From Candidatus Scalinduaceae bacterium (GTDB lineage: Bacteria > Planctomycetota > Brocadiia > Brocadiales > Scalinduaceae): a DNA stretch of 64,000 bases. Below the pieces are notes generated by a model. The model saw only the letters and a program-made list of their open reading frames with translations. It ran no database searches and had not been told where the DNA came from. Where the stretch lies: contig JBHICG010000001.1 in the NCBI GenBank assembly GCA_046759445.1, forward strand, positions 64,001 through 128,000, written 5' to 3'. Shown one piece after another: positions 1 to 64,000 of the stretch (positions are counted from its first letter, which is position 1; each line of letters opens with the position of its first letter). Both the position numbers and the translations under genes were made by a program.

Positions 1-1
1 T

Positions 2-280
2 GCTAACGCTAGATCTGAAATAATAAGTACCATCGAAAAGCATGCAGTATGGAATACAGGCGAAAATCTAGCAAAGATTAAAAATGACCTTAAACATTTT
101 CATTATGTAAATAAAGACTATGAAGTTCGGGGAGGATTTAGTGACATTAAATATAGCGATGTATATATATCTAAACAATATTTACATGTTTATGCAGAAT
201 TTTCTGGAAACATGACATTGAGGATTTTAAGTATTATAAGTCGATTTGGAGAAAAAGTGAGGGATAATGGCCTTAACTAA
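2..280 (+). CDS. 3' end of a gene entering from the left edge; hypothetical (possibly DUF4403-like C-terminus)
   Basis: Frame open from base 2 to TAA at 278-280 (ANARSEIISTIEKHAVWN...RDNGLN); absent from the ORF track because the start lies outside the window. Confidence 0.6.
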   Translation, partial: ANARSEIISTIEKHAVWNTGENLAKIKNDLKHFHYVNKDYEVRGGFSDIKYSDVYISKQYLHVYAEFSGNMTLRILSIISRFGEKVRDNGLN

Positions 281-499
281 AATAGAGGTTTTTCTTTACG
301 TATTTTCAACGATTCTGATTGGCACATAAATACAGCTTAATGTATTTTTCAATGTAGTCATTACTTTTTTGTTAGAATTTAAGAAATTTAAAAAGTGTGT
401 CTTATATATTTTTTGTTAAATATTGATTTATTATACGATATAATTATTCCTTTTGTTAATAATTCTCTTACAATTATCTTTCACTACAGATTTTTTTTT

Positions 500-1762
500 C
501 TAATTCTTAGAATCAGCTAATCGCATTTCATTATCAAGATCTTTAAGGAGGCCGTAACAAAAATCAATCTCTACATTACTTTGCCTGAGAACGTCCGCAA
601 GTTTTGCAGCTTCCTCTTTAGTTAAATCAATTGTTACGTCCGATAATGACTCCCTCCTGTTTACTTCTTGCATCTCTTTCTCCTCTTTCAGGGTTGGAAG
701 TACAATTGAAAACTCTTCATCGAATAAAAATTCTTCATCGAAATCAATGTTTTCGACATGTGTTCTTTCACGGTTTTCGTCAAGCGTCCTTTCGCGTGCC
801 GCAATCTCACTCTGAGATGACTCTTTTTTCTTATGAGCAACGCTCATGTTATGAAGTATCTCTTTATCTCCTGGTTGTTTTACTAGTATTTGTGCATATT
901 CGCTGATGGCTTCGTCATACATTTTGTTTTGTAAGTAAGCGACTCCGAGATTATAACGTGCATCTAACATATCCGGATTTATTTCAAGCGCTTTTTCCCA
1001 TGCAGAAACAGCCTCGCTTAACATTCCTTTTTCATCATATGCATTTCCAATATTGTAATAAGTGTCTGCAGAGTTTGGATTAATATCAATTCCCTTTTCC
1101 CATGTATCTATTGCCTCATCAAACAAGCCTTTATAGAATAAAATAAAACCTAAATTAGTATAGGCATCAACGTAATTGTTGTTTATGTTTATGGCTTTTT
1201 TATATAATGAAAGCGCTTCATCTATCATATTATTATCATAATAGGCATTTCCCAGGCTATAATACGCTTCTGCATAATCAGGTTTCAGTCTTATTGCATT
1301 ATTAAATTCCTTGATTGCATTATCTATTTCATCTATATTTGTATACGCAATGCCGAGGTGGTAACGGACTTCTGGGTCATCCGGATTAATTTCAATTGCC
1401 TTTTTATATGTAGTTATGGCTTTTTCAAACATGCCGTTTTTAATATATGCAACCCCTATATTAAAATATGCATCTGTGTCTGAGGGAGTAATTTCTGTCA
1501 CCTTTTCCCATGCCGATATTGCCTCTTCTATCATACCCTTTTCCTCATAAGCATTTCCTAAATTATAGTAAGCGACTACATATTCTGGATCAAGCTCTAT
1601 TGCCTTTTTCCATGCTGTAATTGCATCATCTATTACGCCTCTATCATAGAAAGATACCCCAAGGTCGTAATAAAAATCAGGATCATTTTCGCAATAAACT
1701 ATATTTTTTTGTAATGTAAAAACCGAAAAGATAACTAATAATGTGATTATGTGCTTTTTCAT
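500..1762 (-). CDS. Tetratricopeptide repeat protein, probably exported
   Basis: Tandem 34-aa repeats of the AYYNLGNAY...EAI..WEKA..INP type; N-terminal signal-like segment. Confidence 0.92.
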   Translation of the reverse strand: MKKHIITLLVIFSVFTLQKNIVYCENDPDFYYDLGVSFYDRGVIDDAITAWKKAIELDPEYVVAYYNLGNAYEEKGMIEEAISAWEKVTEITPSDTDAYFNIGVAYIKNGMFEKAITTYKKAIEINPDDPEVRYHLGIAYTNIDEIDNAIKEFNNAIRLKPDYAEAYYSLGNAYYDNNMIDEALSLYKKAININNNYVDAYTNLGFILFYKGLFDEAIDTWEKGIDINPNSADTYYNIGNAYDEKGMLSEAVSAWEKALEINPDMLDARYNLGVAYLQNKMYDEAISEYAQILVKQPGDKEILHNMSVAHKKKESSQSEIAARERTLDENRERTHVENIDFDEEFLFDEEFSIVLPTLKEEKEMQEVNRRESLSDVTIDLTKEEAAKLADVLRQSNVEIDFCYGLLKDLDNEMRLADSKN

Positions 1763-3071
1763 TTTATGGAATTTTACAAAATATTTAATTTGCTAGTTGA
1801 ATGTAGCTAGTAATTATTCTCATGCTACCAGTCAGATGGTTTTTGAGGCAAACGTTACAGTTTTGAATATATATTGATATATTGTATACAATTTTAACAC
1901 ATATCATGCCAAAGTGATTGCGTTTAAAAGAAAAGTCATAAGTTGTTAAACAAAAAGGCTTATATAATTAGAGGAATTTTAGAAAGCCAAAATATGATTA
2001 AAGTGTGTCTATTTATAAAACATTTTGTCAGTTTACCGTTGACACATGTAATAACGAAGGAACTTAATCATTTACTGATCCATCTTTTTATTTACCACAG
2101 TTATAACAACGTCTTTTGCTTAAAAAATATAAGCAAAATGCTTTCCATTTATGTGACAAAATGCAATATAAAGCAAATATTTCTATAAGTTATGGCTTAT
2201 ATATACCTCCCCACTCTACCTGCATCTAAAAAAGAAGCCGTATTACCCCACGCATGAATTTTCTAATCAGCGAGTGTAAACAATGTACACCAAAACGTAA
2301 CTAGCAGCGATTAAAACTTTAGTATGATTTTAAATCGAGTCGTTTGTTTATAAGACGGGAATACATATAAAATACGAATGGTCAGGAACAACACCATAAT
2401 TTGTATCTATCTCTATATTCAATGTTTAATAAAACACGGGCATCATTTTTGCGAAAATATGTAAAAAGTGCTGTAAATTTTGCGTTAACCTTTCTAAACA
2501 GTATTATTTTGAAACAGGCTAACTCCTTATATGACAATAATACAAATAATATTCATTTCATGAAATACTTTAAGTTTATTTTAGCAGATTGTGTAAAAAT
2601 GAAACAATATTTGAATAAATATTAAACACATATTCTATCTTACCGAATTTATTTTATTATAGCTTGCTATTAATCTTAAATAATTAAATAAACGTGAAAA
2701 TGGCATGGGAAGCGTAATAGCAAGCAATTCGTTCTGGTCCATACATGAAATATCGTTGAAAACAATCTTTGCTATTTTTTATAAACAATTAAAGGGAGTA
2801 TGTCTATAAGTCAGAGGCTGTTTTGAAGACTATAGTTCTTACTGCGAGACAGTTGACACGAATAAATAGGAAACAAGTGTCCTTTTGATAAATAGATTGC
2901 ACAATTTATAACCAAAGTGCAAAAGATGCATGATATAGTTTATCAGGAGAAGATATTATTTAAGATTATCAAAAGAAACTCCTATTGAATTACACCCGTA
3001 GAAGACGAAGATATAAGAGAATGTGTATAAAAAGGCTGAAAACATTCTTTTTAGTATAGAAAGGAAAAAAT

Positions 3072-4937
3072 ATGAAGATTTATATTGAACCAAACAAGAA
3101 TACCAAAGGTATACTATTATTTTTTATTACGCTATCTATTTCTGTATTTTGTCTAAATCATGTTGCATACACCTTCGAAGAAGTAAAATTTGTTCGGGAG
3201 TTAAGAACAGAATTAAAAGAACCTATCGATACTGCTGTATCACAAACAGGAGATGTGTATGTATTAGATAAAAAGTTATGTAAAGTGTTTGTTTTTGATC
3301 CTGAGGGAAAAATCAAGTTTAGCTTTGGAAAAGAAGGTTCACAGTTAGGAGAGCTTGACGAACCTCAATCCTTAGCTCTTTCTCTTAATGGTGAAATCGT
3401 CGTCTCTGATACCGGCAATAGCCGTGTACAGGTTTATGGGCCTAGCGGCCATTTCGCTTATGAAATAGGGAATCTAGGAACAGGCCCCGGTGAATTTAAA
3501 TCACCGAATAGTGTGGCTGTCGATCAATCAGGAAATATATACGTTGCCGATATTGCGTATAGAACAATTTCAAAATTTAGCCCTAATGGATGTTTTCTAA
3601 AAGCCTGGTCTGTTAAGCATGAACCCACAGACATTGTATTTGACGCAGAACAAAACATGTATGTTTTATTTGCTGAAGGTGGGAAGGTTGTTAAGTATCC
3701 TTCTCATAGCGGCAAAATTCAGGAGATAACCTTAAGTGATGACACTCGCAATTATATTTCTAGTGCAGCTAGCCTAGCTGTTGATATGCGGGGTGATATA
3801 TATCTTATGGAACTTGGCAATCACAGTGTTATCAAGATAGGTCAGAATGAAAGCTTCCTATTAGAGTTTGGCTCGAAGGGTGTGGGCAAAGGACAGTTTG
3901 ACAAACCGGCAGGTATTACGGCTGATAGTCAAGGAAACATTTATATAGCTGATTCGAGAAATAAAAGGGTGCAAGTATTAAATATCTCTGGAAGCCAAAA
4001 AGAGGGTTTGAAACCAGCCGGATACATACTACCCGTAATCGATTATGAAAAGTCCATTTATACGGGAGATACGGTTGTCGATATAAATTACGTCCCCAAT
4101 CAAGGTCTTTATGTCCTCCGTGATCATAATGCTCAGATTCTGTTAAAAGGAGAGAATAGTAAACGCATAGGAAAGTCAGATAAAAATGGTGTTAAACTAA
4201 GAAATCCTATGGCGCTTTATGCGTCTGATGATGGAAAGATTCTCGTTGCTGATACAGGGAACCATAGATTGTTATTTTTAAATCAGGATGGTACATACAT
4301 TTATCATTTCGGCAGAAAAGGGGATGATCGTAGTGAATTTAATGCCCTTCAGGGGGTTGCCGCTGATAAACAAGGTTATATTTATGTGGCTGATACGAAT
4401 AATAACCGCATTCAAGTCTTTAACGGTGACGGGATCTTTTTAAAATCCTTCGGGAAGAAAAGTGAGCAGATTGATGAACATGGCGCTGCACAGGGAACTT
4501 TTTTAAAACCGAAAGACTTAGTTTTTAATTCCAAGGAGCATCTTTATGTTCTTGATTATAAGAATAAACGAATTCAGATCTTCGAAAAAAATGGTAAGTA
4601 TTTAAAAGAAATTGGTGATATGCATGATGGAATGCGATTTATTGAACCGATAGATATTGATATTGATGAAAAAGATTATTTGTATGTCGCCGATAGAGGA
4701 AGCCACTCCATTAAGATATTTGACCCGCAAGGAAAATTCGTTATACAATTTGGTTCATCTGGTAAAGGTCCCAGTTATTTTCCACAAATCTCGGCAATAG
4801 CTAGTTCAAATAATAAAATCTATGTATCCGATTACAGCCTTAACAGTATAAAGGTGTTTGGTTTTAAACCGAAGACGGAAAACAAAGAAGAATTCAATTA
4901 TCTCACAAGGGTATCGTATCACACTCATTTTCAATAA
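3072..4937 (+). CDS. NHL-repeat beta-propeller protein
   Basis: Repeated GQFDKPAGITADSQGNIYIADSRNKRVQV-type motifs; hydrophobic N-terminal segment. Confidence 0.92.
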   Translation: MKIYIEPNKNTKGILLFFITLSISVFCLNHVAYTFEEVKFVRELRTELKEPIDTAVSQTGDVYVLDKKLCKVFVFDPEGKIKFSFGKEGSQLGELDEPQSLALSLNGEIVVSDTGNSRVQVYGPSGHFAYEIGNLGTGPGEFKSPNSVAVDQSGNIYVADIAYRTISKFSPNGCFLKAWSVKHEPTDIVFDAEQNMYVLFAEGGKVVKYPSHSGKIQEITLSDDTRNYISSAASLAVDMRGDIYLMELGNHSVIKIGQNESFLLEFGSKGVGKGQFDKPAGITADSQGNIYIADSRNKRVQVLNISGSQKEGLKPAGYILPVIDYEKSIYTGDTVVDINYVPNQGLYVLRDHNAQILLKGENSKRIGKSDKNGVKLRNPMALYASDDGKILVADTGNHRLLFLNQDGTYIYHFGRKGDDRSEFNALQGVAADKQGYIYVADTNNNRIQVFNGDGIFLKSFGKKSEQIDEHGAAQGTFLKPKDLVFNSKEHLYVLDYKNKRIQIFEKNGKYLKEIGDMHDGMRFIEPIDIDIDEKDYLYVADRGSHSIKIFDPQGKFVIQFGSSGKGPSYFPQISAIASSNNKIYVSDYSLNSIKVFGFKPKTENKEEFNYLTRVSYHTHFQ

Positions 4938-5409
4938 TTCAAGGAACAAATTGCCTGAATTCACTATTGATTTCTGTTTTGCTTATTCCTGTACTATTAA
5001 TGCCTGAGGCAGTATTTTAAAATAAAATGCTCTACTAATGTCTATTTTTTGTTTTCATGAATATTAATTAATACCTTTTAGTGTGGTGTCCAAAGTGTCG
5101 ATTTAAGATTTTAAAGGGAAAATTTAGCAAGTCGGTACGAGATATAATAAAACAACTATGTGAATAGAAGAAGGTAGAAATATTGGAAAGGAATGTGCAA
5201 AAAACCGTGTCTACTTGGTATTGTCATTTCTACCAAAATACTTGATTGCATAAATAACGGTTTTTTAAAGGTAAGAGTGTAATAAGTATATTCGATAAGT
5301 ATACGGAATTGGAAAATCGATACTGGACAGACTTTTTTGGAAGAAAGGATACTGTTTGAGTACAATAGGTCTTGATAAGGGTAAAATCAGTAAATATGTA
5401 AGATGGTAT

Positions 5410-6615
5410 ATGTTCCTAAAATCGTACTTTGATTACAAAAACAAAACTATCTTTGCTTATCTTACCATAATATCTTGTTTATTACATATTGTCTTTATCT
5501 TCTCTTCTTCCAGTTTAAGTTACTTTCTAAGATCAGAATTTGATCTTAATGATTATGTATCACAGACGAGTAACTATGTGATTGAGATAGAACTTGAAAC
5601 AGAAAGAGAGGAAGAAGAAAACGAGGAAGGCGAAGAAATATCAAAAGAAGAGGAAAAGGCCAAAGAAGATTTGTCTAAAGAGAAAAGACAACTTTTTGTA
5701 GATACGTCTGATAAGATAACTGACGAGGAACCTGAAGCAGATACTGATAGAATAGGAGAGAAGGGTTCAATAGCAAAAGATATGTATACTGGAAAAGATA
5801 ACATAAATAATGATCCTAGATTAACGGGTGATGTTAAATTACTTGCCAACGTTCCAGATGAACTTATATCTGCAAAACCTCAGGGGGAAGGCTTAACAAT
5901 GGAGGGTAGAGAGGATGTTCAACCTTTAGTTGATGAGAAAATGGATTATAGTTTATCCGATATGGATAACAGTGAAATAAAATCAACGGACAGTGAGGTA
6001 TCTAATGAGATGTTAGACGAATCTGTTGTTCAAGAAGACACAAAGATGGAAGATGAAAAAGAAGTTATAGAGGAAAGTAAGGATGAAATAGCTGAGGTTG
6101 CTAAGGAATATACAGAAATAGCATCAATCCCCAAAAACAGAATAATAGAAACAATTGAAGGTAGCAAAGAAAGTGTTTCTAATAAGGTTCAAAACGATGA
6201 GGTTCTACCTGAATCTCAAATAAATAATAATATACCTTACGGTGACGATACTCCCTTTTTTGAGGATAATATATCAAATGCATCAGTTCAAGGTGAGGGA
6301 TCTTTTAATATAAAGAAACATGAATACGCACAATATTATAAACACATAAGAGATCAGATAAGATCGTATTGGTTATTACAATACGGAACGGATGCATCTA
6401 TTAATCTGGTAACAAAGAGTTACGAACCTATAATTGTTGAATTTAAAGTAATCTCTTCAGGCAAAATAGTTAATGTTGTAATTGACAATGCGGCAGGTAA
6501 TGAACTGTTAGCGTCTAAGATGCAAGCCTCAGTTAAAAATACTATTTTGAAAGTGTTCCCGAATTATGTTGATGAAAAGTATATAAATGTCAAATTTAAT
6601 TTTTATTTCTTTTAA
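5410..6615 (+). CDS. TonB/TolA-like energy transducer (N-terminal TM, long acidic linker, TonB C-terminal-like domain)
   Basis: SCLLH TM motif, E/D-rich spacer, C-terminal beta-rich domain; directly upstream of exbB/exbD; ATG 5410 preferred to TTG 5356. Confidence 0.75.
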   Translation: MFLKSYFDYKNKTIFAYLTIISCLLHIVFIFSSSSLSYFLRSEFDLNDYVSQTSNYVIEIELETEREEEENEEGEEISKEEEKAKEDLSKEKRQLFVDTSDKITDEEPEADTDRIGEKGSIAKDMYTGKDNINNDPRLTGDVKLLANVPDELISAKPQGEGLTMEGREDVQPLVDEKMDYSLSDMDNSEIKSTDSEVSNEMLDESVVQEDTKMEDEKEVIEESKDEIAEVAKEYTEIASIPKNRIIETIEGSKESVSNKVQNDEVLPESQINNNIPYGDDTPFFEDNISNASVQGEGSFNIKKHEYAQYYKHIRDQIRSYWLLQYGTDASINLVTKSYEPIIVEFKVISSGKIVNVVIDNAAGNELLASKMQASVKNTILKVFPNYVDEKYINVKFNFYFF

Positions 6616-6633
6616 AATGTGGAGGGTAATATA

Positions 6634-7290
6634 ATGGAATGGCTGGCGGGCGGTGGCCCAATAATGATACCTTTATTTATTTGTTCTGTTCTGGCACTTG
6701 CAGTTATTCTGGAGTGCGCCATAAATCTTAGAAGAAACCATATTATAAAACCAGAACTAGTTGATTTGGTAAATGCTATTAAGGGGAAAGGAGATATTAA
6801 AATAATCCCTAACAAATGCAATGCTATAAGGGGTCCATTTTCCAATATTATTAAGCGAGCAATCTCAAATAATCATTTATCAAGAGAAGAGAAGTTGTTG
6901 GATATACAGGCCGCAGGTAGGCAAGAGGGCAGAACATTGGAACGAAAGTTAATAATACTGGAAATCATCACCGCAATAGCACCACTTCTTGGATTGCTTG
7001 GAACGGTACTTGGTATGAGTCAGGTCTTTGGTGTAATATCAGATATAGGATTAGGTCAAACAAAGGCATTTTCTGGGGGAATTGCACAAGCTCTCAGGAC
7101 TACAATCATCGGGCTGAGCGTCGCAATACCATCTTTAATAGCTTATAGTAGTTTTGATAAAAAAGTTGATCGCCTGATACTCGAGATGGAGAAGTATTCC
7201 ATGTTGCTTCTAAACAAGATTTATTCTAAAGAAGAAAGCAGACCAGAGATGCTTAGTGTAAAAGAGTCTGATGCGGTTTACGCCGGTTAG
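6634..7290 (+). CDS. exbB: MotA/TolQ/ExbB proton channel protein
   Basis: GGPIMIPL, APLLGLLGTVLGM and GGIAQALRTT motifs; GGAGG RBS before ATG 6634. Confidence 0.92.
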   Translation: MEWLAGGGPIMIPLFICSVLALAVILECAINLRRNHIIKPELVDLVNAIKGKGDIKIIPNKCNAIRGPFSNIIKRAISNNHLSREEKLLDIQAAGRQEGRTLERKLIILEIITAIAPLLGLLGTVLGMSQVFGVISDIGLGQTKAFSGGIAQALRTTIIGLSVAIPSLIAYSSFDKKVDRLILEMEKYSMLLLNKIYSKEESRPEMLSVKESDAVYAG

Positions 7291-7370
7291 ATAAGAAATT
7301 ATCTAATGGAGCAGTTTTTGTTCTATTTATATCACAGATTTTATTTGATGCTTTATCTAGTGAGGAAACT

Positions 7371-7787
7371 ATGCAATTTCGTCAAAAACGCTTTATAAAA
7401 CCAGTAATAAATATTACCCCCCTAGTGGATGTTCTCTTTTTACTCTTAATCTTTTTTATGGTTACATCTACATTTGTTGAACAGCCAAATATCAAATTAG
7501 AACTACCTTCTACAAAACATTCCGAAGCAAGTAAGATAGAAAGAATGGTATTAACCATCTCTCGTGAAGGACATTTATTTTTACAAAATAATCCTGTTGA
7601 TAAAAAAAATCTTGAGAAAGTTCTAAGAAGGTCAATTTTGGACAGAGGAGATGATACGCTGGTTGTAAAGGCTGATAAATGGGTACCTTATGGTGTTGTA
7701 ATAGATATCATGGATGATGCGAAATGGGCGGGGTTTAGGAAAATAATTGCTCCAACAATCTTGGAGGGTAAAGTAAAGGTACAATAG
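7371..7787 (+). CDS. exbD: ExbD/TolR biopolymer transport protein
   Basis: INITPLVDVLFLLLIFFMV motif; ADKWVPYG. Confidence 0.93.
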   Translation: MQFRQKRFIKPVINITPLVDVLFLLLIFFMVTSTFVEQPNIKLELPSTKHSEASKIERMVLTISREGHLFLQNNPVDKKNLEKVLRRSILDRGDDTLVVKADKWVPYGVVIDIMDDAKWAGFRKIIAPTILEGKVKVQ

Positions 7788-8119
7788 CTATTCAGCCACA
7801 AAATATAAAGACACCAATGTTGTGTGAATTAAGGGTTATCAGTCACTATAATCACTTTGTGGGGAGAAATTGGTGTAGTAATTGGATTAAGGTAAAATAG
7901 TAAAATGACTATTGAGCTTACTCCGAATAACATTTGCAAAACCCTCATTCTAATAAATAATACGTTAGGAAATATTAAGCAAAATTGAAGCACAATAGCA
8001 ATGTAAATGCGTATAGTATTGTGACCTTGATAAAGTAGTTTCCCTTTCTATGCTTCTTATTTTTTCATTTTGAAAATCCTTTTCCTGTAGATACCCACGA
8101 GTAAGTCAGTGGAACTCTG

Positions 8120-8662
8120 CTATGGCTTAGAACGTTGTTCTTCTATTTTACGGCTAGTGTAATCCATGAGTCGTTTTCTAATTTCTTTTGCAAGTGAACG
8201 TAGTTTTGCTTCTATATCACTGATGTCAGATTTAAGTTGGTTTGCGATAGGTATTATTGCTGCATGGTTAATTTTAGTGATTTTCTGATTTACTCTCTTC
8301 AGAAAACTATCTGCTAATGTTAGCCATATTTGAGCATATCTTTGGAGAAATCTTGATGCCATCAGTTTGTCAGTTTCACACACGGTATTGTCATATATAG
8401 TTAGGAGGTCATGAAGATGTTCTAGTGTATGTACGCACTCTCTTGCAATCCCAGAGAGTCCCCTTGTATATATTTCATCATACATCTCTAGCTCACCAGA
8501 GTTGATTAAATCTGTAAAAGCATTCGAATAATTCACTATTTTACCTAAGGACTGTTTAATATCCTGTTCCATTTCTTTGGGAGATATTTCAGCCCACACG
8601 GATTTTATGGACAGAGTGATAATTATCACGAACATAAGTGTAACTGATTTCAAAATATTCAT
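8120..8662 (-). CDS. Hypothetical exported helical protein
   Basis: 180-aa ORF with signal peptide (VWA cleavage-like site); no family recognised. Confidence 0.65.
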   Translation of the reverse strand: MNILKSVTLMFVIIITLSIKSVWAEISPKEMEQDIKQSLGKIVNYSNAFTDLINSGELEMYDEIYTRGLSGIARECVHTLEHLHDLLTIYDNTVCETDKLMASRFLQRYAQIWLTLADSFLKRVNQKITKINHAAIIPIANQLKSDISDIEAKLRSLAKEIRKRLMDYTSRKIEEQRSKP

Positions 8663-8831
8663 ATAAGCTTCCTTATGTGTAAATTGTCAGAATTCTTCAT
8701 GTATCTATGTTTCTTCAAGTATTCTTGAAATACGTTTCTTATTATCTGTGCCTATTTTATAAAACAAAGATGAGTGTTTCGAGACATGCTATTTGTGCAA
8801 GTAAAGTCTATGTTATTGTAAAGATAACTAA

Positions 8832-10532
8832 TCATGTTCTTTTCTTTAAATGATTACTTAATTGTGCGTATGTGCTACATATAGAATCTGCTAACTTCTC
8901 TGGGTCGTGTCTTATTAAATCCTGCTTTTCCCATAGTACTCTTCTTTGTTCAATATTCTCAATCAAGTCTGTGATAACAACCTTTACATTATCAATTTCC
9001 TCCAAATCTTTATCCAGAGTCACAATTTCGGCCCCTTCATTTTTATATTTTTCCATAATTTCCTTACGTGGGAAATTATTGTTAACAAGTGCATAATCTA
9101 AAACACCCTCACCAAGATAATTTACAATTGTCTTAATATGGTCAGATTCGGTGTAATTGTCTGTTTGTCCTGGTTGTGTAACAATATTACATAAGTATAT
9201 CTTTACTGCCTTTGTTTTCTTTAATGCTTCTTTTATACCACAAACAAGAAGGTTACTTACAATGCTTGTATAAAGGCTTCCTGGGCCGATTACAACGATA
9301 TCTGCCCTATTAATTTCGCTGATGACATCTGGAGGACATTCTACACTGTCTGACTTCAGAAAGGCCTTTTTTATTGGTGCCTTTCGTAATGCCCGTACAT
9401 TAAATTCCTCTTCTACAATAGAACCGTCCTCTAATTCAGCACAAATATGTGTACTTGAAAGTGTTGATGGCAAAACTTTTCCTTTAATTGCCAGTATTTT
9501 ACTCGCTTTCTTTATTGCTTGTTCAAAACTACCTGTTATATCTGTTAATGCCGTCATCAGTAAATTCCCGAGACTCATACCATCAAGAGAACCTTTATTA
9601 AACCTATATTGAAAGAGCTGGTATAAATCCTTTTCCTGTTCCTCTGTTTCTGATAGCGATATCAAACAGTTTCGTGCATCACCTGGTGGTAAAATTCCAT
9701 ATTGTTCCCTTATGATGCCTGAACTCCTGCCAGAATCAGTAACCGTTACAATTGCTGTCAGATTTTCACTATATGTTTTCAATCCTTCAAGTGCTATCGG
9801 GAGCCCAGTACCACCACCAATAGCTAAAATACTTAATCGGTCACGCGTCTTCCCAATATCTTTTAATTTAAGCACAGTTGGCAGTTGAAAGATTCGCTTT
9901 ATCTTGTAATCAGGCTTGTTTAAATCGTCGCCTGCTGTTTCTATTTTAAATCTTCCATGTAACATCTGAACGGTTACCATACCCATAGATTTTGCAATTC
10001 TGAGTTCTACTCTTACACGGTCTCCAACAGCAACAACATCTATTGGATTTAATTTGTATTTCTTTACAATTTCTTCGAAGCATTCCTTCATCAATAAGCC
10101 AACTTCCTGGTCGTTAATTATTATTTCATCAAAATAAGGCTCGAGTTCAAGTAATTCTACCTTCTTTCGTTGTCTTTCATAGATTCCTGTTGTTAGTAAA
10201 AATAACATATATTTTTCCTGAGCTAACTTTTTTAACGTTGATATGACATCTGGAAAAAGTTTTATATCTGACACTTCATTACTATTATATGCTTTTAAAA
10301 TATCATCAACAAACTTGTTATCTTTCCCAAATTTTTTAGCTATTTCTGTAAACACAAGATAATAAGGACCATGTTTTTCCGATAGCTCTTTCTGCATTAA
10401 ATATGACTCTTCCTCTGTACACGGCAGTCCTCCTTTAATCATCGCCTTTGCAGCGCGTCTCCTTGATGCTTCAAGTAGAGAACCTGTACAATCGTATAAC
10501 GTATCGTCAAGATCAAATATAATTGCTTTCAT
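8832..10532 (-). CDS. yvcK: HAD-superfamily hydrolase fused to YvcK/GlmR (UPF0052, CofD-like) domain
   Basis: N-terminal FDLDDTLYD and VGDR HAD motifs; C-terminal IGGGTGL, VTVTDSGRSSG, PPGDARNCL and GPGSLYTS YvcK motifs. Confidence 0.88.
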   Translation of the reverse strand: MKAIIFDLDDTLYDCTGSLLEASRRRAAKAMIKGGLPCTEEESYLMQKELSEKHGPYYLVFTEIAKKFGKDNKFVDDILKAYNSNEVSDIKLFPDVISTLKKLAQEKYMLFLLTTGIYERQRKKVELLELEPYFDEIIINDQEVGLLMKECFEEIVKKYKLNPIDVVAVGDRVRVELRIAKSMGMVTVQMLHGRFKIETAGDDLNKPDYKIKRIFQLPTVLKLKDIGKTRDRLSILAIGGGTGLPIALEGLKTYSENLTAIVTVTDSGRSSGIIREQYGILPPGDARNCLISLSETEEQEKDLYQLFQYRFNKGSLDGMSLGNLLMTALTDITGSFEQAIKKASKILAIKGKVLPSTLSSTHICAELEDGSIVEEEFNVRALRKAPIKKAFLKSDSVECPPDVISEINRADIVVIGPGSLYTSIVSNLLVCGIKEALKKTKAVKIYLCNIVTQPGQTDNYTESDHIKTIVNYLGEGVLDYALVNNNFPRKEIMEKYKNEGAEIVTLDKDLEEIDNVKVVITDLIENIEQRRVLWEKQDLIRHDPEKLADSICSTYAQLSNHLKKRT

Positions 10533-10633
10533 AGTCTATATAGTAAAAAAACTACGAGGAAACATTGATAGAAATAAAAGAAATGTTATAGTAGTAAATA
10601 CTGTAAGAAAACCTTTCCCTAACGGAAGTTTGC

Positions 10634-11125
10634 TTACCTTACGTTTATTTTGTTAATTTCAGACGTAAAACTAACTTTACTGCCAACTCTGATTTCGTTT
10701 TTCCTGAACCAGTCCTCTTCCATCTCAAGAGCGTATCTTACTTTATCTTCTGATACGTGATTTGTTAAGCTATATGGAACCATAGACTCTATCTGTATAA
10801 TTTTTCCATTAGAATTTATAAAGGCGAGAGAAAGAGGAATTCTTGTATTTTTCATCCAAAAAGACAAATATTCTTCCTGTGGATAAATAAATAACATACC
10901 ATGATTCTTGTCTAGTTTTTCTCTAAACATTAAACCCAGCATACGTTCACTTTGTGTAGACGCAACTTCCACATGAATGATTTCGTTATTTATCTTTATT
11001 TCGTATAGGCTGCTGTTTGATATATTGGTATGTTTAGAGCAACCCCAGAGCACCGGAGTTAATACTACAAGAAAGAATATTTGGAAATAGTTACTTCTTA
11101 CGATGTCAAAGCAAGAACTCATCAT
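10634..11125 (-). CDS. DUF192 family lipoprotein
   Basis: GLMFR...GMLF...FWMKNTRIPL...YALE; lipobox LWGC. Confidence 0.9.
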   Translation of the reverse strand: MMSSCFDIVRSNYFQIFFLVVLTPVLWGCSKHTNISNSSLYEIKINNEIIHVEVASTQSERMLGLMFREKLDKNHGMLFIYPQEEYLSFWMKNTRIPLSLAFINSNGKIIQIESMVPYSLTNHVSEDKVRYALEMEEDWFRKNEIRVGSKVSFTSEINKINVR

Positions 11126-11132
11126 AAAGTAA

Positions 11133-12062
11133 TTATTTCACAGGGGAAATTGCAGAATTAGTGGGGCTTCTGAATTTGGCAACGGGATTTACTATAGCAA
11201 GTCCACGATAATATGTAACCAATCCACTAGCAATTTCTGCTATTATCTTATTAAAGGTCGTTCTTTTCCTTGCTCTTTCTAGTCTTACTTCTGGTCCCTT
11301 TTCATCAGTAATAGGTATCATTTTAACACTACCAAAATTCATCCTTAATATATTTATCATTCCATGGTCACCCTTCATTTGTCTAACTATTTCAGCAGAA
11401 GGTAATGCGGCAATGTAAGAAAGCGGGTATGTGTAATCTCTATAATCATCCTTTTGTATATACGCTTCGCTTTCAATTGCTAACGCATCGAAATATTCTC
11501 TTACCAGATTAAGGTTTGCTTCGTTAACATCTTCTTCTTTGATTTTTGCAACCCTCTGACTGTCAGTGCTAATTTTTCCCGTTATGATTGCCCTGGCAAC
11601 AGTTTTCTGGGACTGAAATGTATTTATTTCAATTTGCGTATATTCTGGACTTATTACTTGAAATGAATAAACATTTTTTGTTTTTTCATTGTATATAGAT
11701 GAATTTGTAAATTTAAAGTTGATATTAGCTATCTCTAATTCTGGTATTAATATTTCAAGAGGGAGAATTATTTTAGATACTGTCATTGCACCTGGAATGA
11801 CATCACCAACTCTATGTATTTCATTTTTATCCTTCGTTATTTCAACAAATCTTTCTCCAGAGGATTTTTGAATAACGTAATCATGATGCATTAAAAATTT
11901 ATCAAATACGTGTAATTTGTCTTGCCCATTTCCGCTTTCTTCGAATCTCAGACCTGGTGAACGTGTGTATGCTTTTACATCCCTAAAATATATTGAATCT
12001 TGCAGGAACTCTTCAAGCTTGCTTAATGGTATGCTAAAAACAGGGTGATGGATATTTTTCAT
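11133..12062 (-). CDS. Hypothetical protein, possible MaoC-like hot-dog fold
   Basis: 309-aa ORF; FVEITKDKNEIH...IPG resembles the hydratase-2 D-x-N-x-x-H motif. Confidence 0.5.
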   Translation of the reverse strand: MKNIHHPVFSIPLSKLEEFLQDSIYFRDVKAYTRSPGLRFEESGNGQDKLHVFDKFLMHHDYVIQKSSGERFVEITKDKNEIHRVGDVIPGAMTVSKIILPLEILIPELEIANINFKFTNSSIYNEKTKNVYSFQVISPEYTQIEINTFQSQKTVARAIITGKISTDSQRVAKIKEEDVNEANLNLVREYFDALAIESEAYIQKDDYRDYTYPLSYIAALPSAEIVRQMKGDHGMINILRMNFGSVKMIPITDEKGPEVRLERARKRTTFNKIIAEIASGLVTYYRGLAIVNPVAKFRSPTNSAISPVK

Positions 12063-12216
12063 AATCGTTTATTCAAAGGAAACTCTTATATGAGCCGTAA
12101 AGCATATATTATTTCTAGAAATCTACAAAAATTCTAGTAAAAAGAAAACATAAGTCAAGAAGATATTTAGTTTTTCATCATATTCTTGACTATGATTACA
12201 TAAGTGTTTATGTCCT

Positions 12217-13224
12217 TTATTTTTTTAACATTAGTTTCTTCGCCTTGTCAGTATTAATTTGAGGAACATCTAAAACCTCCTGCTTGAAATCCTGTTGAAC
12301 ACTTGATATTACTACTTTTGTATTAGGTAAAGATTTTGCCTTACTGCTTCTTGCCGTTAGCTGTGCAGCAATTTTTAACTTTTCGCCATCAATATCACCT
12401 CTTATAAGTGACAATGGACCAAGAATATCCTTTAAACGTAATAAATAATCTCCGTCTCTTGCTAAGTTTTGTAACGTAAGATTTTCATCCTCCTTTCGGC
12501 TAACAACAACTTTGGTTTTACCATCAATACGATAATGTCTTCCCACTTTTAACAAGTTGACATCGTTTTTATCATGATCTCCATGGTCAACTAAATCCTT
12601 CATTCTGTTGGCAAATTCAGGATCCGTCAGAAGACATCCTCCAGATGCGCATGGATAATCTTTCATTTGAAAAATATCCGCGAGTTGTATCTGGTCCTTT
12701 CGGGATCGACCTTTTATCTCCAGTAATTCATCTCTGTTGACCAAGCCTGTCTTTTCCGGAATTGTCGGTTCCAAGTGTTTTGCGCAGAGAGGCCTTAAGA
12801 CAAGTCCCGTTAAGCCTGCCTCTCTGTCAATTGTTTTCATAGCTTCTTTTCTTTGTGACATAGGGCGTTGGCCCAAGACCTCACCAGTTATAATGAAAGA
12901 TGCCCCAATTCCCCTCATATATTCACCGGCAGCTCTGAAGATGTTTATTCGGCAATCTATGCAGGGATTCATATTTTTGCCGTAACCATATTTTGGTTTT
13001 TTAACAATTTCCAGAAAACTATTAGTTGTATTTATAACCTTAATCGGTATCCCGAGTTTCTCAGAAACCTTCACGGCCTCTAGTTTACAATTACCTTTAG
13101 ACGTACAAAGACAGAAAACTGTGACAAAGTTTAAGGCAATAACATCTATCCCTTGCTTCTTTATTACATGTATTGCCAACGTACTATCCAACCCGCCAGA
13201 TAGCAATGCTAGTGCTTTTGTCAT
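12217..13224 (-). CDS. ThiI/MnmA-like PP-loop tRNA thiouridylase family protein (DUF814-type C-terminus)
   Basis: SGGLDS PP-loop, NPCIDCR, TGEVLGQRPMSQ, GGCLLTD. Confidence 0.85.
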   Translation of the reverse strand: MTKALALLSGGLDSTLAIHVIKKQGIDVIALNFVTVFCLCTSKGNCKLEAVKVSEKLGIPIKVINTTNSFLEIVKKPKYGYGKNMNPCIDCRINIFRAAGEYMRGIGASFIITGEVLGQRPMSQRKEAMKTIDREAGLTGLVLRPLCAKHLEPTIPEKTGLVNRDELLEIKGRSRKDQIQLADIFQMKDYPCASGGCLLTDPEFANRMKDLVDHGDHDKNDVNLLKVGRHYRIDGKTKVVVSRKEDENLTLQNLARDGDYLLRLKDILGPLSLIRGDIDGEKLKIAAQLTARSSKAKSLPNTKVVISSVQQDFKQEVLDVPQINTDKAKKLMLKK

Positions 13225-13481
13225 TATTGTTTGCTTTAAAATTATCGGTAAAATACAACAAAGATTTAATTTGAAATACTAATCATTAATTGCCCAGTTG
13301 GCATTCAGACTCTAATCCATAAAGATACCGTGCATTTGAACTTATAAAAACCTTGAGTTATATTAGGTAAAAAATACATGCTATCAAAAAAAAACTTTTT
13401 GTCAAATAAAAGGTTTTGACAGTTATATAGTACAGTGCTAAACTTGATTTGTATATTTCTTATTGATACACATTAATAGAA

Positions 13482-14285
13482 ATGATTAGGCCACCTGTTG
13501 TTTCTGGAAGTTTTTATCCTGGAAGTAAAAAAGATTTATTAGGAGCACTTAAGACACTTATAGATGATAAAATAGAAAAGCAAAAAGTCTTAGGCGCTAT
13601 TTCCCCCCATGCCGGCTATATGTATTCTGGAAAAGTAATGGGAAGTGTTTTTTCAAGAATTGAGATTCCCGACACAGTTATAATCTTGGCACCAAATCAT
13701 ACAGGCTATGGAAGTCCTTATTCTATTTGGCCAGAAGGATGTTGGGAAACACCACTTGGCGAAACGTTTATGGATCAAGAACTTATTACTAAAATTCTCA
13801 ATTCATGTGAACTGCTTGAGAAGGATGAAGAAGCTCATATTAGAGAACATTCAGTTGAGGTTTTATTGCCGTTTCTGCAATATATCAATCCACAAGTCAA
13901 AATTGTCGTAATCGTAATCAAATCAAGCAATTTTGATGATTTGAAAATAATTGGCAAATCTATCGGAGTGATTCTTAGAAAAATAAGGACTGATTCTCTC
14001 GTTATTGCCTCTTCTGATATGACGCACTATGAATCCCAGCAATCTGCAAACAAGAAAGATAAGTCTGCAATTGCGGAAATTATCGCTTTAAGAGAGGAAG
14101 AACTTTATAACGTCGTTCAAAAGTCAAACATTACTATGTGTGGTATTTGTCCAGTAATTTCAATGATTGTTTGCTCGAAAGAACGAGGTGCTAAAAAAGC
14201 TGAACTGACCAGGTATACGACTAGTGGAGACATCACTGGAGATTACGAGCAAGTAGTAGGATATGCTGGTATGATAGTCGAATAA
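13482..14285 (+). CDS. amrB: AmmeMemoRadiSam system protein B (MEMO1 family)
   Basis: RPPVVSGSFYP, PHAGYMYSG, EHSVEV, SSDMTHY, VVGYAG. Confidence 0.93.
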   Translation: MIRPPVVSGSFYPGSKKDLLGALKTLIDDKIEKQKVLGAISPHAGYMYSGKVMGSVFSRIEIPDTVIILAPNHTGYGSPYSIWPEGCWETPLGETFMDQELITKILNSCELLEKDEEAHIREHSVEVLLPFLQYINPQVKIVVIVIKSSNFDDLKIIGKSIGVILRKIRTDSLVIASSDMTHYESQQSANKKDKSAIAEIIALREEELYNVVQKSNITMCGICPVISMIVCSKERGAKKAELTRYTTSGDITGDYEQVVGYAGMIVE

Positions 14286-14447
14286 TCTTGACTATTTACA
14301 TCTATCGAGTTATTAAAATAATAATTTTTTGAACATTACAGATTCCTTCATATCCCATTTTTTACTTCCCGTTTTCTATATAAATGGAATTTTCTCAAAC
14401 AAGATATAGGAGCAAAAGTCCAAAGAATTCTCATTCCAAAACCTTTC

Positions 14448-15140
14448 ATGCTTTGCAATCCTGAAATCTCTGTCATAATCCCTGCCTTGAATGAAGAAGA
14501 ATCCATCCATTTGGTACTCAATGATATACCAAAAGATTTAGTAAAAAAGGTTATTGTTGTAGACAATGGTAGCCGTGATAATACAGTAAATATAGCAAAA
14601 AAGTTAGGTGCAGAAGTAATATCAGAACCATTAAAAGGTTATGGTTCAGCGTGTCTGTGTGGAATAAATAAGCTTGACAGGAACACGGATATTGTAGTTT
14701 TTCTCGATGCTGACTATAGTGACTACCCTCAAGACATTTACATCCTTTTAAAACCGTTATTAACGGATAGAGCAGAGCTAGTAATTGGTTCACGATTATT
14801 AGGTAGAAGGGAAAAAGGGGCTTTATTACCACAAGCTCTTTTGGGTAATAAACTTGCTACATATTTACTCTGGCTATTTTTAGGGTTTAAGTATACAGAT
14901 TTGGGCCCGTTCAGGGCAATTAGATATAATGAATTAATAAAATTAAATATGAAAGATAAAAATTATGGATGGACTGTTGAAATGCAGATTAAGGCAATAA
15001 AAAAAGGGTTAAGGATTACAGAAGTACCTGTAAGGTATAGAAAGCGCATAGGAAAGTCAAAGATTACGGGCACCTTTTCAGGTACAATACTTGCCGGTTT
15101 TAAAATTATTTATACTATCCTAAAATATATAGTCTTATAG
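14448..15140 (+). CDS. Glycosyltransferase family 2 (Dpm1-like)
   Basis: IIPALNEE, VVDNGSRD, FLDADYSD, TDLGPFRAI, YGWTVEMQ. Confidence 0.9.
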   Translation: MLCNPEISVIIPALNEEESIHLVLNDIPKDLVKKVIVVDNGSRDNTVNIAKKLGAEVISEPLKGYGSACLCGINKLDRNTDIVVFLDADYSDYPQDIYILLKPLLTDRAELVIGSRLLGRREKGALLPQALLGNKLATYLLWLFLGFKYTDLGPFRAIRYNELIKLNMKDKNYGWTVEMQIKAIKKGLRITEVPVRYRKRIGKSKITGTFSGTILAGFKIIYTILKYIVL

Positions 15141-15148
15141 GAATAAAA

Positions 15149-15245
15149 GGCTCGTTCAGGGAACGAGCCCTACAATAAAAATGTTTTACGTTAGATTAAC
15201 ATGATGTGATGTTAAAATTGTAGGGTACGTTCCCCAAACGTACCG
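15149..15245. repeat. Inverted pair of GTAG-type REP-like palindromes
   Basis: ggctcgttcagggaacgagccctaca ... tgtagggtacgttccccaaacgtaccg. Confidence 0.7.
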
Positions 15246-15268
15246 TTTATGAATCTGTATATTTAACT

Positions 15269-15949
15269 ATGTCCACAATAGAAACCTCAATAATAATACC
15301 CACTCTTAATGAGGAAAAAGTCATAAAGAGATGCCTTGAAACCGTGGTGAATATCCCAGGTATTGAGGTGATTGTCTCCGATGGTGGGAGCAAAGACAAA
15401 ACTGTAGAAGTTACCAGATTATTCAAAGACATTAAACTAATCTTTTCTATGAGGGGACGCGGTATTCAAATGAATGCAGGAGCATCACATGCTCAGGGAA
15501 AAATACTCCTTTTCCTTCATGCAGATTGTATATTATCAAAAGAAGCTATCCTAAATGTTTTAACCACTTTGAAAAACAACTCAATAGCAGGTGGCGCTTT
15601 CAAGATAAAATTATTGTCTGATAAATTCCCTTACAGATTGATAGAAGCGGGAATAAACTTCCGCTCAAAGGTATTCAAATTACCTTATGGAGATCAGGGG
15701 TTGTTTGTTAAGAAGTCCATTTTTAAGGAACTAGGCGGTTTCAGAAGAATGGCGGTTTGCGAGGACGTGGATTTTATATGGCGCCTTAAAAAATTTGGGG
15801 AAATAACCATTCTTGATGAAGAGATTTGTTCCTCTGTTAGAAGATGGGAAAATAATGGAATCCTGCGGACATCTCTCAGAAATCAAACCTTGCTGGCTTC
15901 GTATATATTAAGACGAAAGAGCCTTAATCAGAAACATTCGCAAGAGTAG
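15269..15949 (+). CDS. TIGR04283-like GT2 glycosyltransferase (rSAM/selenodomain- and arsenosugar-associated)
   Basis: IIPTLNEE, DGGSKD, GRGIQMNAGA, FLHAD, LPYGDQGLF, EDVD, SSVRRW. Confidence 0.88.
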   Translation: MSTIETSIIIPTLNEEKVIKRCLETVVNIPGIEVIVSDGGSKDKTVEVTRLFKDIKLIFSMRGRGIQMNAGASHAQGKILLFLHADCILSKEAILNVLTTLKNNSIAGGAFKIKLLSDKFPYRLIEAGINFRSKVFKLPYGDQGLFVKKSIFKELGGFRRMAVCEDVDFIWRLKKFGEITILDEEICSSVRRWENNGILRTSLRNQTLLASYILRRKSLNQKHSQE

Positions 15950-16219
15950 TGATATAAAAAGCATCCTGTCTTTTTTTATATCTAAATATTTAATCTTAAA
16001 GTTCATACTATTTTTGCCCAATATTTTATTGAGCAAGTAGATCTTAGTTAAGAATGGAAGTGTTTTTCTTGAATAAAATATTATTTTTGCAATAAAAAGC
16101 AATCCTCGCGAAATATAAATTATATAACCTCTTTATTATACAGTAATAGAAAGTATATGTTAGTTGCCTTTATACCATTCCTACATGATTATTGATATGT
16201 TTTATGTTAGAAAGACGTT

Positions 16220-16840
16220 ATGACCAAATCAAATGAGAAGAAGAGGTTATTTATTGAACTCTTAGATCCTCACAAAGATACTTTATATAGAGTATGTAAG
16301 AAATTGATCATAAATGGTAATGATATTGAAGATGCTTTGCAAACAACAATCATAAGCGCATATAAATCTTTTGATAGATTTGAAGAGGGGTCTAACTTTA
16401 AGGCATGGATATTTAAGTTTTTAATAAATACATTGTTTAACTTCAACAAAAAATACTCAAGGTTAAGTGCTTTTGAAACGTATCACGAAGAGGTTCTAGA
16501 TACCGCTCAGACCTCTTGTACTGAACATAAAGATGTGAATCTATTTGAAATGTTGGAAAAGGAAAATATCTACCACGAAATCCTGAAGAATCCATTAAAA
16601 TTGTTTGAAAACATAGACGGGCCCATGAAAGAATCTTTACTTAGGCTAAAAACAGCAGAACGAACGGTTTTTCTTCTCAGGTCTTTAACAGACCTTTCAT
16701 ATAAAGAAATGTCAAATGTCCTTGAGATACCTATAGGCACCGTGATGAGTCATCTCTATAGGGCAAGGGCGAAATTACGGGAATCACTTTGTGATTACGC
16801 CAGAGAGATCGGTTTATTTCGCGATAAGGACGCTTTCTAA
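16220..16840 (+). CDS. ECF RNA polymerase sigma factor
   Basis: EDALQ..FEEGSNFKAWIFK (region 2); LSYKEMS..IPIGTVMSHLYRAR (region 4). Confidence 0.92.
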   Translation: MTKSNEKKRLFIELLDPHKDTLYRVCKKLIINGNDIEDALQTTIISAYKSFDRFEEGSNFKAWIFKFLINTLFNFNKKYSRLSAFETYHEEVLDTAQTSCTEHKDVNLFEMLEKENIYHEILKNPLKLFENIDGPMKESLLRLKTAERTVFLLRSLTDLSYKEMSNVLEIPIGTVMSHLYRARAKLRESLCDYAREIGLFRDKDAF

Positions 16841-17640
16841 TGAATTGTAAAGAAGCAAGACGCTATATCAATCTGTTTTTGGATTCGGAATTGGATTCAA
16901 AGACCAATCTTGAAATAACAGAACACCTTTCATCTTGCGAGGACTGCAGTAAAAGGTTTGCACAGGAGGAAAGGATTGAAAAATCATTTGTGTCAGTTTT
17001 AAAGGAAGATAAAGATCCCAAGGCAGAAGAAATATGGGAAAGGACTATCTCCAGTTTTGGCCACCAAGTAGAGTCACGAGGAGAAAGGCGCTTAGGTTCC
17101 TGGTTTTATATAAGGTATGTTGTTACTGCAACAGTGGCTATCCTTGCCATAATTATTACGCTAATTATGTATAGTAAGCAAGAAAGCAATGACCTGACAG
17201 CAGCAGTACATAAATGTCACATGGAATATATAACAAATAAGACAATCCCCTCAATAGAATCTGTATCTCCAGGCGAGGTAGCCAAATATTTTTCTGGTAA
17301 ATTTACGTTTCCCGTAGTTCTTTCTGAAATCCCGGATATTAAATCGCATCATATCAGGTTATTTGGGGGGAAGGTGTGTCATATTAATGGAATTTCGGCG
17401 GCATATGTTATGTACCACTGTTGTAATACACCAGTTTCCGTATTCATCTTGAGCACGAAAGATGCTGAAATCTTTTACGATACGAAACAATATCTCAAAG
17501 GAGATAAGGTTCTCTTTAAGAAAATAGATGGAATTAAACTTATAGTAACACCAGCAAATCAAGATACCTTTGTTTGTGTAGTAGCTGATCATGATATTGA
17601 ATTACTCAGATGGGTAGCTAATAATTTTATAAGAACATAA
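16840..17640 (+). CDS. Zinc-binding (zf-HC2/ZAS) membrane anti-sigma factor
   Basis: MNC...HLSSCEDC motif, central TM helix, TAATG overlap with the sigma gene. Confidence 0.9.
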   Translation: MNCKEARRYINLFLDSELDSKTNLEITEHLSSCEDCSKRFAQEERIEKSFVSVLKEDKDPKAEEIWERTISSFGHQVESRGERRLGSWFYIRYVVTATVAILAIIITLIMYSKQESNDLTAAVHKCHMEYITNKTIPSIESVSPGEVAKYFSGKFTFPVVLSEIPDIKSHHIRLFGGKVCHINGISAAYVMYHCCNTPVSVFILSTKDAEIFYDTKQYLKGDKVLFKKIDGIKLIVTPANQDTFVCVVADHDIELLRWVANNFIRT

Positions 17641-17642
17641 AG

Positions 17643-20600
17643 ATGGGACTTGTTAAAGCAGCATTAAAAAATCCATATTTGGTTATCGTAATGGCTCTGG
17701 CAATTATAGTCATAGGGGTAACGTCCTTTTTTCGTTTACCTGCAGACTTACTCCCAATATTTAAGACTCCAGCAGTACAGATCTTGACCTTCTATCCCGG
17801 GATGCCGGCAGTGGTTATGGAACGAGATATTATGTCACGTCTGGAACGTTGGACTGGGCAGTCAATAGGCATCGAACATCAAGAGGCCAAAGCAATGATA
17901 GGGGTCTGCGTGGTAAAGGACTTTTTCAGGGAAGACATTGACCCGAATACGGCCATGTCTCAGGTGACGTCACTTGCCATGTCTGATCTTTTCTACATGC
18001 CTCCGGGCACAATTCCCCCAATGATAATGCCCTTTGACCCTACAGCTTCAATACCCCTTTGCCTCTTAAGCATATCCAGTCCAACGATGAGCGAAAAAGA
18101 ACTCTATGATGTTGCATATTTTGAGCTTAGGAATCGTCTTCAGAGTATCTCCGGGGTAATTGCGCCTGCCGTGTATGGTGGTGTACTCAGAAGAATACTT
18201 ACATATGTCGATCGTGACGAGCTTGAAGCTCGCGGACTTTCTCCCATGGACGTTGTGAATGCGCTTAAACGTTCAAATTTAATGATTCCCACTGGTAATG
18301 CCAAGTTTGGTATGCTTGATTACCAGATAAACTCGAACGCAATGGTTACGGAGGTTGCAGAGCTTAATGATATACCTATCAAGGTAGAAAAAGGGGCTAC
18401 AGTATTTCTTCGTGATGTGGCAACTGCAGAGGATTCTTATCAGATTCAGACAAACATAGTTCGTGTCAACGGCAAGAGGCAGGTTTATATCCCTATTTAT
18501 CGTCAACCAGGCGCTAATACCATTCAAATTGTTAATGAAGTACGTAATAGAAGTGGAAGGATTCTACAAAGACTTAAAGAGATGGATCCGAGAGTAAAGG
18601 ACATGCGTATGGACGTGGTTATGGATCAATCAGTTTCTGTCAAGAATACGATTAATGGTTTAAAGTATGCAGGTATCCTTGGCGCTGTTTTAGCGGCAAT
18701 TGTTGTATGGGTTTTTCTGGCCAATGTACGTTCAACAGTTATAATCCTTATATCACTTCCTTTAGCTATGCTTGTCGCATTCATAGGATTATTTTTTTCC
18801 AAGAACTCGCTTAATAGCATGACACTGGGAGGTCTTGCGCTGGCTGTAGGTATCCTGATTGACCAATCAATCGTGGTACTGGATAACATTGTTAGACATC
18901 TTCGAATGGGAGATAAATCGCCTATGAAAGCTGCGTTGGATGGCGCAACAGAGGTAGCCGGCCCGGTGCTGATTTCTACTATTACGTTTGCAGTGGTTTT
19001 TTATCCTATAGTCTTCCTTTCAGGGATGGCAAAGTTCCTCTTTACGCCACTGGCCCTGGCTGCTACCTTCGCTATTGTTGCTTCCTACCTCATAGCTATG
19101 ACGGTAGTTCCCGCATGCTGCGCCAAATTCTTACGTAAAACTGCCATAAAAAAAAGCACGCGTAAGCAGGATACTAATAACGAAAGGTTTGACGTTATAG
19201 CCTTGTTTTATGAAAGAATTTTGAGATCAGTTTTACAGAGAAAGCCGATTATTCTTCTAACCGTTTTTATCCTGTTTTTAGTTTCTATATTTATCTTTCA
19301 GAGGACTGGAACAGAACTCTTTCCTCAAGTGGATGCAGGTCAGTTTATGTTACTTGTTCGTTCTCCTTCAGGTACTCGTATAGAAGAAAGTGAAAGATTG
19401 ATTAAGGAGGTAGAAGTGGAAATCCAGGATGTGATGGGGATGGCTGATCCTGAGGGCCATAATCCTGCATCAGACTTGCGCATGATGGTTTCTAATATCG
19501 GAGTCCTTATGGATTGGCCTGCCGCATATACGCCTAATTCCGGCCCTATGGATTCATTTATATTGGTACAGCTAAAGGAAAACGCAAGGAATGGGACATT
19601 CAGTTACGTTAATATATTACGCAAAAAATTAAGAGAAGGATTTCCAGGAGTTGAGTTTGCCTTTGATACAGGTGGTATGTTAACGGCCGCGCTTAATTTT
19701 GGGCTACCATCTCCCATTAATATTCAGATTGAAGGAAGCCGTCTCGAGACGTCTTATGAAATAGCTAAAGCAATAGTACATGAGGTGAAAAAGGTTCCAG
19801 GAACTGCTGACGTTCGCATTGCACAGCGTCTTGATTATCCAGCCATAGACATTGAGGTGGATAGAGTAAAGGCTGCACATCTGGGTATCAGTCAGGAGGA
19901 CGTCGTGAAAAACATCGTCACAACGCTTAATTCGAGTGTTAATTTTGACCCCGCATTCTGGATAGACCACCGCAGTGGTAACCATTACTTTATTGGAGCT
20001 CAATACCTTGAAGACGATATCCGTTCACTACAAACACTTGAAAACATTCCTATTACCAGCTCAGATACGATGAGAGCAACTGTTCTAAAAAATATCGCTA
20101 CTTTCAAACGTACAACAGCGCCTGCAGTAGTAAATCACCTGAATATTACGAGAGTTATCGATGTCTATGCAAATGTATCTGGCAGGGACGTTGGTTCTAT
20201 TGCTGCAGAAATTGAAGAAAGATTAGAGAGGTCTGGAAAACTACAGACATTGATGGCAGAATACAAACCAAAGGGTTATACATACCATATTCGTGGGGAA
20301 GTACAAAGTATGCAAGAGTCTTTCAAGCAGTTTGGAACAGGTTTGGTTATTGCGACTATGCTTGTTTATCTGGTTATGGTTGCGCAATTCAGGTCTTTTC
20401 GTGACCCCTTTATAATCTTATTCACAGTCCCTCTTGGTTTCATTGGTGTTGCATTCATGCTTTACTTTACAAATACTAATCTTAATATTCAATCCTTCAT
20501 GGGGATTATTATGATGGTAGGGATTGTTGTTGCATATAGTGTACTTCTGGTAGAGTTTGCTAACAGACTCCAGGAGAAAGGAGTTTCTATAGAAGAGGCC

Positions 20601-20837
20601 ATTGTACAGGCTGCACGGATACGTCTTAGACCCATCTTAATGACCTCATTGACTACTATATTTGCCCTTTTACCGATGGCAGTTGACCTTGGGAACTCGG
20701 GCGGAGCAAATGTGCCTTTGGCACGCGCAATTATAGGTGGGGTACTGGGCGCTTTAATACTAAGTTTAATAGTCGTCCCTTCACTCTATACCATTTTTGC
20801 TAAAAAGGAAAAAAGTTTATGCCTGATAATAAAATAA
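17643..20837 (+). CDS. RND efflux permease subunit (AcrB/CzcA family)
   Basis: 1064 aa; GGLALAVGILID..IVVLDNI, RLRPILMT. Confidence 0.95.
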   Translation: MGLVKAALKNPYLVIVMALAIIVIGVTSFFRLPADLLPIFKTPAVQILTFYPGMPAVVMERDIMSRLERWTGQSIGIEHQEAKAMIGVCVVKDFFREDIDPNTAMSQVTSLAMSDLFYMPPGTIPPMIMPFDPTASIPLCLLSISSPTMSEKELYDVAYFELRNRLQSISGVIAPAVYGGVLRRILTYVDRDELEARGLSPMDVVNALKRSNLMIPTGNAKFGMLDYQINSNAMVTEVAELNDIPIKVEKGATVFLRDVATAEDSYQIQTNIVRVNGKRQVYIPIYRQPGANTIQIVNEVRNRSGRILQRLKEMDPRVKDMRMDVVMDQSVSVKNTINGLKYAGILGAVLAAIVVWVFLANVRSTVIILISLPLAMLVAFIGLFFSKNSLNSMTLGGLALAVGILIDQSIVVLDNIVRHLRMGDKSPMKAALDGATEVAGPVLISTITFAVVFYPIVFLSGMAKFLFTPLALAATFAIVASYLIAMTVVPACCAKFLRKTAIKKSTRKQDTNNERFDVIALFYERILRSVLQRKPIILLTVFILFLVSIFIFQRTGTELFPQVDAGQFMLLVRSPSGTRIEESERLIKEVEVEIQDVMGMADPEGHNPASDLRMMVSNIGVLMDWPAAYTPNSGPMDSFILVQLKENARNGTFSYVNILRKKLREGFPGVEFAFDTGGMLTAALNFGLPSPINIQIEGSRLETSYEIAKAIVHEVKKVPGTADVRIAQRLDYPAIDIEVDRVKAAHLGISQEDVVKNIVTTLNSSVNFDPAFWIDHRSGNHYFIGAQYLEDDIRSLQTLENIPITSSDTMRATVLKNIATFKRTTAPAVVNHLNITRVIDVYANVSGRDVGSIAAEIEERLERSGKLQTLMAEYKPKGYTYHIRGEVQSMQESFKQFGTGLVIATMLVYLVMVAQFRSFRDPFIILFTVPLGFIGVAFMLYFTNTNLNIQSFMGIIMMVGIVVAYSVLLVEFANRLQEKGVSIEEAIVQAARIRLRPILMTSLTTIFALLPMAVDLGNSGGANVPLARAIIGGVLGALILSLIVVPSLYTIFAKKEKSLCLIIK

Positions 20838-22018
20838 AAATACCTAAGATTACGTTAGCTATCAGTGGAATACTCATATTCCTTGCTGGAGGTATAATTG
20901 CAAGTCTTCTATCTCCCCGGGGGCGTCAGTTAGAAAATATGAACCAAGGCAAGGTTAAGACAACTGAAACTCCTCACGTGAGTGTTCAAAATCCCTTACG
21001 CAAAACAATACATCGAACGATCTTACTTCCTGGCGATATCTTCCCGTGGGAGCAAGCCACCCTATTTTCAAAGATCGCCGGGTACCTTGAAGAGATTCGA
21101 TTCGATAAAGGTGACTGGGTAAAGGAGGGAGACATAATAGCCAGGATAGCTGTTCCAGAACTTGAAAACGAATTGGAAAAGGAGCAAGCGGAATTGGCGC
21201 AGTGTAAGGCCGATATTGCGCGTGCAGACGCCGAAGTTAGATTAAGAGAGATTATATATAAACGTCTGTCGGAGGTTCGAGCAACAAGTAAGGATATGGT
21301 ATCAGAGGAACAGGTTGATGAAGCCAGCGGAAAGCTTGAGGTGGCAAAGGCAGAACTTGTCCTCTCAAAAAGTCGCAGTAACGTTGCCCGAGCAAACATA
21401 GAAAGGACAAAGACTTTCCTGGATTATACGATAATAAAGGCCCCTTTTACGGGCGTAATTACCAATAGATGGGTAGATCCCGGCGCCTTAATTCAAGTTG
21501 CGACTACTTCACAGAAAGATGTAGCTCCCATTGTGCACCTTATGGAAATAAATACCGTAAGAGTTCAGGTGCATATTCCCGAACCAGATACTCCTTACAT
21601 CGATATCGGTAAAAATGTTAAATTGACCGTTGACGAACTCCCGGGAAAGGTCTTTGAGTCAGGCATTTCCAGATTTTCATGGGCGCTTGAAAGAGGGACA
21701 CGAACAATGCTGGTAGAGATAGACTTCCCCAATGATGGTTATTTTTTGCGTCCCGGTATGTTTGCGAAGGTTATTATCAATCTAGAGGCACACAAAGATG
21801 TCCTGACGGTTCCCGCTGAATCTCTTATTACCGAAAAGGACAAGGCATACGTTTATGTAGTAAATGACAGTACGGTAAGGAAGGTATCGCTAAAGACTGG
21901 TATTGATGACGGAATTATAGTTGAAATCCTGGACGGCTTGGACGAAAATGACAAAGTAATAGTTGCTGGAAAACACTTGGTAAGTGAAGGAGAAGCCGTT
22001 ATCACCACAGAATTATAA
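20819..22018 (+). CDS. RND efflux periplasmic adaptor (membrane fusion protein)
   Basis: IKAPFTGVIT, LRPGMFA, alpha-hairpin. Confidence 0.93.
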   Translation: MPDNKIKIPKITLAISGILIFLAGGIIASLLSPRGRQLENMNQGKVKTTETPHVSVQNPLRKTIHRTILLPGDIFPWEQATLFSKIAGYLEEIRFDKGDWVKEGDIIARIAVPELENELEKEQAELAQCKADIARADAEVRLREIIYKRLSEVRATSKDMVSEEQVDEASGKLEVAKAELVLSKSRSNVARANIERTKTFLDYTIIKAPFTGVITNRWVDPGALIQVATTSQKDVAPIVHLMEINTVRVQVHIPEPDTPYIDIGKNVKLTVDELPGKVFESGISRFSWALERGTRTMLVEIDFPNDGYFLRPGMFAKVIINLEAHKDVLTVPAESLITEKDKAYVYVVNDSTVRKVSLKTGIDDGIIVEILDGLDENDKVIVAGKHLVSEGEAVITTEL

Positions 22019-22070
22019 AATTGGTAAAAATTATTGATGCAGTATAGTTTATTTAGCTATATTAGTTATA

Positions 22071-22322
22071 ATCCGAAGCACGAAACCCGAAATCCGAAAC
22101 AATATCGAATAACCAACCCTGAATCAAGTTCAGGACAAAACAAAAATCTAGCAACCTGTTTTGAACATTCAGTCATTTGAATTTAGAATTTGCTCGCCCT
22201 GTTAGATAACTTTGATTTTTAATTGTGTGTTACATAATAAAAGGGGTAATAATTTTTATAAGTGTTAAGAATAAAACATATCTAACAGGGTAAAGAGTTT
22301 CGGTATTCTTATTTCGGATTTT
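22071..22322. repeat. Composite palindromic element: CGAAATC-type heptamer arms with a nested MITE-like unit
   Basis: atccgaagcacgaaacccgaaatccgaa ... ttcggtattcttatttcggattt; internal perfect 12-bp IR ccctgttagata (22197) / tatctaacaggg (22279). Confidence 0.6.
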
Positions 22323-22407
22323 TACGATTACGATTATCCAAATGAAATACATTTCTCCGGCATTGTTTTTTAAGAAATGCTAACTCATTTTCTTTCGTTT
22401 ATTTACT

Positions 22408-23823
22408 TTGAAAGGTTTTTTATTGCATTTATATGCTACCTTAATAACGTTATTTATCATATCAATATTATCAGGATGTGGTTTACATTCGCAAACGTGG
22501 GAAACACCATGGTTAAGGGAACCTGCGCAATACCAGCCACCACCAGAACTGTTAGAAAAAAATAATTATGCTCCTGACAATAAGGCAAAAGCTCAAGGAT
22601 ACCCAATAGACTTGCCAACTGTTCTTCGCCTTGCAGGTGCACAGCCTCTAGAGCTGGCCATTGTTCGTGAAAAGGTTCATGATGCATACGCAAAGGTATT
22701 ACTCTCCAGAGAAAAATTTATCCCTAATATCATCCCAGAGGTTGAGTTTTCCAGACATGAGGAAGAGATTCAGGCAACTGCAGGACAGTTTTTTGAGGTG
22801 GACAAACAATTCATGTTTCCAAGGACAAAGGTGAACCTGGAGTTGGACGTTGGAGATGCAATCTACTCCACCCTTGCAGCCCAACAGCGTTATCATGCAA
22901 GCAAGGCAAAAATGGAAGCAACGACTAGAAATATTGTCCTGAAAGCCGTCATTGCATATTTCGAACTTCTTCAATCTCAGGCCGAGGTAAAGATTGGTGA
23001 AGAAGCCAAGAAAATATCTGAAACCCTAATCCGACAAACAGAAGCAGCCGTAAGCCTTGGTAAAGGGTTTAAGGGAGATGTGCTGCGAGCAAAGGCGCAA
23101 CTGGCCAGTGACCGCCTAGCGTTGACGAAGACAAAAGAGACACTTAGGATATCATCAGTGAATCTTGTTAATATCTTGAGGCTTGATCCGAAAATAAACC
23201 TCTTCCCTGCTGATCGCATTGCAACACCCATTCATCTTATACCTAAAGACAAAAACATAGAGAAACTTGTCCAGAACGCCGTTGAACAGAGACCGGAATT
23301 AAAAGAGGCTTCAGCGTTGCTTAGTTCCAGTAAGAAGGAGAAGGCTGCTTCAGTTTGGGGACCGATGATACCTTCTGTTCAGGCCGATATTAGAGCTGGT
23401 AGCTTTGGACCGACCCTTGATAATCTTAAGAGCACTGAGAGATATAACTTCTCATTAGGTTGGAAAGTAGGTTCTGGCGGTCTTTTTTATAAGGGCCGCA
23501 GGGAATTGGCTGATGCCAAATATCGTTCTTCGGAAATAAGATTAGCAAAGCTAGTACAGGACATTATACAGCAGGTGTTAGTCGCACATACTCAGGTAAA
23601 TGCCAAGCACGAGCAGATGTCTATTGCCGAACAAGGGGTTAAAGATGCTGAGGAATCACTGAAACTTAACGAAGCTCGATTAAGAATGGGAATAGGACTC
23701 CCTCTTGAAGTGCTTCAGGCACAAAAGGCATTGATACAGGCAAGGAGGGATTACGTTTCATCAATTATTGGTTACAACAAGGCTCAATATAGACTTTTTG
23801 TAAGTATTGGGAATAAGCCCTAG
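22408..23823 (+). CDS. TolC family outer-membrane efflux protein (lipoprotein)
   Basis: Lipobox LSGC; RPEL; C-terminal LEVLQAQ..L..AR..Y...YNKAQ; follows the RND and MFP genes. Confidence 0.9.
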   Translation: MKGFLLHLYATLITLFIISILSGCGLHSQTWETPWLREPAQYQPPPELLEKNNYAPDNKAKAQGYPIDLPTVLRLAGAQPLELAIVREKVHDAYAKVLLSREKFIPNIIPEVEFSRHEEEIQATAGQFFEVDKQFMFPRTKVNLELDVGDAIYSTLAAQQRYHASKAKMEATTRNIVLKAVIAYFELLQSQAEVKIGEEAKKISETLIRQTEAAVSLGKGFKGDVLRAKAQLASDRLALTKTKETLRISSVNLVNILRLDPKINLFPADRIATPIHLIPKDKNIEKLVQNAVEQRPELKEASALLSSSKKEKAASVWGPMIPSVQADIRAGSFGPTLDNLKSTERYNFSLGWKVGSGGLFYKGRRELADAKYRSSEIRLAKLVQDIIQQVLVAHTQVNAKHEQMSIAEQGVKDAEESLKLNEARLRMGIGLPLEVLQAQKALIQARRDYVSSIIGYNKAQYRLFVSIGNKP

Positions 23824-24102
23824 TGCTTTAGTAAATCATTATAACACTATGACGGATGTTACAAGGGCTATAGTTCCTAACACGGATGAATTCAATAAAA
23901 ACGCTGATTGAGCTAGCACAACAGTGCCAATTTATTCGAGTCTTGACCATGTCAAGATTCCCCAACTCTATCAGATGAGTTGGCATAATCTCCCGTAACT
24001 GCTTCTTCATAATCTTATACGATCCTCTGCCTATTTGTCAATAACTTGAGACTATATCCTCGGTTTTTTTAAAAAGCTTAGAGATTGTGGCTACGTTTTT
24101 CT

Positions 24103-24126
24103 GGAAGCCTAAAGGCTTCCGCTACA
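24103..24126. repeat. GTAG-type REP-like palindrome
   Basis: Reverse complement reads tgtagcggaagcctttaggcttcc. Confidence 0.6.
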
Positions 24127-24188
24127 GGCTTTTGTATGTTGACCTGAATTTTCTTACTTTGATCCATTTCTCATTTTTCTACTTTCCG

Positions 24189-24214
24189 GGAATATTTTCT
24201 ATTTATGATTTGTC
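24189..24214 (+). promoter_or_regulatory. Candidate ECF (SigR/SigH-like) promoter
   Basis: GGAAT-N18-GTC upstream of 24276; same spacing at 30162 and 32413. Confidence 0.5.
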
Positions 24215-24275
24215 ATTAACATGAGAAGGCTTAAGAGCTTTCTATTAACAAACTGCTTAAAATTGGAGGTGTATC

Positions 24276-24677
24276 ATGCTTAAGAAATTGATACTTGTAT
24301 TAATACCTGTACTTATCATTTCGTTTGTTGTAAATACAAGTTATGGGGATAAAAAGTCTAAGACTTTTTCTGGCATTCTGGTTGATACAAAGTGCTATGC
24401 CATGAATAACGAAAATGTTACTAATGACCATGGAAAGATGAAGGGTTGTGCTGCTATGTGTGCCAAGATGGGAATTCCAGTTGGTTTACTGATTGACGGT
24501 AAGAAAAACGGAAAGGTTTATGTCCTCGCAGTTCCTGCGCCAAAGCTTGCGGATCATATGGGTAAATGGGCAAGGGTTACCGGTGTCGAAAAATTTAAAC
24601 GTGGATTAGTCCTGGAAAAGATCGAGGTTAAAAAGGGAGAAATATACGAAGAGGTAAAGATTCAAACAATGATGTAA
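24276..24677 (+). CDS. Exported protein with Cys/His motif (DTKC...H...CAAMC)
   Basis: GGAGG RBS, signal peptide, clustered Cys/His/Met residues. Confidence 0.75.
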   Translation: MLKKLILVLIPVLIISFVVNTSYGDKKSKTFSGILVDTKCYAMNNENVTNDHGKMKGCAAMCAKMGIPVGLLIDGKKNGKVYVLAVPAPKLADHMGKWARVTGVEKFKRGLVLEKIEVKKGEIYEEVKIQTMM

Positions 24678-24916
24678 TGCCCATACTTAAACAAAAAGTT
24701 TAAGATTTTTGGAATTTCGAACGTTTTACTGGAAACTAGAATTTGACACTTTGTTGGGATTTAAAATTTCCAAATACCAATTATCATGTATAATTCAAAT
24801 CTTGAAATAGCAGAAAGAATTTTCGTAATTCAGGATGTTACTAAAAAGAGTATTAAGGTTGCCTTCATTCATAAAAAGTCTGTACCAATTTATTTCCTTA
24901 AGAGAAGGGTGAAAAG

Positions 24917-25183
24917 TTGGAAAACAAATACGTTAAAAGGTTAAAGGTTGGGGATAAGATTTGTTTGTTCAAAAAAGATGGAATATTACCAATTGTATGT
25001 GGTTTAATAGATTTTTTTGATGAAGAAAAGGACAAAGTATCCATAAAAGTTGATGAAGGCTCGCTTAAACTTACAAAGCATCTATATGATTTTGTGAATC
25101 TTTCGACCCTGAGTGATTCAGGGTCGAAAGACCTGGTCGAACGATTGAGGCAACAATTCATGCAATTTTCAGGGATAATATAA
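24917..25183 (+). CDS. Small hypothetical protein containing an in-frame palindrome
   Basis: 88-aa ORF ending 1 nt before the sigma start; 14-bp perfect IR at 25099-25131. Confidence 0.5.
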   Translation: MENKYVKRLKVGDKICLFKKDGILPIVCGLIDFFDEEKDKVSIKVDEGSLKLTKHLYDFVNLSTLSDSGSKDLVERLRQQFMQFSGII

Positions 25184-25184
25184 C

Positions 25185-25727
25185 GTGAGTCAAAGAGATA
25201 GTCTTCTTATTCACATAGATGCCTTATACAGGTCAGCATTATATCTTGTCAAAAAGGAAAATAGTGCAGATGATCTGGTTCAGGAAACATATTTAAGGGC
25301 ATTCAAATTTCTCAGCGAAGACAAAGAAATTAATAATGAAAAAGCATGGTTATTTAAAATACTAATTAACACTTTTATAAATCAGTACCGGAAAGACAAA
25401 AGAGAACCTTCTCTGGTCGATTTTGATAGCATTGAATCCTTTCACGAATCAATAGAAGAAGAGGCTTTAATGTTGTCAAATACAGAAAACATGGCAGAAT
25501 TAGATAAATTGTTGGACGACGACGTAAAAAAAGCTCTGGAAAGTTTACCCGATGATTTTAGAATGGTAGTCTTGCTTTCTACTGTCGAAGGTTTTTCTTA
25601 TAAAGAAATTTCAGAAATGGTTAAATGCCCAATCGGCACAGTAATGTCTAGAATATATAGGGGACGAAAGATGTTAAAGGAAAAATTAGCCAGTTACGCA
25701 AAGAAACATGGTTATGGGAAAGGATAA
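25185..25727 (+). CDS. ECF sigma factor, SigR/SigH-like
   Basis: DLVQETYLRAF, AWLFKILINTFINQYRK, EGFSYKEI...PIGTVMSRIYRGRKML. Confidence 0.93.
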   Translation: MSQRDSLLIHIDALYRSALYLVKKENSADDLVQETYLRAFKFLSEDKEINNEKAWLFKILINTFINQYRKDKREPSLVDFDSIESFHESIEEEALMLSNTENMAELDKLLDDDVKKALESLPDDFRMVVLLSTVEGFSYKEISEMVKCPIGTVMSRIYRGRKMLKEKLASYAKKHGYGKG

Positions 25728-25730
25728 GAA

Positions 25731-26537
25731 ATGAATTGCAATAACGTTAGAAAATATTTTTATGCTTTTATTGATAATGAACTCGATGTAGAAAAGAATG
25801 TTGAGGTCCTCGCACATCTTGATATGTGCTATGAATGTAGCCATAAAATAGAAAGGGAACGGCTACTTCAGAAAAGAGTGAAAGAAACTGTTTGTACGGT
25901 TAAAGCTCCTGACTATCTTGAACATATGATCTTAAAGAAGACAGAACGAAAACCTAACTTCTTTACTCTACTTAGAAGTAACTTAATGTTAAGAAACAAC
26001 TTAATCCCTCTTGGCGCTATAGCAATAACGATAATCCTAATAGTTAGTATCTTCGTAATACAAAGCAACTTGAAGAAAAATGATGTTCTTTATCTCGCAG
26101 AGTCAAAATTTCACAACCACATAACGAAGCCATTTGAGCCTGATATACGTTCACAGGATAATGAAGTAATTATGGAGTACTTCCAAAGCAAAACAAACTT
26201 AAACATAACTTTGCCTGGTATTGAAGAGGGTACACAATTAGTTGGTGCGTCATTGTCTGAAATTAATAATGCGAAGGTTCCAATGGTCTTTTATATGCAA
26301 GAAAACAACCTAATTGCGTTGTTTATAGTTTGTAATACTGATCCCCTATCTGGGTATGGGGCAAACATTGATTTTACAAAGATGAAAGAGGTTATAGTAG
26401 ATAAGATGGTGGTATATAAAGATAATGGATTTTGTAATTCTTGTCAGGTTATTGGGTGGAAAGATGTTGGCAACCAGTATGTCATGATATCAAAGTTGAA
26501 TAGTGATAAGATGATAAAAATGCTAACTGAAGTATGA
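25731..26537 (+). CDS. Zinc-binding (zf-HC2/ZAS) membrane anti-sigma factor
   Basis: MNC...HLDMCYEC, TM helix; paralogous to 16840..17640. Confidence 0.9.
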   Translation: MNCNNVRKYFYAFIDNELDVEKNVEVLAHLDMCYECSHKIERERLLQKRVKETVCTVKAPDYLEHMILKKTERKPNFFTLLRSNLMLRNNLIPLGAIAITIILIVSIFVIQSNLKKNDVLYLAESKFHNHITKPFEPDIRSQDNEVIMEYFQSKTNLNITLPGIEEGTQLVGASLSEINNAKVPMVFYMQENNLIALFIVCNTDPLSGYGANIDFTKMKEVIVDKMVVYKDNGFCNSCQVIGWKDVGNQYVMISKLNSDKMIKMLTEV

Positions 26538-26547
26538 GGATAAATAA

Positions 26548-27240
26548 ATGACCAATAAAAAATCAATAATAAAATTTATAATTCTAATAACTATCGTTGC
26601 AGGCGCATTTTTTGCATTCACATATACACCCTTATCACAATATACTCAGAAAGATACACTATTGAGTATCCTTGCACAACTCAGGGAGCATTGGTGGGGA
26701 CCTATCGGTTTCATCCTTATTTATGGTATCGGGTGTGTTATTGCATTACCGGGTTCACTCTTGACTTTATGTGGTGGTGCAATATTTGGAGTGGCATGGG
26801 GTACTCTCTATAATATATTGGCTTCTAACCTGGGTGCCACTCTTGCATTCTTAATGGCAAGATACTTCGGTCGTGAATTTGTATCAAGGTTTATGAAAGG
26901 AAGAATAGAATCCTTTGATGAAAAGGTTGCCAGTAATGGTTTCAGGTTTATATTCACACTTAGATTAATACCCCTTATCCCTTTTAATGGACTTAATCTT
27001 GGCTCCGGTCTTTCCAGGATTAAGTATCGTGATTATTTGCTAGGCTCTGTCCTGGGCATGATACCAGGTACGTTTATTTATACCTATTTTGCAGACGCAC
27101 TTCTCGATGGTGTCACAGGAAGCGGAAAAAGGGCGTTTACTAACCTGATAGTTGCCAGTTCACTATTGATACTGATTTCATTTGTGCCTACTCTTTATAA
27201 GAAATTAAAAAAATCGAAAGGTATGGAGGGCATAACATAG
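26548..27240 (+). CDS. TVP38/TMEM64 (VTT/DedA) membrane protein
   Basis: LPGSLLTLCGGAIFG, LGATLAF..ARYFGR, LRLIPLIPF. Confidence 0.92.
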   Translation: MTNKKSIIKFIILITIVAGAFFAFTYTPLSQYTQKDTLLSILAQLREHWWGPIGFILIYGIGCVIALPGSLLTLCGGAIFGVAWGTLYNILASNLGATLAFLMARYFGREFVSRFMKGRIESFDEKVASNGFRFIFTLRLIPLIPFNGLNLGSGLSRIKYRDYLLGSVLGMIPGTFIYTYFADALLDGVTGSGKRAFTNLIVASSLLILISFVPTLYKKLKKSKGMEGIT

Positions 27241-27377
27241 TCACGGAGAATGTATGAATGGAGAATATTTGAACGTAACTCTGGTAAGCCACACGTGGAT
27301 AGAAAACATGTGGTTACCAGACATTCGCAAAATTAAGGCTTTTAATTTGAAGTTAAGTTATTAGAAGGAGAAAGATT

Positions 27378-28802
27378 GTGAGAGATTTTGACCTTACGAT
27401 TATCGGCGGTGGCGCAGGAGGCTTAAATGTGGCGAGTGGGGCGGTTCAACTTGGCGCCAGGGTTGCCCTTATTGAGAAAAGCAAACTCGGAGGAGACTGT
27501 CTTTATTACGGATGTGTCCCCACTAAGGCATTAATTCAGTCTGCAAAAATTGCATCTCTCATCAAAAGGTCTAAGGAATACGGTCTGAATGATACGAATA
27601 TCTCCTTCGATTTTAAGAATATTATAACTCACATGAAAGATGTGATATCAAAAATTGGTGTACATGATGACCCTAAAAGGTTTGAAGATATGGGCGTACA
27701 GGTATTTTTTGGTGATGGCAAATTTATTGACCCTCACACCTTTGAATTCAACAATCATACGATTACGAGCGGAAAATTCGTTATCTCAACAGGTTCAAGA
27801 GCCGTTGCTATCCCCATCAAAGGTCTTGAAAATATCAAATATTTAACCAGTGAAAGCGCCCTGGAGCTGGATTATTTGCCCAAATCAATAATTATATTAG
27901 GCGCTGGTCCGATAGGACTGGAGTTTGCGCAGGTGTTTGCAAGATTAGGGTCAAAGGTTATCGTTATAGAAAAGATGGGTCAGGTTTTACCGCGTGAGGA
28001 CAAAGAAGTTGCAGACATTCTCGAAACTATCCTTAAGGAAGAGGGTATTGAGATTCATACATGTGTCAATGTAAACCATGTAAAACAAGAAGGAAATCTA
28101 AAGATCGTTGTAGCCGAATGTAGCGGACTGGAAAAGACATTTCAGGCTGATGAATTTATGCTTGCTATTGGACGTGCACCCAACCTTGAGGGGCTTAATC
28201 TTGAAGCTACCGGGGTTAAGGTAGAACACAGGGCTATCGTCGTAAATAGTTCCATGCGAACTACTGCAAGGAATATATGGGCATGCGGAGACGTGACAGG
28301 GCAATATTTGTTTACGCATGTTGCCGAATATCAAGCTGGCCTTATAGTAGCTAATGCCTTAATTCCTCTAATGAAGAGAAAGGCAAACTATCGTGTGGTT
28401 CCGTGGGTTACCTATACAGACCCTGAATTAGGCAGGGTAGGACTAACTGAGGATGAAGCAAGACAAAAATATAAGAATGTGAAGGTATACAAGTATGATG
28501 TAAAGGAATTAGACAGAGCAGTCATAGAGGGTGAAGACAAGGGAATTATTAAGATTGTTTGCACAAAGAAGGGTAAGATACTGGGAGCACATGTCCTTGC
28601 ACCACAAGGTGGAGAACTGCTACATGAATTTGTCCTGGCAATACAGAATAACCTTGGAGTTGGAAGTATTACAGGTACTATCCATGTCTATCCAACATTA
28701 GCTCAAGCGGTGAGAAGAACCACTAACAAATACTATGCAGAAAAGATATTTTCTGGTTGGATTCCCAAAGTTACCAAGAAGCTGATAAGATGGTTTGGTT
28801 AA
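27378..28802 (+). CDS. FAD-dependent pyridine nucleotide-disulfide oxidoreductase (MerA/Lpd-like)
   Basis: GGGAGG, GGDCLYYGCVPTK, GAGPIG, HVYPT; lacks the MerA C-terminal CC pair. Confidence 0.9.
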   Translation: MRDFDLTIIGGGAGGLNVASGAVQLGARVALIEKSKLGGDCLYYGCVPTKALIQSAKIASLIKRSKEYGLNDTNISFDFKNIITHMKDVISKIGVHDDPKRFEDMGVQVFFGDGKFIDPHTFEFNNHTITSGKFVISTGSRAVAIPIKGLENIKYLTSESALELDYLPKSIIILGAGPIGLEFAQVFARLGSKVIVIEKMGQVLPREDKEVADILETILKEEGIEIHTCVNVNHVKQEGNLKIVVAECSGLEKTFQADEFMLAIGRAPNLEGLNLEATGVKVEHRAIVVNSSMRTTARNIWACGDVTGQYLFTHVAEYQAGLIVANALIPLMKRKANYRVVPWVTYTDPELGRVGLTEDEARQKYKNVKVYKYDVKELDRAVIEGEDKGIIKIVCTKKGKILGAHVLAPQGGELLHEFVLAIQNNLGVGSITGTIHVYPTLAQAVRRTTNKYYAEKIFSGWIPKVTKKLIRWFG

Positions 28803-28953
28803 ATGTTTCTCACTTGCCAGAATAGCCTGGACGGGTGAGGGGGAAAACAGACTGGTTGTGGTTAGTACTTAGACGGATAGAAATAAGACAGTTGAAAAAG
28901 GTACTAATGCCAATAAGATATTAACTAAATTTATTAAGAAAGAAGAAACTTGA

Positions 28954-29082
28954 ATGAAAAAGGTTTTTTCATTATTAATAGTTTTGTCAATAATCTTGTT
29001 TGTGGTTGGCTGTACGTATACGGATTCTACTAAATCGACCCATAGTAGTAGCCAAACTCCTGAATATGAATATAAGTATTAA
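28954..29082 (+). CDS. Small 42-aa lipoprotein (below the ORF-track cutoff)
   Basis: MKKVFSLLIVLSIILFVVGCTYTDSTKSTHSSSQTPEYEYKY: basic N-terminus, hydrophobic core, VVGC lipobox. Confidence 0.6.
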   Translation: MKKVFSLLIVLSIILFVVGCTYTDSTKSTHSSSQTPEYEYKY

Positions 29083-29118
29083 AAGAATATTTCAAGAACG
29101 ATCCATAAATACTATTAG

Positions 29119-29916
29119 ATGTATAAACATATGCAGGCACATTCAGGAGATATAACAATGAAGTTTATTATATTTGTTTTAATTCTCATGGCAGGTTATA
29201 GCATGGTAGCCAAAGTTTATGCAGACGGAAAAAACGATCCGAATTCTATATTTGATGGTGTTTTAAATCGTCATGTCTTAAAGGATGGATTGGTTAATTA
29301 TAAGGGGCTAAAGAAGGATAAAGAGTTTAAGAAATATATTGAATATCTTTCTAATACAGACCCTGATACCCTGCCAACCGATAGACACCGTTTTGCTTTC
29401 TGGATAAACGCATATAACGCATTTGTCTTAAAGGGGGTATTAGAAGAGTATCCAATAAAGAGTGTGCTTGACGTTAGCTGGATTCCTCACAGTTTTTTTA
29501 TAAGAAAAAAATTTAAGACAACTCATGGAAATATTACTCTGCGAACACTGGAAAATGAGAAACTAAGAGAAGCATTTAGAGAACCAAGAATACATTTCGT
29601 TATTAACTGTGCATCAATTAGTTGTCCAAAATTATTAGCAGAGGCATATAAGGCCGAAAAATTGGAACAGCAACTTGAAAAACAGGCAAATTCTTTTATT
29701 AACAATAAAACCAAGAATTATCTGAATAAAGAAAATAATATCTTATATCTCTCTTCTATCTTTAAGTGGTATGAGGGGGATTTTATTAAAAAAGGTGAAA
29801 AAATAGAAGGGTATATTACAAGATATTTAAATCCAGATGATGCGGATTACGTCAGGAACAATGAAATAACCATAAAGTACCTCGATTACGATTGGGGCTT
29901 AAACGAAAAAAAATAA
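29119..29916 (+). CDS. DUF547 domain protein, exported
   Basis: AFWINAYNA, EPRIHFVINCASISCPKL, LSSIFKWY, YDWGLNE; true start probably the ATG at 29158. Confidence 0.92.
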   Translation: MYKHMQAHSGDITMKFIIFVLILMAGYSMVAKVYADGKNDPNSIFDGVLNRHVLKDGLVNYKGLKKDKEFKKYIEYLSNTDPDTLPTDRHRFAFWINAYNAFVLKGVLEEYPIKSVLDVSWIPHSFFIRKKFKTTHGNITLRTLENEKLREAFREPRIHFVINCASISCPKLLAEAYKAEKLEQQLEKQANSFINNKTKNYLNKENNILYLSSIFKWYEGDFIKKGEKIEGYITRYLNPDDADYVRNNEITIKYLDYDWGLNEKK

Positions 29917-30161
29917 TATCATATAGCAGTGATGGATGCTTCAAGAGATAACCATTTTCATATTTTGTGTGAATAGTTTGTGTAAGGTTTGGTAATTCTT
30001 TTTCTGGTGCATTTAGGTACTAGTATCTTTCCAACTTTACAATAATTTTTTTTAAAGGAGATAAATGGAGTGGCGATGCCAGAAATAGATACTAGTACCT
30101 TCTGATTTGATATGACAAATTGAATTCAGAAATATTTCGAGGGGGGAAAGGTGATTTTATG

Positions 30162-30187
30162 GGAATTTTTTTATAGAAGCGAAGGTT
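30162..30187 (+). promoter_or_regulatory. Candidate ECF (SigR/SigH-like) promoter
   Basis: GGAAT-N18-GTT upstream of 30263. Confidence 0.55.
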
Positions 30188-30262
30188 GTTTTTAACACGT
30201 ATGTCTGTTTTTTTAATTTTTATATCAGATTCTAAATTTTTACGATTTTAAGGAGGTAGAAG

Positions 30263-30571
30263 ATGAGTAAATACTTAAAACTTGGATATTTTTCCATGAT
30301 CCCTGTAATCTTTGGAATAGTAATAGTAGTAATGAGTGCGTCTGTGGTTAAAGCTGACGAAGAAGAGGTTGTATTAAATGTCAAGGGTATGACTTGTGGT
30401 ATGTGTTCGAATGCGGTAAAAACTGCACTTCTGAAATGCGAGGGTGTTAATGGTGCTGAGGTTAGTCATAAAGAAGGGAAGGCAGTCGTAAAGGTTGAAG
30501 AAGGCAAGGCAAAAACCGAGGAACTTATTCATGCTGTTGAAAAGGCAGGATTCAAAGCATCAAAAAGCTAA
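30263..30571 (+). CDS. Exported heavy-metal-associated (HMA) domain protein, MerP/CopZ-like
   Basis: GMTCGMC motif, signal peptide, AGGAGG RBS. Confidence 0.92.
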   Translation: MSKYLKLGYFSMIPVIFGIVIVVMSASVVKADEEEVVLNVKGMTCGMCSNAVKTALLKCEGVNGAEVSHKEGKAVVKVEEGKAKTEELIHAVEKAGFKASKS

Positions 30572-30935
30572 CAACATATTTAAGATGCAAAGGCTTAATC
30601 CTCTGGTAATGTCTTATTAGTAGAAGCATTCTTAAATATCACCATCCCTTTTCCTCTTCTTTTACCCCCGTCATTTACAAGGAGAGGAAGGGGGTATGGT
30701 ATTTACTTGACATTGAGCAAGTTCCGATTCTGTTACACAAACAATTCAGGATTATGTGATCTGTTAAAGGCATTCATTCATGAGTCCTTTTTGGGAATGA
30801 TTATTCCTGTGTTATTTAAAAGGAACTAACGCAGATTACATGAAATTTAAAGATTATTTCTACAAACCAAAAAACATCGTACCTTTTCAGGAAGGTAATA
30901 GTAAAAGTAATATCTGAAATACAAGGTTAAAAGAA

Positions 30936-31472
30936 ATGAGGTTGGAAATGAAAATAACGAAAAGAACGTTTTTAATTGTATTACTAAATATATTTGTAAT
31001 GCCCTTTCTTACATTCAATGTCAATAACGATATAGTATTTGCTGAAATTGAGACTGGTGTAAGTGTAGGACAGAAAGCATCTCCATTCAAACTATTAAGT
31101 ATCGATGGCAAGGAATTGGATTTGAGATCTTTTGGGGATGGGAAGGTTACATTATTGGTTTTTGGTGCTACATGGTGCCCCGCTTGCAAACATGAAGTTC
31201 CACTTCTTAAGGAATATTACAATGAATTTAAAGATGATGGACTTGAAGTGTTAAATATTGACATTCAAGAGACCGAAAGGAAGGTCAGATCGTTTGTTGA
31301 AAAGAATCAGATAAATTATTCAGTTGTTCTTGATTCGAAAGCTGAAGTGGCAATGTTATATAAGGTAGTGGGTATACCTTTAAATATCATATTTGATAAA
31401 AACGGGATAATAAAATACAGGGAAAATAGGCCACCGAGCAAAGAGACTCTAGAAAAATTATTAGCCAACTAA
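30936..31472 (+). CDS. TlpA/ResA-like thiol-disulfide oxidoreductase
   Basis: ATWCPACKHE, YKVVGIP. Confidence 0.9.
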   Translation: MRLEMKITKRTFLIVLLNIFVMPFLTFNVNNDIVFAEIETGVSVGQKASPFKLLSIDGKELDLRSFGDGKVTLLVFGATWCPACKHEVPLLKEYYNEFKDDGLEVLNIDIQETERKVRSFVEKNQINYSVVLDSKAEVAMLYKVVGIPLNIIFDKNGIIKYRENRPPSKETLEKLLAN

Positions 31473-31533
31473 ACTTTGAAATAAGGAAAATCTTTCAGGG
31501 TGAGATGGTTAAGTCGGTATCTTTATTATAGAC

Positions 31534-32385
31534 ATGAATAAGTTCACACAATTTAGCAAAAAAAGGTTAAAAGATATCCTTATAATACTGTTGCTTTTCC
31601 TACCTTCAGGGCAATTATTGGCACAACACGACGGGCGATATTCTTTTAAATATCCCAGAAACTTTTTCAATCCTGGTGGTGCAGAGGAAGTTTTTAACCC
31701 ATCAACTCACAATAAAATAGGTATCTTAATACAGAATCGTACTAACCGTCCTCTCCAGGAAATTACTACTATGATATTTAACACGTCTCCCTTTGACCGT
31801 TATAAACAGTTTTTCTACTTCCGCATAGAAGAGGAATTTAGTGAGGATATTGTTAACAACAATATTCTTTCCGCAAGGGCTTATGACTACAATGGCAGAC
31901 CAATAGCTGGTGGATTGACCACCTCTGAGGGACAGGGCGCTTTCAACCTGACATTTCTCAAGTTCGGTTTTAGGGAGGTGATACAGTGTAGTTGTAATGG
32001 TGTAACTATCCATACTAATCAGGGTAATTTTTCCTTTGTTGGAGAAGATTCTATCTTGCATGAGACAGGTCATGCATTTACCGAACTTGCCGATGAATAT
32101 TCCCATCCTATGTCAAGTAATTTTGCTGCCATAAACCTCGAAGACAGACACGTCCCAGGCCTTAAATGGAGTGGATTGATAGAACAGGGATTTTTGCCCG
32201 ATAGAAGAATCGAAAGAAACGAGATAATTGGTGGTATAGATAGAGGGAGATTTTTGATACCATCAAACAACTGTTACATGAACAACCACACCAGTCCAAG
32301 GGACAACCGCTATTGCCCTGTGTGTCAACTTGCCATAATTAGCAGGATTTCTCAGTTATCAGGTACAGCTCTCCCATGGCAATAG
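31534..32385 (+). CDS. Exported zinc metallopeptidase, M64-like
   Basis: HETGHAFTELADEY, C-terminal CYM...YCPVC. Confidence 0.75.
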   Translation: MNKFTQFSKKRLKDILIILLLFLPSGQLLAQHDGRYSFKYPRNFFNPGGAEEVFNPSTHNKIGILIQNRTNRPLQEITTMIFNTSPFDRYKQFFYFRIEEEFSEDIVNNNILSARAYDYNGRPIAGGLTTSEGQGAFNLTFLKFGFREVIQCSCNGVTIHTNQGNFSFVGEDSILHETGHAFTELADEYSHPMSSNFAAINLEDRHVPGLKWSGLIEQGFLPDRRIERNEIIGGIDRGRFLIPSNNCYMNNHTSPRDNRYCPVCQLAIISRISQLSGTALPWQ

Positions 32386-32412
32386 GGCTCATAGTTTGGA
32401 AAAAATATATAA

Positions 32413-32438
32413 GGAACATTTCTATCATAATTATTGTA
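32413..32438 (+). promoter_or_regulatory. Candidate ECF (SigR/SigH-like) promoter
   Basis: GGAAC-N18-GTA upstream of 32493. Confidence 0.45.
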
Positions 32439-32492
32439 TAAAAGTAAAATAGTAATAAAAAAAACGTAAGCTATTTTTAAAGGAAAGAACTG

Positions 32493-32789
32493 ATGAATAA
32501 ATTATTATCCATTGCAGTATGTTTGTTGACGATTTGTTGTATAGTCATGATTTTATCAGTTTCTTCTTATGCCTTTGTACATCATGGTAATCATCATAGC
32601 AATCTTGGAAACCACGACAAACATCATGGTTATGGTCATGCAAGACATCAAAGCCACGGATTACGGCAACATGGACATCATGGTCATCGATTCAGACACT
32701 ATGACTTTAAACATCACAGACAACATCAAAGGTTCGAACACCACAGAGCTTTTAGACATTACAGACATTACCATAATTCCTGTTTTTAG
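32493..32789 (+). CDS. Exported histidine-rich small protein
   Basis: Signal peptide (SYA) followed by about 70 aa with more than 20 His; AAGGA RBS. Confidence 0.75.
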   Translation: MNKLLSIAVCLLTICCIVMILSVSSYAFVHHGNHHSNLGNHDKHHGYGHARHQSHGLRQHGHHGHRFRHYDFKHHRQHQRFEHHRAFRHYRHYHNSCF

Positions 32790-32930
32790 GGCACAGTTAA
32801 CAATCGACAATTATGATACTGGCTATAAGTAAAAACATTACTATACTTCATTATTCATAAGATCACTAAAAATTGTCGTTAGTACAATCATTACTACAAA
32901 CAAACGGAAATTACACACAGAAACGAAACA

Positions 32931-33356
32931 ATGCCAAAGCTTTTTAGAGAAATTGAGAGACGGTCGGATAAGAGATTAGATCTCTCACTACCAATAAAAT
33001 TACTCGGTCACAAAGCTAAGTCTAAGAATATCAGTTCTAGTGGTGTTTATTTAGAAGTGGAAACAGATGTTGCTAAATTGTTTTCTCCCGGCAAAAAAAT
33101 AACGCTTGGAATAAATGCAAATATTTATACGCCCTGGCTCCCCAGCAAAACCGTCAGATTTACTACAAGAGGAGTAATTCTCAGGACAAACACAGTAGAA
33201 GGTACGGAGCATGATAGTGAAAAGAGGACAAAAAGATTGGAAATAGCCTTGAATTTTATTGAAAGGTTTAAGGTTATGTATAAAGATCATAATCATATGA
33301 ACGATTTAAAATCAACTCCGTGTTTTAATGCATTAAAGGACTTCTTAAAAGCTTAG
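32931..33356 (+). CDS. PilZ domain protein
   Basis: ERRSDKR (RxxxR) and NISSSG (D/NxSxxG). Confidence 0.8.
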   Translation: MPKLFREIERRSDKRLDLSLPIKLLGHKAKSKNISSSGVYLEVETDVAKLFSPGKKITLGINANIYTPWLPSKTVRFTTRGVILRTNTVEGTEHDSEKRTKRLEIALNFIERFKVMYKDHNHMNDLKSTPCFNALKDFLKA

Positions 33357-33395
33357 GACTTAATTAGTATCTAATTAATAAATGGGAAAATAAAA

Positions 33396-33725
33396 ATGGC
33401 AAATATAACAGTAGTAGCAAACGAAGAATTTGAGCAGACGGTTATTCAATCCGATGTGCCTGTTCTGGTTGACTTTTCTGCAGATTGGTGTGCACCTTGT
33501 AAGACACAAACACCTATTTTAGATGAACTATCCAGCGACTTCGATGGTAGGATTAAGTTTGCGAAGGTAGATATTGATGTAGATGGAAACAAAGAATTGG
33601 CTACGAAGTACGGCGTCTTATCCGTGCCAACTCTAATACTTTTTAGCAATGGTAAAATAAAGGATACTATGGTTGGCGTTACAAGCAAAAAGAAACTTGA
33701 ACAAAAATTTGAACAGGTTTTGTAG
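33396..33725 (+). CDS. trxA: Thioredoxin
   Basis: VLVDFSADWCAPCK, SVPTLILF. Confidence 0.93.
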   Translation: MANITVVANEEFEQTVIQSDVPVLVDFSADWCAPCKTQTPILDELSSDFDGRIKFAKVDIDVDGNKELATKYGVLSVPTLILFSNGKIKDTMVGVTSKKKLEQKFEQVL

Positions 33726-33737
33726 GAATAATATTAT

Positions 33738-34445
33738 ATGGAAGGTTTTTTGCAAGGTTTAGAAGGTTATCTCAGCGCATCACCATTTCTTGCTTACATA
33801 GCAGTCTTTTTGGGTGGTGTACTCACCAGCTTTACGCCCTGTGTATACCCGATGATACCGATAACGATTGCATATATAGGAGGACGTAGTGGTGAGTCAA
33901 GATTAAAGGGATTTTCCCTTTCGATTTTTTACGTAATAGGAATGGCAGCGACATACTCTGCTCTAGGAGCATTTGCAGCTTTGACAGGAAAACTTTTTGG
34001 CGCTGCCAGTACGAATCCTATACTCTACCTGGTCGTTGCTAATATCTTTATTTTTTTAGGCTTGTCAATGTTAGATGTCTTTGTCCTGCCTATACCTTCA
34101 TTTCTTGCGAGCAGACAACCTGGTAAGAAAGGTGGTGAGTACTTTGGAGCGTTTCTAGTAGGACTTCTTGCCGGAACGGTTGCAGCGCCATGTACAGCTC
34201 CTGTATTGGGGGTTGTCTTGACCTTTGTGGCGGCAAAACAAAATGTCATTTACGGCATGACCTTACTTTTCATCTTCTCCATAGGGTTGGGGACGCTCTT
34301 AATCATTGTAGGTACGTTTGCGGGTTTGATGTCGAGTATGCCCAAGACTGGGAAGTGGAGTGTGGCTATCAAAAAGTTTTTTGGTTGGGTAATGATAGGA
34401 ACAGGAGAATATTTTCTTATAACGGCAGGAAAATTATTGGTCTAA
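33738..34445 (+). CDS. ccdA: CcdA/DsbD transmembrane electron transporter
   Basis: SFTPCVYPMIP and AAPCTAP motifs. Confidence 0.9.
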   Translation: MEGFLQGLEGYLSASPFLAYIAVFLGGVLTSFTPCVYPMIPITIAYIGGRSGESRLKGFSLSIFYVIGMAATYSALGAFAALTGKLFGAASTNPILYLVVANIFIFLGLSMLDVFVLPIPSFLASRQPGKKGGEYFGAFLVGLLAGTVAAPCTAPVLGVVLTFVAAKQNVIYGMTLLFIFSIGLGTLLIIVGTFAGLMSSMPKTGKWSVAIKKFFGWVMIGTGEYFLITAGKLLV

Positions 34446-34454
34446 TTTGTATAA

Positions 34455-35150
34455 ATGATAAGTAAGATGAAGATACTTGGCATCAGTGGGAGTCCAAGAA
34501 AAAGTCAGACAACAGAGGGATTAGTTAGGACAATCCTGGATGCAACTGGTTTAGAGACAGAATTAATATCTTTACACGGCAAGAAGATTAATGGTTGTAT
34601 ATGTTGTCTGGGATGTGTTGAAGACAATATCTGTAAAGTCCAGGATGATTATATCCCCTTAATGCATAAGGTACTGGAAGCAGACGCTATCGTGATTGGT
34701 GCTGCCAATTATTTTGGCAGGCTTAATGCCCTCACACATTCATTTCTAGAACGACTTTACTGCTTCAGGCATAACAAGGATGGACATGGTGGTATGAGAC
34801 TTTCCGGTAAATTAGGGGCTATTGCTTCAGTAGGGGGCGGCGGGGAATGGGAAATGCCCGGAAGAGATAGTAAAATGTACGAGATTGCAGGAGAAGATGT
34901 TAGGGGATTTTTTGACTATAATGAGATTGAGCTTGTCGGAATCGTAGAGGCACAGGGTGCAGTACCATGCTTTTCGTGTGATTATGGTGAAGTCTGCAGT
35001 GTAAGCGGTGTAAAAGCTTTTTTTGGCAAGGGTGCAAAGATTACGCCCGAAATCATACCGTGTTTGGAAAAGCAGCCTGAAGTCGTAAATAAGGCAAAAA
35101 TGCTTGGAAATGCCTTGCACGATAGATTAAAAAATAAAGAAAAAATGTAA
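34455..35150 (+). CDS. Flavodoxin-family / iron-sulfur flavoprotein
   Basis: GISGSPRK, CICCLGC....C, extra CFSCDYGEVC motif. Confidence 0.88.
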   Translation: MISKMKILGISGSPRKSQTTEGLVRTILDATGLETELISLHGKKINGCICCLGCVEDNICKVQDDYIPLMHKVLEADAIVIGAANYFGRLNALTHSFLERLYCFRHNKDGHGGMRLSGKLGAIASVGGGGEWEMPGRDSKMYEIAGEDVRGFFDYNEIELVGIVEAQGAVPCFSCDYGEVCSVSGVKAFFGKGAKITPEIIPCLEKQPEVVNKAKMLGNALHDRLKNKEKM

Positions 35151-35369
35151 AACAATCTACGGATGTTTACCTCGTACCTCATAGATATTGCCAAATATGA
35201 CGAACAATTTCCCGACAACATTCCGCGAAACGGGAGCGGGCACAAAGAGGTGCGAGGTTTACATTAATGTTCCCATGTTGGATAGCAAACATCTAAGGGG
35301 TAAAAAAACCTTTATTTAAAAGTTTTTACTGATAGAATGATTACTTTTTGATTTTGAGATATATTTCGG

Positions 35370-35936
35370 ATGAAAAATTTTTTTATAAATTGTTATTTAA
35401 GAATCTTATTCACTGTTGGAATAGTCCTGTGCGGGATTCTCAATTTGGAATTGAAAGGTAAAGCTGCCTCTATTGGAAAACAGGCCCCCGAGTGGGTGAT
35501 TTCCGAATGGATTAATACTACAGGATTTACACTTGCGGATATGCGTGGAAAGGTTGTGGTGATTGACTTTTTCCAGCTCTGGTGTCCCGGTTGTAACAAT
35601 TTCTCCATACCCCTTATGGAGAAATGGAAACAAAAATATCGTGGTCATAAAGATATTCAATTGATTGGTATTCATACGGTCTTTGAGGGACATTCTCATC
35701 AAACACCAAAAAGATTACGCCAATACATCAAAGAAAAGAACATAGCTTACCCTGTAGGAATTGATGATCATGTATCAAATAAAAGAACACCAGAAACAAT
35801 GATTCGTTATCGTACTCGTGGAACTCCTGAAATGGCAGTCATTGATAAAGGGGGTAATATCCGTTTTCAGCATTTCGGTGGTTTTAATCCAGCAGTTGCA
35901 GAAAAGCTTATAGATGCACTTCTAGCCGAAAAGTAG
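35370..35936 (+). CDS. TlpA/peroxiredoxin-like redoxin
   Basis: FQLWCPGC, GIHTVFEGH, RGTP. Confidence 0.85.
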   Translation: MKNFFINCYLRILFTVGIVLCGILNLELKGKAASIGKQAPEWVISEWINTTGFTLADMRGKVVVIDFFQLWCPGCNNFSIPLMEKWKQKYRGHKDIQLIGIHTVFEGHSHQTPKRLRQYIKEKNIAYPVGIDDHVSNKRTPETMIRYRTRGTPEMAVIDKGGNIRFQHFGGFNPAVAEKLIDALLAEK

Positions 35937-36030
35937 CTTCGTACAATGCTGTGAAAAACAGCAGGAAATGTCTTAAGAGATATAAAACCCGTTAAGATAG
36001 TAAACGTGAGAATAACTATTTTAACCCTTT

Positions 36031-36104
36031 TGTCATTCCCGCGAAGGCAGGAATTCACACCCCTTTGTAACAATTGTGTCATTTCTCCTTTCGTAGGAAC
36101 GACA
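36031..36104. repeat. TGTCATTCCCGCGAA-type REP-like inverted pair
   Basis: tgtcattcccgcgaaggcaggaattc ... tttctcctttcgtaggaacgaca. Confidence 0.6.
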
Positions 36105-36155
36105 CACTTATTGTCTAAATATTTATTGTTTTCTATATAAAAACGAAATACTTTT

Positions 36156-36764
36156 ATGGATTATAAGTTTTTAATAAATACATACGAGACAGAGAGAATT
36201 AAGACTTTGAGTACATGGTGCACGTTCAAGGACGAGGACCTTCCTAAGCGTCCTCATCCCGGGGATAAACGCGGGAGAAATGCTCTTGAGCATATGGTTC
36301 ATCAGTGTATGAGTGAGAATAAATGGTTTACGGGCATGCTGGGTATTGATGTCGGTGCTCCCCCATTACCTGAAAAGGAAACACGTTTGGAGTTTATTAA
36401 GCGTTATGCTGAAGATTCAGAAAAACGGGTAGAGGCCTTAAAAGAGAAGGATAATAATTGGTGGGAAGAAGATGTCAAGTTCTTCGAATTTAATCGTTCA
36501 CGAGCATGAATTGTTACCAGAAGAATCACCCATACTGCACATCACCGAGGTCAACAGACTATGTTATTGCGAATGTTGGAACGTGAGATTTACAGCACTT
36601 ATGGTCCAACTGCTGATACAGGTGGTTTACAACAAAATAATGCGCTAACGATATATCCTTATCTTAATATAGAAACACTAATCAAAGAAGAAACAGCCGG
36701 TGGTGCCAAGGCTTCATTGCCAGGGCCTGGAGAAAAACCATGTACGGAACGACCTGAATCTTAA
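36156..36764 (+). pseudogene. DinB family protein interrupted by one in-frame TGA (36507-36509)
   Basis: ORFs 36156..36509 and 36561..36764 share a frame; read-through gives SRA*IVTRRITHTAHHRGQ, the DinB His motif. Confidence 0.8.
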
Positions 36765-36840
36765 TATGAAAACAAGGGACATCGTTGCATTACTTAGTAC
36801 TACATTTCATAAATACGGTTACGTATTGTCTTTCGAGCAA

Positions 36841-36874
36841 GAGATTCTTCGTCACTTCGATCCTCAGAATGACA
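36841..36874 (-). repeat. TGTCATTCTGA...GAAGAATCT REP-like palindrome
   Basis: Reverse complement tgtcattctgaggatcgaagtgacgaagaatctc; relatives at 40459 and 44969. Confidence 0.7.
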
Positions 36875-36965
36875 GTTAAAATACGTCACCGTATTTACAA
36901 ACAAGAGCACTTAGTCCCAGCCAATATAGTAAATATCTAAAAAAATAGGCAGATATAATCTTCTT

Positions 36966-39278
36966 ATGTGGAAATATAAGATAAACGTACTTATAATTAT
37001 AATTACGGCTACTTTTGGAAACACCATGGCAGAGGAAACAAAGGAAAAAGGTTGCCTGTTGTGTCATGAGAGGATCGATGTTATTAATGAGAAGATGCAA
37101 CCGTTTCTATTATTTTTTGCCGAACAAATATACGGAAGGGAAAACGGTTATGAATGTTCTATCTGCCACGAAGGAAATCCTTTATCCAGTGAGAAGAAAC
37201 AGTCACACAAAGGCTTGATACCAAACCCATCAAGTATGTGGGCGCTGCATGAGGGGAAGGGTTGTGCGAAATGCCACGACGGTAAAGGGAGCATTGTTAC
37301 ACTGATGGGGGTGCCTCTCAATCCTTCCGTTGGCGGGGAACTTATATGGCAACAATTCCTCTCTTCAGAGCCTTCCTGGTCTCTTGGAATAGATTATGTT
37401 TATAGGTTGTCAATGTCTCTGCATTCGTTAACAACAGGGATAGCAAGCAAGGTTTTGTCCTCTAATGGGGTAGTGCCCAAAGGGACATTCCCGTACGGCA
37501 ATTTCAATATGGAGGATACGGACGGATTATCTCCAAGGGTTGGTTCTGATAATTATAAAGAGTGGATCGATAAGGCAATAAAATCTGGCTTTATAAGAGC
37601 AGTTGAAAAGGTAGAGGAAATTCCAGATTTCAGAGAGGGTATCGCAGTTTTTGGTTCGGAAGAAAAAGCTGGTTTTTCAGACATATACAGAAAACAGTGC
37701 GGCAGATGTCATGTATGGGGTGAAGGCAGAAACAAAAGAGGTGATTTTAGGGCATCTGGATGTGCCGCTTGCCACGTGCTATACGGTAACGATGGCAAAT
37801 ACGAAGGTAATGATATAAATATCAGGAACAATGGAGACCGGCCACATCCATTAAAACATCGTATCACTACCGCCATTCCAGCGGCTCAGTGCACACATTG
37901 CCATACAAGGGGTAGAAGGATAGGGACAACCTTTATGGGAATGTTTGAATACGATTATGTAAGAGATGGCCATGCGCCTCCGTTTGATGAACAAGGAAAA
38001 ACTCAGGAACCATTATTTACAAAAGAGTATATGCACGTGAGAAAAGATGTACATTTTGAAAGAGGGATGCAGTGCGTGGACTGCCATACTTCTATTGATG
38101 TGCATGGAGATGGCAATATCTATCCTGTAACCGTATATCAGGTGGAGATTACTTGCTATGACTGTCACGGAACCCCTGAAAAATATCCCTGGGAACTCCC
38201 TGTAGGGTATGGGACACCTGTAACTCTGGATGGAAATAGAGGGGGTTATAAGCGCGAAAATAAAGAATACCTGTTTACCTCAAGAGGGAATGTAAAAGCA
38301 AACTGGTATAGAGAAGGAAAGAAGGCTTATGTGTTAAGTTTATATACGGGTAAAAAGCATGAAGTTACCTTACTCAAAGATGTAAAGTTGAATGATAGCT
38401 TTAAGACCCAACAGGGAAAAGTCGCTATGTCAACTATCCACATGCATATAGAAAAGATGGAATGTTACGCCTGCCATAGCACATGGACACCTCAATGCTT
38501 CGGATGCCATATGCAATATGATAGGAGAGTTAAGGGGACTGATTGGATAAGCACTTCTAAGACAATAGATTCAAAAACAGGCAGACAAACAGTAACAAAA
38601 GAATTTGGTAATCTATCTTTTGAAAATAGATCCTTTATGAGATGGGAAAATCCTATATTGGGTATAAATTTTAGAGGAAAGGCCTCTCCCCTTGCTCCCG
38701 GATGCCAGGTTTTTTATACCTTTATTGATGAGGAAGGAGATGTCAAGGCGCTAAATAAATTTTATACCACGTCCACAGGCCATAATTCTCCTACATTAGC
38801 CCCTATGCAACCTCACTCCATAAGCCTTGTTGCCAGAACTTGTGAAGACTGCCATGCAAACCCCAAGGCCATAGGATATGGCACAGGCAATTCAAGAAGT
38901 GCAGAAAAACTCATGGGTGACAGTCCTCTATTCCAGGATCTTTCTAAAGGAGTATATGGGGATATTCCAGGCGCAAAGACTGGAATATGGCAGGTTTCAA
39001 AAATAGAGAATTTCCCGTATGCTCTGGATCAATTGGTCGTAAGAAGTGGGAAGCAAACGCAGAATATGCCTCTGCCCGAAGATAGGCCGTTAAACCATGA
39101 GGAAAGGCATCATGTTGAGAGAGAGGGTTTATGCATAGGATGCCATCAATATCAAGGAACCCCTGGATGGGAGAGAATAGTTAAAAAATATGGAAAAGCA
39201 AGTACTGCGGAACAGCATGAGAAGATAGTTTCAGAGGCAATTAAGAGTTTTATGGAGAAAAGTAAACTAATCCCTTAA
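36966..39278 (+). CDS. Multiheme cytochrome c (12 CXXCH motifs)
   Basis: CLLCH, CSICH, CAKCH, CGRCH, CAACH, CTHCH, CVDCH, CYDCH, CYACH, CFGCH, CEDCH, CIGCH; signal peptide. Confidence 0.93.
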   Translation: MWKYKINVLIIIITATFGNTMAEETKEKGCLLCHERIDVINEKMQPFLLFFAEQIYGRENGYECSICHEGNPLSSEKKQSHKGLIPNPSSMWALHEGKGCAKCHDGKGSIVTLMGVPLNPSVGGELIWQQFLSSEPSWSLGIDYVYRLSMSLHSLTTGIASKVLSSNGVVPKGTFPYGNFNMEDTDGLSPRVGSDNYKEWIDKAIKSGFIRAVEKVEEIPDFREGIAVFGSEEKAGFSDIYRKQCGRCHVWGEGRNKRGDFRASGCAACHVLYGNDGKYEGNDINIRNNGDRPHPLKHRITTAIPAAQCTHCHTRGRRIGTTFMGMFEYDYVRDGHAPPFDEQGKTQEPLFTKEYMHVRKDVHFERGMQCVDCHTSIDVHGDGNIYPVTVYQVEITCYDCHGTPEKYPWELPVGYGTPVTLDGNRGGYKRENKEYLFTSRGNVKANWYREGKKAYVLSLYTGKKHEVTLLKDVKLNDSFKTQQGKVAMSTIHMHIEKMECYACHSTWTPQCFGCHMQYDRRVKGTDWISTSKTIDSKTGRQTVTKEFGNLSFENRSFMRWENPILGINFRGKASPLAPGCQVFYTFIDEEGDVKALNKFYTTSTGHNSPTLAPMQPHSISLVARTCEDCHANPKAIGYGTGNSRSAEKLMGDSPLFQDLSKGVYGDIPGAKTGIWQVSKIENFPYALDQLVVRSGKQTQNMPLPEDRPLNHEERHHVEREGLCIGCHQYQGTPGWERIVKKYGKASTAEQHEKIVSEAIKSFMEKSKLIP

Positions 39279-39297
39279 ATATAGATAAAACATTTTT

Positions 39298-40425
39298 ATG
39301 GCAATATTAATAATCCTTTTCCTGACTACGTGTTTTCTTGCATACTCAAACGGTGCTAATGATAACTTTAAGGGAGTAGCTACGCTCTTTGGTAGCAGAA
39401 CTACTAATTATAAAAACGCCATTCGGTGGGCGACTATTACGACTTTTGCAGGTTCGGTGGGTTCGGTATTCTTTGCTCACGCCCTTGTAAAGACCTTTTC
39501 TGGAAAGGGGTTGGTACCACAGGATATCTCTATATCACCTGAATTTCTTACCGCGGTGGCAATCGGTGCCGCTATTACGGTCATGGTTGCGACGGTTACG
39601 GGTTTCCCCATATCAACCACACACAGTCTTACGGGCGCCCTCGTTGGCGCTGGGTTTATGGCCATAGGCTCGGAGGTTAACTTTACCGTCTTGGGCAGCT
39701 CTTTTTTTCTTCCACTTTTACTCAGTCCCTTTATCGCAACAGCAATTGGCGGAATTCTTTATATTTTATTCCGAAGTATTCGCATTCGTTCTGGTATTAC
39801 AAAGGAGTGGTGTCTTTGTATTGGCGAGCAGAAGGAAATAATACCCTCTACCCAGCCAGTTGCTATCCTTGCAGCAAAATGTGGGAATTCCATCGATGCG
39901 ACAATTGATAAAAGTCAAAACTGTATAGAAACCTATAAAGGAAATTTCCTGGGCATGAATTGCCAGAAGATGTTAGATTATCTGCACTTTTGTTCTGCTG
40001 GCATTGTGAGTTTTGCCAGAGGCTTAAATGATACACCAAAGATTGTAGCACTTTTATTATTAATCAAGGGTCTGGCAATACACTGGGGTATGCTGGCTGT
40101 CGCTGTTGGTATGGCGCTAGGCGGACTTTTAAATGCCCGCAAAGTCGCCGAAACTATGAGTAACAAAATCACAAGGCTTAATCACGGTCAGGGCTTTACA
40201 GCAAACCTTGTTACTGGTATACTTGTTATATTTGCCAGTAAGTTTGGAATGCCAGTATCTACGACACACGTATCAGTAGGGTCGCTCTTCGGTATAGGCT
40301 TGGCTACTAAGCACATAAACACTCATAAAGTACTAGAAATAATTTTATCGTGGTTCATAACACTGCCCTTAGCTGCTATATTCAGCGGCGGCGCTTATTG
40401 GATATTAGTCAGATTTGCGAATTAA
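39298..40425 (+). CDS. PiT family inorganic phosphate/anion transporter
   Basis: NGAND, PISTTHS, GLND and PVSTTH signature repeats. Confidence 0.92.
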   Translation: MAILIILFLTTCFLAYSNGANDNFKGVATLFGSRTTNYKNAIRWATITTFAGSVGSVFFAHALVKTFSGKGLVPQDISISPEFLTAVAIGAAITVMVATVTGFPISTTHSLTGALVGAGFMAIGSEVNFTVLGSSFFLPLLLSPFIATAIGGILYILFRSIRIRSGITKEWCLCIGEQKEIIPSTQPVAILAAKCGNSIDATIDKSQNCIETYKGNFLGMNCQKMLDYLHFCSAGIVSFARGLNDTPKIVALLLLIKGLAIHWGMLAVAVGMALGGLLNARKVAETMSNKITRLNHGQGFTANLVTGILVIFASKFGMPVSTTHVSVGSLFGIGLATKHINTHKVLEIILSWFITLPLAAIFSGGAYWILVRFAN

Positions 40426-40458
40426 TCTAGGAAGGATATTTAACACTCGGCAACACTT

Positions 40459-40490
40459 TGTCATTCTGAAGAGGAACGACGAAGAATCTC
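40459..40490 (+). repeat. TGTCATTCTGA...GAAGAATCT REP-like palindrome
   Basis: tgtcattctgaagaggaacgacgaagaatctc. Confidence 0.7.
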
Positions 40491-40577
40491 ACGATATAGG
40501 GGCGTATGACAACCCGCCCGAATAGGTACATGCGGGTACGCCCTCACATACACAAGCCTTGTAGCTAATCAACAATT

Positions 40578-42089
40578 ATGGATAAAATGTTTTTAATAAT
40601 AATCCTTATTTTCTACTGTCCTGCAGCATTATGGTTGTTCCTCTATGGCATTAACAATTATTATATGGTTTATCTTTTTTTAAGTAAAAGGAAGAAAGAA
40701 GCATCTCAAAATGCTGAATTCCTCAAACGGTTCTGGTCTACTCATGGCAAATACAAGTTGCCAAAAGTTACTACACAATTACCCATATATAATGAAAGAT
40801 ACGTAGTAAAACGTTTAATTAAGGCGGTTGTGAATCTTGATTATCCGAAGGAACTACACGAAATTCAGATACTGGACGATTCTAATGATGAAACGAGAGA
40901 TATAGTAGCTGATCTGGTTAATAAATACAGTAAAAAGGGATTCAACATAAAACAAATCATCAGAGAAAATAGAATTGGGTTTAAGGCAGGTGCCTTAAAT
41001 AAAGGACACGAAGAAGCTGAAGGTGAGTTTCTGGCAATCTTTGATGCTGACTTTGTGCCTGATAAAAACTTTTTTTATGAAACCATCCCTTTCTTTTACG
41101 AAAAAGAAAAAGTTGCCCTTGTCCAGACACGGTGGGGACACATAAATAGAAATTACTCTCTCCTAACAATTGCCCAGAGTATTGGCATGGATGGACACTT
41201 TATTATTGAACAGGGCGCCAGGACATGGAACGGCCTTTATATGAACTTTAATGGGACTGCTGGAATCTGGAGGAAAGAGGCAATCGTTGATGCTGGAGGG
41301 TGGCATTATGATACTTTAACTGAGGATTTAGATTTATCATACAGGGCACAATTAAAAGGATGGAATACAAAATTTCTTTTTGATGTAGTAACGCCTTCAG
41401 AGTTACCCGTGGATATGAATGCCTATAAGTCCCAACAGCATAGATGGGCTAAAGGCTCAATACAAACTGCCAAGAAGGTTTTGCCACAGATATTTAAGAC
41501 GAAAGATAGTTTTACAAAGAAGATTGAGGCATTTATACACCTCAACCAGTATATGGTACACCCTATGATGATCGTCCTTGCCTTACTATCCCTTCCATTA
41601 ATAATCTTATTAAAACCATTAGTAATCTCTATTTCTAGTACAATGGTAGCCCTGTTGCTTCTAATATTCCTGGGAGCCTCTGCACCATCATTTCTTTATA
41701 TAGTATCTCAGAAGGTAGGTTATAGGGATTGGTGGAAAAGATGTTTGTTTATACCTGCGCTTATGTTTATCGGATGTGGAGTTGCCATCAATAACACAAA
41801 GGCTGTGCTTGAAGCATTATTTAACATTAAGAGTGATTTTGTTAGAACGCCGAAGTACGGTGTTATCAGAAGAGGAAAGAACATAATAGCAAAAAATTAT
41901 ACTTTACCAGTAAAGTTATTCTTTGTCAGTGAAATACTCTTAAGTATATATTGTTTTATTGGATTCATACAATATACAAACGACAAGAAGTTTGTCTTTG
42001 GGCCTTTTCTATTAATGTATGCAATAGGGTTTTTCTACGTAGGCATACTGTCTCTTTTGCAAAAATTTAATGAGAAAATAAAATGCTGA
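40578..42089 (+). CDS. Membrane GT2 glycosyltransferase, cellulose-synthase-like
   Basis: QLPIYNE, LDDS, GFKAGAL, FDADF, TEDLD, QQHRW, FVRTPK. Confidence 0.93.
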   Translation: MDKMFLIIILIFYCPAALWLFLYGINNYYMVYLFLSKRKKEASQNAEFLKRFWSTHGKYKLPKVTTQLPIYNERYVVKRLIKAVVNLDYPKELHEIQILDDSNDETRDIVADLVNKYSKKGFNIKQIIRENRIGFKAGALNKGHEEAEGEFLAIFDADFVPDKNFFYETIPFFYEKEKVALVQTRWGHINRNYSLLTIAQSIGMDGHFIIEQGARTWNGLYMNFNGTAGIWRKEAIVDAGGWHYDTLTEDLDLSYRAQLKGWNTKFLFDVVTPSELPVDMNAYKSQQHRWAKGSIQTAKKVLPQIFKTKDSFTKKIEAFIHLNQYMVHPMMIVLALLSLPLIILLKPLVISISSTMVALLLLIFLGASAPSFLYIVSQKVGYRDWWKRCLFIPALMFIGCGVAINNTKAVLEALFNIKSDFVRTPKYGVIRRGKNIIAKNYTLPVKLFFVSEILLSIYCFIGFIQYTNDKKFVFGPFLLMYAIGFFYVGILSLLQKFNEKIKC

Positions 42090-43135
42090 TTATGAATATT
42101 CCTGATAAAAGACTTTTTCAATTATTTTGCCTAATAGCCTGTTTAACGATTCCAGCAATTGATTTAGACCGTACATGTTTTGCAAACATACACGAAAAGG
42201 ACGAAATAAAATATGTACTTCCTCGTGACGCTATCCCTGCCATAAAGAATCCTGAATTTGTCCCTGCAAGTGAAGCAAGACTTGATGATGATGAACCTGT
42301 TATAGGCATAACTATTAATGGTGAAAGTCGTGCCTATTCTGTTTATCTCCTGAATCATCACGAAATAGTCAATGATAAAATAGGAGATAAAGATATTGCC
42401 ATCACCTGGTGTCCCCTTGCGAACCTGGCAGTTGTATATAACAGGAAAGTTGACGGCAAAGAATATACGTTTGGAGTATCGGGTAAGCTACTCAAGAACA
42501 CCCTCGTAATGTTTGATTACGAAACTGAATCCCTCTGGCCAATCGTTTATGGCAAGGCTATAGATGGAAAACTATCGGGTAAAAAAACAAATATAGTAGT
42601 TAACAGCCAAAAGATGTCATGGGGTGCATGGAAGGCATTACACCCAGATACATTGCTACTGTCTCTTCATGGTTCAAGAACAGTTGGTTATGATGTTTAT
42701 AAACATTATCATAAGAGTAAAAAAACAGGCATATATCCTGTCGTAAATTCAGATAAAAGTTTAAGTGCGAAGACAAATGTTATCGGAATAGAACTTAATA
42801 GCAAACATAAGGCTTATCCCTTTAGCATATTTGATACTACGAAAATAGTTACTGATAAATTTCAGGGTGAGGACTTGCTTATTTATAGAAACAATGAGAC
42901 CAATAATATCATGGTCTATGATAGACACGTAGACGAATATATAATTGATTTTGAAGAAAATTCATCACAAAATTTTGCTACGGATAAAACAACAAAAACT
43001 ACGTGGGACTTGGAAAATGGGATTGGCATAAAGGGTAACATGAAGGGTATACGGTTACAACGTGTTAGTTTTATGGCCATTTACTGGTTTGTCTGGGCAG
43101 ATTATTATCCTGATACTGAAATATTTAATCAATGA
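42083..43135 (+). CDS. DUF3179 domain protein
   Basis: DAIPAI..PEF, HEIVND, TWCPL, FGVSGKL, FVWADYYP. Confidence 0.9.
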   Translation: MLIMNIPDKRLFQLFCLIACLTIPAIDLDRTCFANIHEKDEIKYVLPRDAIPAIKNPEFVPASEARLDDDEPVIGITINGESRAYSVYLLNHHEIVNDKIGDKDIAITWCPLANLAVVYNRKVDGKEYTFGVSGKLLKNTLVMFDYETESLWPIVYGKAIDGKLSGKKTNIVVNSQKMSWGAWKALHPDTLLLSLHGSRTVGYDVYKHYHKSKKTGIYPVVNSDKSLSAKTNVIGIELNSKHKAYPFSIFDTTKIVTDKFQGEDLLIYRNNETNNIMVYDRHVDEYIIDFEENSSQNFATDKTTKTTWDLENGIGIKGNMKGIRLQRVSFMAIYWFVWADYYPDTEIFNQ

Positions 43136-43181
43136 ATTTCATTTACTGAAAATCAAATGGGAAACCTACTTTTTATCCCCT

Positions 43182-43394
43182 CCTTACGAACTTCTAGTTA
43201 CCCACAACTCTGGGAGGGATAAAGAGCATGGAGTAGCACCCCTTAGTCCCCCCACTGCTTTCTTGCACCGTATCGGCACGATGCGAAAGCAAGAAGTGGG
43301 GGGAAATAATGTATAATTAGTTTCTTACGGAGGGGAGATAATTAATTCGTTCTCTTTCCTTAAATATGATGTGGGTAAGGTTAAGCCTTACGAA
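43182..43394. mobile_element. MITE-like element with 9-bp target duplication and a nested palindrome
   Basis: ccttacgaa at 43182 and 43386; imperfect TIRs cttctagttacccaca / tgtgggtaaggttaag; internal 40-bp palindromic core 43257-43296 repeated at 44551-44590. Confidence 0.6.
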
Positions 43395-43453
43395 CGAGGG
43401 GGAAATGGGGGTGGTTAAATAAAATGGAATCTCAGTTACATTGAACAAATACC

Positions 43454-44950
43454 ATGAATAGGAAATTACTTTCCATAATAATAACAGGACTGGTCATTGA
43501 AATCCTGTGTATTTCGATTGCTTCCCTTGGAGATATCAAGGAAAATATACCTATGTTTTGTTTTCTGTATACAGCCTCTTTTATTGTTTATATCTTTGCT
43601 GTATTTTATATTTTGAAAAACACCGAGATATTTGGAAAAGACAAAAGCAATTCTAAAAAGATTCTTTGGACTATTATAATCTTTTCACTGATATTTCGTT
43701 TGACACTATTACCTATGACTCCATCAGAGGATGTTTATCGTTACTTATGGGAAGGAAAGTTACAATTAAATTGGCTTAATCCATATTCCTACCCGCCGGA
43801 ATCGTCAAGTCTGGAACATCTCAGGGACAACTTTTTTTCCGGCATTAACCACAAACATCTGACCACAATCTACCCTCCACTGACGTTAATGGCGTTTGCC
43901 CTAGCGGATTACGTATCTCATTCCTTCATATCAATGAAGTCTACTTTTTTGTTTTTTGATGTGCTTTCAATATTCATATTAATAAGGTTTTTAAGGGTAG
44001 TGGGAGGGAAACCCGCTAATGTGTTGATATATGCATGGAGCCCGTTAGTCCTTATTAGTTTTGCGGCAAAGGGACATTGCGATTCTTTGCAGATATTTCT
44101 CGTAATTCTTGCCTTATACCTTTTCTCTATTAGAAAGAATTTAAAATCTATCGTTTCGATTGGCCTGGCAGCAATGTCCAAATTTGTATTCATTATTATA
44201 GCCCCTTTCTTAATTCCCAGACGTAAACTCAAATATCTTATAGTTTTGTTTACAGTTATTGCACTTTTGTACTTACCATACATTGGCGCTGGTAAGGGGT
44301 TATTTTCGACACTTTTACATTTTGGGACTCAATATCATTACAATGATTCAGCTCACTTCCTGATTTTTTGCCTATGTCTCGGCTCTCCATTTATGTCTAA
44401 GATAATTACGTCTATAATTTTTTGCGCTGTACTTTTGTATTTGTATATAAATCATATGACCCTTTTATTTACAAAAGATAATGAAAATTCCCCTAATTCC
44501 TGCTTTAGCAGGCATAAAGGGGGGACAAATCCCCCTCTTTCCCCCCCGCAGCTTTCTTGCACCGTATCGGCACTATGCGAAAGCAAGAAGCAGGGGGGAT
44601 TTAGGGAGATTGATGATAATATTTTAAAATTTGCCTTTCTGTCTGTTGGTACCTTTTTAATATTTGCACCAACAGTTCATCCATGGTATCTAACATGGAT
44701 TGTCCCCTTCCTCTGTTTCTATCATAGCTGGGCATGGCTTGTCTTGACAGGAACTGTTGTTTTCTATTATTTTATGAATCATAATTTATTTTCAAGTATG
44801 ATAGAGTATAACAACGAATGGGTATGGCAAGAAGTCCACTGGTTAAAATTACCAGAATATGTCCCTTTTTATTGTCTGTTAATTTATGGATGGCTAAGAT
44901 CAGGTTCAGCCGCTAAGGCACGCCAGAACGATGTATCGGCTGTGTCATAA
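43454..44950 (+). CDS. GT-C fold membrane glycosyltransferase (GT87/DUF2029-like) with an in-frame repeat insertion
   Basis: SEDVYRYLWEG, TIYPP, YAWSPL, GHCD, PTVHPWY; many TM segments. Confidence 0.85.
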   Translation: MNRKLLSIIITGLVIEILCISIASLGDIKENIPMFCFLYTASFIVYIFAVFYILKNTEIFGKDKSNSKKILWTIIIFSLIFRLTLLPMTPSEDVYRYLWEGKLQLNWLNPYSYPPESSSLEHLRDNFFSGINHKHLTTIYPPLTLMAFALADYVSHSFISMKSTFLFFDVLSIFILIRFLRVVGGKPANVLIYAWSPLVLISFAAKGHCDSLQIFLVILALYLFSIRKNLKSIVSIGLAAMSKFVFIIIAPFLIPRRKLKYLIVLFTVIALLYLPYIGAGKGLFSTLLHFGTQYHYNDSAHFLIFCLCLGSPFMSKIITSIIFCAVLLYLYINHMTLLFTKDNENSPNSCFSRHKGGTNPPLSPPQLSCTVSALCESKKQGGFREIDDNILKFAFLSVGTFLIFAPTVHPWYLTWIVPFLCFYHSWAWLVLTGTVVFYYFMNHNLFSSMIEYNNEWVWQEVHWLKLPEYVPFYCLLIYGWLRSGSAAKARQNDVSAVS

Positions 44951-44968
44951 TTATAAAAACGCTCTCAA

Positions 44969-45116
44969 TGTCATTCTGAACCCTTCGCCCGTCATTCTGA
45001 GCCGAAGGCGAAGAATCTAGTTGAGGCTCAGGATAAACTCCGTTAAGAATCTGATATCTTCAGTAGGTTATAAAACCGAGATTCTTCGGCTAACGCCTCA
45101 GAACGATTATATGACA
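44969..45116. repeat. Nested cluster of TGTCATTCTGA-type REP-like palindromes
   Basis: tgtcattctgaacccttc / cgtcattctgagccgaaggcgaagaatct ... agattcttcggctaacgcctcagaacga. Confidence 0.7.
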
Positions 45117-45164
45117 GAGCTTTAAATATTTCTTACATAATGTTTTATGGGAGGTTAACACTAA

Positions 45165-47711
45165 ATGGAAGTAAACGATAAATCACTTTTTTACGTACAT
45201 GATTATGTTCAAATAGAGAGAGACTCTCTTTATCTACTTATAGACCCCGAAACACCAAATTGGATTGTAACTGACAAAAGAGGCAGCCAGATTGTAAGCA
45301 ATATTAAAAAATGTAAAAACGTTAGAAAACTGATATTCGACTATGCAAATGATTTTGATATGGAACAAACCAGGGCATGGTTGGAAATAGATACATTTCT
45401 GAGGGATTTGATAAGGTGTAAATTCTTATCCTCAGAACCCGTAAAGAAAACTGCTTACGTCGGCAGATCAAATTTCATTCACGCAGAAAAACTCAATGAA
45501 CTATGGATTCACACTAATAATCTCTGCAATCTGACATGTCCGCATTGTCTGGTGAATTCATCTCCACACGAGGATAAAGGTCTTCCTACGGACTCAATCA
45601 AGAAGATTATTGACGAAGCTGTAACATTAGGAACAAGCTGTTTCTATTTTACGGGTGGCGAGCCATTTATGAGGAAAGATATTTTTGAACTTATTGAGTA
45701 TGTTTGCAATCGTAAAGGGACAGAACTGATAATACTTACAAATGGAACACTTCTGAGAGGAAACATCATTGAAAGATTACAAAAGTTTAATAAGGAACAA
45801 CTAAGGATTCAGATAAGCCTTGATGGTTCAAAGCCGGAAATAAACGACCCTTTGAGGGGTAAGGGCAGCTTTGACCAAATTATCGAGGGGATTAAGAATA
45901 TTATCAGGATTGGATATTCTCCGACAATAACAACCGTGGTGACAAAACATAATATTAATGATGTGCCTGAAACGACAAAGCTGATTGCACAATTGGGTGT
46001 AAAGACTCATCATCTCCTCTGGGTACACAAACGAGGCAGGGTAACTGATAATGGTAATGATTTTTTTACTTCAATAGATGAGGTAATCGAAACAACGAGA
46101 AAGGTGAAGGATGTAGCAGATAACCTGGGTATGTCAGTAGACAACATTGATTCTTACAAATTCAGGGCAAATAGCAACAGAGGAACACGTTACGATTTGG
46201 GTAATGCCTGTTACGATAGCATGTGCGTATATTCAAATGGTGAAGTCTACCCGTCTGCTTCATTTGCCGGCCATGAAGGGCTGAAATGTGGAAGTATACT
46301 TGAGAATTCCCTTAGAGAAATCTGGGAAAATAGTAATATTAGCAAGGCATTTAGAAACGCAACACTACAGAATAAAGAAAAATGCAACGAATGTCATATA
46401 AAGTTTATATGCGGTGGTGGTGATATTGAACATTCATTCTTCTATTCTGAAAATGGGTTCAAGCTGGAAAATAATAAATTCCCTGCAGACGTTGGCGTAC
46501 ATGCCTTGGACCCTTATTGTGACCTGCACAAGGAGATAGTCAATGACGTAATATTTGAGCTTGCTGAGGCGAGGAAGAAGTTGTTGGAAAGAAAAACAGG
46601 GTTTACTGCTCCCGTTGTATTACGCTCAATGGGCGAAGGCTCTCTCAATTGTGGATTGACGATTTCGGATTTCGGAATAGAAAATCTAAAATCCGAAATC
46701 CGAAATCCGAAATCGGTTCGTACTCTTCATTCAAACTGTGTGCTTTCTTTTGACGTGGATAAGCCAAGAAGTATTGTACGTGAGTTTTATGGTAATGCGG
46801 CAGAAGCTCCTCAAGAGGACTTATGTTGTCCAACCAAGAATTCAACAGAAGATACAAGTCATATTCCACAGGATGTATTGGACAGGTTCTATGGATGCGG
46901 AAGTCCGACTACAATAGCAGAAGTCTCAGAAGGAGAGACGATGGTCGATTTGGGAGCAGGCGCGGGGATTGACTGTTTCATTGCTGCAAAGAAGGTTGGC
47001 CCAAAGGGTAAGATTTACGGGATAGACATGACGGATGAAATGTTAAAGGTTGCCAATGAAAACAAACATCCGGTGGCAAGGAACCTTGGTTACGATATTG
47101 TGGAATTTAGAAAAGGATTTTTAGAAGATATTCCCGTTGATAATAATTCAGTTGATTTGATCACATCAAATTGCGTTATCAATCTATCCCCTGACAAAAA
47201 AAAGGTCTTCGGCGAAATGTGGCGAATACTGAGGGATCACGGGAGGATTGTTATCTCTGATATTGTTTCTGAAGAAGAAACTCCTCCGTTTTTAAAAATC
47301 AATAAACAACTGTGGGGTGAATGCATCAGCGGCGCATTAACCGAAGACGAATTTATGTCCTATCTTGAACAGGCTGGCTTTTATGGACTTCAAACACTAC
47401 AGAAGGTCTTCTGGAAAGAAGTGGAAGGGTATTCATTCTATTCAGTAACATTACGTGGGTATAAGTTTGAAAAGAAGGAGGGTTGTGTATACGTTGGGCA
47501 AAAGGCAATTTATCATGGCCCGTATAAGGCAATAACGGATGAAGAAGGCCACCTGTTCCCCAGGAACGAGCCCGTTGAAGTCTGCACAGATACAGCGGCC
47601 AAACTAAGCAACCCACCTTATGCAGGACAATTTACCATATTCAATCCTGACGATGCAAATACCGCATCATACAATTGCAGTCCCTCGGAAGAAGGCGTTC
47701 CTTGTTGTTGA
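45165..47711 (+). CDS. Fusion: PqqD/RRE-like N-terminus + radical SAM/SPASM + arsenite methyltransferase (ArsM-like)
   Basis: CNLTCPHC, FTGGEP, SLDG; SPASM-type cysteines; LCCP, FYGCGSP, DLGAGAG, SNCVINL, WGECISGA, terminal CC. Confidence 0.9.
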   Translation: MEVNDKSLFYVHDYVQIERDSLYLLIDPETPNWIVTDKRGSQIVSNIKKCKNVRKLIFDYANDFDMEQTRAWLEIDTFLRDLIRCKFLSSEPVKKTAYVGRSNFIHAEKLNELWIHTNNLCNLTCPHCLVNSSPHEDKGLPTDSIKKIIDEAVTLGTSCFYFTGGEPFMRKDIFELIEYVCNRKGTELIILTNGTLLRGNIIERLQKFNKEQLRIQISLDGSKPEINDPLRGKGSFDQIIEGIKNIIRIGYSPTITTVVTKHNINDVPETTKLIAQLGVKTHHLLWVHKRGRVTDNGNDFFTSIDEVIETTRKVKDVADNLGMSVDNIDSYKFRANSNRGTRYDLGNACYDSMCVYSNGEVYPSASFAGHEGLKCGSILENSLREIWENSNISKAFRNATLQNKEKCNECHIKFICGGGDIEHSFFYSENGFKLENNKFPADVGVHALDPYCDLHKEIVNDVIFELAEARKKLLERKTGFTAPVVLRSMGEGSLNCGLTISDFGIENLKSEIRNPKSVRTLHSNCVLSFDVDKPRSIVREFYGNAAEAPQEDLCCPTKNSTEDTSHIPQDVLDRFYGCGSPTTIAEVSEGETMVDLGAGAGIDCFIAAKKVGPKGKIYGIDMTDEMLKVANENKHPVARNLGYDIVEFRKGFLEDIPVDNNSVDLITSNCVINLSPDKKKVFGEMWRILRDHGRIVISDIVSEEETPPFLKINKQLWGECISGALTEDEFMSYLEQAGFYGLQTLQKVFWKEVEGYSFYSVTLRGYKFEKKEGCVYVGQKAIYHGPYKAITDEEGHLFPRNEPVEVCTDTAAKLSNPPYAGQFTIFNPDDANTASYNCSPSEEGVPCC

Positions 47712-47735
47712 TGCTACTCTGGGCATGCCCTAATA

Positions 47736-48371
47736 TCATTTCAGTGTCTGGTTATACGCTTTTATATTTATGAGCATCACCTCAACGGCCATCATGGCAG
47801 TTGACCAAATAATGTCAGTTGACAGATGTGATACACAACTTGAATCGAACAAGAGGGACGACTTTGATGAGAATTCTTCATCACCTGACCACACAATAAG
47901 TACTACAGGCACCCTTGGAAAAGGGGAAAGCTTTAAAGAAATATCTCCATATTCTAACTGAGAACCATCAAGACTTTTACCGATGTTTAAAAATTCCTTA
48001 AAATTATTGCTAAAGTACTCAGCTATTTTATCCAGGGGAATGACATGCGTGCCTTTCAAAAAAATATCTCCTCCAGGTAAATCTGAGGGCCGCACGAGTT
48101 GACCCGATAACGGTAGATCTTTCGCATGAATCAAGTATCTAAGAATTGAAAGCCTTGAATATTCACGAAGTTCTTTGACCAGGAATTTCCCTAAACTAGA
48201 AGTACCGAAGATATCTCGATTCGTCAATGAAATATAGACATCCTGACCAAAGCAGGCTAGTTCATATGTCGAATTATGAGAATTAAAAATTACATTAGCC
48301 CTGGTTTTTACATCCTTTGAGTCAAGCCCTGTAAGTATATCCCATGCCTGTTTTTCACCTGGCCATGCCAT
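47736..48371 (-). CDS. DUF3786 domain protein (gene cassette)
   Basis: ILRYL, LPGG.IF, PFPRVPV..IVWSGDEEF.S..LLFD; preceded by attC core GTTGTAC. Confidence 0.8.
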   Translation of the reverse strand: MAWPGEKQAWDILTGLDSKDVKTRANVIFNSHNSTYELACFGQDVYISLTNRDIFGTSSLGKFLVKELREYSRLSILRYLIHAKDLPLSGQLVRPSDLPGGDIFLKGTHVIPLDKIAEYFSNNFKEFLNIGKSLDGSQLEYGDISLKLSPFPRVPVVLIVWSGDEEFSSKSSLLFDSSCVSHLSTDIIWSTAMMAVEVMLINIKAYNQTLK

Positions 48372-48385
48372 AATTTATTCTTTTT

Positions 48386-48460
48386 GTACAACGCTCCGCA
48401 TAACCGGCTGGTAAAGAAGCACAGCAGATTTACCAGTCTGAGTTGATGCGGTTGTTGGGC
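48386..48460 (-). other. Integron attC site
   Basis: Minus strand GCCCAAC-aaccgcatcaac...ctggtaaa...tttaccag...ggttatgcggagc-GTTGTAC; imperfect palindrome with RYYYAAC/GTTRRRY-like ends. Confidence 0.88.
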
Positions 48461-48474
48461 ATTGTGCATATGCA

Positions 48475-49344
48475 CTATCTATTTAGTTCGTTCTCGATAA
48501 CGTGCGACAATTTATCCCACGTTTCCTCTTGCTCAATTTCTGGCAATGATAGTAATGGTTTGTCAGGAGAATTTAATGCTTGAAATTGTGAAAGGTGCTT
48601 GTCTCTCAAAAACCGACATGGTTTTAAAATAATAGGTAGTACCCTTGTTCCTTCTAGCTCAGCTTTTTTGAGAATCGGAGGTAGTTCATTCTCAACAATG
48701 AAGTCGGATGCAAGAAAATCGGCACTTATTATTAAAACCGCTATTGCTGCCTCTGATAGTGCTTTTTCGATTTGTTCTTTCCACTTTTCTCCCGTCTTTA
48801 TCTTTGTATCATCCCATACATCAACCAATCCATTTTTTTCTAATGGCTTGAGATGAACATGAAGTCTTTCTAGATGTTTTTTGTCTTCACGGCTATAACT
48901 TATAAATACTGATTTTTTATTTTTTGATTTTGCACTGTTCTCTTCTCTGTAATAGTTTAATTTCTCGTTTTTTAAAAATATATTTCCCCCTGTTCCTATA
49001 GAAGACCGCCATGTCCCTTCTATAGCACCATTACCGATAACCTTAGCATTAAGAGTTACGTTTCCATGATTCGAAGTTGGCATGCTAATGGTTAGTGGAC
49101 GGTTATTAACAAAAATTTGTTGTGTGCAATTTTTCTTTAAAAAATCCCAGTCTGGAGTCATATTCAATGTAATATCATCATTCTTAATTTCTCCTGAAAA
49201 TGAATACACTACTGTACCATGAATTGGGTCATGAATTCTGGCAATACCCGAAAGCTTGGTTAATTCCTGCTTTACTTCTGCAAATACATTTGCATTATTA
49301 GTTCCTGTGATTCTTCCTGACCAATTCCCCTCAATACTTCTCAT
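48475..49344 (-). CDS. TIR (TIR_2) domain protein with N-terminal beta-rich domain (gene cassette)
   Basis: VFISYSREDK, WDDTKI..GEKW, ISADFLASDFI..NELP. Confidence 0.9.
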   Translation of the reverse strand: MRSIEGNWSGRITGTNNANVFAEVKQELTKLSGIARIHDPIHGTVVYSFSGEIKNDDITLNMTPDWDFLKKNCTQQIFVNNRPLTISMPTSNHGNVTLNAKVIGNGAIEGTWRSSIGTGGNIFLKNEKLNYYREENSAKSKNKKSVFISYSREDKKHLERLHVHLKPLEKNGLVDVWDDTKIKTGEKWKEQIEKALSEAAIAVLIISADFLASDFIVENELPPILKKAELEGTRVLPIILKPCRFLRDKHLSQFQALNSPDKPLLSLPEIEQEETWDKLSHVIENELNR

Positions 49345-49431
49345 ATAATTATCCTTTAATAGGTGTATCTTTTAAATTTGATGCTTAACGTTCAGCTTAA
49401 CCGGCTGGCTTTGTAGACATTTTTTCTTGGG

Positions 49432-49590
49432 TTTCTTGGGGATGCATCTTGATATTTGACATTGTGAATTTGCGGCTTACTAAAAAAAGATTTTCCTTCC
49501 ATGATTTTTCAAATAATTTCTTTGATGTTTGATTTGTTTATCAATTTGTTGGTTTTAACTTTGTCAAATGTCAAATACGTCCCCTATCTC
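49432..49590. repeat. About 160-bp REPIN/MITE-like element, copy A
   Basis: Near-identical to 51798-51957; terminal IRs ggggatgcatcttgatatttgaca / tgtcaaatgtcaaatacgtcccc. Confidence 0.85.
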
Positions 49591-49706
49591 CCGTCCTATC
49601 TCCGTCTATTATTGTTTTTTACGCAACTATTTTACTGCAATCCTTCGCCAAGAGGATGTTGCCGTGACTTTTCTATTCTGTAGTGCTTTGTTATGTTTTT
49701 TTGTAA

Positions 49707-50825
49707 TCATTTTTCAACTTCTGCCGCCTGTCTCAATGCTAAAAATGCTTCTTTTAAAGGTTGATTGACAGCGGAATTAGGTTCATCAAGCACTAATTTT
49801 TGATATTCCTCGATAAAAGCTGTTCTTTTTCTATGAAAAAAATGCAGAAAGTGTTTTATGAACCCTATGCAGTCAAGTATTGCTATTTCAAACTTAGACA
49901 AATCATAAATAGATTTTGCATATTCACTAACTTCAAAATCAATTTCTTCGGTGGTTATGAAAATATAGTTATCTATGTTTAACTTAGACTCAGCAATTTT
50001 TTTAATTGCAATCTCAATATCAGATTTGGTTATTCGCTTTTCTTTCATTTCATAGCTTGTAACAATATTATCATCATTGATTAAAGTTACTTCAACGTCA
50101 CCATAAGCACCAGTTTGTTTGTCCGCCGCATTGTGTGCTTGTAAATCATTTATTTTTTCTCCAATCAAATCTGAAACACTGTTATATGCTGCGGCAACTA
50201 TTAAAATAGGTAATCTGCTTGAATTTTTACAAGCCAAGTGTTGCTGCAATAAATTAACAATTTGCTCAGATGATAGAGCAATTGATTTGTCTGAGCCTTT
50301 TAAAGTTTCGATTAGCTGTTTAATCCGTTTAGCATTTTCTTCCCGTATTATGACGAGTATTCTAATCGTTTCTTTAAATAGTTTTTCGGCTGATAAGTTA
50401 CCTTTATGGACTTCATCAATCAACTCAAGAGCTGCTTTGTATAGCTCAGGTTGTCGGCCAACAAGCTCTGTTTTGGGTGTCATTGTTGAATTTCTATTTC
50501 TAAAAGCAGGAGTCAAGTATGCAGTTGTTGTATTGCAAGGAAGGTTATGTTTTTCTATTACCTTTTGTATATACTGCTCGTCATAAGTTCTTCCTGAGTA
50601 AGCATCTTTATCCCTTATTTCTGTATATGGCTTTCTGATATCAATCTTGGAGTTGTCTATTTTTGCAGCGCAGCAGGACAATAAAAACCTTATCGGCGCT
50701 TTAATTCTTATATTCCTACAGACAAACTCTATTTTCTTCTCTAAATGCTTGCTACCAACGAAAGTCCTTTTTGCATGTATTGCTCTTTGTACATATTCTT
50801 CCAGAGTATTCAATAAATTACTCAT
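49707..50825 (-). CDS. Putative Type II restriction endonuclease (SacI-like)
   Basis: H.AADKQTGAYGDVEV...YEMK, a PD-(D/E)xK-like motif; 2 nt downstream of the methylase. Confidence 0.75.
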   Translation of the reverse strand: MSNLLNTLEEYVQRAIHAKRTFVGSKHLEKKIEFVCRNIRIKAPIRFLLSCCAAKIDNSKIDIRKPYTEIRDKDAYSGRTYDEQYIQKVIEKHNLPCNTTTAYLTPAFRNRNSTMTPKTELVGRQPELYKAALELIDEVHKGNLSAEKLFKETIRILVIIREENAKRIKQLIETLKGSDKSIALSSEQIVNLLQQHLACKNSSRLPILIVAAAYNSVSDLIGEKINDLQAHNAADKQTGAYGDVEVTLINDDNIVTSYEMKEKRITKSDIEIAIKKIAESKLNIDNYIFITTEEIDFEVSEYAKSIYDLSKFEIAILDCIGFIKHFLHFFHRKRTAFIEEYQKLVLDEPNSAVNQPLKEAFLALRQAAEVEK

Positions 50826-50827
50826 TT

Positions 50828-51724
50828 TTATAATAACCTGCCTATTGTTTCGACTTCATAATTTACCCATAGCACTTCTTTTCTTTTATCTTTTGTTGAA
50901 TGTATTGTCTTCTGTGGGCCAAAATGTTTTTTCCATTTTGGAGCCGGATATAATTTATCCATTAGTTCACATTCATAATTTGATATTGCAGCTTTTCCCT
51001 TGATATTGTTTAAGACCATTGACAACTGAACATGCTCGTCATTACTCATTTCAAAACCATATGCTTTATTGTCGCCTCTTGTATCGTGAACATATGGCGG
51101 ATCGCAATAAAAAAGAGTTTCCTTACTATCATACAATTGTATTACTTCAATTGCCGGTCTATTTTCAATCTGAACTCTTAAAAGCCTTTCTGCAATAAAA
51201 TCAAGCTTTTCAACTCCACCAATATAACGACTGATAACACCACTCATTCCAGAACGACTTGTATTTTTGCAATTTGCCCATCTTCCAATTGTTGCCGTTT
51301 GTGCTAATCCGGTTCTTACTTGCCTCGCTCTTATATAAAACCTTCTTGCACGTTCTAACTCATCCTGACTACTATCCAACTCGCAGGCTAGAGAAAATTC
51401 TTCTCTGGAAAACGGCGTTAACAAGATTTGTTCTAAAAGTTTCTCTTTTTGAGATCGTAAAACTCTAAAGAAATTAACAACTTCTCCGTCTAAATCATTA
51501 TATGTTTCTACATTAGATGGATATCTGTTGAAAAGCACTGCACCTGAACCTGCAAATGGTTCACAGTAATGATTACAAGAGGGCAAAAGAGGTAATAACC
51601 AATCCAAATGAGAATATTTTCCCCCATACCACCCAAAAGCAATTACCTTTTTTCCATTTAATCTTGTTAATGGTGAGGGAGTCTTTTTTCCGTTTTTACA
51701 ATTCTTTATCTGCATTTTAATCAT
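50828..51724 (-). CDS. DNA adenine methyltransferase (D12/Dam class)
   Basis: WYGGK, EPFAGSGAV, YNDLD, YCDPPY. Confidence 0.93.
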   Translation of the reverse strand: MIKMQIKNCKNGKKTPSPLTRLNGKKVIAFGWYGGKYSHLDWLLPLLPSCNHYCEPFAGSGAVLFNRYPSNVETYNDLDGEVVNFFRVLRSQKEKLLEQILLTPFSREEFSLACELDSSQDELERARRFYIRARQVRTGLAQTATIGRWANCKNTSRSGMSGVISRYIGGVEKLDFIAERLLRVQIENRPAIEVIQLYDSKETLFYCDPPYVHDTRGDNKAYGFEMSNDEHVQLSMVLNNIKGKAAISNYECELMDKLYPAPKWKKHFGPQKTIHSTKDKRKEVLWVNYEVETIGRLL

Positions 51725-51797
51725 CCCCTATTCTTGTTTTTTTTGAAACCCAACTCATTTATTCTTTACCCTGCATTTGTTTTATTCTTATCCATAT

Positions 51798-51957
51798 TTT
51801 CTTGGGCACACATCTTGACATTTGACATTATGAATTTGCGGCTTACTAAAAAAAGATTTTCCTTCCATGATTTTTCAAATAATTTCTTTGATGTTTGACT
51901 TGTTTATCAATTTGTTGGTTTTCACTTTGTCAAATGTCAAGATACATCCCCTATCTC
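51798..51957. repeat. About 160-bp REPIN/MITE-like element, copy B
   Basis: Direct repeat of 49432-49590; abuts an attC core. Confidence 0.85.
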
Positions 51958-51958
51958 G

Positions 51959-52006
51959 TCCTAACATTGAATTGAGCAGTTTATCTGCTCAAATGACTGG
52001 TTGTGC
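51959..52006 (-). other. Integron attC site (short)
   Basis: Minus strand GCACAAC-cagtcatttgagcag-ataaa-ctgctcaattcaat-GTTAGGA. Confidence 0.8.
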
Positions 52007-52124
52007 ATCATGACATCTAATTTTGTACTCGTCATCGCAAACTTGTCTGTTTGTTTATACCCCATCGTCAGCAATTTCCTTCCAAAATACGGGCGCTACC
52101 CCTGGTTTTTCTTTGGTGTAAGTT

Positions 52125-53642
52125 TTAAATATCAACGTTGAATGGGAAAACTCCTACCTCTTCCTGTAGTAATCTTTGTGCCATAACAACGTCAGGGTCA
52201 TCCCGATTTTGATCGTAAAAAAGCTGGTCAATCATAGAAGTCAATATAAAAATGTTATGTGCTTCTTGTGCGTCAATAAATTTAATTTTACTAAGTGTTA
52301 CACTTCTTGAGAACGATTGTGCTATTTGTAGTCCTTGGTCGTTTTCAAAACCCCGATAAACCACCTCACCTCTAGATTCGAAGTTTTTCTCAATTAGCAC
52401 GCCTCCCTTTATAAAGTCTTGACGAACCGGTGGATTAACATACTTTGAGCACGAATTATTATATTTACTAGGGTCTATATATGTCTCTGGATTTTCTAAA
52501 AAAATATTGATCATATGTTTTTGAGCATCGCAAACATTTTTGATAAACTTTAAAAATATACTTTTATCGAAAAGATTAGCCCAAGCTAAGTCGAGAGGGA
52601 AAACTTTTTCAATCATTTTTGGAAATTTATCGGCTTCACGTAGTCCATGCTTAAAAGCTTTGTTAACTTTTGACAGATTAGTTATATCACTCCAATCGTC
52701 AAAGAGCTGAATAGACAAGCTTGAGCCATTTGGAGGTCCCGCTTTTAATAAGTAATTGTGTATAGCAGCAAATCTAAAAGTTGGACACGCTCGCCATTTA
52801 TCATCTTCATATGATCCCATTAATGACCAAAATACGATAGCTGATGCCATTTCTAAAGGCATTAATTTGTTATGACGGTGCCAAATATTTAGTAGCGCAC
52901 GGTATAATATAATATAGGGTACATTCAGTTCCTTAAAAACAATGTCCTGAAATCTTTGGAGTGACTGCTTCCCTAAATCTGACCAAATCGTCTGCATTTG
53001 GCAAATTAGCCCGGACAATTCAAATATATGGCAAGGTTGATAGATGACAGATTCAGATTGTTTTGGTGGTCGAAAAGTAAAATTTCTCATCATCTGATAA
53101 TAATGCATTGTGACCGCAATTAACCGATCAAAATGATTAAGTGTTTCATTTTTAGCCAGTTTTAGTAGTGAATTGTCAAGCGTGAAAAAAGGTAAAGTAC
53201 AAGGTCGGTAATGTAAACCATTTTTAAGAGGCCTCAAATCGGAAAGGTGTTTGAGCATGCTTTGTCGTTTATGATAATCATAACGAGACCAAGAAGAAAT
53301 TGGTACTGGAATACAATTAAAGGATTCATTGTTTTTCATATCTATCAAATGTCCAAGAGTCTGCACACCGTTAAAAAGTATCACCATGCGTAGCCTCCAC
53401 AACATCTGACTATATGGTGCTATAAGAAAATCATGAAAGTGGCGTACTTCGTGAGAACAAACTGAAACCATTGACAAAGCATCAAATGCCTGAACTGGCG
53501 ACAAAGATAATATTTCATTCTCAGTGATTGATCCAGCTCGATCTAACCAATTGCAGCTGTTTTGATCGGCTACACGGATCACAACGCCTACATATTTTGG
53601 ATTAAAACCCCCGTAATCAGCTTGGATAGAATTGATTATCAT
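52125..53642 (-). CDS. Hypothetical protein with HEXXH motif (possible zincin-like peptidase)
   Basis: 505-aa ORF; CSHEVRHFHD; ATGA overlap with the upstream gene. Confidence 0.7.
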   Translation of the reverse strand: MIINSIQADYGGFNPKYVGVVIRVADQNSCNWLDRAGSITENEILSLSPVQAFDALSMVSVCSHEVRHFHDFLIAPYSQMLWRLRMVILFNGVQTLGHLIDMKNNESFNCIPVPISSWSRYDYHKRQSMLKHLSDLRPLKNGLHYRPCTLPFFTLDNSLLKLAKNETLNHFDRLIAVTMHYYQMMRNFTFRPPKQSESVIYQPCHIFELSGLICQMQTIWSDLGKQSLQRFQDIVFKELNVPYIILYRALLNIWHRHNKLMPLEMASAIVFWSLMGSYEDDKWRACPTFRFAAIHNYLLKAGPPNGSSLSIQLFDDWSDITNLSKVNKAFKHGLREADKFPKMIEKVFPLDLAWANLFDKSIFLKFIKNVCDAQKHMINIFLENPETYIDPSKYNNSCSKYVNPPVRQDFIKGGVLIEKNFESRGEVVYRGFENDQGLQIAQSFSRSVTLSKIKFIDAQEAHNIFILTSMIDQLFYDQNRDDPDVVMAQRLLQEEVGVFPFNVDI

Positions 53643-53995
53643 TTCTCTTTTAATAACCCCGTAGCATTTTGAAGTTTTAGTTGGATTTCCATTTCAGTCA
53701 TACCCGCAGTTATTTCTTCAGATGCAACCATCGTTCTAATTACAATTTTTTGGTTTGGGTTGTTCTTCATCCAACGTTCTAAAAGTTTAGCGAATTCTTT
53801 GCTAATAAATATACCACCTTGAATGATTGCTATTACCGCTGCCACTTCAATTATACCAAATTGCAGGTAGGTTTGTTCCTTTTTGCTTGCAATATCTTCG
53901 ATTACTATGTCATTGGCTTGAGCAAAAGTTCGAAATTGTTCAACAAAAGCAGGGTCACATAGAATCTCCGTACGTACACTCTTTGGATTAGTCAT
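53639..53995 (-). CDS. Small protein with a central Gly-containing hydrophobic helix pair (EACC1-like, tentative)
   Basis: QFGIIEVAAVIAIIQGG..SKEFAKLLERWMK...KIVIRT; AAGGAG RBS. Confidence 0.65.
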   Translation of the reverse strand: MTNPKSVRTEILCDPAFVEQFRTFAQANDIVIEDIASKKEQTYLQFGIIEVAAVIAIIQGGIFISKEFAKLLERWMKNNPNQKIVIRTMVASEEITAGMTEMEIQLKLQNATGLLKEK

Positions 53996-54028
53996 AAGCT
54001 ATCTCCTTTTTTTACTAAAGTGATTATA

Positions 54029-54264
54029 ACAAGTTATTATAAAGTTTTTGGATATCACCACTATTGTAATGATATCAAGAAAACCAAGTTACTACCTTAT
54101 GGAAAAGCAGCGGGAAGGTTCATTTATTTACGTTTCTGCAAAAATAAACTTAATTCAAGATGATTTAATCTCATCACACAATGCGGCATAGTCTTTATAC
54201 TGTTTGAATTGAACATGTTGGAATAGTAAAGCTACATATTATTGAAGTCAAGGGAAAAGAAATG
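54029..54264 (-). repeat. 236-bp attI-like leader, copy 1
   Basis: Near-identical to 58278-58513; minus-strand end TTATAAT-aactt-GTTATAA has simple-site geometry and identity stops at the G/TT point. Confidence 0.75.
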
Positions 54265-54358
54265 AAGGGGTCTCAATGGGTCATCTCAATCTCAACTCAA
54301 GGGGTCAAGTCTGCCGATAGCTAATCTAATAAAGACTGTATACGTAAAATAATATCAG

Positions 54359-55699
54359 TTAAGCCATAAGCAGACTTGACCCTTTTCGTTTATCCAATTT
54401 CCTATAACATAGTAAATTCTGGCTATGATATAGAAGGTATTTTATGATCTCAAAAATCAACAACGCAGCAAGAATACAAAAGACTACTTCAGAAACATAT
54501 CTGTATCTGGTCTTTCCCCAAAAAATTAACGCGTATCCTATCCAGTTCATCATCACGATTCCGTATAGAAAGACCCACATTCTGAAGGTATATCGGCACA
54601 AGAATAAGAAGGACAAACTAGCAGCCAAAAACAAAGCAAAATAGGTTAGTGTCAATTTGTAAAACCAATAGGTACCTTTCAGTTCTTTTGATGGCCATGG
54701 TGTTCCTTGTTCTAATCTTGGTAAGCGAGTACTCCATGCTACGGAATAAGTATCCGAAGTAAAAAATAATTTGTACGTTCCTTTTGCAATATCCTTGGCT
54801 ATTCTTAATAGGCTAGCGTTGGTTAGATACTCAAGTCCAAGTTGGTAACCGAGTTCCTGCTGCTGAACCTCATTCTTACCGTCGAAAACTGTTCCCTTTA
54901 GAGTATGCCAGCCATATCGATTCTCATTATGAGCATAATAGAAGTTTATGCCTCCTGTGGTAGACAATCCTGACCCCGCACCAACCAAGTAATGGTTCCG
55001 GATATACCAAGGAGCAATGGTTACACCAAAAGCCAACAAAACTAGAAATACCGACAAATATCTGTGAGCGTTATGACTGAAATTGAAATATATCATCACT
55101 AAAAGTACTGGCAAAAAAAAGATGGCCTCGCCACGAGTCAAGGCTGCTGTTCCAAATAATACACCGGACAATACTAGTCTCACAGTCCGACGAGTAGATA
55201 AATTTACACGGTTGTCGCATAAAACCAAAAAAGCTGAAAAGAGGAAGATAACGTACAAATGCTCTGAAACAAGTACTGGTGATAAGAAAACAAACGTTGG
55301 ATTAAAGGCACAGATCAAAGCAGCGAGTATTGAAAGTAGTTTTTCTGAAGTTAGATATAACACAAGCCTCCATACTATATAGATCAAGAATGTGGACAGA
55401 ATCACATTGACAAAACTTAACCAAGCTATTGAATTACTTATCCACATTGTGATAGCAAGAAAGACTGGGTACCCGGGAAGTCGAAACGCGGACGGATTTG
55501 GAATTCCAAGCTGACCCTGCTTCAAGAGTCCTTCAGCCAAACGTAGATACTCCTCAGAGTCTGATACTGGAACTGGTTCAGCATATGCCCACCATAGAAC
55601 TCGTGCTGCAAATCCAAACAGAATAATAAGAATGATCCATATTGGACATTCCCGCAATGATAGAGGTATGAAACCAAGAGTGTTCTTTTTTTTCATCAT
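54359..55699 (-). CDS. ArnT/GT39-like membrane glycosyltransferase (gene cassette)
   Basis: DSEEY, AFRLPGYP, LVSEHL, LTRGE, IAPWYIRN, TRYRY. Confidence 0.85.
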   Translation of the reverse strand: MMKKKNTLGFIPLSLRECPIWIILIILFGFAARVLWWAYAEPVPVSDSEEYLRLAEGLLKQGQLGIPNPSAFRLPGYPVFLAITMWISNSIAWLSFVNVILSTFLIYIVWRLVLYLTSEKLLSILAALICAFNPTFVFLSPVLVSEHLYVIFLFSAFLVLCDNRVNLSTRRTVRLVLSGVLFGTAALTRGEAIFFLPVLLVMIYFNFSHNAHRYLSVFLVLLAFGVTIAPWYIRNHYLVGAGSGLSTTGGINFYYAHNENRYGWHTLKGTVFDGKNEVQQQELGYQLGLEYLTNASLLRIAKDIAKGTYKLFFTSDTYSVAWSTRLPRLEQGTPWPSKELKGTYWFYKLTLTYFALFLAASLSFLFLCRYTFRMWVFLYGIVMMNWIGYALIFWGKTRYRYVSEVVFCILAALLIFEIIKYLLYHSQNLLCYRKLDKRKGSSLLMA

Positions 55700-55712
55700 G
55701 AATCCTTATAAA

Positions 55713-55839
55713 GGCTAACGTTTAAGCTAAGCTAACCCGCTTAGCAAATAGAACTATGAATAAGGATAAAATAAACAAAGAATCTAAAACTTGAAAACCG
55801 CACATGATAAAAGGGGTTAGCTTAAGCGAATGGTTATGT
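55713..55839 (-). other. Integron attC site
   Basis: Minus strand ACATAAC-cattcgcttaagctaaccc...gggttagcttagcttaaac-GTTAGCC. Confidence 0.88.
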
Positions 55840-55846
55840 AATTTTT

Positions 55847-56383
55847 CTAAGTCTTGTTAATTTGTTTGAGTGCTTTAGGTACTCTTATATGTTGTTTTAT
55901 TAATGGTTTTGATTTGTAAATATTAACAAATGTTTGTCTCAAGTCTTTATTTATTTCCAAGTCGTTGACAAATAATTTGTGAGCTTTTTTCATATGGCGA
56001 AATAGAGGATACGGATTTATAATAACATGATCAAAGCCATTTGGTTTTTTCAGATGTATTTCTTGAGCCCATGTCTCTTTACTACAGAGAATGATAAATT
56101 TGTTTTCCATATTGAATGAATGAACTAACCCACACCTTATAATTTTGTAAAAAATCTCAGGTTCATAACTTTCAGGGAAATAGTTTCCAACAAAAGTCAT
56201 AATTTTCTTCTTATTACCACTTGTGCTTGGACTTGCTGCTGCATAATTTGCCAATGTATCTACAGCACAGCATATTAATATTGTTGCGCCAACTCCCTGA
56301 TGTAGTTTTAGACAACTTGCAATATTTGAGTACACATATGCAGGAAAGTGTTTATTAAATCTGGAAACATAGGGATTACTCAT
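55847..56383 (-). CDS. Hypothetical cassette protein, HEPN-like
   Basis: Helical; ICCAVDTLA and RCGLVH (Rx4H) motifs. Confidence 0.65.
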   Translation of the reverse strand: MSNPYVSRFNKHFPAYVYSNIASCLKLHQGVGATILICCAVDTLANYAAASPSTSGNKKKIMTFVGNYFPESYEPEIFYKIIRCGLVHSFNMENKFIILCSKETWAQEIHLKKPNGFDHVIINPYPLFRHMKKAHKLFVNDLEINKDLRQTFVNIYKSKPLIKQHIRVPKALKQINKT

Positions 56384-56395
56384 ATTAATTTTTAA

Positions 56396-56503
56396 ACATA
56401 ATGAAACGGATGAGCTACGGCGGAGATGAAAAAGATTTTATGAGTCAATAATAAGTCTAGGATCGCCTAAGTCTTCGTCGTTAGCTCAAGCCGATTGTTA
56501 GAT
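56396..56503 (-). other. Integron attC site with variant core (ATTATGT)
   Basis: Minus strand ATCTAAC-aatcggcttgagctaacg...cgtagctcatccgtttc-ATTATGT; FRG stop codon lies in the inverse core. Confidence 0.82.
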
Positions 56504-57418
56504 TTTTGTGTCATTTGGAGGTGGAAACCGCATATCTCTCAAATAATTTGTTTTTGAATTATAGTTGTATGAATTAATTACATCTTGTGCAACACCATCA
56601 GCATTCATATATAAAGCCCCTCCATTAATTCCCATAAGTTCTAATTTAGCAAAAACATCAGTTACACAATCTTTTTTAATAAATACTTTATAAAGAGTAG
56701 CTTCCGCCTTCTCTATCTCTCCATTTGGGAGATGTGTATCTGGCTCCTTATGCTTCTCGATCAATTCGTCTAAATTTTCAGCATCTATATTGCTGTAGTT
56801 AAGTGTGTCATAAAGAAAAGCTCCATGTTGCCGATGCATGCGAGAGTTATATTTTCCTGGAAATGGAATGAATTGCATCCATGGACCTGGAAAACCATCT
56901 TTAAATAGGTCTCCTTTTGGATAAAGAAAATCTTTATATCGTTTCATGACTTCATCATATTTTTCTTTTGGATCTAGAAACAGTGTAGCCCACAACCATG
57001 CCAACTTGCTAAAATTTAAAGCATAAATAACAGAATATTCCTTTTCTTTTGACTTGTAGTTTCTCCTAACTCCATTGAAAGTGAAAAATAATGCGATATA
57101 TGGGGAATAACTGAAATCTAAAACGGGTGTGGGGACACCATGATGGCGGGCATATTCAAGCCAATCAAGGCGATTGTCACTTTTAAAAGGCAGCATTCCG
57201 AGCTTCGTCAGACCAACACGAAATTTGTCGATCATTTCGTCAATATCTGAACTCCATGATTCATGGGGTATTTTCCTGTGACGATTTAAGGTTGTTGTTA
57301 GTTTATAATGTTCTTTCGTATGTCCTCTAAATACAAAGTCTCTCTTTACAAGAGCAAGATTATCTAAAAACTCAAAAGCACTATTCGCATTATCAAAATG
57401 GTGATTTTCAATGCTCAT
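56498..57418 (-). CDS. FRG domain protein (gene cassette)
   Basis: FVFRGH, ARHHGVPTPVLDFSYSPYIALFF, RMHRQHGAF. Confidence 0.92.
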   Translation of the reverse strand: MSIENHHFDNANSAFEFLDNLALVKRDFVFRGHTKEHYKLTTTLNRHRKIPHESWSSDIDEMIDKFRVGLTKLGMLPFKSDNRLDWLEYARHHGVPTPVLDFSYSPYIALFFTFNGVRRNYKSKEKEYSVIYALNFSKLAWLWATLFLDPKEKYDEVMKRYKDFLYPKGDLFKDGFPGPWMQFIPFPGKYNSRMHRQHGAFLYDTLNYSNIDAENLDELIEKHKEPDTHLPNGEIEKAEATLYKVFIKKDCVTDVFAKLELMGINGGALYMNADGVAQDVINSYNYNSKTNYLRDMRFPPPNDTKI

Positions 57419-57434
57419 TCTTTTTCTCTTTAAA

Positions 57435-57492
57435 ATCTAACGGCCGAATTAAGCGGGCGTGTTAACGCTCCGACTTGAATGATTTGTTATAA
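57435..57492 (-). other. Integron attC site
   Basis: Minus strand TTATAAC-aaatcattcaagtcgg...ccgcttaattcggcc-GTTAGAT; the core complements the ATCTAAC closing the FRG cassette. Confidence 0.88.
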
Positions 57493-57498
57493 GATAAA

Positions 57499-58266
57499 TC
57501 ATTGAAGTGCAATAGAACTTAATTTTACAAGAATTTTCCAGCCAGTAATCACTAGCCTAGTTAGAACTGAAGTGATTATTAAACTTAATACAATTTGTCC
57601 AAATAATCCCAATGGTTTCTTTTTAAATGACGTAATTGGCCAATACTTGTCTCGAAGTTTACCCAGCAATACTAAAATGTAAGTCCATAGGTTTGAGAAA
57701 ATAAGAAAAAAACCGATGAACAAAACAAAAAAGGAGTATTTTACTTTGAGTGCTGGCGAGAGGAGACTCGCTACTATTAAGCAGAAAGAAAAGCCAGCGA
57801 TGACGCCGAAAAGTTGAATAAGCAATTCAGTAAAGGGATTCCGAGTTACACCATTGTGATTTTGGTACTGTGCGAGTCTCGTCGAAAGTCTTTTGAAAAC
57901 ATTATCAACCCATTTTTCATCATCATCAGATACAGCAAGATAACATCTTGAGCTATCTGAAGCATCTAATAGTATTTGTATTCTTTTTCCTTTATTTTCT
58001 AAAAGGTTTTTAACAGAGGAAAAATCAAAGATAACACGCTCAATTTTTTTTCCAGTTTCGAAACAGCGTTTTATTTCGGAATAATCTTTCCTAACAATTC
58101 CCATCCCATCGTAACGCAGGGTGTATACATTCGATTTTAGTTTTTCATCTTCAGAAAATGAGCTAGTTTCGTTTACGATAGTCTGTAAATCCGAGTTTAT
58201 TGCGTCAATATCACCTATGCCAATAGTTAAATAGGGCATGAAACTATCTTTTAAGTAATCACTCAT
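57499..58266 (-). CDS. Hypothetical membrane protein (soluble N-domain + about 3 TM), first cassette
   Basis: 255-aa ORF between the attI-like leader and an attC. Confidence 0.75.
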   Translation of the reverse strand: MSDYLKDSFMPYLTIGIGDIDAINSDLQTIVNETSSFSEDEKLKSNVYTLRYDGMGIVRKDYSEIKRCFETGKKIERVIFDFSSVKNLLENKGKRIQILLDASDSSRCYLAVSDDDEKWVDNVFKRLSTRLAQYQNHNGVTRNPFTELLIQLFGVIAGFSFCLIVASLLSPALKVKYSFFVLFIGFFLIFSNLWTYILVLLGKLRDKYWPITSFKKKPLGLFGQIVLSLIITSVLTRLVITGWKILVKLSSIALQ

Positions 58267-58277
58267 TTATTTACCTT

Positions 58278-58513
58278 ACAAGTTATTATAAAGTTTCTGG
58301 ATAACATCACTATTGTAATGATATCAAGAAAACCAGGTTACTACCTTATGGAAAAGCAGCGGGAAGGTTCATTTATTTACGTTTCTGCAAAAATAAACTT
58401 AATTCAAGATGATTTAATCTCATCACACAATGCGGCATAGTCTTTATACTGTTTGAATTGAACATGTTGGAATAGTAAAGCTACATATTATTGAAGTCAA
58501 GGGAAAAGAAATG
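58278..58513 (-). repeat. 236-bp attI-like leader, copy 2
   Basis: Direct repeat of 54029-54264, immediately upstream of the first cassette. Confidence 0.75.
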
Positions 58514-58816
58514 TGTAAGTGAGATATAGGGTGGGGTGCACCGCAAAGCGCTCAAAACCAGAAAATTAATCAAAATTAAGGTAATGTCCTAATTTCAGTA
58601 TCTTTCGTATTGCTTCCTAAATTTTTAGAGTCCTTACCCGATAAATATAAAAACAAGAAAAGATTTTTTTATTAACTGTAGTTTTTAATTGACTATTTTA
58701 AAAAAAATGATTTATAATATTTAAATTACCCTAAATTATGTTATCTGCCAACACAGTACAACTTTTCTTTAAAGAACAAGTGTTATCACAAGCTTCTAAT
58801 AGGACTATAATTAGCG

Positions 58817-59230
58817 TTGGTAAATGCTTATTCATGCAAGATTAAATGGCCTGTAGATGGCAAAGAAATAGTAATACGAATAGAACCAGCGTATTTTGAT
58901 TTTCTTAAAATTTATTGGCCAAATGATTTTATTAATCTTTATACAGTACATGAAGTATTAATAAAACCTAATCGTATATTCTCTGGTCTCAACAGACCTT
59001 ATAGTGATAGTAGTAATAAACTATGTGTTGTTGGTAAACCTCTTTATTGGTATATAGGAAATACCAACAACAAAGTGCCTTTTCCATCCGGCTTCGTTTA
59101 TGTAGTATTTTTGAACGAAAGATACAGTGTATATGAATTTGGAGCAGAGAAAGCAGATACAGATGATTCATTAAGTCCTATAGGTTGGAGAGATCGCTTT
59201 GGAGAACTGATATGGAAGAAAAATTCATAG
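58817..59230 (+). CDS. Hypothetical protein, possible toxin of a TA-like pair
   Basis: 137 aa, overlaps the next gene; EVLIKPNRIF pattern recalls BECR-fold RNases (weak). Confidence 0.55.
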   Translation: MVNAYSCKIKWPVDGKEIVIRIEPAYFDFLKIYWPNDFINLYTVHEVLIKPNRIFSGLNRPYSDSSNKLCVVGKPLYWYIGNTNNKVPFPSGFVYVVFLNERYSVYEFGAEKADTDDSLSPIGWRDRFGELIWKKNS

Positions 59231-59637
59231 AACAAGTGACACAAGGCTTAAAAGGAAGTGATTTTGGCTCTAAGCAACATGAGCCTCAGATTTGGTATAA
59301 CAAAGAAGGTGACTGTATTCAATTTAAGACCAGACATGTTGCGACAATAAGAAAGAGAATTGACGAATATTTAACATTATATGCGACAATGGAAGATGAA
59401 GATCCAATTGGATTTCAATTAAAAGATATACATGCACTAGCCAGTGTACATGATATAGATTTAATGGCTATACAAGCAGATTACACTTCTAGGGATAAAA
59501 AGTTAGTTTCAATCAGTATGCTGATATTTAAGGCTTTTGCTAAAAGACCTCCTTCTATAAACAGGATTTCTGGCTATACAGATGCATTTAGGACTATGGT
59601 AAAAGATGGAGATAATGTAAAAATTCCAGTATCATAA
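59212..59637 (+). CDS. Hypothetical protein, DUF2283-like
   Basis: WYNKEGDCIQF...IDEYLTLY...PIGFQLK; GGAG RBS before ATG 59212. Confidence 0.6.
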   Translation: MEEKFIEQVTQGLKGSDFGSKQHEPQIWYNKEGDCIQFKTRHVATIRKRIDEYLTLYATMEDEDPIGFQLKDIHALASVHDIDLMAIQADYTSRDKKLVSISMLIFKAFAKRPPSINRISGYTDAFRTMVKDGDNVKIPVS

Positions 59638-59691
59638 TTATATGCCTATTATACAAATTCTTGATTTTCAACTTTTTAATATAAATTTTTT

Positions 59692-60531
59692 TTAGTCAAC
59701 AGACCACATATATATTTTGTCAATGGTACTATCTTTATTCTTTGCACCAACCATGAAACATTTTGATTGACAAGGAATATTCTCACCAAAGACTTCAATT
59801 CTTATCTTTAAATCACCATTATCTGTAGAATAACGCACAGGGATTCTGGTATAGTTATGATCAACCTCAATATGGCAAATATCAAAACTAAGACTATCTT
59901 CTTCTTTCCCTGCCATGTACCATTCTAATACATCCACAAATATACATTCTCCAGGAGCAATATTAACAGATCGCCTATAGGGTTGAACGTTGTTATCCGT
60001 AAATTTAAGAATTTCCTCCCTACCAGTGGTTCCCTCAACTATCAGTTTAGCCTTAACATCTTTAATTGTTGTTACAGAAGAATCATTGTGAATAGAAATT
60101 CTCCACACTCGCTCAAAGCGATCATATATATGTTTTGTGTTTGGATTCTTATTTTTTTGGAAAGTATCATGACAATAACTTGGATTATTTTCAGAAAAAT
60201 CTATTCGTAATTTAGGTTTTTGCTGTTCTTCTAAAAATTCTATTGTTTGCTGTTTAGAATTTATAATATCTTGTTGTTCTTCGTAGATATCTTCAGGTAC
60301 AAGACGCAGTGATTTCCATAAAAATAGAACTCCAAACATTATTATTACTCCTATAAATTCATAAAGTAATGACATTAAAATGTTATAATTTTTATTGGCT
60401 ACAAGAATACCATTAATAATTGTTCCAATGATTATAGTGGCAATCTCGTATAATTTCTTTTCCTTAAAAAATTCCCAAATTTCGTTCTTTGTTCTTAAAA
60501 GGCGAATTTTGTGGTATTTTCTAGATTCCAT
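59692..60531 (-). CDS. Hypothetical protein: 2 TM + coiled coil + beta-rich C-domain
   Basis: 279-aa ORF; hydrophobicity pattern only. Confidence 0.65.
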   Translation of the reverse strand: MESRKYHKIRLLRTKNEIWEFFKEKKLYEIATIIIGTIINGILVANKNYNILMSLLYEFIGVIIMFGVLFLWKSLRLVPEDIYEEQQDIINSKQQTIEFLEEQQKPKLRIDFSENNPSYCHDTFQKNKNPNTKHIYDRFERVWRISIHNDSSVTTIKDVKAKLIVEGTTGREEILKFTDNNVQPYRRSVNIAPGECIFVDVLEWYMAGKEEDSLSFDICHIEVDHNYTRIPVRYSTDNGDLKIRIEVFGENIPCQSKCFMVGAKNKDSTIDKIYMWSVD

Positions 60532-60691
60532 GCCCAGATTCTATTGTCTGGACTATGTTGTGTCAAAAAAAATAATTCAAATTAGGACACTGCCAAAAAA
60601 TTAATCAATTCTTGACATAATATATGATAATCGGCTATACTAAAAGTTTATTTATAGTCCTAATAACAAATATGTATAAGGAGTGTTCAAA

Positions 60692-61156
60692 ATGAGTGAA
60701 GGTTGTCCAGGATCAAGAACGATGGATTTCAGTGAAAAAGATGAACAAGTTGAAGAAACAGGCGCACGCCAGTCTCAACTGAAGCAATGGCCGATTCAGT
60801 TGCACCTGGTTTCTCCACAAGCACCGTATTTTCAGGAGAGGGACATATTACTTGTAGCAGACTGCGTGCCTTTTGCCCTGGCAGATTTCCACAAGGATTA
60901 TCTTAAAGGAAAAAGTCTGGCCATCGCCTGTCCAAAGCTGGACTCAGAACAGGAAATTTATGTAGATAAGATTACGTCTTTGATTGATGAATCAAAGATC
61001 AATACCTTAACGGTTATGATAATGAAGGTACCCTGCTGTATGGGTTTGACTCATATTGCAAAAGCTGGCGCCGACAAAGCTAGCCGCAAGATACCGATCA
61101 AGCAGGTAGTTGTAGATGTAGCAGGCGGTCAAATCCTATCCGAAGACTGGATTTAA
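60692..61156 (+). CDS. Cys-rich Fe-S oxidoreductase-associated protein
   Basis: GCPGS, SQLKQWPIQL, ADCVPF, IACPKLD, MKVPCCMGL; AAGGAG RBS before ATG 60692. Confidence 0.8.
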   Translation: MSEGCPGSRTMDFSEKDEQVEETGARQSQLKQWPIQLHLVSPQAPYFQERDILLVADCVPFALADFHKDYLKGKSLAIACPKLDSEQEIYVDKITSLIDESKINTLTVMIMKVPCCMGLTHIAKAGADKASRKIPIKQVVVDVAGGQILSEDWI

Positions 61157-61181
61157 GACTTGATCATTTTCCAAATATAAG

Positions 61182-61217
61182 AAACTCCTGGGAAGCCAAA
61201 AGCTTCTCAGGGGTTTT
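61182..61217. terminator. Probable bidirectional intrinsic terminator
   Basis: aaactcctgggaagc-caaaa-gcttctcaggggtttt between convergent genes. Confidence 0.65.
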
Positions 61218-61354
61218 ATTATAACTATAAAATTTAACCGCACTCACCAAAAAACTCGTCGGGCAGGGAGATAACAGAGTAAAGACACTTAGCCGCAGAC
61301 TTACTTAGCGTAGCCGCAACCAAAAGTATATCGACAATCGCAAATCCTTCATGT

Positions 61355-61714
61355 TTATCCTTCAATAATAAGCCGTAGTCCACAGTCAGAACATTCCTTT
61401 GCATCCTTACCAACATGGTGACCGCAGGCAGGGCATTTGCCCTGATCGGCCCATTCCTGTGATTCCCTGATTTCCGGATGCAATTCCATGTAATATTCAT
61501 CAATACTGACAAGGGCTGCCTGAGCATCCTTTTTAGCAACCAGGAGATGGAATTGGCACCCGCACGTTCCAGCACTGCATCCAGGAGCAAGCGCTATGCG
61601 GGAGGGAATATCCTTCTCAGAAAGCATGTGAGATAACTTCTGGATCCATTCTTGTTCTTCTTCCTTAATTACTACCCATTCGTCATGGGCTTCATCTGGA
61701 ATTGGAGTTTTCAT
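61355..61714 (-). CDS. Small Cys-rich protein with C-terminal zinc ribbon
   Basis: CSAGTCGC and CPACG...CSDCG. Confidence 0.75.
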   Translation of the reverse strand: MKTPIPDEAHDEWVVIKEEEQEWIQKLSHMLSEKDIPSRIALAPGCSAGTCGCQFHLLVAKKDAQAALVSIDEYYMELHPEIRESQEWADQGKCPACGHHVGKDAKECSDCGLRLIIEG

Positions 61715-61783
61715 GTAAATACACCTTTATTCAAAAATTACGCTATTTAGCTCGTTTTCGTCTTTCCTTATAAGATGCCGGTC

Positions 61784-61834
61784 ATTTCTTTATTTCTTTA
61801 TTTCTTTATCTCTTTATCTCTTTATCTCTTTATC
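61784..61834. repeat. Octamer tandem repeat (ATYTCTTT)x6
   Basis: atttcttt x3, then atctcttt x3. Confidence 0.85.
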
Positions 61835-61904
61835 AAAACCATTGTCTGCAGGTTTATAGTATCCCCTGCCACCAACTCCCGCACATACTGTCAGACTTGC
61901 AAAC

Positions 61905-63554
61905 CTAAATGGGACAACTTATGTCTTCCAATTCTCCGCTGAAGACTTTCTTGTTCTCAGAATAGTCTATCGGACATTCGATAATGACCGGTCCTTTCTC
62001 ATCAAAAGCCTTCTCTAACTCAGGAAGAAGCTCGTCTGTAGAATTAATCTTGAATCCTTTAGCCCCATAACTCTCAGCATACTTGACAAAATCAGGGTTG
62101 CCGTAATCTAGGGCAAAATTCTTGTACCCATAAATCTGCTGCTTCCATTTAATAAAGCCATAGGCATTGTCGTTAAGGATGAGTACAACTACGTTTAGTC
62201 CCAATCTCACTGCTGTCTCTAATTCCTGGGAATTCATCATAAAACCACCATCCCCTACAACCGCCAGAACTTTCTTTTTCGGATGGACTATTTTACCCGC
62301 CATCGCGCTGGGCAGTCCAGCGCCCATAGTAGCCAGGGTATTATCCAGGAGGAAGGTGCCAATGTTGTAGGTTTCGTAATGACGCGAGAACCAGAGTTTG
62401 TAGATACCATTGTCCAGACAGAGAACGTCTTCCTTTCCGAGTGTCTTCCTGCAATCGGCAACTATGCGACGTGGTTTAAGAGGATAACTTGGGTCATCTG
62501 CACCTTCTACAAACAGTTTGGCATTTAATTCTTTTTTTACTCTCTCCTCATACTCCCCGCTATAATAGTAACCTTTCAATTCTTTACCCAGTAATTCCAG
62601 GGAAGTTCCTATATCTCCTACAAGTTCCCAATCAGGGTTGTAATAAGTATCAGTCCTCGCGGGGTTAAAGTTAAGATGGAGAATCTTCTTATCCATATTT
62701 TTGTTCCAGACGCTAGGAGGATGCTCACGAGTAGAGTAGCCAACCGTAATGACCAAATCTGCTCTGTCAACCACACAATGAACGTAATCTTTTTTATGAA
62801 TGCCGAATGCATAAAGGCAGTTTTTATGATCTGCTCCCAATACACCTTTCCCTAATTGAGTATGAATGGCATAAATGTTGGTTTGGTCACAGAATTTCCG
62901 TAAGGCATCACGGACTAAGTTCCTTTGAGCCCTGCTGGAGACAATGATAATGGGGTGTTCGGCTTTCCGAATTATCTCAGCAGCTATCCTGACCCCCTTA
63001 GTATCTGCAATAGGCCGTCGCACTTTGATTGACTTCTGTGGATGGATAGAATCATCAACCTTCTCGTTAGCAATATCTTCAGGCACCTCAATATGACAGA
63101 CTCCTTGCCGTTCTGTTGTTGCTACTTTAAAGGCCATTCTAATCTCTTTTGGAATTGGTTTCGGACCTTTAATTTGCACCACCCTCTTGGTAAGTGACTT
63201 CATCATGTTAACAACATCCAGAACCTGAAAATTTGCCAGTTCATTGTTGCGAATTCCTTTCTGTCCGGTGATTGCCAGCAGAGGCATTCCACCAAGTTGA
63301 GCGTGGGCAATTCCCGTTACTAAGTTAGTTGCACCCGGACCCAGGGTAGACATGCAAACCCCTACTTTCCCGGTTAATCTCCCGTAAGTAGCCGCCATAA
63401 AAGCCGCTGCCTGCTCATGGCGGTTAACTATTACCTTTATATTAGATTTCCGCAAACTTTCCAGGAGGTGCAGGTTTTCCTCACCGGGAACGGTAAAAAT
63501 ATACTCCACTCTTTCTTCTTCCAAACATTTGACAAATAAATCAGAAGCTTTCAT
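61905..63554 (-). CDS. Acetolactate synthase large subunit family (ThDP enzyme)
   Basis: PGEENL, RHEQAAAFMA, TLGPGATN, GDGGFMMN..E...LND. Confidence 0.93.
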   Translation of the reverse strand: MKASDLFVKCLEEERVEYIFTVPGEENLHLLESLRKSNIKVIVNRHEQAAAFMAATYGRLTGKVGVCMSTLGPGATNLVTGIAHAQLGGMPLLAITGQKGIRNNELANFQVLDVVNMMKSLTKRVVQIKGPKPIPKEIRMAFKVATTERQGVCHIEVPEDIANEKVDDSIHPQKSIKVRRPIADTKGVRIAAEIIRKAEHPIIIVSSRAQRNLVRDALRKFCDQTNIYAIHTQLGKGVLGADHKNCLYAFGIHKKDYVHCVVDRADLVITVGYSTREHPPSVWNKNMDKKILHLNFNPARTDTYYNPDWELVGDIGTSLELLGKELKGYYYSGEYEERVKKELNAKLFVEGADDPSYPLKPRRIVADCRKTLGKEDVLCLDNGIYKLWFSRHYETYNIGTFLLDNTLATMGAGLPSAMAGKIVHPKKKVLAVVGDGGFMMNSQELETAVRLGLNVVVLILNDNAYGFIKWKQQIYGYKNFALDYGNPDFVKYAESYGAKGFKINSTDELLPELEKAFDEKGPVIIECPIDYSENKKVFSGELEDISCPI

Positions 63555-64000
63555 GGTTCATACACATTGATTGCCTTCACATTAACGAATTCTCTCAATC
63601 CGTATTTTGATAGTTCTCGACCAATACCACTTTTTTTGATACCTCCAAAAGGAATGCGAGGGTCTGATTTTACAAAGGAGTTAACAAAGGCGCAGCCGCA
63701 TTCAAGTTGTCGTGCAATTCTCTTTCCTCGTTCAATATCTTTCGTCCAGACGCTCCCGCCCAGTCCAAACTCGGTTGCATTCGCCACTTTTACGGCATCT
63801 TCTTCGTCCGCGACAACAATAATCGGGGCAACTGGACCAAACACTTCTTCTTTGACTACTTTCATTTCCTTTGTCGTATTAACAAGAATCGTTGGTTCGT
63901 AGAAATACCCCTTATCTTTAGCTCGCTTCCCTCCCGTGAGGATGGTAGCGCCTTTATCAACGGCATCATTAACTTGATCCTCAATTTGCTCTACAGCCTT
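63551..64000 (-). CDS. NAD(P)-dependent aldehyde dehydrogenase (SSADH-like), 3' part
   Basis: EEVFGPV, FGLGGSVW, PFGGIKKSGIGRE; frame stays open to the window edge. Confidence 0.92.
   Translation of the reverse strand, partial: KAVEQIEDQVNDAVDKGATILTGGKRAKDKGYFYEPTILVNTTKEMKVVKEEVFGPVAPIIVVADEEDAVKVANATEFGLGGSVWTKDIERGKRIARQLECGCAFVNSFVKSDPRIPFGGIKKSGIGRELSKYGLREFVNVKAINVYEP

Follow-up and report, generated by a model that had tools for sequence, protein, structure and literature searches.

The window analysed in this study is a stretch of 64,000 nt from Candidatus Scalinduaceae bacterium (GCA_046759445.1, contig JBHICG010000001.1, positions 64,001-128,000 of the forward strand), a marine anammox bacterium of the GTDB lineage Bacteria; Planctomycetota; Brocadiia; Brocadiales; Scalinduaceae. 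Between positions 14448 and 47711 every credible gene lies on the plus strand, as a sequence-only reading of the window had stated, and the nine minus-strand ORFs of at least 90 aa in this block are each nested within a plus-strand gene. Profile searches and, for the GT-C, the Atlas match also upheld the gene identities given in that reading (TIGR04283, GT2s, GT-C, TVP38, DUF547, DUF3179, PiT, RND, thiol genes and the fusion). Its list omitted two ECF sigma/anti-sigma pairs, a 770-aa multiheme cytochrome and a DinB gene with an in-frame TGA. The features are as follows.

14448..15140, +, DPM-synthase-like GT2, predicted polyprenyl-phosphate sugar synthase (PF00535; best NCBIfam match AglJ-type, under cut-off)
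15269..15949, +, TIGR04283 arsenosugar-associated GT2 (238.7 bits, cut-off 182)
16220..23823, +, variable cassette of ECF sigma, anti-sigma, RND permease, adaptor (MFP) and TolC (profile matches)
24189..24214, +, candidate ECF promoter GGAAT-N17-TGTC, downstream of the RND cassette
24276..24677, +, 133-aa secreted protein of no known family, first gene past the motif (no Pfam/NCBIfam match; 2/25 relatives' loci)
25185..26537, +, ECF sigma factor (SigH/SigR-like) and zinc-finger anti-sigma (TIGR02947 best match, under cut-off; zf-HC2 and RsrA-like matches)
26548..27240, +, TVP38/VTT (DedA-family) membrane protein, candidate lipid-carrier flippase (PF09335)
27378..28802, +, MerA-like disulfide oxidoreductase (TIGR02053, 389 bits, cut-off 454)
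29119..29916, +, DUF547 protein (PF04784)
30263..36764, +, variable thiol/metal block: HMA, TlpA-like, two unknowns, PilZ-like, thioredoxin, CcdA, flavodoxin-like reductase, TlpA-like, DinB
36966..39278, +, variable multiheme c-type cytochrome, 770 aa, ExtM-like under cut-off
39298..40425, +, PiT-family oxyanion transporter (PF01384)
40578..42089, +, cellulose-synthase-like (CESA-like) membrane GT2 (17/25 relatives' loci)
42083..43135, +, DUF3179 protein, cysteine form (PF11376)
43454..44950, +, GT87/MptA-like GT-C transferase (Atlas 0.99, TM 0.82 by query; no Pfam match)
45165..47711, +, fusion of an RRE-like domain, a radical SAM core, a partly degenerate SPASM domain and a complete ArsM-type methyltransferase (848 aa; last gene of the cluster)

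The description of this block as a 33-kb island did not hold. Its genes have GC fractions of 0.32-0.43, the genome mean being 0.37, no tRNA was found in the block, no integrase occurs among the flanking genes scanned, and six relatives (G001, G002, G003, G008, G016 and G019) have an identical ThiI-like/MEMO left border and an identical gene order; horizontal acquisition was rejected on these grounds. The same-strand run begins earlier than the block, at the MEMO gene (13482), and its 34.2 kb rank sixth of the 665 same-strand runs in the genome, ten of which exceed 32 kb, so that co-orientation was dropped as evidence of a unit. The MerA-like protein was likewise rejected as a mercuric reductase, as it scores under the TIGR02053 cut-off and is without the C-terminal cysteine pair.

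The SPASM-type radical enzyme joined to ArsM, proposed earlier, proved to be the 848-aa fusion. The best Foldseek matches of its methyltransferase are As(III) methyltransferases (E 7e-22). The ArsM cysteines C554, C555, C578, C670 and C720, whose positions presumably correspond to the four catalytic cysteines of CmArsM, are invariant in 57/57 homologues, as is the radical CxxxCxxC. Methylation of As(III) by this domain is thus strongly predicted from fold and cysteines, with an NCBIfam ArsM score of 240 bits against a cut-off of 263. In the model, the N-terminus is composed of three strands followed by three helices; the first 112 residues have no Pfam match, and PF05402 was matched on several homologues. 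The nearest solved relatives of the N-terminal half are CteB, SuiB and SkfB (residues 1-470, TM 0.75 by target to CteB). The SPASM cysteines are present in this fusion and kept in 28-46 of the 57 homologues, and position 364 is Ser in 56/57. Two linker cysteines are kept in 56/57 and 57/57, and beyond the ArsM domain the protein terminates in a CC motif. Among the homologues examined, the radical domain of this family is nearly always fused to ArsM, with the two in the opposite order in homologue P0243.

As the sequence-only reading suggested, ArsS is absent: the fusion's 77.6 bits to TIGR04167 (cut-off 300) is the best score in the whole genome, and DUF3641, the C-terminal domain of ArsS that is present in a relative's ArsS, has no match there. 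By profile comparison the fusion's radical domain matches ordinary SPASM enzymes at E 1e-72 and the short fusion described below at 2e-48; ArsS matches it at 8e-15 and ordinary SPASM enzymes better, at 2e-19. In the tree, the radical domain falls on the ArsS side (support 100/98 and 94/90), and the AU test did not reject ArsS lying outside (p 0.2). No precursor peptide adjoins the fusion among ORFs of at least 60 aa in the window, or among ORFs of at least 80 aa at seven relatives' loci, where the fusion overlaps or closely trails a full-size gene and so leaves little room for one.

A survey of 132 genomes of the class, which are related and not independent samples, revealed three kinds of radical head gene: ArsS in 32, the present RRE/SPASM-ArsM fusion in 36, and a short ArsS-like ArsM fusion in 26. 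The last, an unnamed Brocadiaceae protein of about 600 aa, is characterised here. Overlaps between the three types number 0, 0 and 1, the sole two-head genome (G028) carrying both fusions, and a non-ArsS head occurs in 61 of the 93 head-bearing genomes. A hypergeometric P for this exclusivity was set aside because kin are not independent. All three heads adjoin a common set of genes, comprising the CESA-like GT2, GT87, DPM-like GT2, PiT, TVP38, MerA-like and DUF547 genes. The order in G063 is CESA-like GT2, DUF3179, GT87, DPM-like GT2, TlpA, ArsS and ArsM, and in G033 ECF, TVP38, MerA-like, DUF547, PiT, ArsS and ArsM; the same glycosyltransferase genes precede the short fusion in G013, G057, G070, G071, G081, G082 and G085. 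The present fusion stands where relatives carry ArsS plus ArsM. Of the 35 genomes possessing GT87, 27 have it close to a radical head gene; by the block's GT87 query, it occurs in 34/93 head-bearing and 1/32 ArsS genomes. In several relatives the DPM-like GT2 is the gene that separates GT87 from the radical enzyme. What this analysis adds is the exclusive swap among three heads, the link to GT87 and the promoter motif. In G011, about 1.08 Mb separates the fusion from the TIGR04283 block.

The association also extends to 38 distant fusion lineages, in which the fusion is accompanied by TIGR04282/04283, PiT, TVP38, MerA-like, DUF547 and GT87 genes, in agreement with the co-occurrence expected from the sequence-only reading. 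PiT is the commonest neighbour (19/38), followed by TIGR04282 or TIGR04283 (17/38, or 11 of the 17 lineages whose flank is 10 kb or longer; of the 21 ORFs concerned, 18 exceed the NCBIfam cut-off), TVP38 and MerA-like (14/38 each), DUF547 (9/38) and the CESA-like GT2 (1/38). ArsS was found beside the fusion in none of the 38. TIGR04282, which had not been recognised, is indeed missing from the block, but the genome encodes it on contig C86 (203.5 bits, cut-off 134), and it adjoins the fusion in G034, G036, G038 and G040. There is no ArsR in the block and no Acr3 in the genome; in two lineages an ArsR-family regulator with a C-terminal CC precedes the fusion.

Several genes of the 33-kb block have been gained or lost between relatives, and the variable additions comprise the RND cassette, the cytochrome and the pair of thioredoxin and CcdA. 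The RND pump, TolC and the cytochrome are found at none of the 25 relatives' loci bearing this fusion and beside none of the 38 distant fusions, while thioredoxin occurs at 1/25, CcdA (a CcdA/DsbD membrane domain) at 2/25, PilZ at 1/25, the second TlpA at 13/25 and the reductase at 14/25. Thioredoxin and CcdA are each duplicated elsewhere in the genome. A single 33-kb pathway was not borne out. A close RND orthologue occurs in 10/132 genomes and adjoins a radical-ArsM gene in one other, G071. The cytochrome occurs in 42/132 genomes, at 4/14 short-fusion loci and 1/23 ArsS loci. The DinB gene is interrupted by TGA at 36507-36509; selenocysteine read-through was rejected, since six relatives have Trp at that position, and the TGA is therefore a nonsense change or a sequencing error.

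The second ECF sigma/anti-sigma pair is found at 11/25 relatives' loci. The GGAAT-N17-TGTC motif stands upstream of the second ECF gene in 18/20 loci (14/16 after removal of duplicates), against 1/20 on the reverse strand, and the unit is likely transcribed from the copy at 24189 under a thiol-sensing ECF sigma factor. Scans for sigma-70 promoters and terminators were near the shuffle level (61 vs 58 and 66 vs 53 promoter-like sites) and hence uninformative. Contigs from two metatranscriptome runs of one study cover 30/30 bins of positions 28001-48000, mostly at 90-95% identity; DNA carry-over is possible and they were not counted as evidence.

Given that relatives fill the slot of the fusion with ArsS or a third radical enzyme, and almost never with two, the locus likely makes arsenic-containing sugars or lipids along a variant route not yet described. 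The variant organoarsenical pathway of the sequence-only reading is partly supported, by the recurring neighbours and by the fusion's place in the ArsS plus ArsM slot, but not in its single 33-kb extent. On sequence grounds, the core is probably an arsenosugar-type cluster. The fusion is likely responsible both for methylating arsenite and for attaching a SAM-derived radical to the arsenic, and an arsenic sugar or sugar-lipid would be the product of the glycosyltransferases. PiT, judging by its family, would import arsenate alongside phosphate, and the thiol proteins and MerA-like reductase would hold arsenic trivalent and recycle enzyme disulfides. The radical domain, placed in the gene slot of ArsS, would adenosylate the methylarsenical as ArsS does in converting DMAs(III) to DDMAA (PMC13598754). 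TIGR04282 and TIGR04283 would then activate and transfer the arsenoribose, with the DPM-like GT2, TVP38 and GT87 forming an optional lipid-carrier glycosylation branch. Several observations count against this reading, namely the low TIGR04167 score, the absence of DUF3641, the lack of any ArsM model over cut-off, the closer profile match to ordinary SPASM enzymes, the AU result, the restriction of GT87 to 34/93, the split in G011, and the lack of ArsR in the block and Acr3 in the genome.

Compared with the ArsM plus ArsS system of the Synechocystis type, for which the primary arsenosugar paper is Xue 2019 (as cited in PMC8552651), the locus likewise combines an ArsM-type methyltransferase with a radical SAM enzyme, carries TIGR04283 and, elsewhere in the genome, TIGR04282, and has PiT, TVP38, MerA-like and DUF547 neighbours in common, with true ArsS in the fusion's slot in relatives. 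It differs in being one polypeptide with an RRE-like N-terminus and SPASM instead of DUF3641, and in its added GT87 branch, ECF control and anammox host. The short fusion has the same neighbours and an ArsM domain of about 54% identity and is exclusive of the present one except in G028, but is without the RRE-like and SPASM domains; its radical domain aligns with ArsS end to end, including the C-terminal cysteines (268 columns, E 2e-27).

A rather unlikely explanation is an ECF-controlled thiol-stress or envelope cluster, in which ArsM serves to detoxify arsenite, the substrate of the radical domain is a peptide, protein or sugar, and the glycan that the glycosyltransferases make for the envelope is free of arsenic. 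In its favour, regulation is by a SigH/RsrA-like pair rather than ArsR, the GT87 module is optional, residues 1-470 have the domain order and fold of RRE-radical SAM-SPASM maturases (CteB, SuiB, SkfB, StsB), and PF05402 occurs on several homologues. Against it, the radical domain, unlike those maturases, is joined to ArsM in nearly all cases, in one of them with the order reversed, and it excludes ArsS; its auxiliary-cluster cysteines are poorly kept, yet the two linker cysteines are almost invariant; no precursor was seen, seven loci leave little room for one, and the maturase family models score far under cut-off. It is less probable still that the fusion forms a C-As bond unlike that of ArsS, using another SAM fragment, as ArsL does in arsinothricin formation, or a further radical step, and yields a non-sugar organoarsenical. 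ArsL is a CxxxCxxC enzyme that cleaves SAM differently (10.1101/2024.02.01.577332) and acts with ArsM on arsenic, no model calls the fusion ArsS, and the fusion carries additional domains as well as additional conserved cysteines, among them a terminal CC comparable with the terminal cysteines of ArsL. Against this, it is without the RCCLKC tail of ArsL, its NF040538 score is 205 (cut-off 500), its neighbours include glycosyltransferases, and the neighbours common to ArsS together with mutual exclusion point to the same product.

That the entire 33 kb is one pathway, with RND as the exporter of the product and electrons drawn from the cytochrome and the complete thiol chain, is very unlikely. 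The ECF-RND cassette directly trails the short fusion in G071 and the cytochrome adjoins a head gene in G028, G054 and G076, but the distant lineages and relatives' loci lack RND throughout, four other strong RND orthologues (G005, G088, G050 and G034, two on short contigs) have no head gene nearby, and the promoter motif is positioned after the cassette. A role in handling selenium or tellurium instead of arsenic appears most improbable. When an enzyme contains selenocysteine, this points to a reactive thiol position and not to a selenium substrate. Three relatives carry TGA in DUF3179 at the position matching the cysteine, DUF3179, ArsM and TIGR04167 are among the selenoprotein families listed in PMC9312934, and the best NCBIfam match of the cytochrome is ExtM of a selenite/tellurite operon (249.7, cut-off 800); SelD nevertheless scores 92.6 against a cut-off of 125 in the genome, and the methyltransferase fold is best matched by ArsM.

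To return to the arsenosugar-type reading, we know of no enzymes identified for the steps from DDMAA onward to arsenosugar lipids, and TIGR04282, TIGR04283 and GT87 are candidates for them. The C-As-forming radical SAM enzymes described in PMC12159101 are ArsS and ArsL, and the bacterial arsenosugars there are from cyanobacteria. If the fusion performs the ArsS reaction, ArsS-based surveys would overlook roughly two thirds of this class's capable genomes, and marine anammox bacteria would become candidates for the origin of organic arsenic in anoxic water. A broader and doubtful extension is that three radical SAM enzymes, interchangeable with one another, lead to the same arsenoribose in anammox bacteria as well as in many uncultured lineages, which the DPM-like GT2, TVP38 and GT87 load on a lipid carrier and attach to an envelope lipid or glycan under thiol-sensing sigma control; cells of oxygen-poor seas and sediments would then use arsenic deliberately as a building block of their envelope. 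The natural three-way swap provides a direct test setting, with three enzymes and one predicted product.

At least one of three radical SAM enzymes, here called heads (ArsS, a short fusion with ArsM of about 600 aa, or the RRE/SPASM-ArsM fusion), was found in 93 of the 132 searched genomes of the class, and two heads were found together in one genome only (G028). ArsS scored above cut-off in 32/132 genomes, the radical domain of the fusion in 36 (E 1e-70; three are divergent 1000-aa forms) and that of the short form in 26 (E 1e-40), counts drawn from a set with many incomplete genomes, in which related members do not count as independent samples. ArsS together with either fusion was found in none of the 132 genomes. 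The same exclusion is seen at closer range: family f4 has ArsS in 18 and the short form in 24 of its 47 genomes, with no genome holding both, and two different heads occur within each of the genera g7, g16 and g38. The head of the locus studied here is the following.

45165-47711, + strand: radical SAM/SPASM-ArsM fusion, a single open frame of 848 aa

The neighbour genes remain constant while the head is exchanged. In genome G063 the order is CESA-like GT2, DUF3179, GT87, DPM-like GT2, TlpA, ArsS and ArsM; the same glycosyltransferase genes precede the short fusion in G013, G057, G070, G071, G081, G082 and G085. Genome G033 has ECF, TVP38, MerA-like, DUF547 and PiT genes followed by ArsS and ArsM. 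A GT87 orthologue was detected in 35 of the 132 genomes, 34 of which also carry a head, and a hand tally from coordinates places it within about 3 kb of the head in 27. On the other side, this query found none in 59 of the 93 head-bearing genomes.

Since the three heads exclude one another while their neighbours stay constant, the simplest reading is that they share a function, which we consider somewhat better than an even prospect; we infer all of the chemistry, every step of the putative fusion pathway included. ArsS and ArsM begin arsenosugar synthesis (PMC8552651), with DDMAA as the product that ArsS forms by adenosylation of DMAs(III) (PMC13598754). The fusion locus would work likewise, yet by the ArsS criterion it is not a member of the arsenosugar cassettes. 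No report of this fusion or of anammox arsenosugars was found in a search of main texts that took in a minority of subscription journals.

The fusion domain, the short form and ArsS were grouped together against other radical SAM enzymes in trees of the radical core with 77 rows (support 94/90) and 57 rows (100/98), both to be read with the long ArsS stem and an outgroup picked by similarity to the fusion in mind. An AU test did not reject a position of ArsS outside (p 0.2). In profile comparison the short form aligned with ArsS from end to end (E 2e-27), and it is on this account credible as a distant sister of ArsS. The match of the fusion to ArsS (8e-15) was weaker than that of ordinary SPASM enzymes (2e-19), so that the case for its tie to ArsS rests on gene context.

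The structure model of the fusion is confident (mean pLDDT 86.4, pTM 0.83), and its closest structures are As(III) methyltransferases, followed by the peptide maturases CteB, SuiB and SkfB. Among 57 of 120 listed homologues, hand-picked for spread, there is no variation in the radical CxxxCxxC or in the ArsM cysteines; C354 and C496 are each retained in 56 and C525 in all 57, against only 28-46 for the SPASM-type cysteines. One homologue (P0243) has ArsM at its N-terminus and the radical domains at its C-terminus, and this reversed order suggests that the two were joined on more than one occasion. Part of the low-confidence linker (residues 496-515) is encoded by a short inverted and tandem repeat at 46648-46713. 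The divergent forms of about 1000 aa (L214:8617-11625, L215:7513-10614 and L216:760-3876) have some 250 additional C-terminal residues, and none of the usual neighbours was recognised at these three loci.

The sequence-only reading asked for a check of neighbourhood conservation across genomes with the fusion; conservation holds for many neighbours but not for RND and the cytochrome. In 25 fusion loci of relatives, of 15-40 kb each and often ended by contig borders, DUF3179 was found in at least 19, CESA-like GT2 in at least 17, GT87 in at least 15, a flavodoxin-like reductase in at least 14, DUF547 and a second TlpA in at least 13 each, PiT and the second ECF gene in at least 11 each, TIGR04283 in at least 8, CcdA in at least 2 and thioredoxin in at least 1; RND and the cytochrome were found in none. 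For distant lineages, the best 80 of 298 confirmed metagenomic relatives and two genome loci (one Omnitrophota, one unclassified bacterium) formed 39 clusters at 80% identity; one Scalindua-like cluster was removed and the longest locus of each remaining cluster was counted. With labels at family level, given by the best BLAST match to the window's proteins, these 38 loci, many of them short, contain PiT (19), TIGR04282 or TIGR04283 (17), TVP38 (14), MerA-like (14), DUF547 (9), GT87 (7), DPM-like GT2 (6), CcdA (3), DUF3179 (2), CESA-like GT2 (1) and thioredoxin (1), and none has RND, TolC, cytochrome or ArsS. TIGR04282 or TIGR04283 occurs in 11 of the 17 loci that have 10 kb or more of flanking sequence, and 18 of the 21 ORFs so labelled passed the NCBIfam cut-off. 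ArsS is absent also from both genome-level cases, which come with no completeness figures. ArsR/SmtB regulators with a C-terminal CC, a motif that binds arsenic, directly precede the fusion in two clusters.

The ECF-RND cassette and the cytochrome are recurrent guests outside the core. Ten of the 132 genomes have a close orthologue of the cassette, which in G071 comes after the short fusion; for the cytochrome, a position near the head was seen at 4 of 14 loci with the short fusion and at 1 of 23 with ArsS. In several relatives an AhpD/CMD-family gene precedes PiT (e.g. L026:6939-7469); in the window's genome its homologue is on contig C2, and the cytochrome occupies its place. In genome G011 a MEMO-GT2-TIGR04283 block lies about 1.08 Mb from the fusion.

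Profile and domain searches, with Atlas and structure comparison for GT87, bore out the gene list first proposed for the block, and the credible genes at 13482-47711 are indeed all on the + strand. This co-orientation carries no evidential weight because the run is only the sixth longest of 665 in the genome. Horizontal acquisition of the block as a foreign island is opposed by its ordinary composition, the lack of any tRNA found at the block and a left border shared with six relatives. Of the two families that the sequence-only reading could not recognise, ArsS is absent throughout the genome of this marine anammox bacterium (97% complete), but TIGR04282 is present on contig C86, outside the block.

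The second ECF sigma factor has TIGR02947 as its top profile match and an RsrA-like partner anti-sigma. A candidate promoter motif, which we take to resemble SigR/SigH promoters, lies 87 bases ahead of the first gene of its unit.

24189-24214, + strand: GGAAT-N17-TGTC, upstream of the second ECF gene, after the RND cassette

A relaxed form (final base C or T), sought in the 2.5 kb that precede the ECF gene, was found in 18 of 20 loci, or 14 of 16 after duplicate removal, a count that is partly circular as the motif was derived from some of these loci; one miss has no upstream DNA. The reverse strand gave 1/20, and of 170 short regions upstream of other genes in the cluster, one held the strict motif. 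The motif-bearing loci include some with ArsS and some with the short fusion.

Several smaller features were also observed. A 56-nt interspersed repeat lies in frame within the GT87 gene (44542-44597) and again in the preceding gap (43248-43303), and it matches no fewer than 12 further sites of the genome. Among GT87 relatives in the Atlas, some cyanobacterial proteins are fused to GT2 domains, and a 306-member cluster shows a fusion to a class I SAM methyltransferase. Three DUF3179 genes adjoining the fusion (L035:4159-5235, L036:10167-11312 and L037:3322-4458) have an in-frame TGA, likely selenocysteine, where the window's protein has Cys, and several genomes of that family have a separate ArsM-like gene that contains a single TGA. 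The DinB-family gene at 36156-36764 is interrupted by an in-frame TGA, either a nonsense change or a sequencing error, at a site that is Trp in six relatives. A 98-aa histidine-rich secreted protein (32493-32789), possibly a metal binder, was found in none of the 25 relatives' loci; a 283-aa HExxH-motif protein with no family match (31534-32385) has counterparts of 70-78% identity close to the fusion in several relatives, and these extend to another family. Rightward of the block, from 48475-51724 onward, are defence-like genes for a TIR-domain protein, a SacI-like restriction enzyme and a Dam-type methylase, then unknown genes and an FRG-domain gene, and 8832-10532 encodes a HAD hydrolase fused to a CofD/YvcK-like domain.

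Follow-up and report, generated by a model that had tools for sequence, protein, structure and literature searches.

Introduction

What is the function of a gene that joins, in a single open reading frame, an RRE/PqqD-like domain, a radical SAM enzyme with a SPASM-type region and an ArsM-type arsenite methyltransferase? Such a gene is carried by a marine anammox bacterium (a Candidatus Scalindua genome) within the 64,000-nucleotide stretch of DNA analyzed here, which we call the window; it is intact and encodes one polypeptide (Table 1). In the literature consulted, including PMC13598754, only two radical SAM enzymes, ArsS and ArsL, are named as makers of carbon–arsenic bonds. According to that paper, ArsS adenosylates DMAs(III) to yield 5'-deoxy-5'-dimethylarsinoyladenosine, and the abstract of a preprint describes ArsL as a noncanonical enzyme that transfers a 3-amino-3-carboxypropyl group (bioRxiv 10.1101/2024.02.01.577332). 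Regarding the fusion itself, full-text literature searches, whose coverage stops short of subscription journals, returned no paper, and the available portions of PMC9902471 and of two selenoproteome reviews contain no treatment of it.

Table 1. Features of the fusion gene and of its surroundings, in window coordinates.
Feature	Position	Strand	Evidence or remark
Fusion gene (P0001), 848 aa	45165..47711	+	ORF list and translation
RRE/PqqD-like winged-helix domain, residues 1–95	45165..45449	+	PqqD profile on homologues, AF2, Foldseek
Radical SAM core, residues ~111–300	45495..46064	+	Pfam PF04055
SPASM-type region, residues ~340–430	46182..46454	+	Pfam SPASM
Linker, residues ~431–530	46455..46754	+	Invariant C496 and C525; low model confidence at 504–515
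ArsM-type methyltransferase, residues ~531–830	46755..47654	+	NF008823; ArsM structures by sequence and fold
Cys-rich tail, residues 831–848, ending in C847-C848	47655..47708	+	pLDDT < 50
GT-C/GT87-like polytopic membrane glycosyltransferase, 498 aa, upstream of fusion	43454..44950	+	Weak TIGR03459 match
DUF3179 protein, 350 aa	42083..43135	+	Pfam, 278 bits
Membrane GT2, cellulose-synthase/PgaC type, 503 aa	40578..42089	+	Profile matches
PiT/PHO4-family anion transporter, 375 aa	39298..40425	+	Pfam PHO4, 231.7 bits
FMN reductase-like, ResA-like thiol-disulfide oxidoreductase, shortened DinB-like ORF	34455..36509	+	
ECF sigma, zf-HC2 anti-sigma, VTT/DedA, MerA-like flavoprotein disulfide reductase, DUF547	25185..29916	+	
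AglJ-like polyprenyl-phosphate hexose GT2	14448..15140	+	
TIGR04283 'arsenosugar biosynthesis glycosyltransferase'	15269..15949	+	238.7 bits, cut-off 182

The fusion gene and its distribution

The reading frame runs uninterrupted from its ATG to its stop codon, and the AF2 model of the full-length protein is confident as a whole (pLDDT 86.9, pTM 0.84), with weak spots in the linker and in the tail. At E ≤ 0.001, 2397 database proteins match the fusion protein and, in 115 of the best 120 of these 2397 matches, query coverage is at least 98% at 50–89% identity. Because the matches are so numerous and nearly all of the best ones close to full length, the architecture lies far beyond what chance would produce. 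The full-length fusion is conserved in many anaerobic phyla, being found in anammox bacteria as well as in MAGs labelled Omnitrophica, Nitrospinota, Thermodesulfobacteriota, Zixibacteria, Latescibacteria and Dadabacteria, and a metagenome scan returned more than 550 relatives.

Regarding expression, two DNase-treated metatranscriptome libraries (one study) contain contigs that map to the operon, among them one of 325 nt with one mismatch that lies inside the fusion gene at 45370–45694; such contigs carry no strand, transcript-end or expression-level information and give a weak hint that the operon is expressed. Most RNA contigs of datasets X3 and X4 are just 90–95% alike and hence come from relatives. 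The DNA runs X1 and X2 are a possible source of the assembly and are not independent of it.

Domain architecture

At the N-terminus, the Pfam PqqD profile (PF05402) matches residues 23–88 weakly (E 0.038; 14.8 bits, under the cut-off of 23.4), and it matches 18 of 28 homologous N-termini at E ≤ 1, the best of them at 4.9e-7. The AF2 model of residues 1–110 (pLDDT 87.1) displays the RRE topology, three strands followed by three helices. In Foldseek, the best PDB matches of this model are all RREs, namely those of TbiB1, lasso B1, McbB, TigE, ThcOx, PqqD and CteB, with E 2e-4 and TM 0.73–0.78 for TbiB1 and TM 0.64/0.73 for PqqD (5sxy). All 85 sequences share D27, P31, W33 and Y60, and the RRE fold, as modelled, is real and well conserved.

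The Pfam Radical_SAM profile matches residues 119–273 with 99.4 bits, against a cut-off of 29.5. The CX3CX2C motif (C121, C125 and C128) is kept in all 85 sequences, and G164, G165 and E166 of the SAM-binding GGEP motif (residues 164–167) are invariant; by these motifs and this score, the fusion is assigned to the radical SAM superfamily. In SPASM proteins, a C-terminal extension provides seven cysteines, arranged in a motif, for a pair of auxiliary 4Fe-4S clusters. In the fusion, Pfam SPASM (PF13186) matches residues 350–411 (33.4 bits, cut-off 21.5), and the cysteines of the region are C349, C354, C375 and C407-x2-C410-x5-C416, with GGGDIEH next; the motif reads CX2CX5C-GGGD and its fourth cysteine is absent. 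C407, C410 and C416 are kept in 69–70 of the 85 sequences and all three are gone in 15, G417–G419 are invariant and the aspartate of GGGD is nearly so. Residues 1–500 of the model superpose on CteB with TM 0.74–0.75 over about 485 columns, and this part of the protein is a canonical radical SAM enzyme, predicted to generate the 5'-deoxyadenosyl radical.

The ArsM part is composed of an N-terminal Cys pair, a SAM domain, an As-binding domain and a C-terminal domain. The arsenite methyltransferase model NF008823 reaches 240.4 bits, narrowly under its cut-off of 263, and matches residues 549–745 only; the arsenosugar-ArsM model NF038099 stays far under its cut-off (160.8 versus 400 bits). Compared with solved chains, the sequence of this part matches 5evj at E 6e-41, 4fr0 at 3.2e-36 and human AS3MT (8xt7) at 1.1e-35, and its fold matches ArsM structures at E 2.5e-22. 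The SAM motif DLGxGxG is located at 595–601. Among the cysteines C554-C555 (LCCPT), C578 (GCGSP), C670 (SNCV) and C720 (GECI), the last three align with the GCG, SNC and GEC cysteines of CmArsM, whose four conserved cysteines are C44, C72, C174 and C224, and C554 aligns with the N-terminal cysteine of CrArsM. All 85 full-length homologues carry C554, C555, C578, C670, C720 and C847, while C848 is present in 83 of them and a CC terminus in 73; C774 and C807 are likewise invariant, and family-specific. Judged from the alignments, nothing is missing from the ArsM-type As(III) SAM methyltransferase that makes up the C-terminal third, and each of the four cysteines that bind arsenic is in place. 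The tail that follows this part is, from the model, probably flexible.

The three-part architecture put forward in the original prediction (RRE, radical SAM/SPASM, ArsM) is supported by Pfam and NCBIfam profiles, ArsM structures, AF2 and Foldseek. Its claim that the first 90 or so residues resemble PqqD or an RRE is borne out at the level of the fold, the PqqD sequence score itself being below cut-off, and the As-binding CC, GCG, SNC and ECI cysteines and terminal CC that it had ascribed to the ArsM domain agree with the alignments and with the conservation seen among the 85 homologues.

Genomic context

The surroundings of the fusion were followed in 17 related genome loci and in a distant set of 73 loci, whose fusion shares under 64% identity with that of the window. 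The gene of the GT-C/GT87-like protein is syntenic in 13 of the 17 loci and its relatives adjoin the fusion in other phyla; a Pfam search of its product gave no match, and the orthologue at a related locus matches GT87. The DUF3179 gene is syntenic in 11 of the 17 loci and occurs in 4 of the 73 distant ones, and the membrane GT2 gene, syntenic in 12 of 17, belongs to the Scalindua group only (0/73). Further upstream, the FMN reductase-like, ResA-like and DinB-like genes stand at the operon head in other Scalindua, and the five genes from ECF sigma to DUF547 are found at one other locus in the same order and directly upstream of the fusion; this DUF547 gene is the only one found in the genome. 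In this window, 30 kb separate the TIGR04283 gene from the fusion, and TIGR04282 is on another contig. At two other loci, the AglJ-like GT2 and TIGR04283 domains are united in one gene near the fusion, from which they are separated by just one GT-C-like membrane-protein gene. The DUF3786, TIR-domain, SacI-like endonuclease and D12 methylase genes on the minus strand (47736–51724) were set aside, having no counterpart in the 17 related loci. Between 39000 and 48500, scans for promoters and terminators revealed no informative pattern: there were 44 promoter-like sites (29.9 expected), and the 5 terminator-like sites (6.4 expected) were without exception on the minus strand.

In the distant set, TIGR04282 and/or TIGR04283, whose 'arsenosugar' names are labels given by the NCBIfam curators, exceed their curated cut-offs in 25 of the 73 loci. 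A PHO4 gene occurs at 22 loci, at 14 of which it immediately follows the fusion, and MerA-like, DUF547 and VTT genes are present in 19, 16 and 12 loci, respectively. At least one of these families occurs in 47 of the 73 loci; among the 47 distant loci with at least 6 kb of flank, 35 have recurrent neighbours and the other 12 have none. GT-C glycosyltransferases are further recurrent neighbours of the fusion, and ArsC-like LMWP genes were found in 3 of the 73 loci. Extra radical SAM genes (NirJ1/AhbD-like, MoaA-like and Tes-like) were considered as partners and rejected, being confined to a few related distant loci. A sister form in Brocadiaceae consists of the radical SAM core and ArsM, without the RRE and the SPASM region, and at one locus it stands directly after FA hydroxylase, TIGR04283 and TIGR04282 genes.

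The genome of the window is 97% complete and encodes TIGR04283 and TIGR04282 proteins (238 and 203 bits). No ArsS was found in it over the TIGR04167 cut-off of 300, the best match being the fusion's own radical SAM core (77.6 bits, model positions 2–151 of 303 only), and no second ArsM-like gene scores above 43 bits. Across 201 Planctomycetota genomes, the long fusion is present in 8 and ArsS in 53 without any overlap, which is not significant when taken alone (0/8; Fisher p = 0.11). Among the 75 genomes bearing TIGR04282, which lies on the same contig beside the fusion in three genomes (G060, G089 and G104), ArsS occurs in none of the 10 with the long or short fusion (or, in one case, a fragment) versus 37 of the 65 others, a difference (p ~0.001) that ignores relatedness and concerns a set chosen after the fact. 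The linkage to TIGR04282 is loose, since 28 of the 75 have neither ArsS nor the fusion and 16 of the 53 ArsS genomes have no TIGR04282 over cut-off.

Comparison with known systems

As in the ArsM and ArsS pair, an As(III) SAM methyltransferase is here combined with a canonical radical SAM enzyme, and the accessory neighbours TIGR04282 and TIGR04283 are common to both systems; in contrast to that pair, the fusion is one polypeptide and not two. Its radical SAM part has no homology to ArsS (TIGR04167) beyond the shared core. In place of the C-terminal Cys/Sec-rich domain of ArsS it has SPASM, with no other Pfam match, and, unlike ArsS, it possesses an RRE, within an RRE-rSAM-SPASM architecture that is unrelated to ArsS. 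The arsinothricin system also associates ArsM with a radical SAM enzyme forming C–As bonds, ArsL, as is predicted for the fusion. However, the CX3CX2C and GGE motifs of the fusion are canonical and set it apart from ArsL; NF040538, the model for the ArsM of arsinothricin biosynthesis, gives 204.7 bits, far under its cut-off of 500, and no arsQ-type context was seen around the fusion.

Residues 1–500 share their three-module architecture with CteB, SuiB, SkfB, TigE and with PqqE together with PqqD. The fusion departs from these RiPP maturases by its complete C-terminal ArsM, by the exchange of the fourth cysteine of their CX2CX5CX3C motif for GGGD and by the lack of a precursor peptide gene found nearby, and it reaches none of the NCBIfam cut-offs for RiPP families. 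With respect to stand-alone ArsM proteins (CmArsM 4fr0, CrArsM 5evj and human AS3MT 8xt7), identity is 31–33% over about 290–300 columns, and the fusion has their C-terminal domain, SAM motif and all four conserved cysteines. To these the fusion adds the radical SAM enzyme, the terminal CC and the invariant C774 and C807, at whose positions CrArsM has alanines.

A possible route to organoarsenicals

We consider it on balance probable, with modest confidence, that the fusion is a one-chain combination of ArsM with a radical SAM enzyme other than ArsS and that it makes an organoarsenical of the arsenosugar type. We infer both the substrate and the product of the family; its gene neighbours suggest that carbon–arsenic compounds are made by a so far unstudied route. 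The one-chain coupling of arsenic methylation to radical chemistry proposed in the original prediction gains support from the complete ArsM, from the context of genes labelled arsenosugar by NCBIfam and from the absence of ArsS.

In such a route, the co-transcribed PiT/PHO4 transporter would import arsenate, which would next be reduced to As(III). The cysteines of the ArsM domain would bind As(III) and methylation would lead to a trivalent methylarsenical, on which the radical SAM domain would then make a further C–As bond, most likely through the adenosylation of DMAs(III), as reported for ArsS. The flexible Cys-Cys tail together with C496, C525, C774 and C807, which are invariant and specific to this family, may hold the toxic and thiophilic intermediate or pass it between the active sites. 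TIGR04282 and TIGR04283, the AglJ-like polyprenyl-phosphate sugar synthase and the GT-C enzymes might transfer the arsenic-bearing sugar to a lipid or an envelope glycan, and the MerA-like reductase, DUF547, VTT and ResA/DsbD-like thiol-redox genes would support organoarsenical chemistry. The conserved RRE is left unexplained by this model.

Alternative explanations

The RRE lends itself to a different reading, in which the fusion is a peptide or protein maturase: its RRE would recruit a polypeptide encoded elsewhere, the radical SAM/SPASM part would introduce cross-links or other modifications into it and the ArsM-like part would methylate or arsenylate it. The conserved RRE fold speaks for such an enzyme, as does the likeness in build of residues 1–500 to the sactipeptide and ranthipeptide maturases CteB, SuiB, SkfB and TigE, and the best radical SAM family match is the StsB-type model NF045574 (residues 5–419), which however scores 146.7 bits versus a cut-off of 625. 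The possible peptide or protein substrate of the original prediction found no support in the genomic survey: at 84 loci, clustering 467 ORFs of 20–95 aa revealed no conserved small ORF within 2.5 kb of the fusion, the largest family being restricted to 4 closely related Scalindua loci and the others to near-identical or closely related loci, and the neighbour survey, including the 73 distant loci, showed no recurrence of proteases, exporters or other RiPP genes beside the fusion. Moreover, the SPASM CX2CX5C cysteines are dispensed with in 15 of 85 homologues, and the Brocadiaceae form keeps the same gene context without RRE and SPASM. Taken together, we regard a maturase as distinctly unlikely. 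Another role for the RRE, recruiting a carrier protein or a partner polypeptide encoded elsewhere on which the organoarsenical is built or attached, is a long shot; C496, C525, C774, C807 and the CC tail would then form an internal arsenic relay and, if this were true, the arsenic-bearing peptide or protein-bound arsenical would represent a natural-product class so far undescribed.

Turning from the acceptor to the element, the same chemistry might act on selenium, tellurium, antimony or a thiol, the PiT-type importer taking up selenate, sulfate or a similar oxyanion. The best named matches of this transporter, sulfate permease CysP and PitA, are weak and equal (both ~73 bits), NCBIfam families of ArsM-like selenoproteins with unassigned substrate match the methyltransferase domain at 127–139 bits, many thiol-redox genes lie in the window and ArsS itself is often a selenoprotein, according to a table in PMC13188914. 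The window also encodes a multihaem cytochrome that is ExtM-like and belongs by type to the 'selenite/tellurite reduction operon' (249.7 bits, cut-off 800), but its gene is missing from the 17 related genome loci. We judge a metalloid or thiol substrate other than arsenic unlikely, the closest sequence and fold matches being bona fide As(III) methyltransferases, with the four arsenic-binding cysteines present and ArsC-like genes at some loci. Finally, the fusion could serve detoxification only, with the ArsM part volatilizing or methylating As(III) and the radical SAM part assisting by demethylation, redox chemistry or repair without forming a C–As bond. The 97% complete genome yielded neither an Acr3 nor an ArsB arsenite pump, so that methylation could be the main arsenic defence, and neighbours in the window include stress-type genes for thiol redox and for efflux that stand under ECF sigma factors. 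However, stand-alone ArsM suffices for methylation in many organisms. The complete radical SAM active site is strictly kept, in fused form, in 85 of 85 homologues and the fusion is linked to sugar-transfer genes, which together point to a biosynthetic role, and we give detoxification alone little credence.

Perspectives

If the fusion is indeed a one-chain organoarsenical synthase, it would constitute, next to ArsS and ArsL, a third radical SAM solution to C–As bond formation, independently evolved on the scaffold of a peptide maturase and attached to the methyltransferase with which it works. To enzymologists, the fusion offers a fixed pairing and stoichiometry of both activities, so that the transfer of a toxic trivalent methylarsenical from one to the other can be tested directly. 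As the fusion is widespread, its hosts are possible overlooked makers of organoarsenicals, and complex organoarsenicals may arise in anoxic sediments, oxygen-minimum zones and groundwater from organisms so far uncounted in arsenic cycling.

Architecture and conservation of the fusion enzyme

The fusion is encoded by a single uninterrupted ORF, and its description as a three-part protein is correct, because the model of its N-terminus has the fold of a RiPP-recognition element (RRE) and the full-length model matches both ArsM structures (E 2.5e-22) and, with a TM of 0.74-0.75 over ~485 columns, CteB. By sequence, the N-terminus of the window's own fusion matches PqqD weakly (E 0.038); PqqD is matched at E <= 1 by 18 of 28 homologous N-termini, and a precomputed PF05402 match is present in 13 of the 120 fusion homologues listed (best 120 of 2397). 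For residues 1-110, the AF2 model (28 sequences; pLDDT 87.1) consists of three strands and then three helices, an RRE topology, and its best Foldseek matches in the PDB are all RREs (TbiB1 with leader peptide, lasso B1, McbB, TigE, ThcOx, MadB, PqqD, MibB, LynD and CteB), in agreement with the PqqD/RRE resemblance originally predicted.

Regarding family matches in NCBIfam, residues 5-419 are closest to the RRE-bearing sactipeptide maturase StsB (146.7 bits versus a cut-off of 625), and the C-terminal third to arsenite methyltransferase models, namely NF008823 (240.4 bits, below its cut-off of 263), NF040538 (204.7 bits) and NF038099 (160.8 bits). Among solved structures, CrArsM (E 6e-41), CmArsM and human AS3MT align with residues 515-832, the GCG, SNC and GEC cysteines being in register with the ArsM/AS3MT chains and C554 falling on the N-terminal cysteine of CrArsM. 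The full-length AF2 model (85 sequences; pLDDT 86.9) drops below pLDDT 50 only at a linker (504-515) and at the tail (831-848), and its pTM of 0.84 is compatible with a fixed arrangement of the predicted domains.

Across 85 full-length homologues, the radical SAM cysteine triad, the ArsM cysteines C554, C555, C578, C670 and C720, residues G164, G165 and E166 of the GGEP motif (P167 in at least 90%) and C847 are invariant, while the terminal CC ends 73 of them. The SPASM CX2CX5C cysteines are retained in 69-70 homologues and all three are absent in 15; beside them, no homologue lacks G417-G419, and at least 90% have D420, E422 and H423. Four further cysteines (C496, C525, C774 and C807) are present in 85/85 homologues, CrArsM having alanines in the alignment at C774 and C807; judged from sequence, the four may together bind a metal, an Fe-S cluster or arsenic at an additional site.

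Features of the fusion, of its surroundings in the window and of its short relatives
Feature	Location	Strand	Remarks
AmmeMemoRadiSam system protein B	13482-14285		MEMO1-family, TIGR04336, 304 bits; just upstream of the AglJ-like GT2/TIGR04283 pair
AglJ-like GT2	14448-15140		adjoins TIGR04283 gene
TIGR04283 gene	15269-15949		~238 bits
Second ECF sigma/zf-HC2 anti-sigma pair, then RND efflux system	16220-23823		AcrB-like (1064 aa), HlyD-type adaptor, outer-membrane factor; begins ~270 bp past TIGR04283 gene
ECF sigma, anti-sigma, VTT, MerA-like, DUF547	25185-29916		
Metal/thiol genes	30263-34445		HMA-domain protein, AhpC/TSA-type protein, three family-less ORFs, thioredoxin, DsbD-type membrane protein
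Multihaem c-type cytochrome, 770 aa	36966-39278		ExtM-like, 249.7 bits vs cut-off 800
56-nt element, two copies	43248-43303 and 44542-44597		C6...G6 ends, 91% identity
Fusion gene	45165-47711	+	848 aa
Radical_SAM domain	residues 119-273 of fusion		Pfam
SPASM domain	residues 350-411 of fusion		Pfam
Class-I methyltransferase domains	residues 589-738 of fusion		Pfam
DUF3786, TIR-domain protein (288 aa), SacI-like restriction endonuclease, D12-class N6-adenine methyltransferase	47736-51724	-	directly downstream of fusion
Short fusion, radical SAM core + ArsM	L129:7655-9430 (G132)		592 aa as called
Short fusion, radical SAM core + ArsM	L130:7797-9371 (G062, second copy)		525 aa as called

Gene context

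In Scalindua loci, the fusion closes a set of co-directional genes that makes up a Scalindua-specific operon, the other members being present in 8 (PiT/PHO4), 12 (membrane GT2), 11 (DUF3179) and 13 (GT-C-like membrane protein) of 17 genome loci; in relatives, FMN reductase-like, ResA-like, DinB and CMD/AhpD-like genes precede this set. The window departs from its relatives at several points. The multihaem cytochrome occupies the place of the CMD/AhpD-like gene before PHO4, is absent from the 17 related genome loci and is preceded by a shortened DinB-like ORF (117 aa versus ~202; region 36156-39278). The genes downstream of the fusion likewise have no counterpart in these loci, and the group directly adjoining it looks like a variable defence islet. 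The 56-nt element, which looks like a small REP/MITE-type repeat, has one copy between the DUF3179 and GT-C genes and the other in frame within the GT-C-like ORF; the protein has 498 aa here versus 466 in five related Scalindua loci (related range 437-545). Several contigs of X1, a DNA sequencing run that may have been the source of the assembly, break at 43242-43316, with depth rising there.

To survey neighbours more widely, the ORFs of 97 loci and of the window were clustered and the cluster representatives annotated. Of the 73 distant loci, those in which the fusion shares less than 64% identity with that of the window, at least 25 carry TIGR04282 and/or TIGR04283 above the curated cut-off, a lower bound since the scan took in members of one cluster only. 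Both families bear the NCBI label 'arsenosugar biosynthesis glycosyltransferase' and were originally described as companions of TIGR04167, the radical SAM family now named ArsS. PHO4 is found in 22 distant loci (directly after the fusion in 14), a MerA-like flavoprotein in 19, DUF547 in 16 and VTT/DedA in 12. Counting the TIGR04282/TIGR04283 genes too, one or more of these neighbours is present in 47 of the 73; when at least 6 kb of flank is available (47 loci), 35 have at least one recurrent neighbour and 12 have none. Less frequent neighbours, with 3-5 distant loci each, are ArsC-like, Cu/Zn-SOD, DsrE and fatty-acid hydroxylase genes.

In the present genome (97% complete), such accessory modules are scattered across one 64-kb window. 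The genes at 25185-29916, including the only DUF547 gene found in the genome, follow the order seen directly upstream of the fusion in another homologous locus (L014), and a TIGR04282 gene (203 bits) lies on another contig. The fusion is the only ArsM-like gene found and is itself the top TIGR04167 match (77.6 bits), no ArsS reaching the cut-off; one ArsC-like gene, at 139.8 bits, falls short of its cut-off (174.3), and no Acr3 or ArsB was found. In the metal/thiol run, the DsbD-type protein is similar to the DsbD portion of the model for the selenoprotein TsoB (181 bits versus a cut-off of 805). Metatranscriptome contigs, which carry no strand, transcript structure or expression level, fall on the operon in two DNase-treated libraries of one study, several being identical or nearly so, and one of 325 nt lies inside the fusion gene with a single mismatch; DNA carry-over is possible for all of them.

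Distribution and relation to ArsS

A database search returned 2397 proteins matching the fusion at E <= 0.001. Among the best 120, 115 align over no less than 98% of the query with 50-89% identity and the other five over 77-93%, with source names including Scalindua, Anammoxibacter, Brocadiia, Thermodesulfobacteriota, Nitrospinota, Dadabacteria, Latescibacteria and Zixibacteria; among the matches listed, those nearest to the window, homologues and loci alike, bear the names Scalindua or Scalinduaceae. The window itself belongs to an anammox genome of the Candidatus Scalindua type. Omnitrophica are represented among the genome loci, and a metagenome scan confirmed at least 551 relatives among at least 597 pattern matches.

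Of 201 Planctomycetota genomes sampled, 8 have the long fusion, 75 TIGR04282 above cut-off and 53 ArsS above cut-off. None of the 8 long-fusion genomes has ArsS (Fisher p = 0.11), and 6 have TIGR04282, the remaining two (G030 and G116) being 86% complete. Moreover, ArsM-type matches lie in open frames of 609-627 aa in the Brocadiaceae genomes G062, G132 and G151; we read the G132 gene and a second G062 copy as a short fusion, and in G186 a fragment lies where a contig ends. These four genomes all possess TIGR04282, and none has ArsS. Among the 75 TIGR04282 genomes, ArsS thus occurs in 0/10 of those with a long or short fusion or fragment versus 37/65 of the others (Fisher p ~0.001, a value that ignores relatedness and a grouping made after the fact). 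This exclusion pattern is suggestive and not proof, since both ArsS and fusion are absent from 28 TIGR04282 genomes, and TIGR04282 above cut-off is missing from 16 of those with ArsS.

The short-form proteins begin at the radical SAM motif, without RRE or SPASM match, share 33% identity with the window's fusion in the radical SAM core and 54% in the ArsM part, and retain C774, C807 and the terminal CC. In L130, the locus of the second G062 copy, a FA hydroxylase, TIGR04283 (239 bits) and TIGR04282 (185 bits) are directly followed by the short fusion; RRE and SPASM are therefore unnecessary for association with these genes. In the genome search, two TAA codons appeared in frame in this copy, and the G132 gene adjoins a phage-type integrase and a DDE transposase.

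Possible function

The domains of the fusion, its motifs, their conservation and its gene context are direct observations, and the following pathway is proposed. The PiT protein would supply arsenate, the ArsM part would methylate As(III) and the radical SAM part would add a further C-As bond to the trivalent methylated product, most simply by adenosylation of DMAs(III), a reaction described for ArsS (PMC13598754). The Cys-rich tail and extra cysteines might hold or hand over the arsenic intermediate, and transferases and GT-C enzymes might deliver the arsenic-carrying sugar to an acceptor, either a lipid or part of the envelope.

Other functions have to be weighed. The RRE fold and the likeness to StsB and CteB are features that a peptide maturase would have, and the original prediction, sound as to architecture, had suggested a possible peptide or protein substrate; this part found no support, as comparison of 84 fusion loci disclosed no conserved small ORF within 2.5 kb of the fusion and their annotated neighbour clusters no recurrent RiPP-type neighbour. 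A maturase is hence decidedly improbable, which leaves the RRE either with a new role, perhaps between the domains of the fusion, or as the binding site of a partner encoded elsewhere. Chemistry on another metalloid is unlikely, given cysteines that follow those of ArsM and the ArsC-like genes of some loci; a role in detoxification only, which methylation could serve, appears the least probable of the three, given the strictly conserved radical SAM site and the linked sugar-transfer genes.

Full-text literature searches, whose coverage excludes subscription journals, found no publication on the fusion. It is a widespread and uncharacterised variation on the pairing of ArsM with a radical SAM enzyme.

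Follow-up and report, generated by a model that had tools for sequence, protein, structure and literature searches.

In the definition of Cury et al. 2016 (PMC4889954), a CALIN has two or more attC sites that are spaced by less than 4 kb on the same strand, and no intI close by; of the CALINs reported there, 83% have fewer than six sites. Sedentary chromosomal integrons have been described as stores of anti-phage systems, in a study that also counted CALIN cassettes (bioRxiv 10.1101/2024.07.02.601686), and the phylum Planctomycetes is among the 11 taxa for which Ghaly et al. 2021 (PMC8352920) had sufficient chromosomal attCs to build a taxon-specific model. The DNA analysed here, a 64-kb stretch that we call the window, probably comes from a Planctomycete of the Brocadiaceae lineage, as judged from one gene. 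Between 47.7 and 58.5 kb it contains an array of chromosomal integron cassettes without adjacent integrase, attI or common promoter, which is very probably a CALIN. The array is genuine and partly decayed, and arrays of this kind are already well described. Its units, about nine in number, each comprise a minus-strand gene or gene pair with an attC behind it; every cassette gene is co-oriented with an attC at its 3′ end, and GC content is 0.30-0.37, compared with 0.41-0.44 in the flanks.

The array is the same in kind as the CALINs of Cury et al., being small, with cassettes that carry mostly unknown genes and none for antibiotic resistance, and differs in having several degenerate sites and two cassette pairs that share long 5′ leader repeats (D1 and D2). 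As in the sedentary chromosomal integrons of the bioRxiv study, its cassettes include restriction-modification genes along with other compact genes of defence type; it differs in that its defence cargo is predicted, in lacking an integrase, attI and Pc, and in having heterogeneous instead of uniform attC sites (pairwise identity 28-59% over the longer site). With about nine units, it was ruled out as a sedentary chromosomal integron, a class with more than 10-19 cassettes and homogeneous attC sites; a complete integron was also ruled out for the window, with no intI found there and no attI-like boundary from 58.5 to 60.7 kb. Cassettes of class 1 mobile integrons (for example, In1 of R46) share the same attC architecture, and attC1 has 72% identity to those of psp and aadA1 and scores 40 bits with a model built from class 1 sites; in contrast to class 1 integrons, the array is chromosomal, lacks intI1, the 3′ conserved segment and resistance genes, and has lower boundary complementarity.

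attC sites, half-sites and cassette boundaries

We searched the whole window, on both strands and with filters off, using covariance models built from 12 (R2) and 16 (R3) known class 1 attC sites of plasmid loci L081-L086; these stand in for IntegronFinder's attC model, with a shortened calibration and rough E-values, and R2 is blind to known attCs longer than ~80 nt. Each model returned three matches at E<=1e-4 or near it, at the predicted coordinates and on the plus strand, and the next-best window matches reached only 9.6 bits (R2) and 9.4 bits (R3). Apart from the array sites, all scores in the 64-kb window and in the unrelated DNA (1.45 Mb) stayed at or below 14 bits: with default filters, R3 gave a single match at E<=10 (13.9 bits) across the 80 loci that make up this 1.45 Mb, and its top match in 88 kb searched with filters off reached 13.5 bits. 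Conversely, when a model was seeded with attC1 only, the genuine attCs of plasmid R46, four in number, came out as matches 1, 2, 3 and 5 of 11, at 34.3, 22.5, 14.3 and 12.8 bits; a single false match scored 13.8 bits. The sequence-only reading had called five complete attC hairpins, and the check by covariance models was favourable for four of them, which R2 or R3 matched with identical end points; the fifth, attC2, has an ATT core and is unmatched.

Features of the cassette array, in window coordinates from the array's upstream end
Feature	Coordinates	Strand	Details
D1 repeat copy 1 (236 nt)	58278..58513	-	directly upstream of 255-aa gene; 98% identical to copy 2
255-aa protein	57499..58266	-	soluble N-terminal part and C-terminal hydrophobic helices; no Pfam family
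attC1 (58 nt)	57435..57492	-	TTATAAC ... GTTAGAT; R2 40.3 bits, E=1.4e-8; R3 36.5 bits
FRG-domain protein (306 aa)	56498..57418	-	Pfam FRG 1.1e-19; PADLOC PDC-S15 1.9e-36
attC2 (108 nt), degenerate	56396..56503	-	ATCTAAC ... ATTATGT; core G to A; read by eye
178-aa protein, unnamed family, all-alpha	55847..56383	-	nearly invariant R83 and H88 (Rx4H)
attC3 (127 nt)	55713..55839	-	ACATAAC ... GTTAGCC; R3 29.0 bits, E=8.5e-5, ends exact
PMT_2-like glycosyltransferase, membrane protein (446 aa)	54359..55699	-	Pfam PMT_2 5.3e-5, under gathering score
Atypical attC-like hairpin (105 nt)	54290..54394	-	GATAAAC, 5 nt, 13-bp perfect stem, 5 nt, GTTGAGA
D1 repeat copy 2	54029..54264	-	upstream of 118-aa gene; RNA fold z = -1.0
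118-aa protein	53639..53995	-	stop overlaps start of 505-aa gene by 4 nt
505-aa protein, rare family	52125..53642	-	invariant HEVRH (HExxH) motif
attC4 (48 nt)	51959..52006	-	GCACAAC ... GTTAGGA; R2 29.3 bits, E=1.2e-5; R3 31.6; R1 18.2 bits
D2 element copy 1 (166 nt)	51798..51963	-	RNA fold z = -4.4
Dam-like N6-adenine DNA methyltransferase (298 aa)	50828..51724	-	Pfam MethyltransfD12 4e-24; PADLOC MTase_II 8.4e-57
SacI-like restriction endonuclease (372 aa)	49707..50825	-	Pfam RE_SacI 1.9e-6, 28.5 bits against cut-off of 19.3
Doubtful weak attC (76 nt)	49621..49696	-	ACATAAC ... GTTGCGT; fold z = -0.8; no model match
D2 element copy 2	49432..49598	-	95% identical to copy 1
Orphan L'-R' attC half	49383..49410	-	ends GTTAAGC; 86% like 3' arm of attC5
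TIR-domain protein (289 aa; TIR residues 146-255)	48475..49344	-	Pfam TIR_2 1.5e-16; PADLOC ThsB 8.8e-21
attC5 (75 nt)	48386..48460	-	GCCCAAC ... GTTGTAC; R2 18.3 bits, E=0.012
DUF3786 protein (211 aa)	47736..48371	-	Pfam DUF3786 2.1e-36
Lone R'' (GTATAAC)	47751..47757	-	within 3' end of DUF3786 gene; fold z = +0.4

The sites lie on the minus strand, as that reading had it and as expected for minus-strand cassettes. The layout R''-spacer-imperfect stem-spacer-R' is present in attC1, attC3, attC4 and attC5, and in attC2 except for its core; known sites likewise have spacers of 5 and 5-6 nt and an R'' arm with extra bases. R2 missed attC3, which scores 26.5 with a simple hairpin scanner, while attC5, with an R3 score of 13.8 bits that equals the noise level of that model, is significant with R2 only and has a bottom-strand fold of -16.2 kcal/mol (z = -3.8). 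The R'' arm of attC2 carries two extra bases and its bottom strand folds at -13.5 kcal/mol (z = -2.6); R2 found no match there, and R3 no full-length match even in a 161-base search.

Because the four model-supported sites are spaced 1.6, 3.7 and 3.5 kb apart, all with their bottom strand on the plus strand of the window, and no integrase lies within the window, we class the array as a CALIN, in agreement with the sequence-only reading on strand and integrase absence. The Phage_integrase family (PF00589) matched none of 54 scanned ORFs and none of another 37 stop-to-stop frames (>=70 aa) from the stretch 37.7-64 kb, a search that takes in the 5.5 kb lying upstream of the array, and tblastn with IntI1 of plasmid R46 against the window reached a best E of only 0.033. 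The earlier statement that the window contains no tyrosine recombinase thus stands, and neither the Pfam scans of ORFs and frames nor the IntI1 search found a remnant. The low-GC stretch from 58.5 to 60.6 kb contains three genes but lacks an attC; no attC or attI-like boundary was seen from 58.5 to 60.7 kb, and no recognisable boundary lies upstream of the first cassette (255 aa).

Half-sites had been called at four further positions. The element at 49383 is indeed an L'-R' arm, and that at 47751 is an R'' without a partner, the remainder of its attC being missing and a convergent radical-SAM gene lying 40 nt away. At 49690 the R'' is present, with GTTGCGT at 49627-49621 as a possible weak partner. 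The element at 54358 lies inside a complete atypical hairpin (54290-54394), the 5′ arm of which contains the R''-like GGCTTAAC, a near match to the start of its own cassette. This hairpin has no extrahelical bases, folds with z = -3.7 and -4.0, and has the highest scanner score in the window (28.5); it also gives a weak Rfam match to rli51 (E=0.038). R2 and R3 matched neither this hairpin nor attC2 nor the doubtful site at 49621-49696, even in small searches, and cassette boundaries at these three places were set by manual reading alone. The hairpin scanner is unspecific, giving at a score of >=20 seven minus-strand matches with only four within the array, and comparable stems occur outside it, one of them (46352-46463) within a gene. 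A terminator scan gave 11 terminator-like sites, none of them at a called attC.

Recombination at the G|TT point would make the first bases of a cassette complementary to its own R'' box. Cassette starts in the array complement their own R'' at 18 of 28 variable positions (permutation mean 11.1; 28/5040 permuted pairings reach 18), compared with 47 of 52 by the same measure in class 1 arrays. The three complementary ends that had been picked out by eye were recovered, at 7/7 positions for the FRG cassette (GTTAGAT/ATCTAAC), 7/7 for the cassette of the 178-aa gene if A is taken as G, and 6/7 for the DUF3786 cassette.

Origin and decay of the array

An integron integrase would once have inserted the units through the folded attC bottom strand, which corresponds to the plus strand of the window. 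Without an integrase the array would be static, and its cassettes would become mobile again only if IntI were supplied in trans. Signs of decay include the ATT core of attC2, the truncated last attC, the orphan half-site beside a gene-less D2 leader, and boundary complementarity well under that of active class 1 arrays. Because several sites have decayed, we read the array as an ageing relic rather than an active platform, with mixed accessory cargo that includes phage-defence-type genes; its present inactivity is suggested by the decay only.

Four sites still match attC models well and the window is 64 kb out of a 158-kb contig, so the array might instead be a detached part of a working integron, with an intI-attI platform elsewhere in the genome still excising and re-using its cassettes in trans. 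Cury et al. (PMC4889954) count rearrangement and secondary-site insertion among CALIN origins and place about half of CALINs in IntI-encoding replicons. We regard this origin as possible but rather unlikely, given that decay at several sites suggests little recent selection for recombination and that no integrase lies within the 64-kb window. Less probable still, and in our view improbable, is that a transient or plasmid-borne integrase inserted the cassettes singly at a secondary chromosomal site, so that they were never in a resident integron. This corresponds to origin (ii) of CALINs in the same paper, and it accords with the heterogeneity of the attC sites, expected if cassettes came from several sources, and with the absence of an attI-like boundary upstream of the first cassette; yet an attI platform that was later lost accounts more easily for a run of nine units at one site, and the truncated last attC resembles a deletion junction, not an insertion junction. 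An ordinary defence island derived from other mobile elements, with terminators or REP-like repeats that look like attC by chance, would account for the low GC, the defence genes, the MITE-like repeats, the three hand-called hairpins unmatched by models and the similar stems elsewhere, but is already largely refuted and highly improbable: a 10.8-kb stretch holds three matches of 29-40 bits, all on one strand and each immediately past a stop codon, at scores beyond any control match, the attC1-seeded model finds genuine R46 attCs, boundary complementarity is significant, and 0/11 terminator-like sites coincide with a called attC.

Cassette cargo and leader repeats

The cargo of the array had been described as defence-like, and Pfam and PADLOC matches bear this out for three of nine cassette units, which contain a type II restriction-modification pair, a ThsB-like TIR protein and an FRG protein. 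The methyltransferase and endonuclease genes are adjacent, 2 nt apart, and together are predicted to form the type II pair. A Thoeris system, which pairs a ThsB (TIR) protein with a ThsA effector, was ruled out: the ThsB-like TIR is present, but 0/14 neighbouring proteins matched a ThsA model. Two cassettes have no link to defence, those of the DUF3786 protein and the PMT_2-like glycosyltransferase, the latter also matching NCBIfam LA_3751/2 family at 1e-7, under the cut-off.

Among the unannotated genes, the 178-aa protein belongs to a family with 99 representatives at E<=1e-3, in which R83 and H88 are >=90% conserved (48 aligned sequences). Its predicted all-alpha model (pLDDT 92.8) found no fold match in the PDB (best E 3.1) and resembles two uncharacterised phage proteins (TM 0.55-0.58). 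HEPN ribonucleases are described as having an all-alpha domain with an Rx4-6H motif (PMC3710099); the 178-aa protein gave no Pfam match, its 48 family members gave no HEPN-type match, and PDB HEPN chains compare with its model only at TM 0.27-0.29 and E>5. For the 505-aa protein there are four homologues at 30-52% identity, a predicted model with pLDDT 68.6 and no PDB match by fold or sequence search, and a word-based homologue search with the 118-aa protein found only itself. The 255-aa protein matches phrog_30208 (unknown function) at 3.2e-20, and the Atlas gives only hypothetical and membrane-protein clusters. The sequence-only reading proposed the unannotated cassettes as defence candidates, and we keep them as such, with the HExxH motif of the 505-aa protein and the Rx4H motif of the 178-aa protein as leads only.

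That reading also held that the genes leave little room for promoters, which is true of four of seven intergenic gaps (80-147 nt); the other three measure 360-400 nt and contain repeated elements. D1 copy 1 carries a promoter-like TTGACT-17-TACTAT at 58500-58472 (9/12 matches), in a region where the count of such sites is not above that in shuffles, and D1 copy 2 begins 26 nt past the preceding R'. D2 copy 1, with terminal inverted repeats that contain TTGACATTTGACA, begins at the second base of the restriction-modification cassette, and we read D2 copy 2 as a leader whose cassette gene has been lost. Cassette expression would come from read-through or from cassette-internal promoters, with the repeated leaders D1 and D2 as candidates for the latter. 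We tentatively suggest, while thinking it doubtful, that at least one unannotated cassette (that of the 178-aa protein, the 505-aa protein with its orphan 118-aa partner, or the 255-aa membrane protein) encodes a new kind of anti-phage gene, and that the D1 and D2 leaders may be portable promoter modules. If so, these modules would sustain cassette expression in an array that no longer has a common promoter.

Covariance models and the attC sites

We searched for attC cassette recombination sites with covariance models made for this analysis as stand-ins for the IntegronFinder model. Because MAFFT left the 3' arms of the window attC sites unaligned, we turned to a single-site seed and then to models of known attCs. 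Seeded from attC1 of the window alone, model R1 returned attC4 as its sole non-self match in the window at E < 0.1 (18.2 bits); on plasmid R46 it ranked the four genuine class 1 attCs 1, 2, 3 and 5 of 11 (34.3, 22.5, 14.3 and 12.8 bits), with one false match at 13.8 bits. Further known attCs were taken from five more plasmid integron regions, and models R2 (12 sites of 57–72 nt; alignment A5) and R3 (16 sites, including three of 95–134 nt; alignment A6) were built without any window sequence. The RNAalifold consensus of A5 showed the textbook attC layout of an R box, a 5–6-nt spacer and a stem in which one arm bears unpaired positions, with compensatory change in 12 of 19 pairs.

Searching the 64 kb on both strands with filters off, R2 matched attC1, attC4 and attC5 (40.3, 29.3 and 18.3 bits; next match, 9.6 bits), and R3 matched attC1, attC4, attC3 and attC5 (36.5, 31.6, 29.0 and 13.8 bits; next match, 9.4 bits). 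All matches had the ends predicted by the sequence-only reading and lay on the plus strand, the bottom strand for minus-strand cassettes. As controls, R3 gave one match at E ≤ 10 in 80 unrelated loci (13.9 bits; 1.45 Mb, default filters) and a best match of 13.5 bits in 88 kb with filters off; three window sites thus stand far above noise, and the backing for attC5 comes from R2. Since R2 overlooks three established long attCs, those of aac(3)-Ia, dfrA17 and dfrA1, its silence on long window sites means little.

R3 did not match attC2, the hairpin after the PMT_2-like gene or the weak site after the endonuclease gene, even in 161-base or 13-kb searches, and these as attCs rest on hand reading. 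The layout of attC2 is as expected for an attC, its R'' arm carrying two extra bases, but A replaces the core G (ATT). The hairpin after the PMT_2-like gene is laid out as AAC, 5 nt, stem, 5 nt, GTT without extra bases, and its stem is the best in the window by our own hairpin scanner. That scanner found known attCs in 17 of 18 test regions (scores 13–31.5; the 18th was cut too short), and we gave it little weight because it was unspecific in the window, with 61 and 65 matches at a score of at least 14. Folding of the site after the endonuclease gene is marginal (z = -0.8, fold z-scores of candidate sites being from mononucleotide rather than dinucleotide-preserving shuffles). Thus, of five complete attCs read from sequence alone, attC1, attC3 and attC4 (29–40 bits) and attC5 (18.3 bits with R2) hold, whereas attC2 is unmatched by either R2 or R3.

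A GATAGGA motif considered as an alternative end of the restriction-modification attC was dropped, as it has no stem. No window match to Rfam reached the gathering score, and the array region had only three weak, chance-level matches. A strong AAC...GTT-flanked hairpin also lies within the radical-SAM gene (scanner score 25), with no match to R2 or R3.

Layout, cassette boundaries and decay of the array

All ten real-looking genes at 47.7–58.3 kb lie on the minus strand, and GC is 0.30–0.37 across 48–61 kb versus 0.41–0.44 on both flanks. Half-sites had been proposed at 49383 and 47751: the former is an orphan L'-R' arm following the second copy of repeat D2, and the latter a lone R'' at the end of the DUF3786 gene, 40 nt from the stop of the convergent radical-SAM/methyltransferase gene.

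Features of the array in minus-strand order, its repeats and neighbouring loci
Feature	Content	Coordinates	Strand
Unit 1	D1, 255-aa gene, attC1	attC1 57492..57435	-
Unit 2	FRG gene, attC2	attC2 56503..56396	-
Unit 3	178-aa gene, attC3	attC3 55839..55713	-
Unit 4	PMT_2-like gene, 105-nt hairpin	hairpin 54394..54290	-
Unit 5	D1, 118-aa and 505-aa genes, attC4	attC4 52006..51959	-
Unit 6	D2, methyltransferase and endonuclease genes, weak site	site 49696..49621	-
Unit 7	D2, orphan L'-R' arm	arm 49410..49383	-
Unit 8	TIR gene, attC5	attC5 48460..48386	-
Unit 9	DUF3786 gene, lone R'' at its end	R'' 47757..47751	-
D1	two copies, 236 nt	54029-54264, 58278-58513	
D2	two copies, 166 nt	49432-49598, 51798-51963	
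Dropped motif	GATAGGA	49600-49594	
Hairpin	within radical-SAM gene	46352-46463	
Radical-SAM/ArsM-like gene	848-aa fusion, adjoining array	45165-47711	+
Upstream low-GC genes	139, 156 and 279 aa	58811-59637	+
		59692-60531	-
TPP enzyme gene	flanking	61905-63554	
Sigma factor pairs	ECF sigma factor with zf-HC2 anti-sigma factor	16220-17640, 25185-26537	

After excision at G|TT and re-insertion, the first bases of a cassette are complementary to its own R''. In seven cassettes taken together, the start agreed with the cassette's own R'' at 18 of 28 variable positions; when starts were paired with other cassettes' ends the mean was 11.1, and a count of 18 or more came from only 28 of 5,040 permutations. 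The three cassettes whose ends had been read as complementary, FRG, 178-aa and DUF3786, scored 4/4, 4/4 and 3/4, while three others scored 2/4 each and PMT_2-like 1/4. The same count in class 1 arrays is 47/52, and the boundary signal in the window array, as read from these positions, is real but eroded.

Two repeats, each in two copies, lead several units. D1 (98% identical) stands upstream of two unrelated cassette genes and contains a TTGACT-17-TACTAT site together with a 30-codon ORF, with no notable RNA structure (z = -1.0). D2 (95% identical) is MITE-like, with long terminal inverted repeats of ~23 nt that contain tandem TTGACA and a fold z of -4.4; no further copies were found in the window or the 80 control loci. 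Across sites of each kind, promoter-like sites did not exceed shuffles (45 versus 54.9), nor did terminator-like sites (11 versus 7.7). The restriction-modification cassette carries the first D2 copy from its second base onward, and the orphan arm lies 22 nt after the second copy, which we read as a cassette minus its gene and 5' attC half, probably by deletion. This orphan half-site beside a gene-less leader, together with the mutated crossover base (ATT core) of attC2 and the truncated terminal site, points to decay in an array that recombination probably no longer maintains.

Integrase search, class assignment and flanks

The absence of a tyrosine recombinase from the window, as first read, was borne out: no Phage_integrase domain was detected in 54 ORFs or in 37 more stop-to-stop frames (≥70 aa) at 37.7–64 kb, and tblastn with IntI1 of R46 reached a best E of 0.033, within an unrelated gene. 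No attC or attI-like boundary was seen at 58.5–60.7 kb, upstream of the first cassette. The three genes in the upstream low-GC stretch have no family match and no attC; the two on the plus strand overlap in operon-like fashion. Beyond them lies a 157-aa gene (60683-61156). With spacings of 1.6, 3.7 and 3.5 kb between same-strand sites, the array falls under the CALIN rule (attC cluster without integrase) in the excerpted text of Cury et al. 2016 (PMC4889954), confirming the configuration first proposed. We conclude that the array is truly a CALIN, in partial decay and carrying mixed cargo.

Integrons and attC arrays of Planctomycetes are already published, according to excerpts of Cury et al. 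2016 (PMC4889954) and Ghaly et al. 2021 (PMC8352920), as are, in the excerpted text of bioRxiv 10.1101/2024.07.02.601686, defence genes in integron cassettes, including CALINs. The known picture of integrons is unchanged by the present array. Defence genes in integron cassettes are reportedly also the subject of a mobile-integron study.

Among the comparison loci, an alphaproteobacteria-labelled MAG contig has IntI1-like tblastn matches (L029:10524-11413; 52% over 69 aa, 30% over 171 aa); that locus gave no attC match with R2, and the gene may be an ordinary tyrosine recombinase.

With 24 window proteins as tblastn queries, the window and the 80 loci had in common only the neighbouring aldehyde dehydrogenase, apart from isolated weak matches of three other window proteins at single loci. 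The flanking TPP enzyme found only distant relatives in genome contigs (best, 76% identity). Its closest relatives (74–76%; L001, L002) are on MAG contigs with the labels Methanosarcinales and Woesearchaeota, which could reflect mislabelled bins or gene transfer. Window genes are plainly bacterial (ExbBD, RND pump, ECF sigma factors), and the closest named relatives of the AcrB-like protein, which also has a relative at 94%, are from 'Candidatus Brocadiaceae bacterium' (85%) and 'Planctomycetes bacterium' (80%), a hint as to the host from one gene. The fusion gene adjoining the array joins a radical-SAM/SPASM domain to an ArsM-like arsenite methyltransferase domain, its best NCBIfam matches falling below cut-offs. 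The two sigma factor pairs are similar, one lying directly upstream of an RND efflux operon.

Cassette cargo

The cargo had been described as rich in defence-like genes, and this held in part. Defence-type models were matched by a restriction-modification pair, comprising a Dam-like methyltransferase (PADLOC MTase_II, 8.4e-57) and its SacI-like endonuclease partner (Pfam, 1.9e-6), by the TIR protein (ThsB models, 8.8e-21), with no ThsA found near its gene, and by the FRG protein (candidate system PDC-S15, 1.9e-36), but not by the PMT_2-like membrane glycosyltransferase, identified from below-threshold matches, or the DUF3786 cassette, neither of which has a defence link. The excerpted text of PMC9503650 places FRG in the ART superfamily as a domain with possible NADase activity.

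For the unknown cassette proteins, PDB searches by sequence, fold searches and the Atlas gave no named relative. The 255-aa protein has similarity to a phage family of unknown function, and the 178-aa protein is a member of an unnamed family with 99 representatives, in which R83 and H88 are nearly invariant; the confident model of the 178-aa protein (pLDDT 92.8) is all-alpha, with no PDB fold match. The two residues recall the HEPN motif, Rx4-6H, which we take as no more than a lead. Among 5.8 billion clusters, the 505-aa protein has four homologues, all keeping an HExxH motif (H64, E65 and H68 in the window protein), and its mediocre model matched nothing in a fold search. A word-based homologue search with its partner, the 118-aa protein, returned only itself, so a conserved 118-aa/505-aa pair found no support.

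This work adds a well-checked integrase-less cassette array from what is probably a Brocadiaceae-type Planctomycete, a lineage not easily studied at the bench. The D1 and D2 leaders are candidates for promoter activity. The practical value of the array is a short list of compact candidates for anti-phage tests: the FRG protein, the lone TIR protein, the 178-aa Rx4H protein, the 505-aa HExxH protein and the 255-aa membrane protein.
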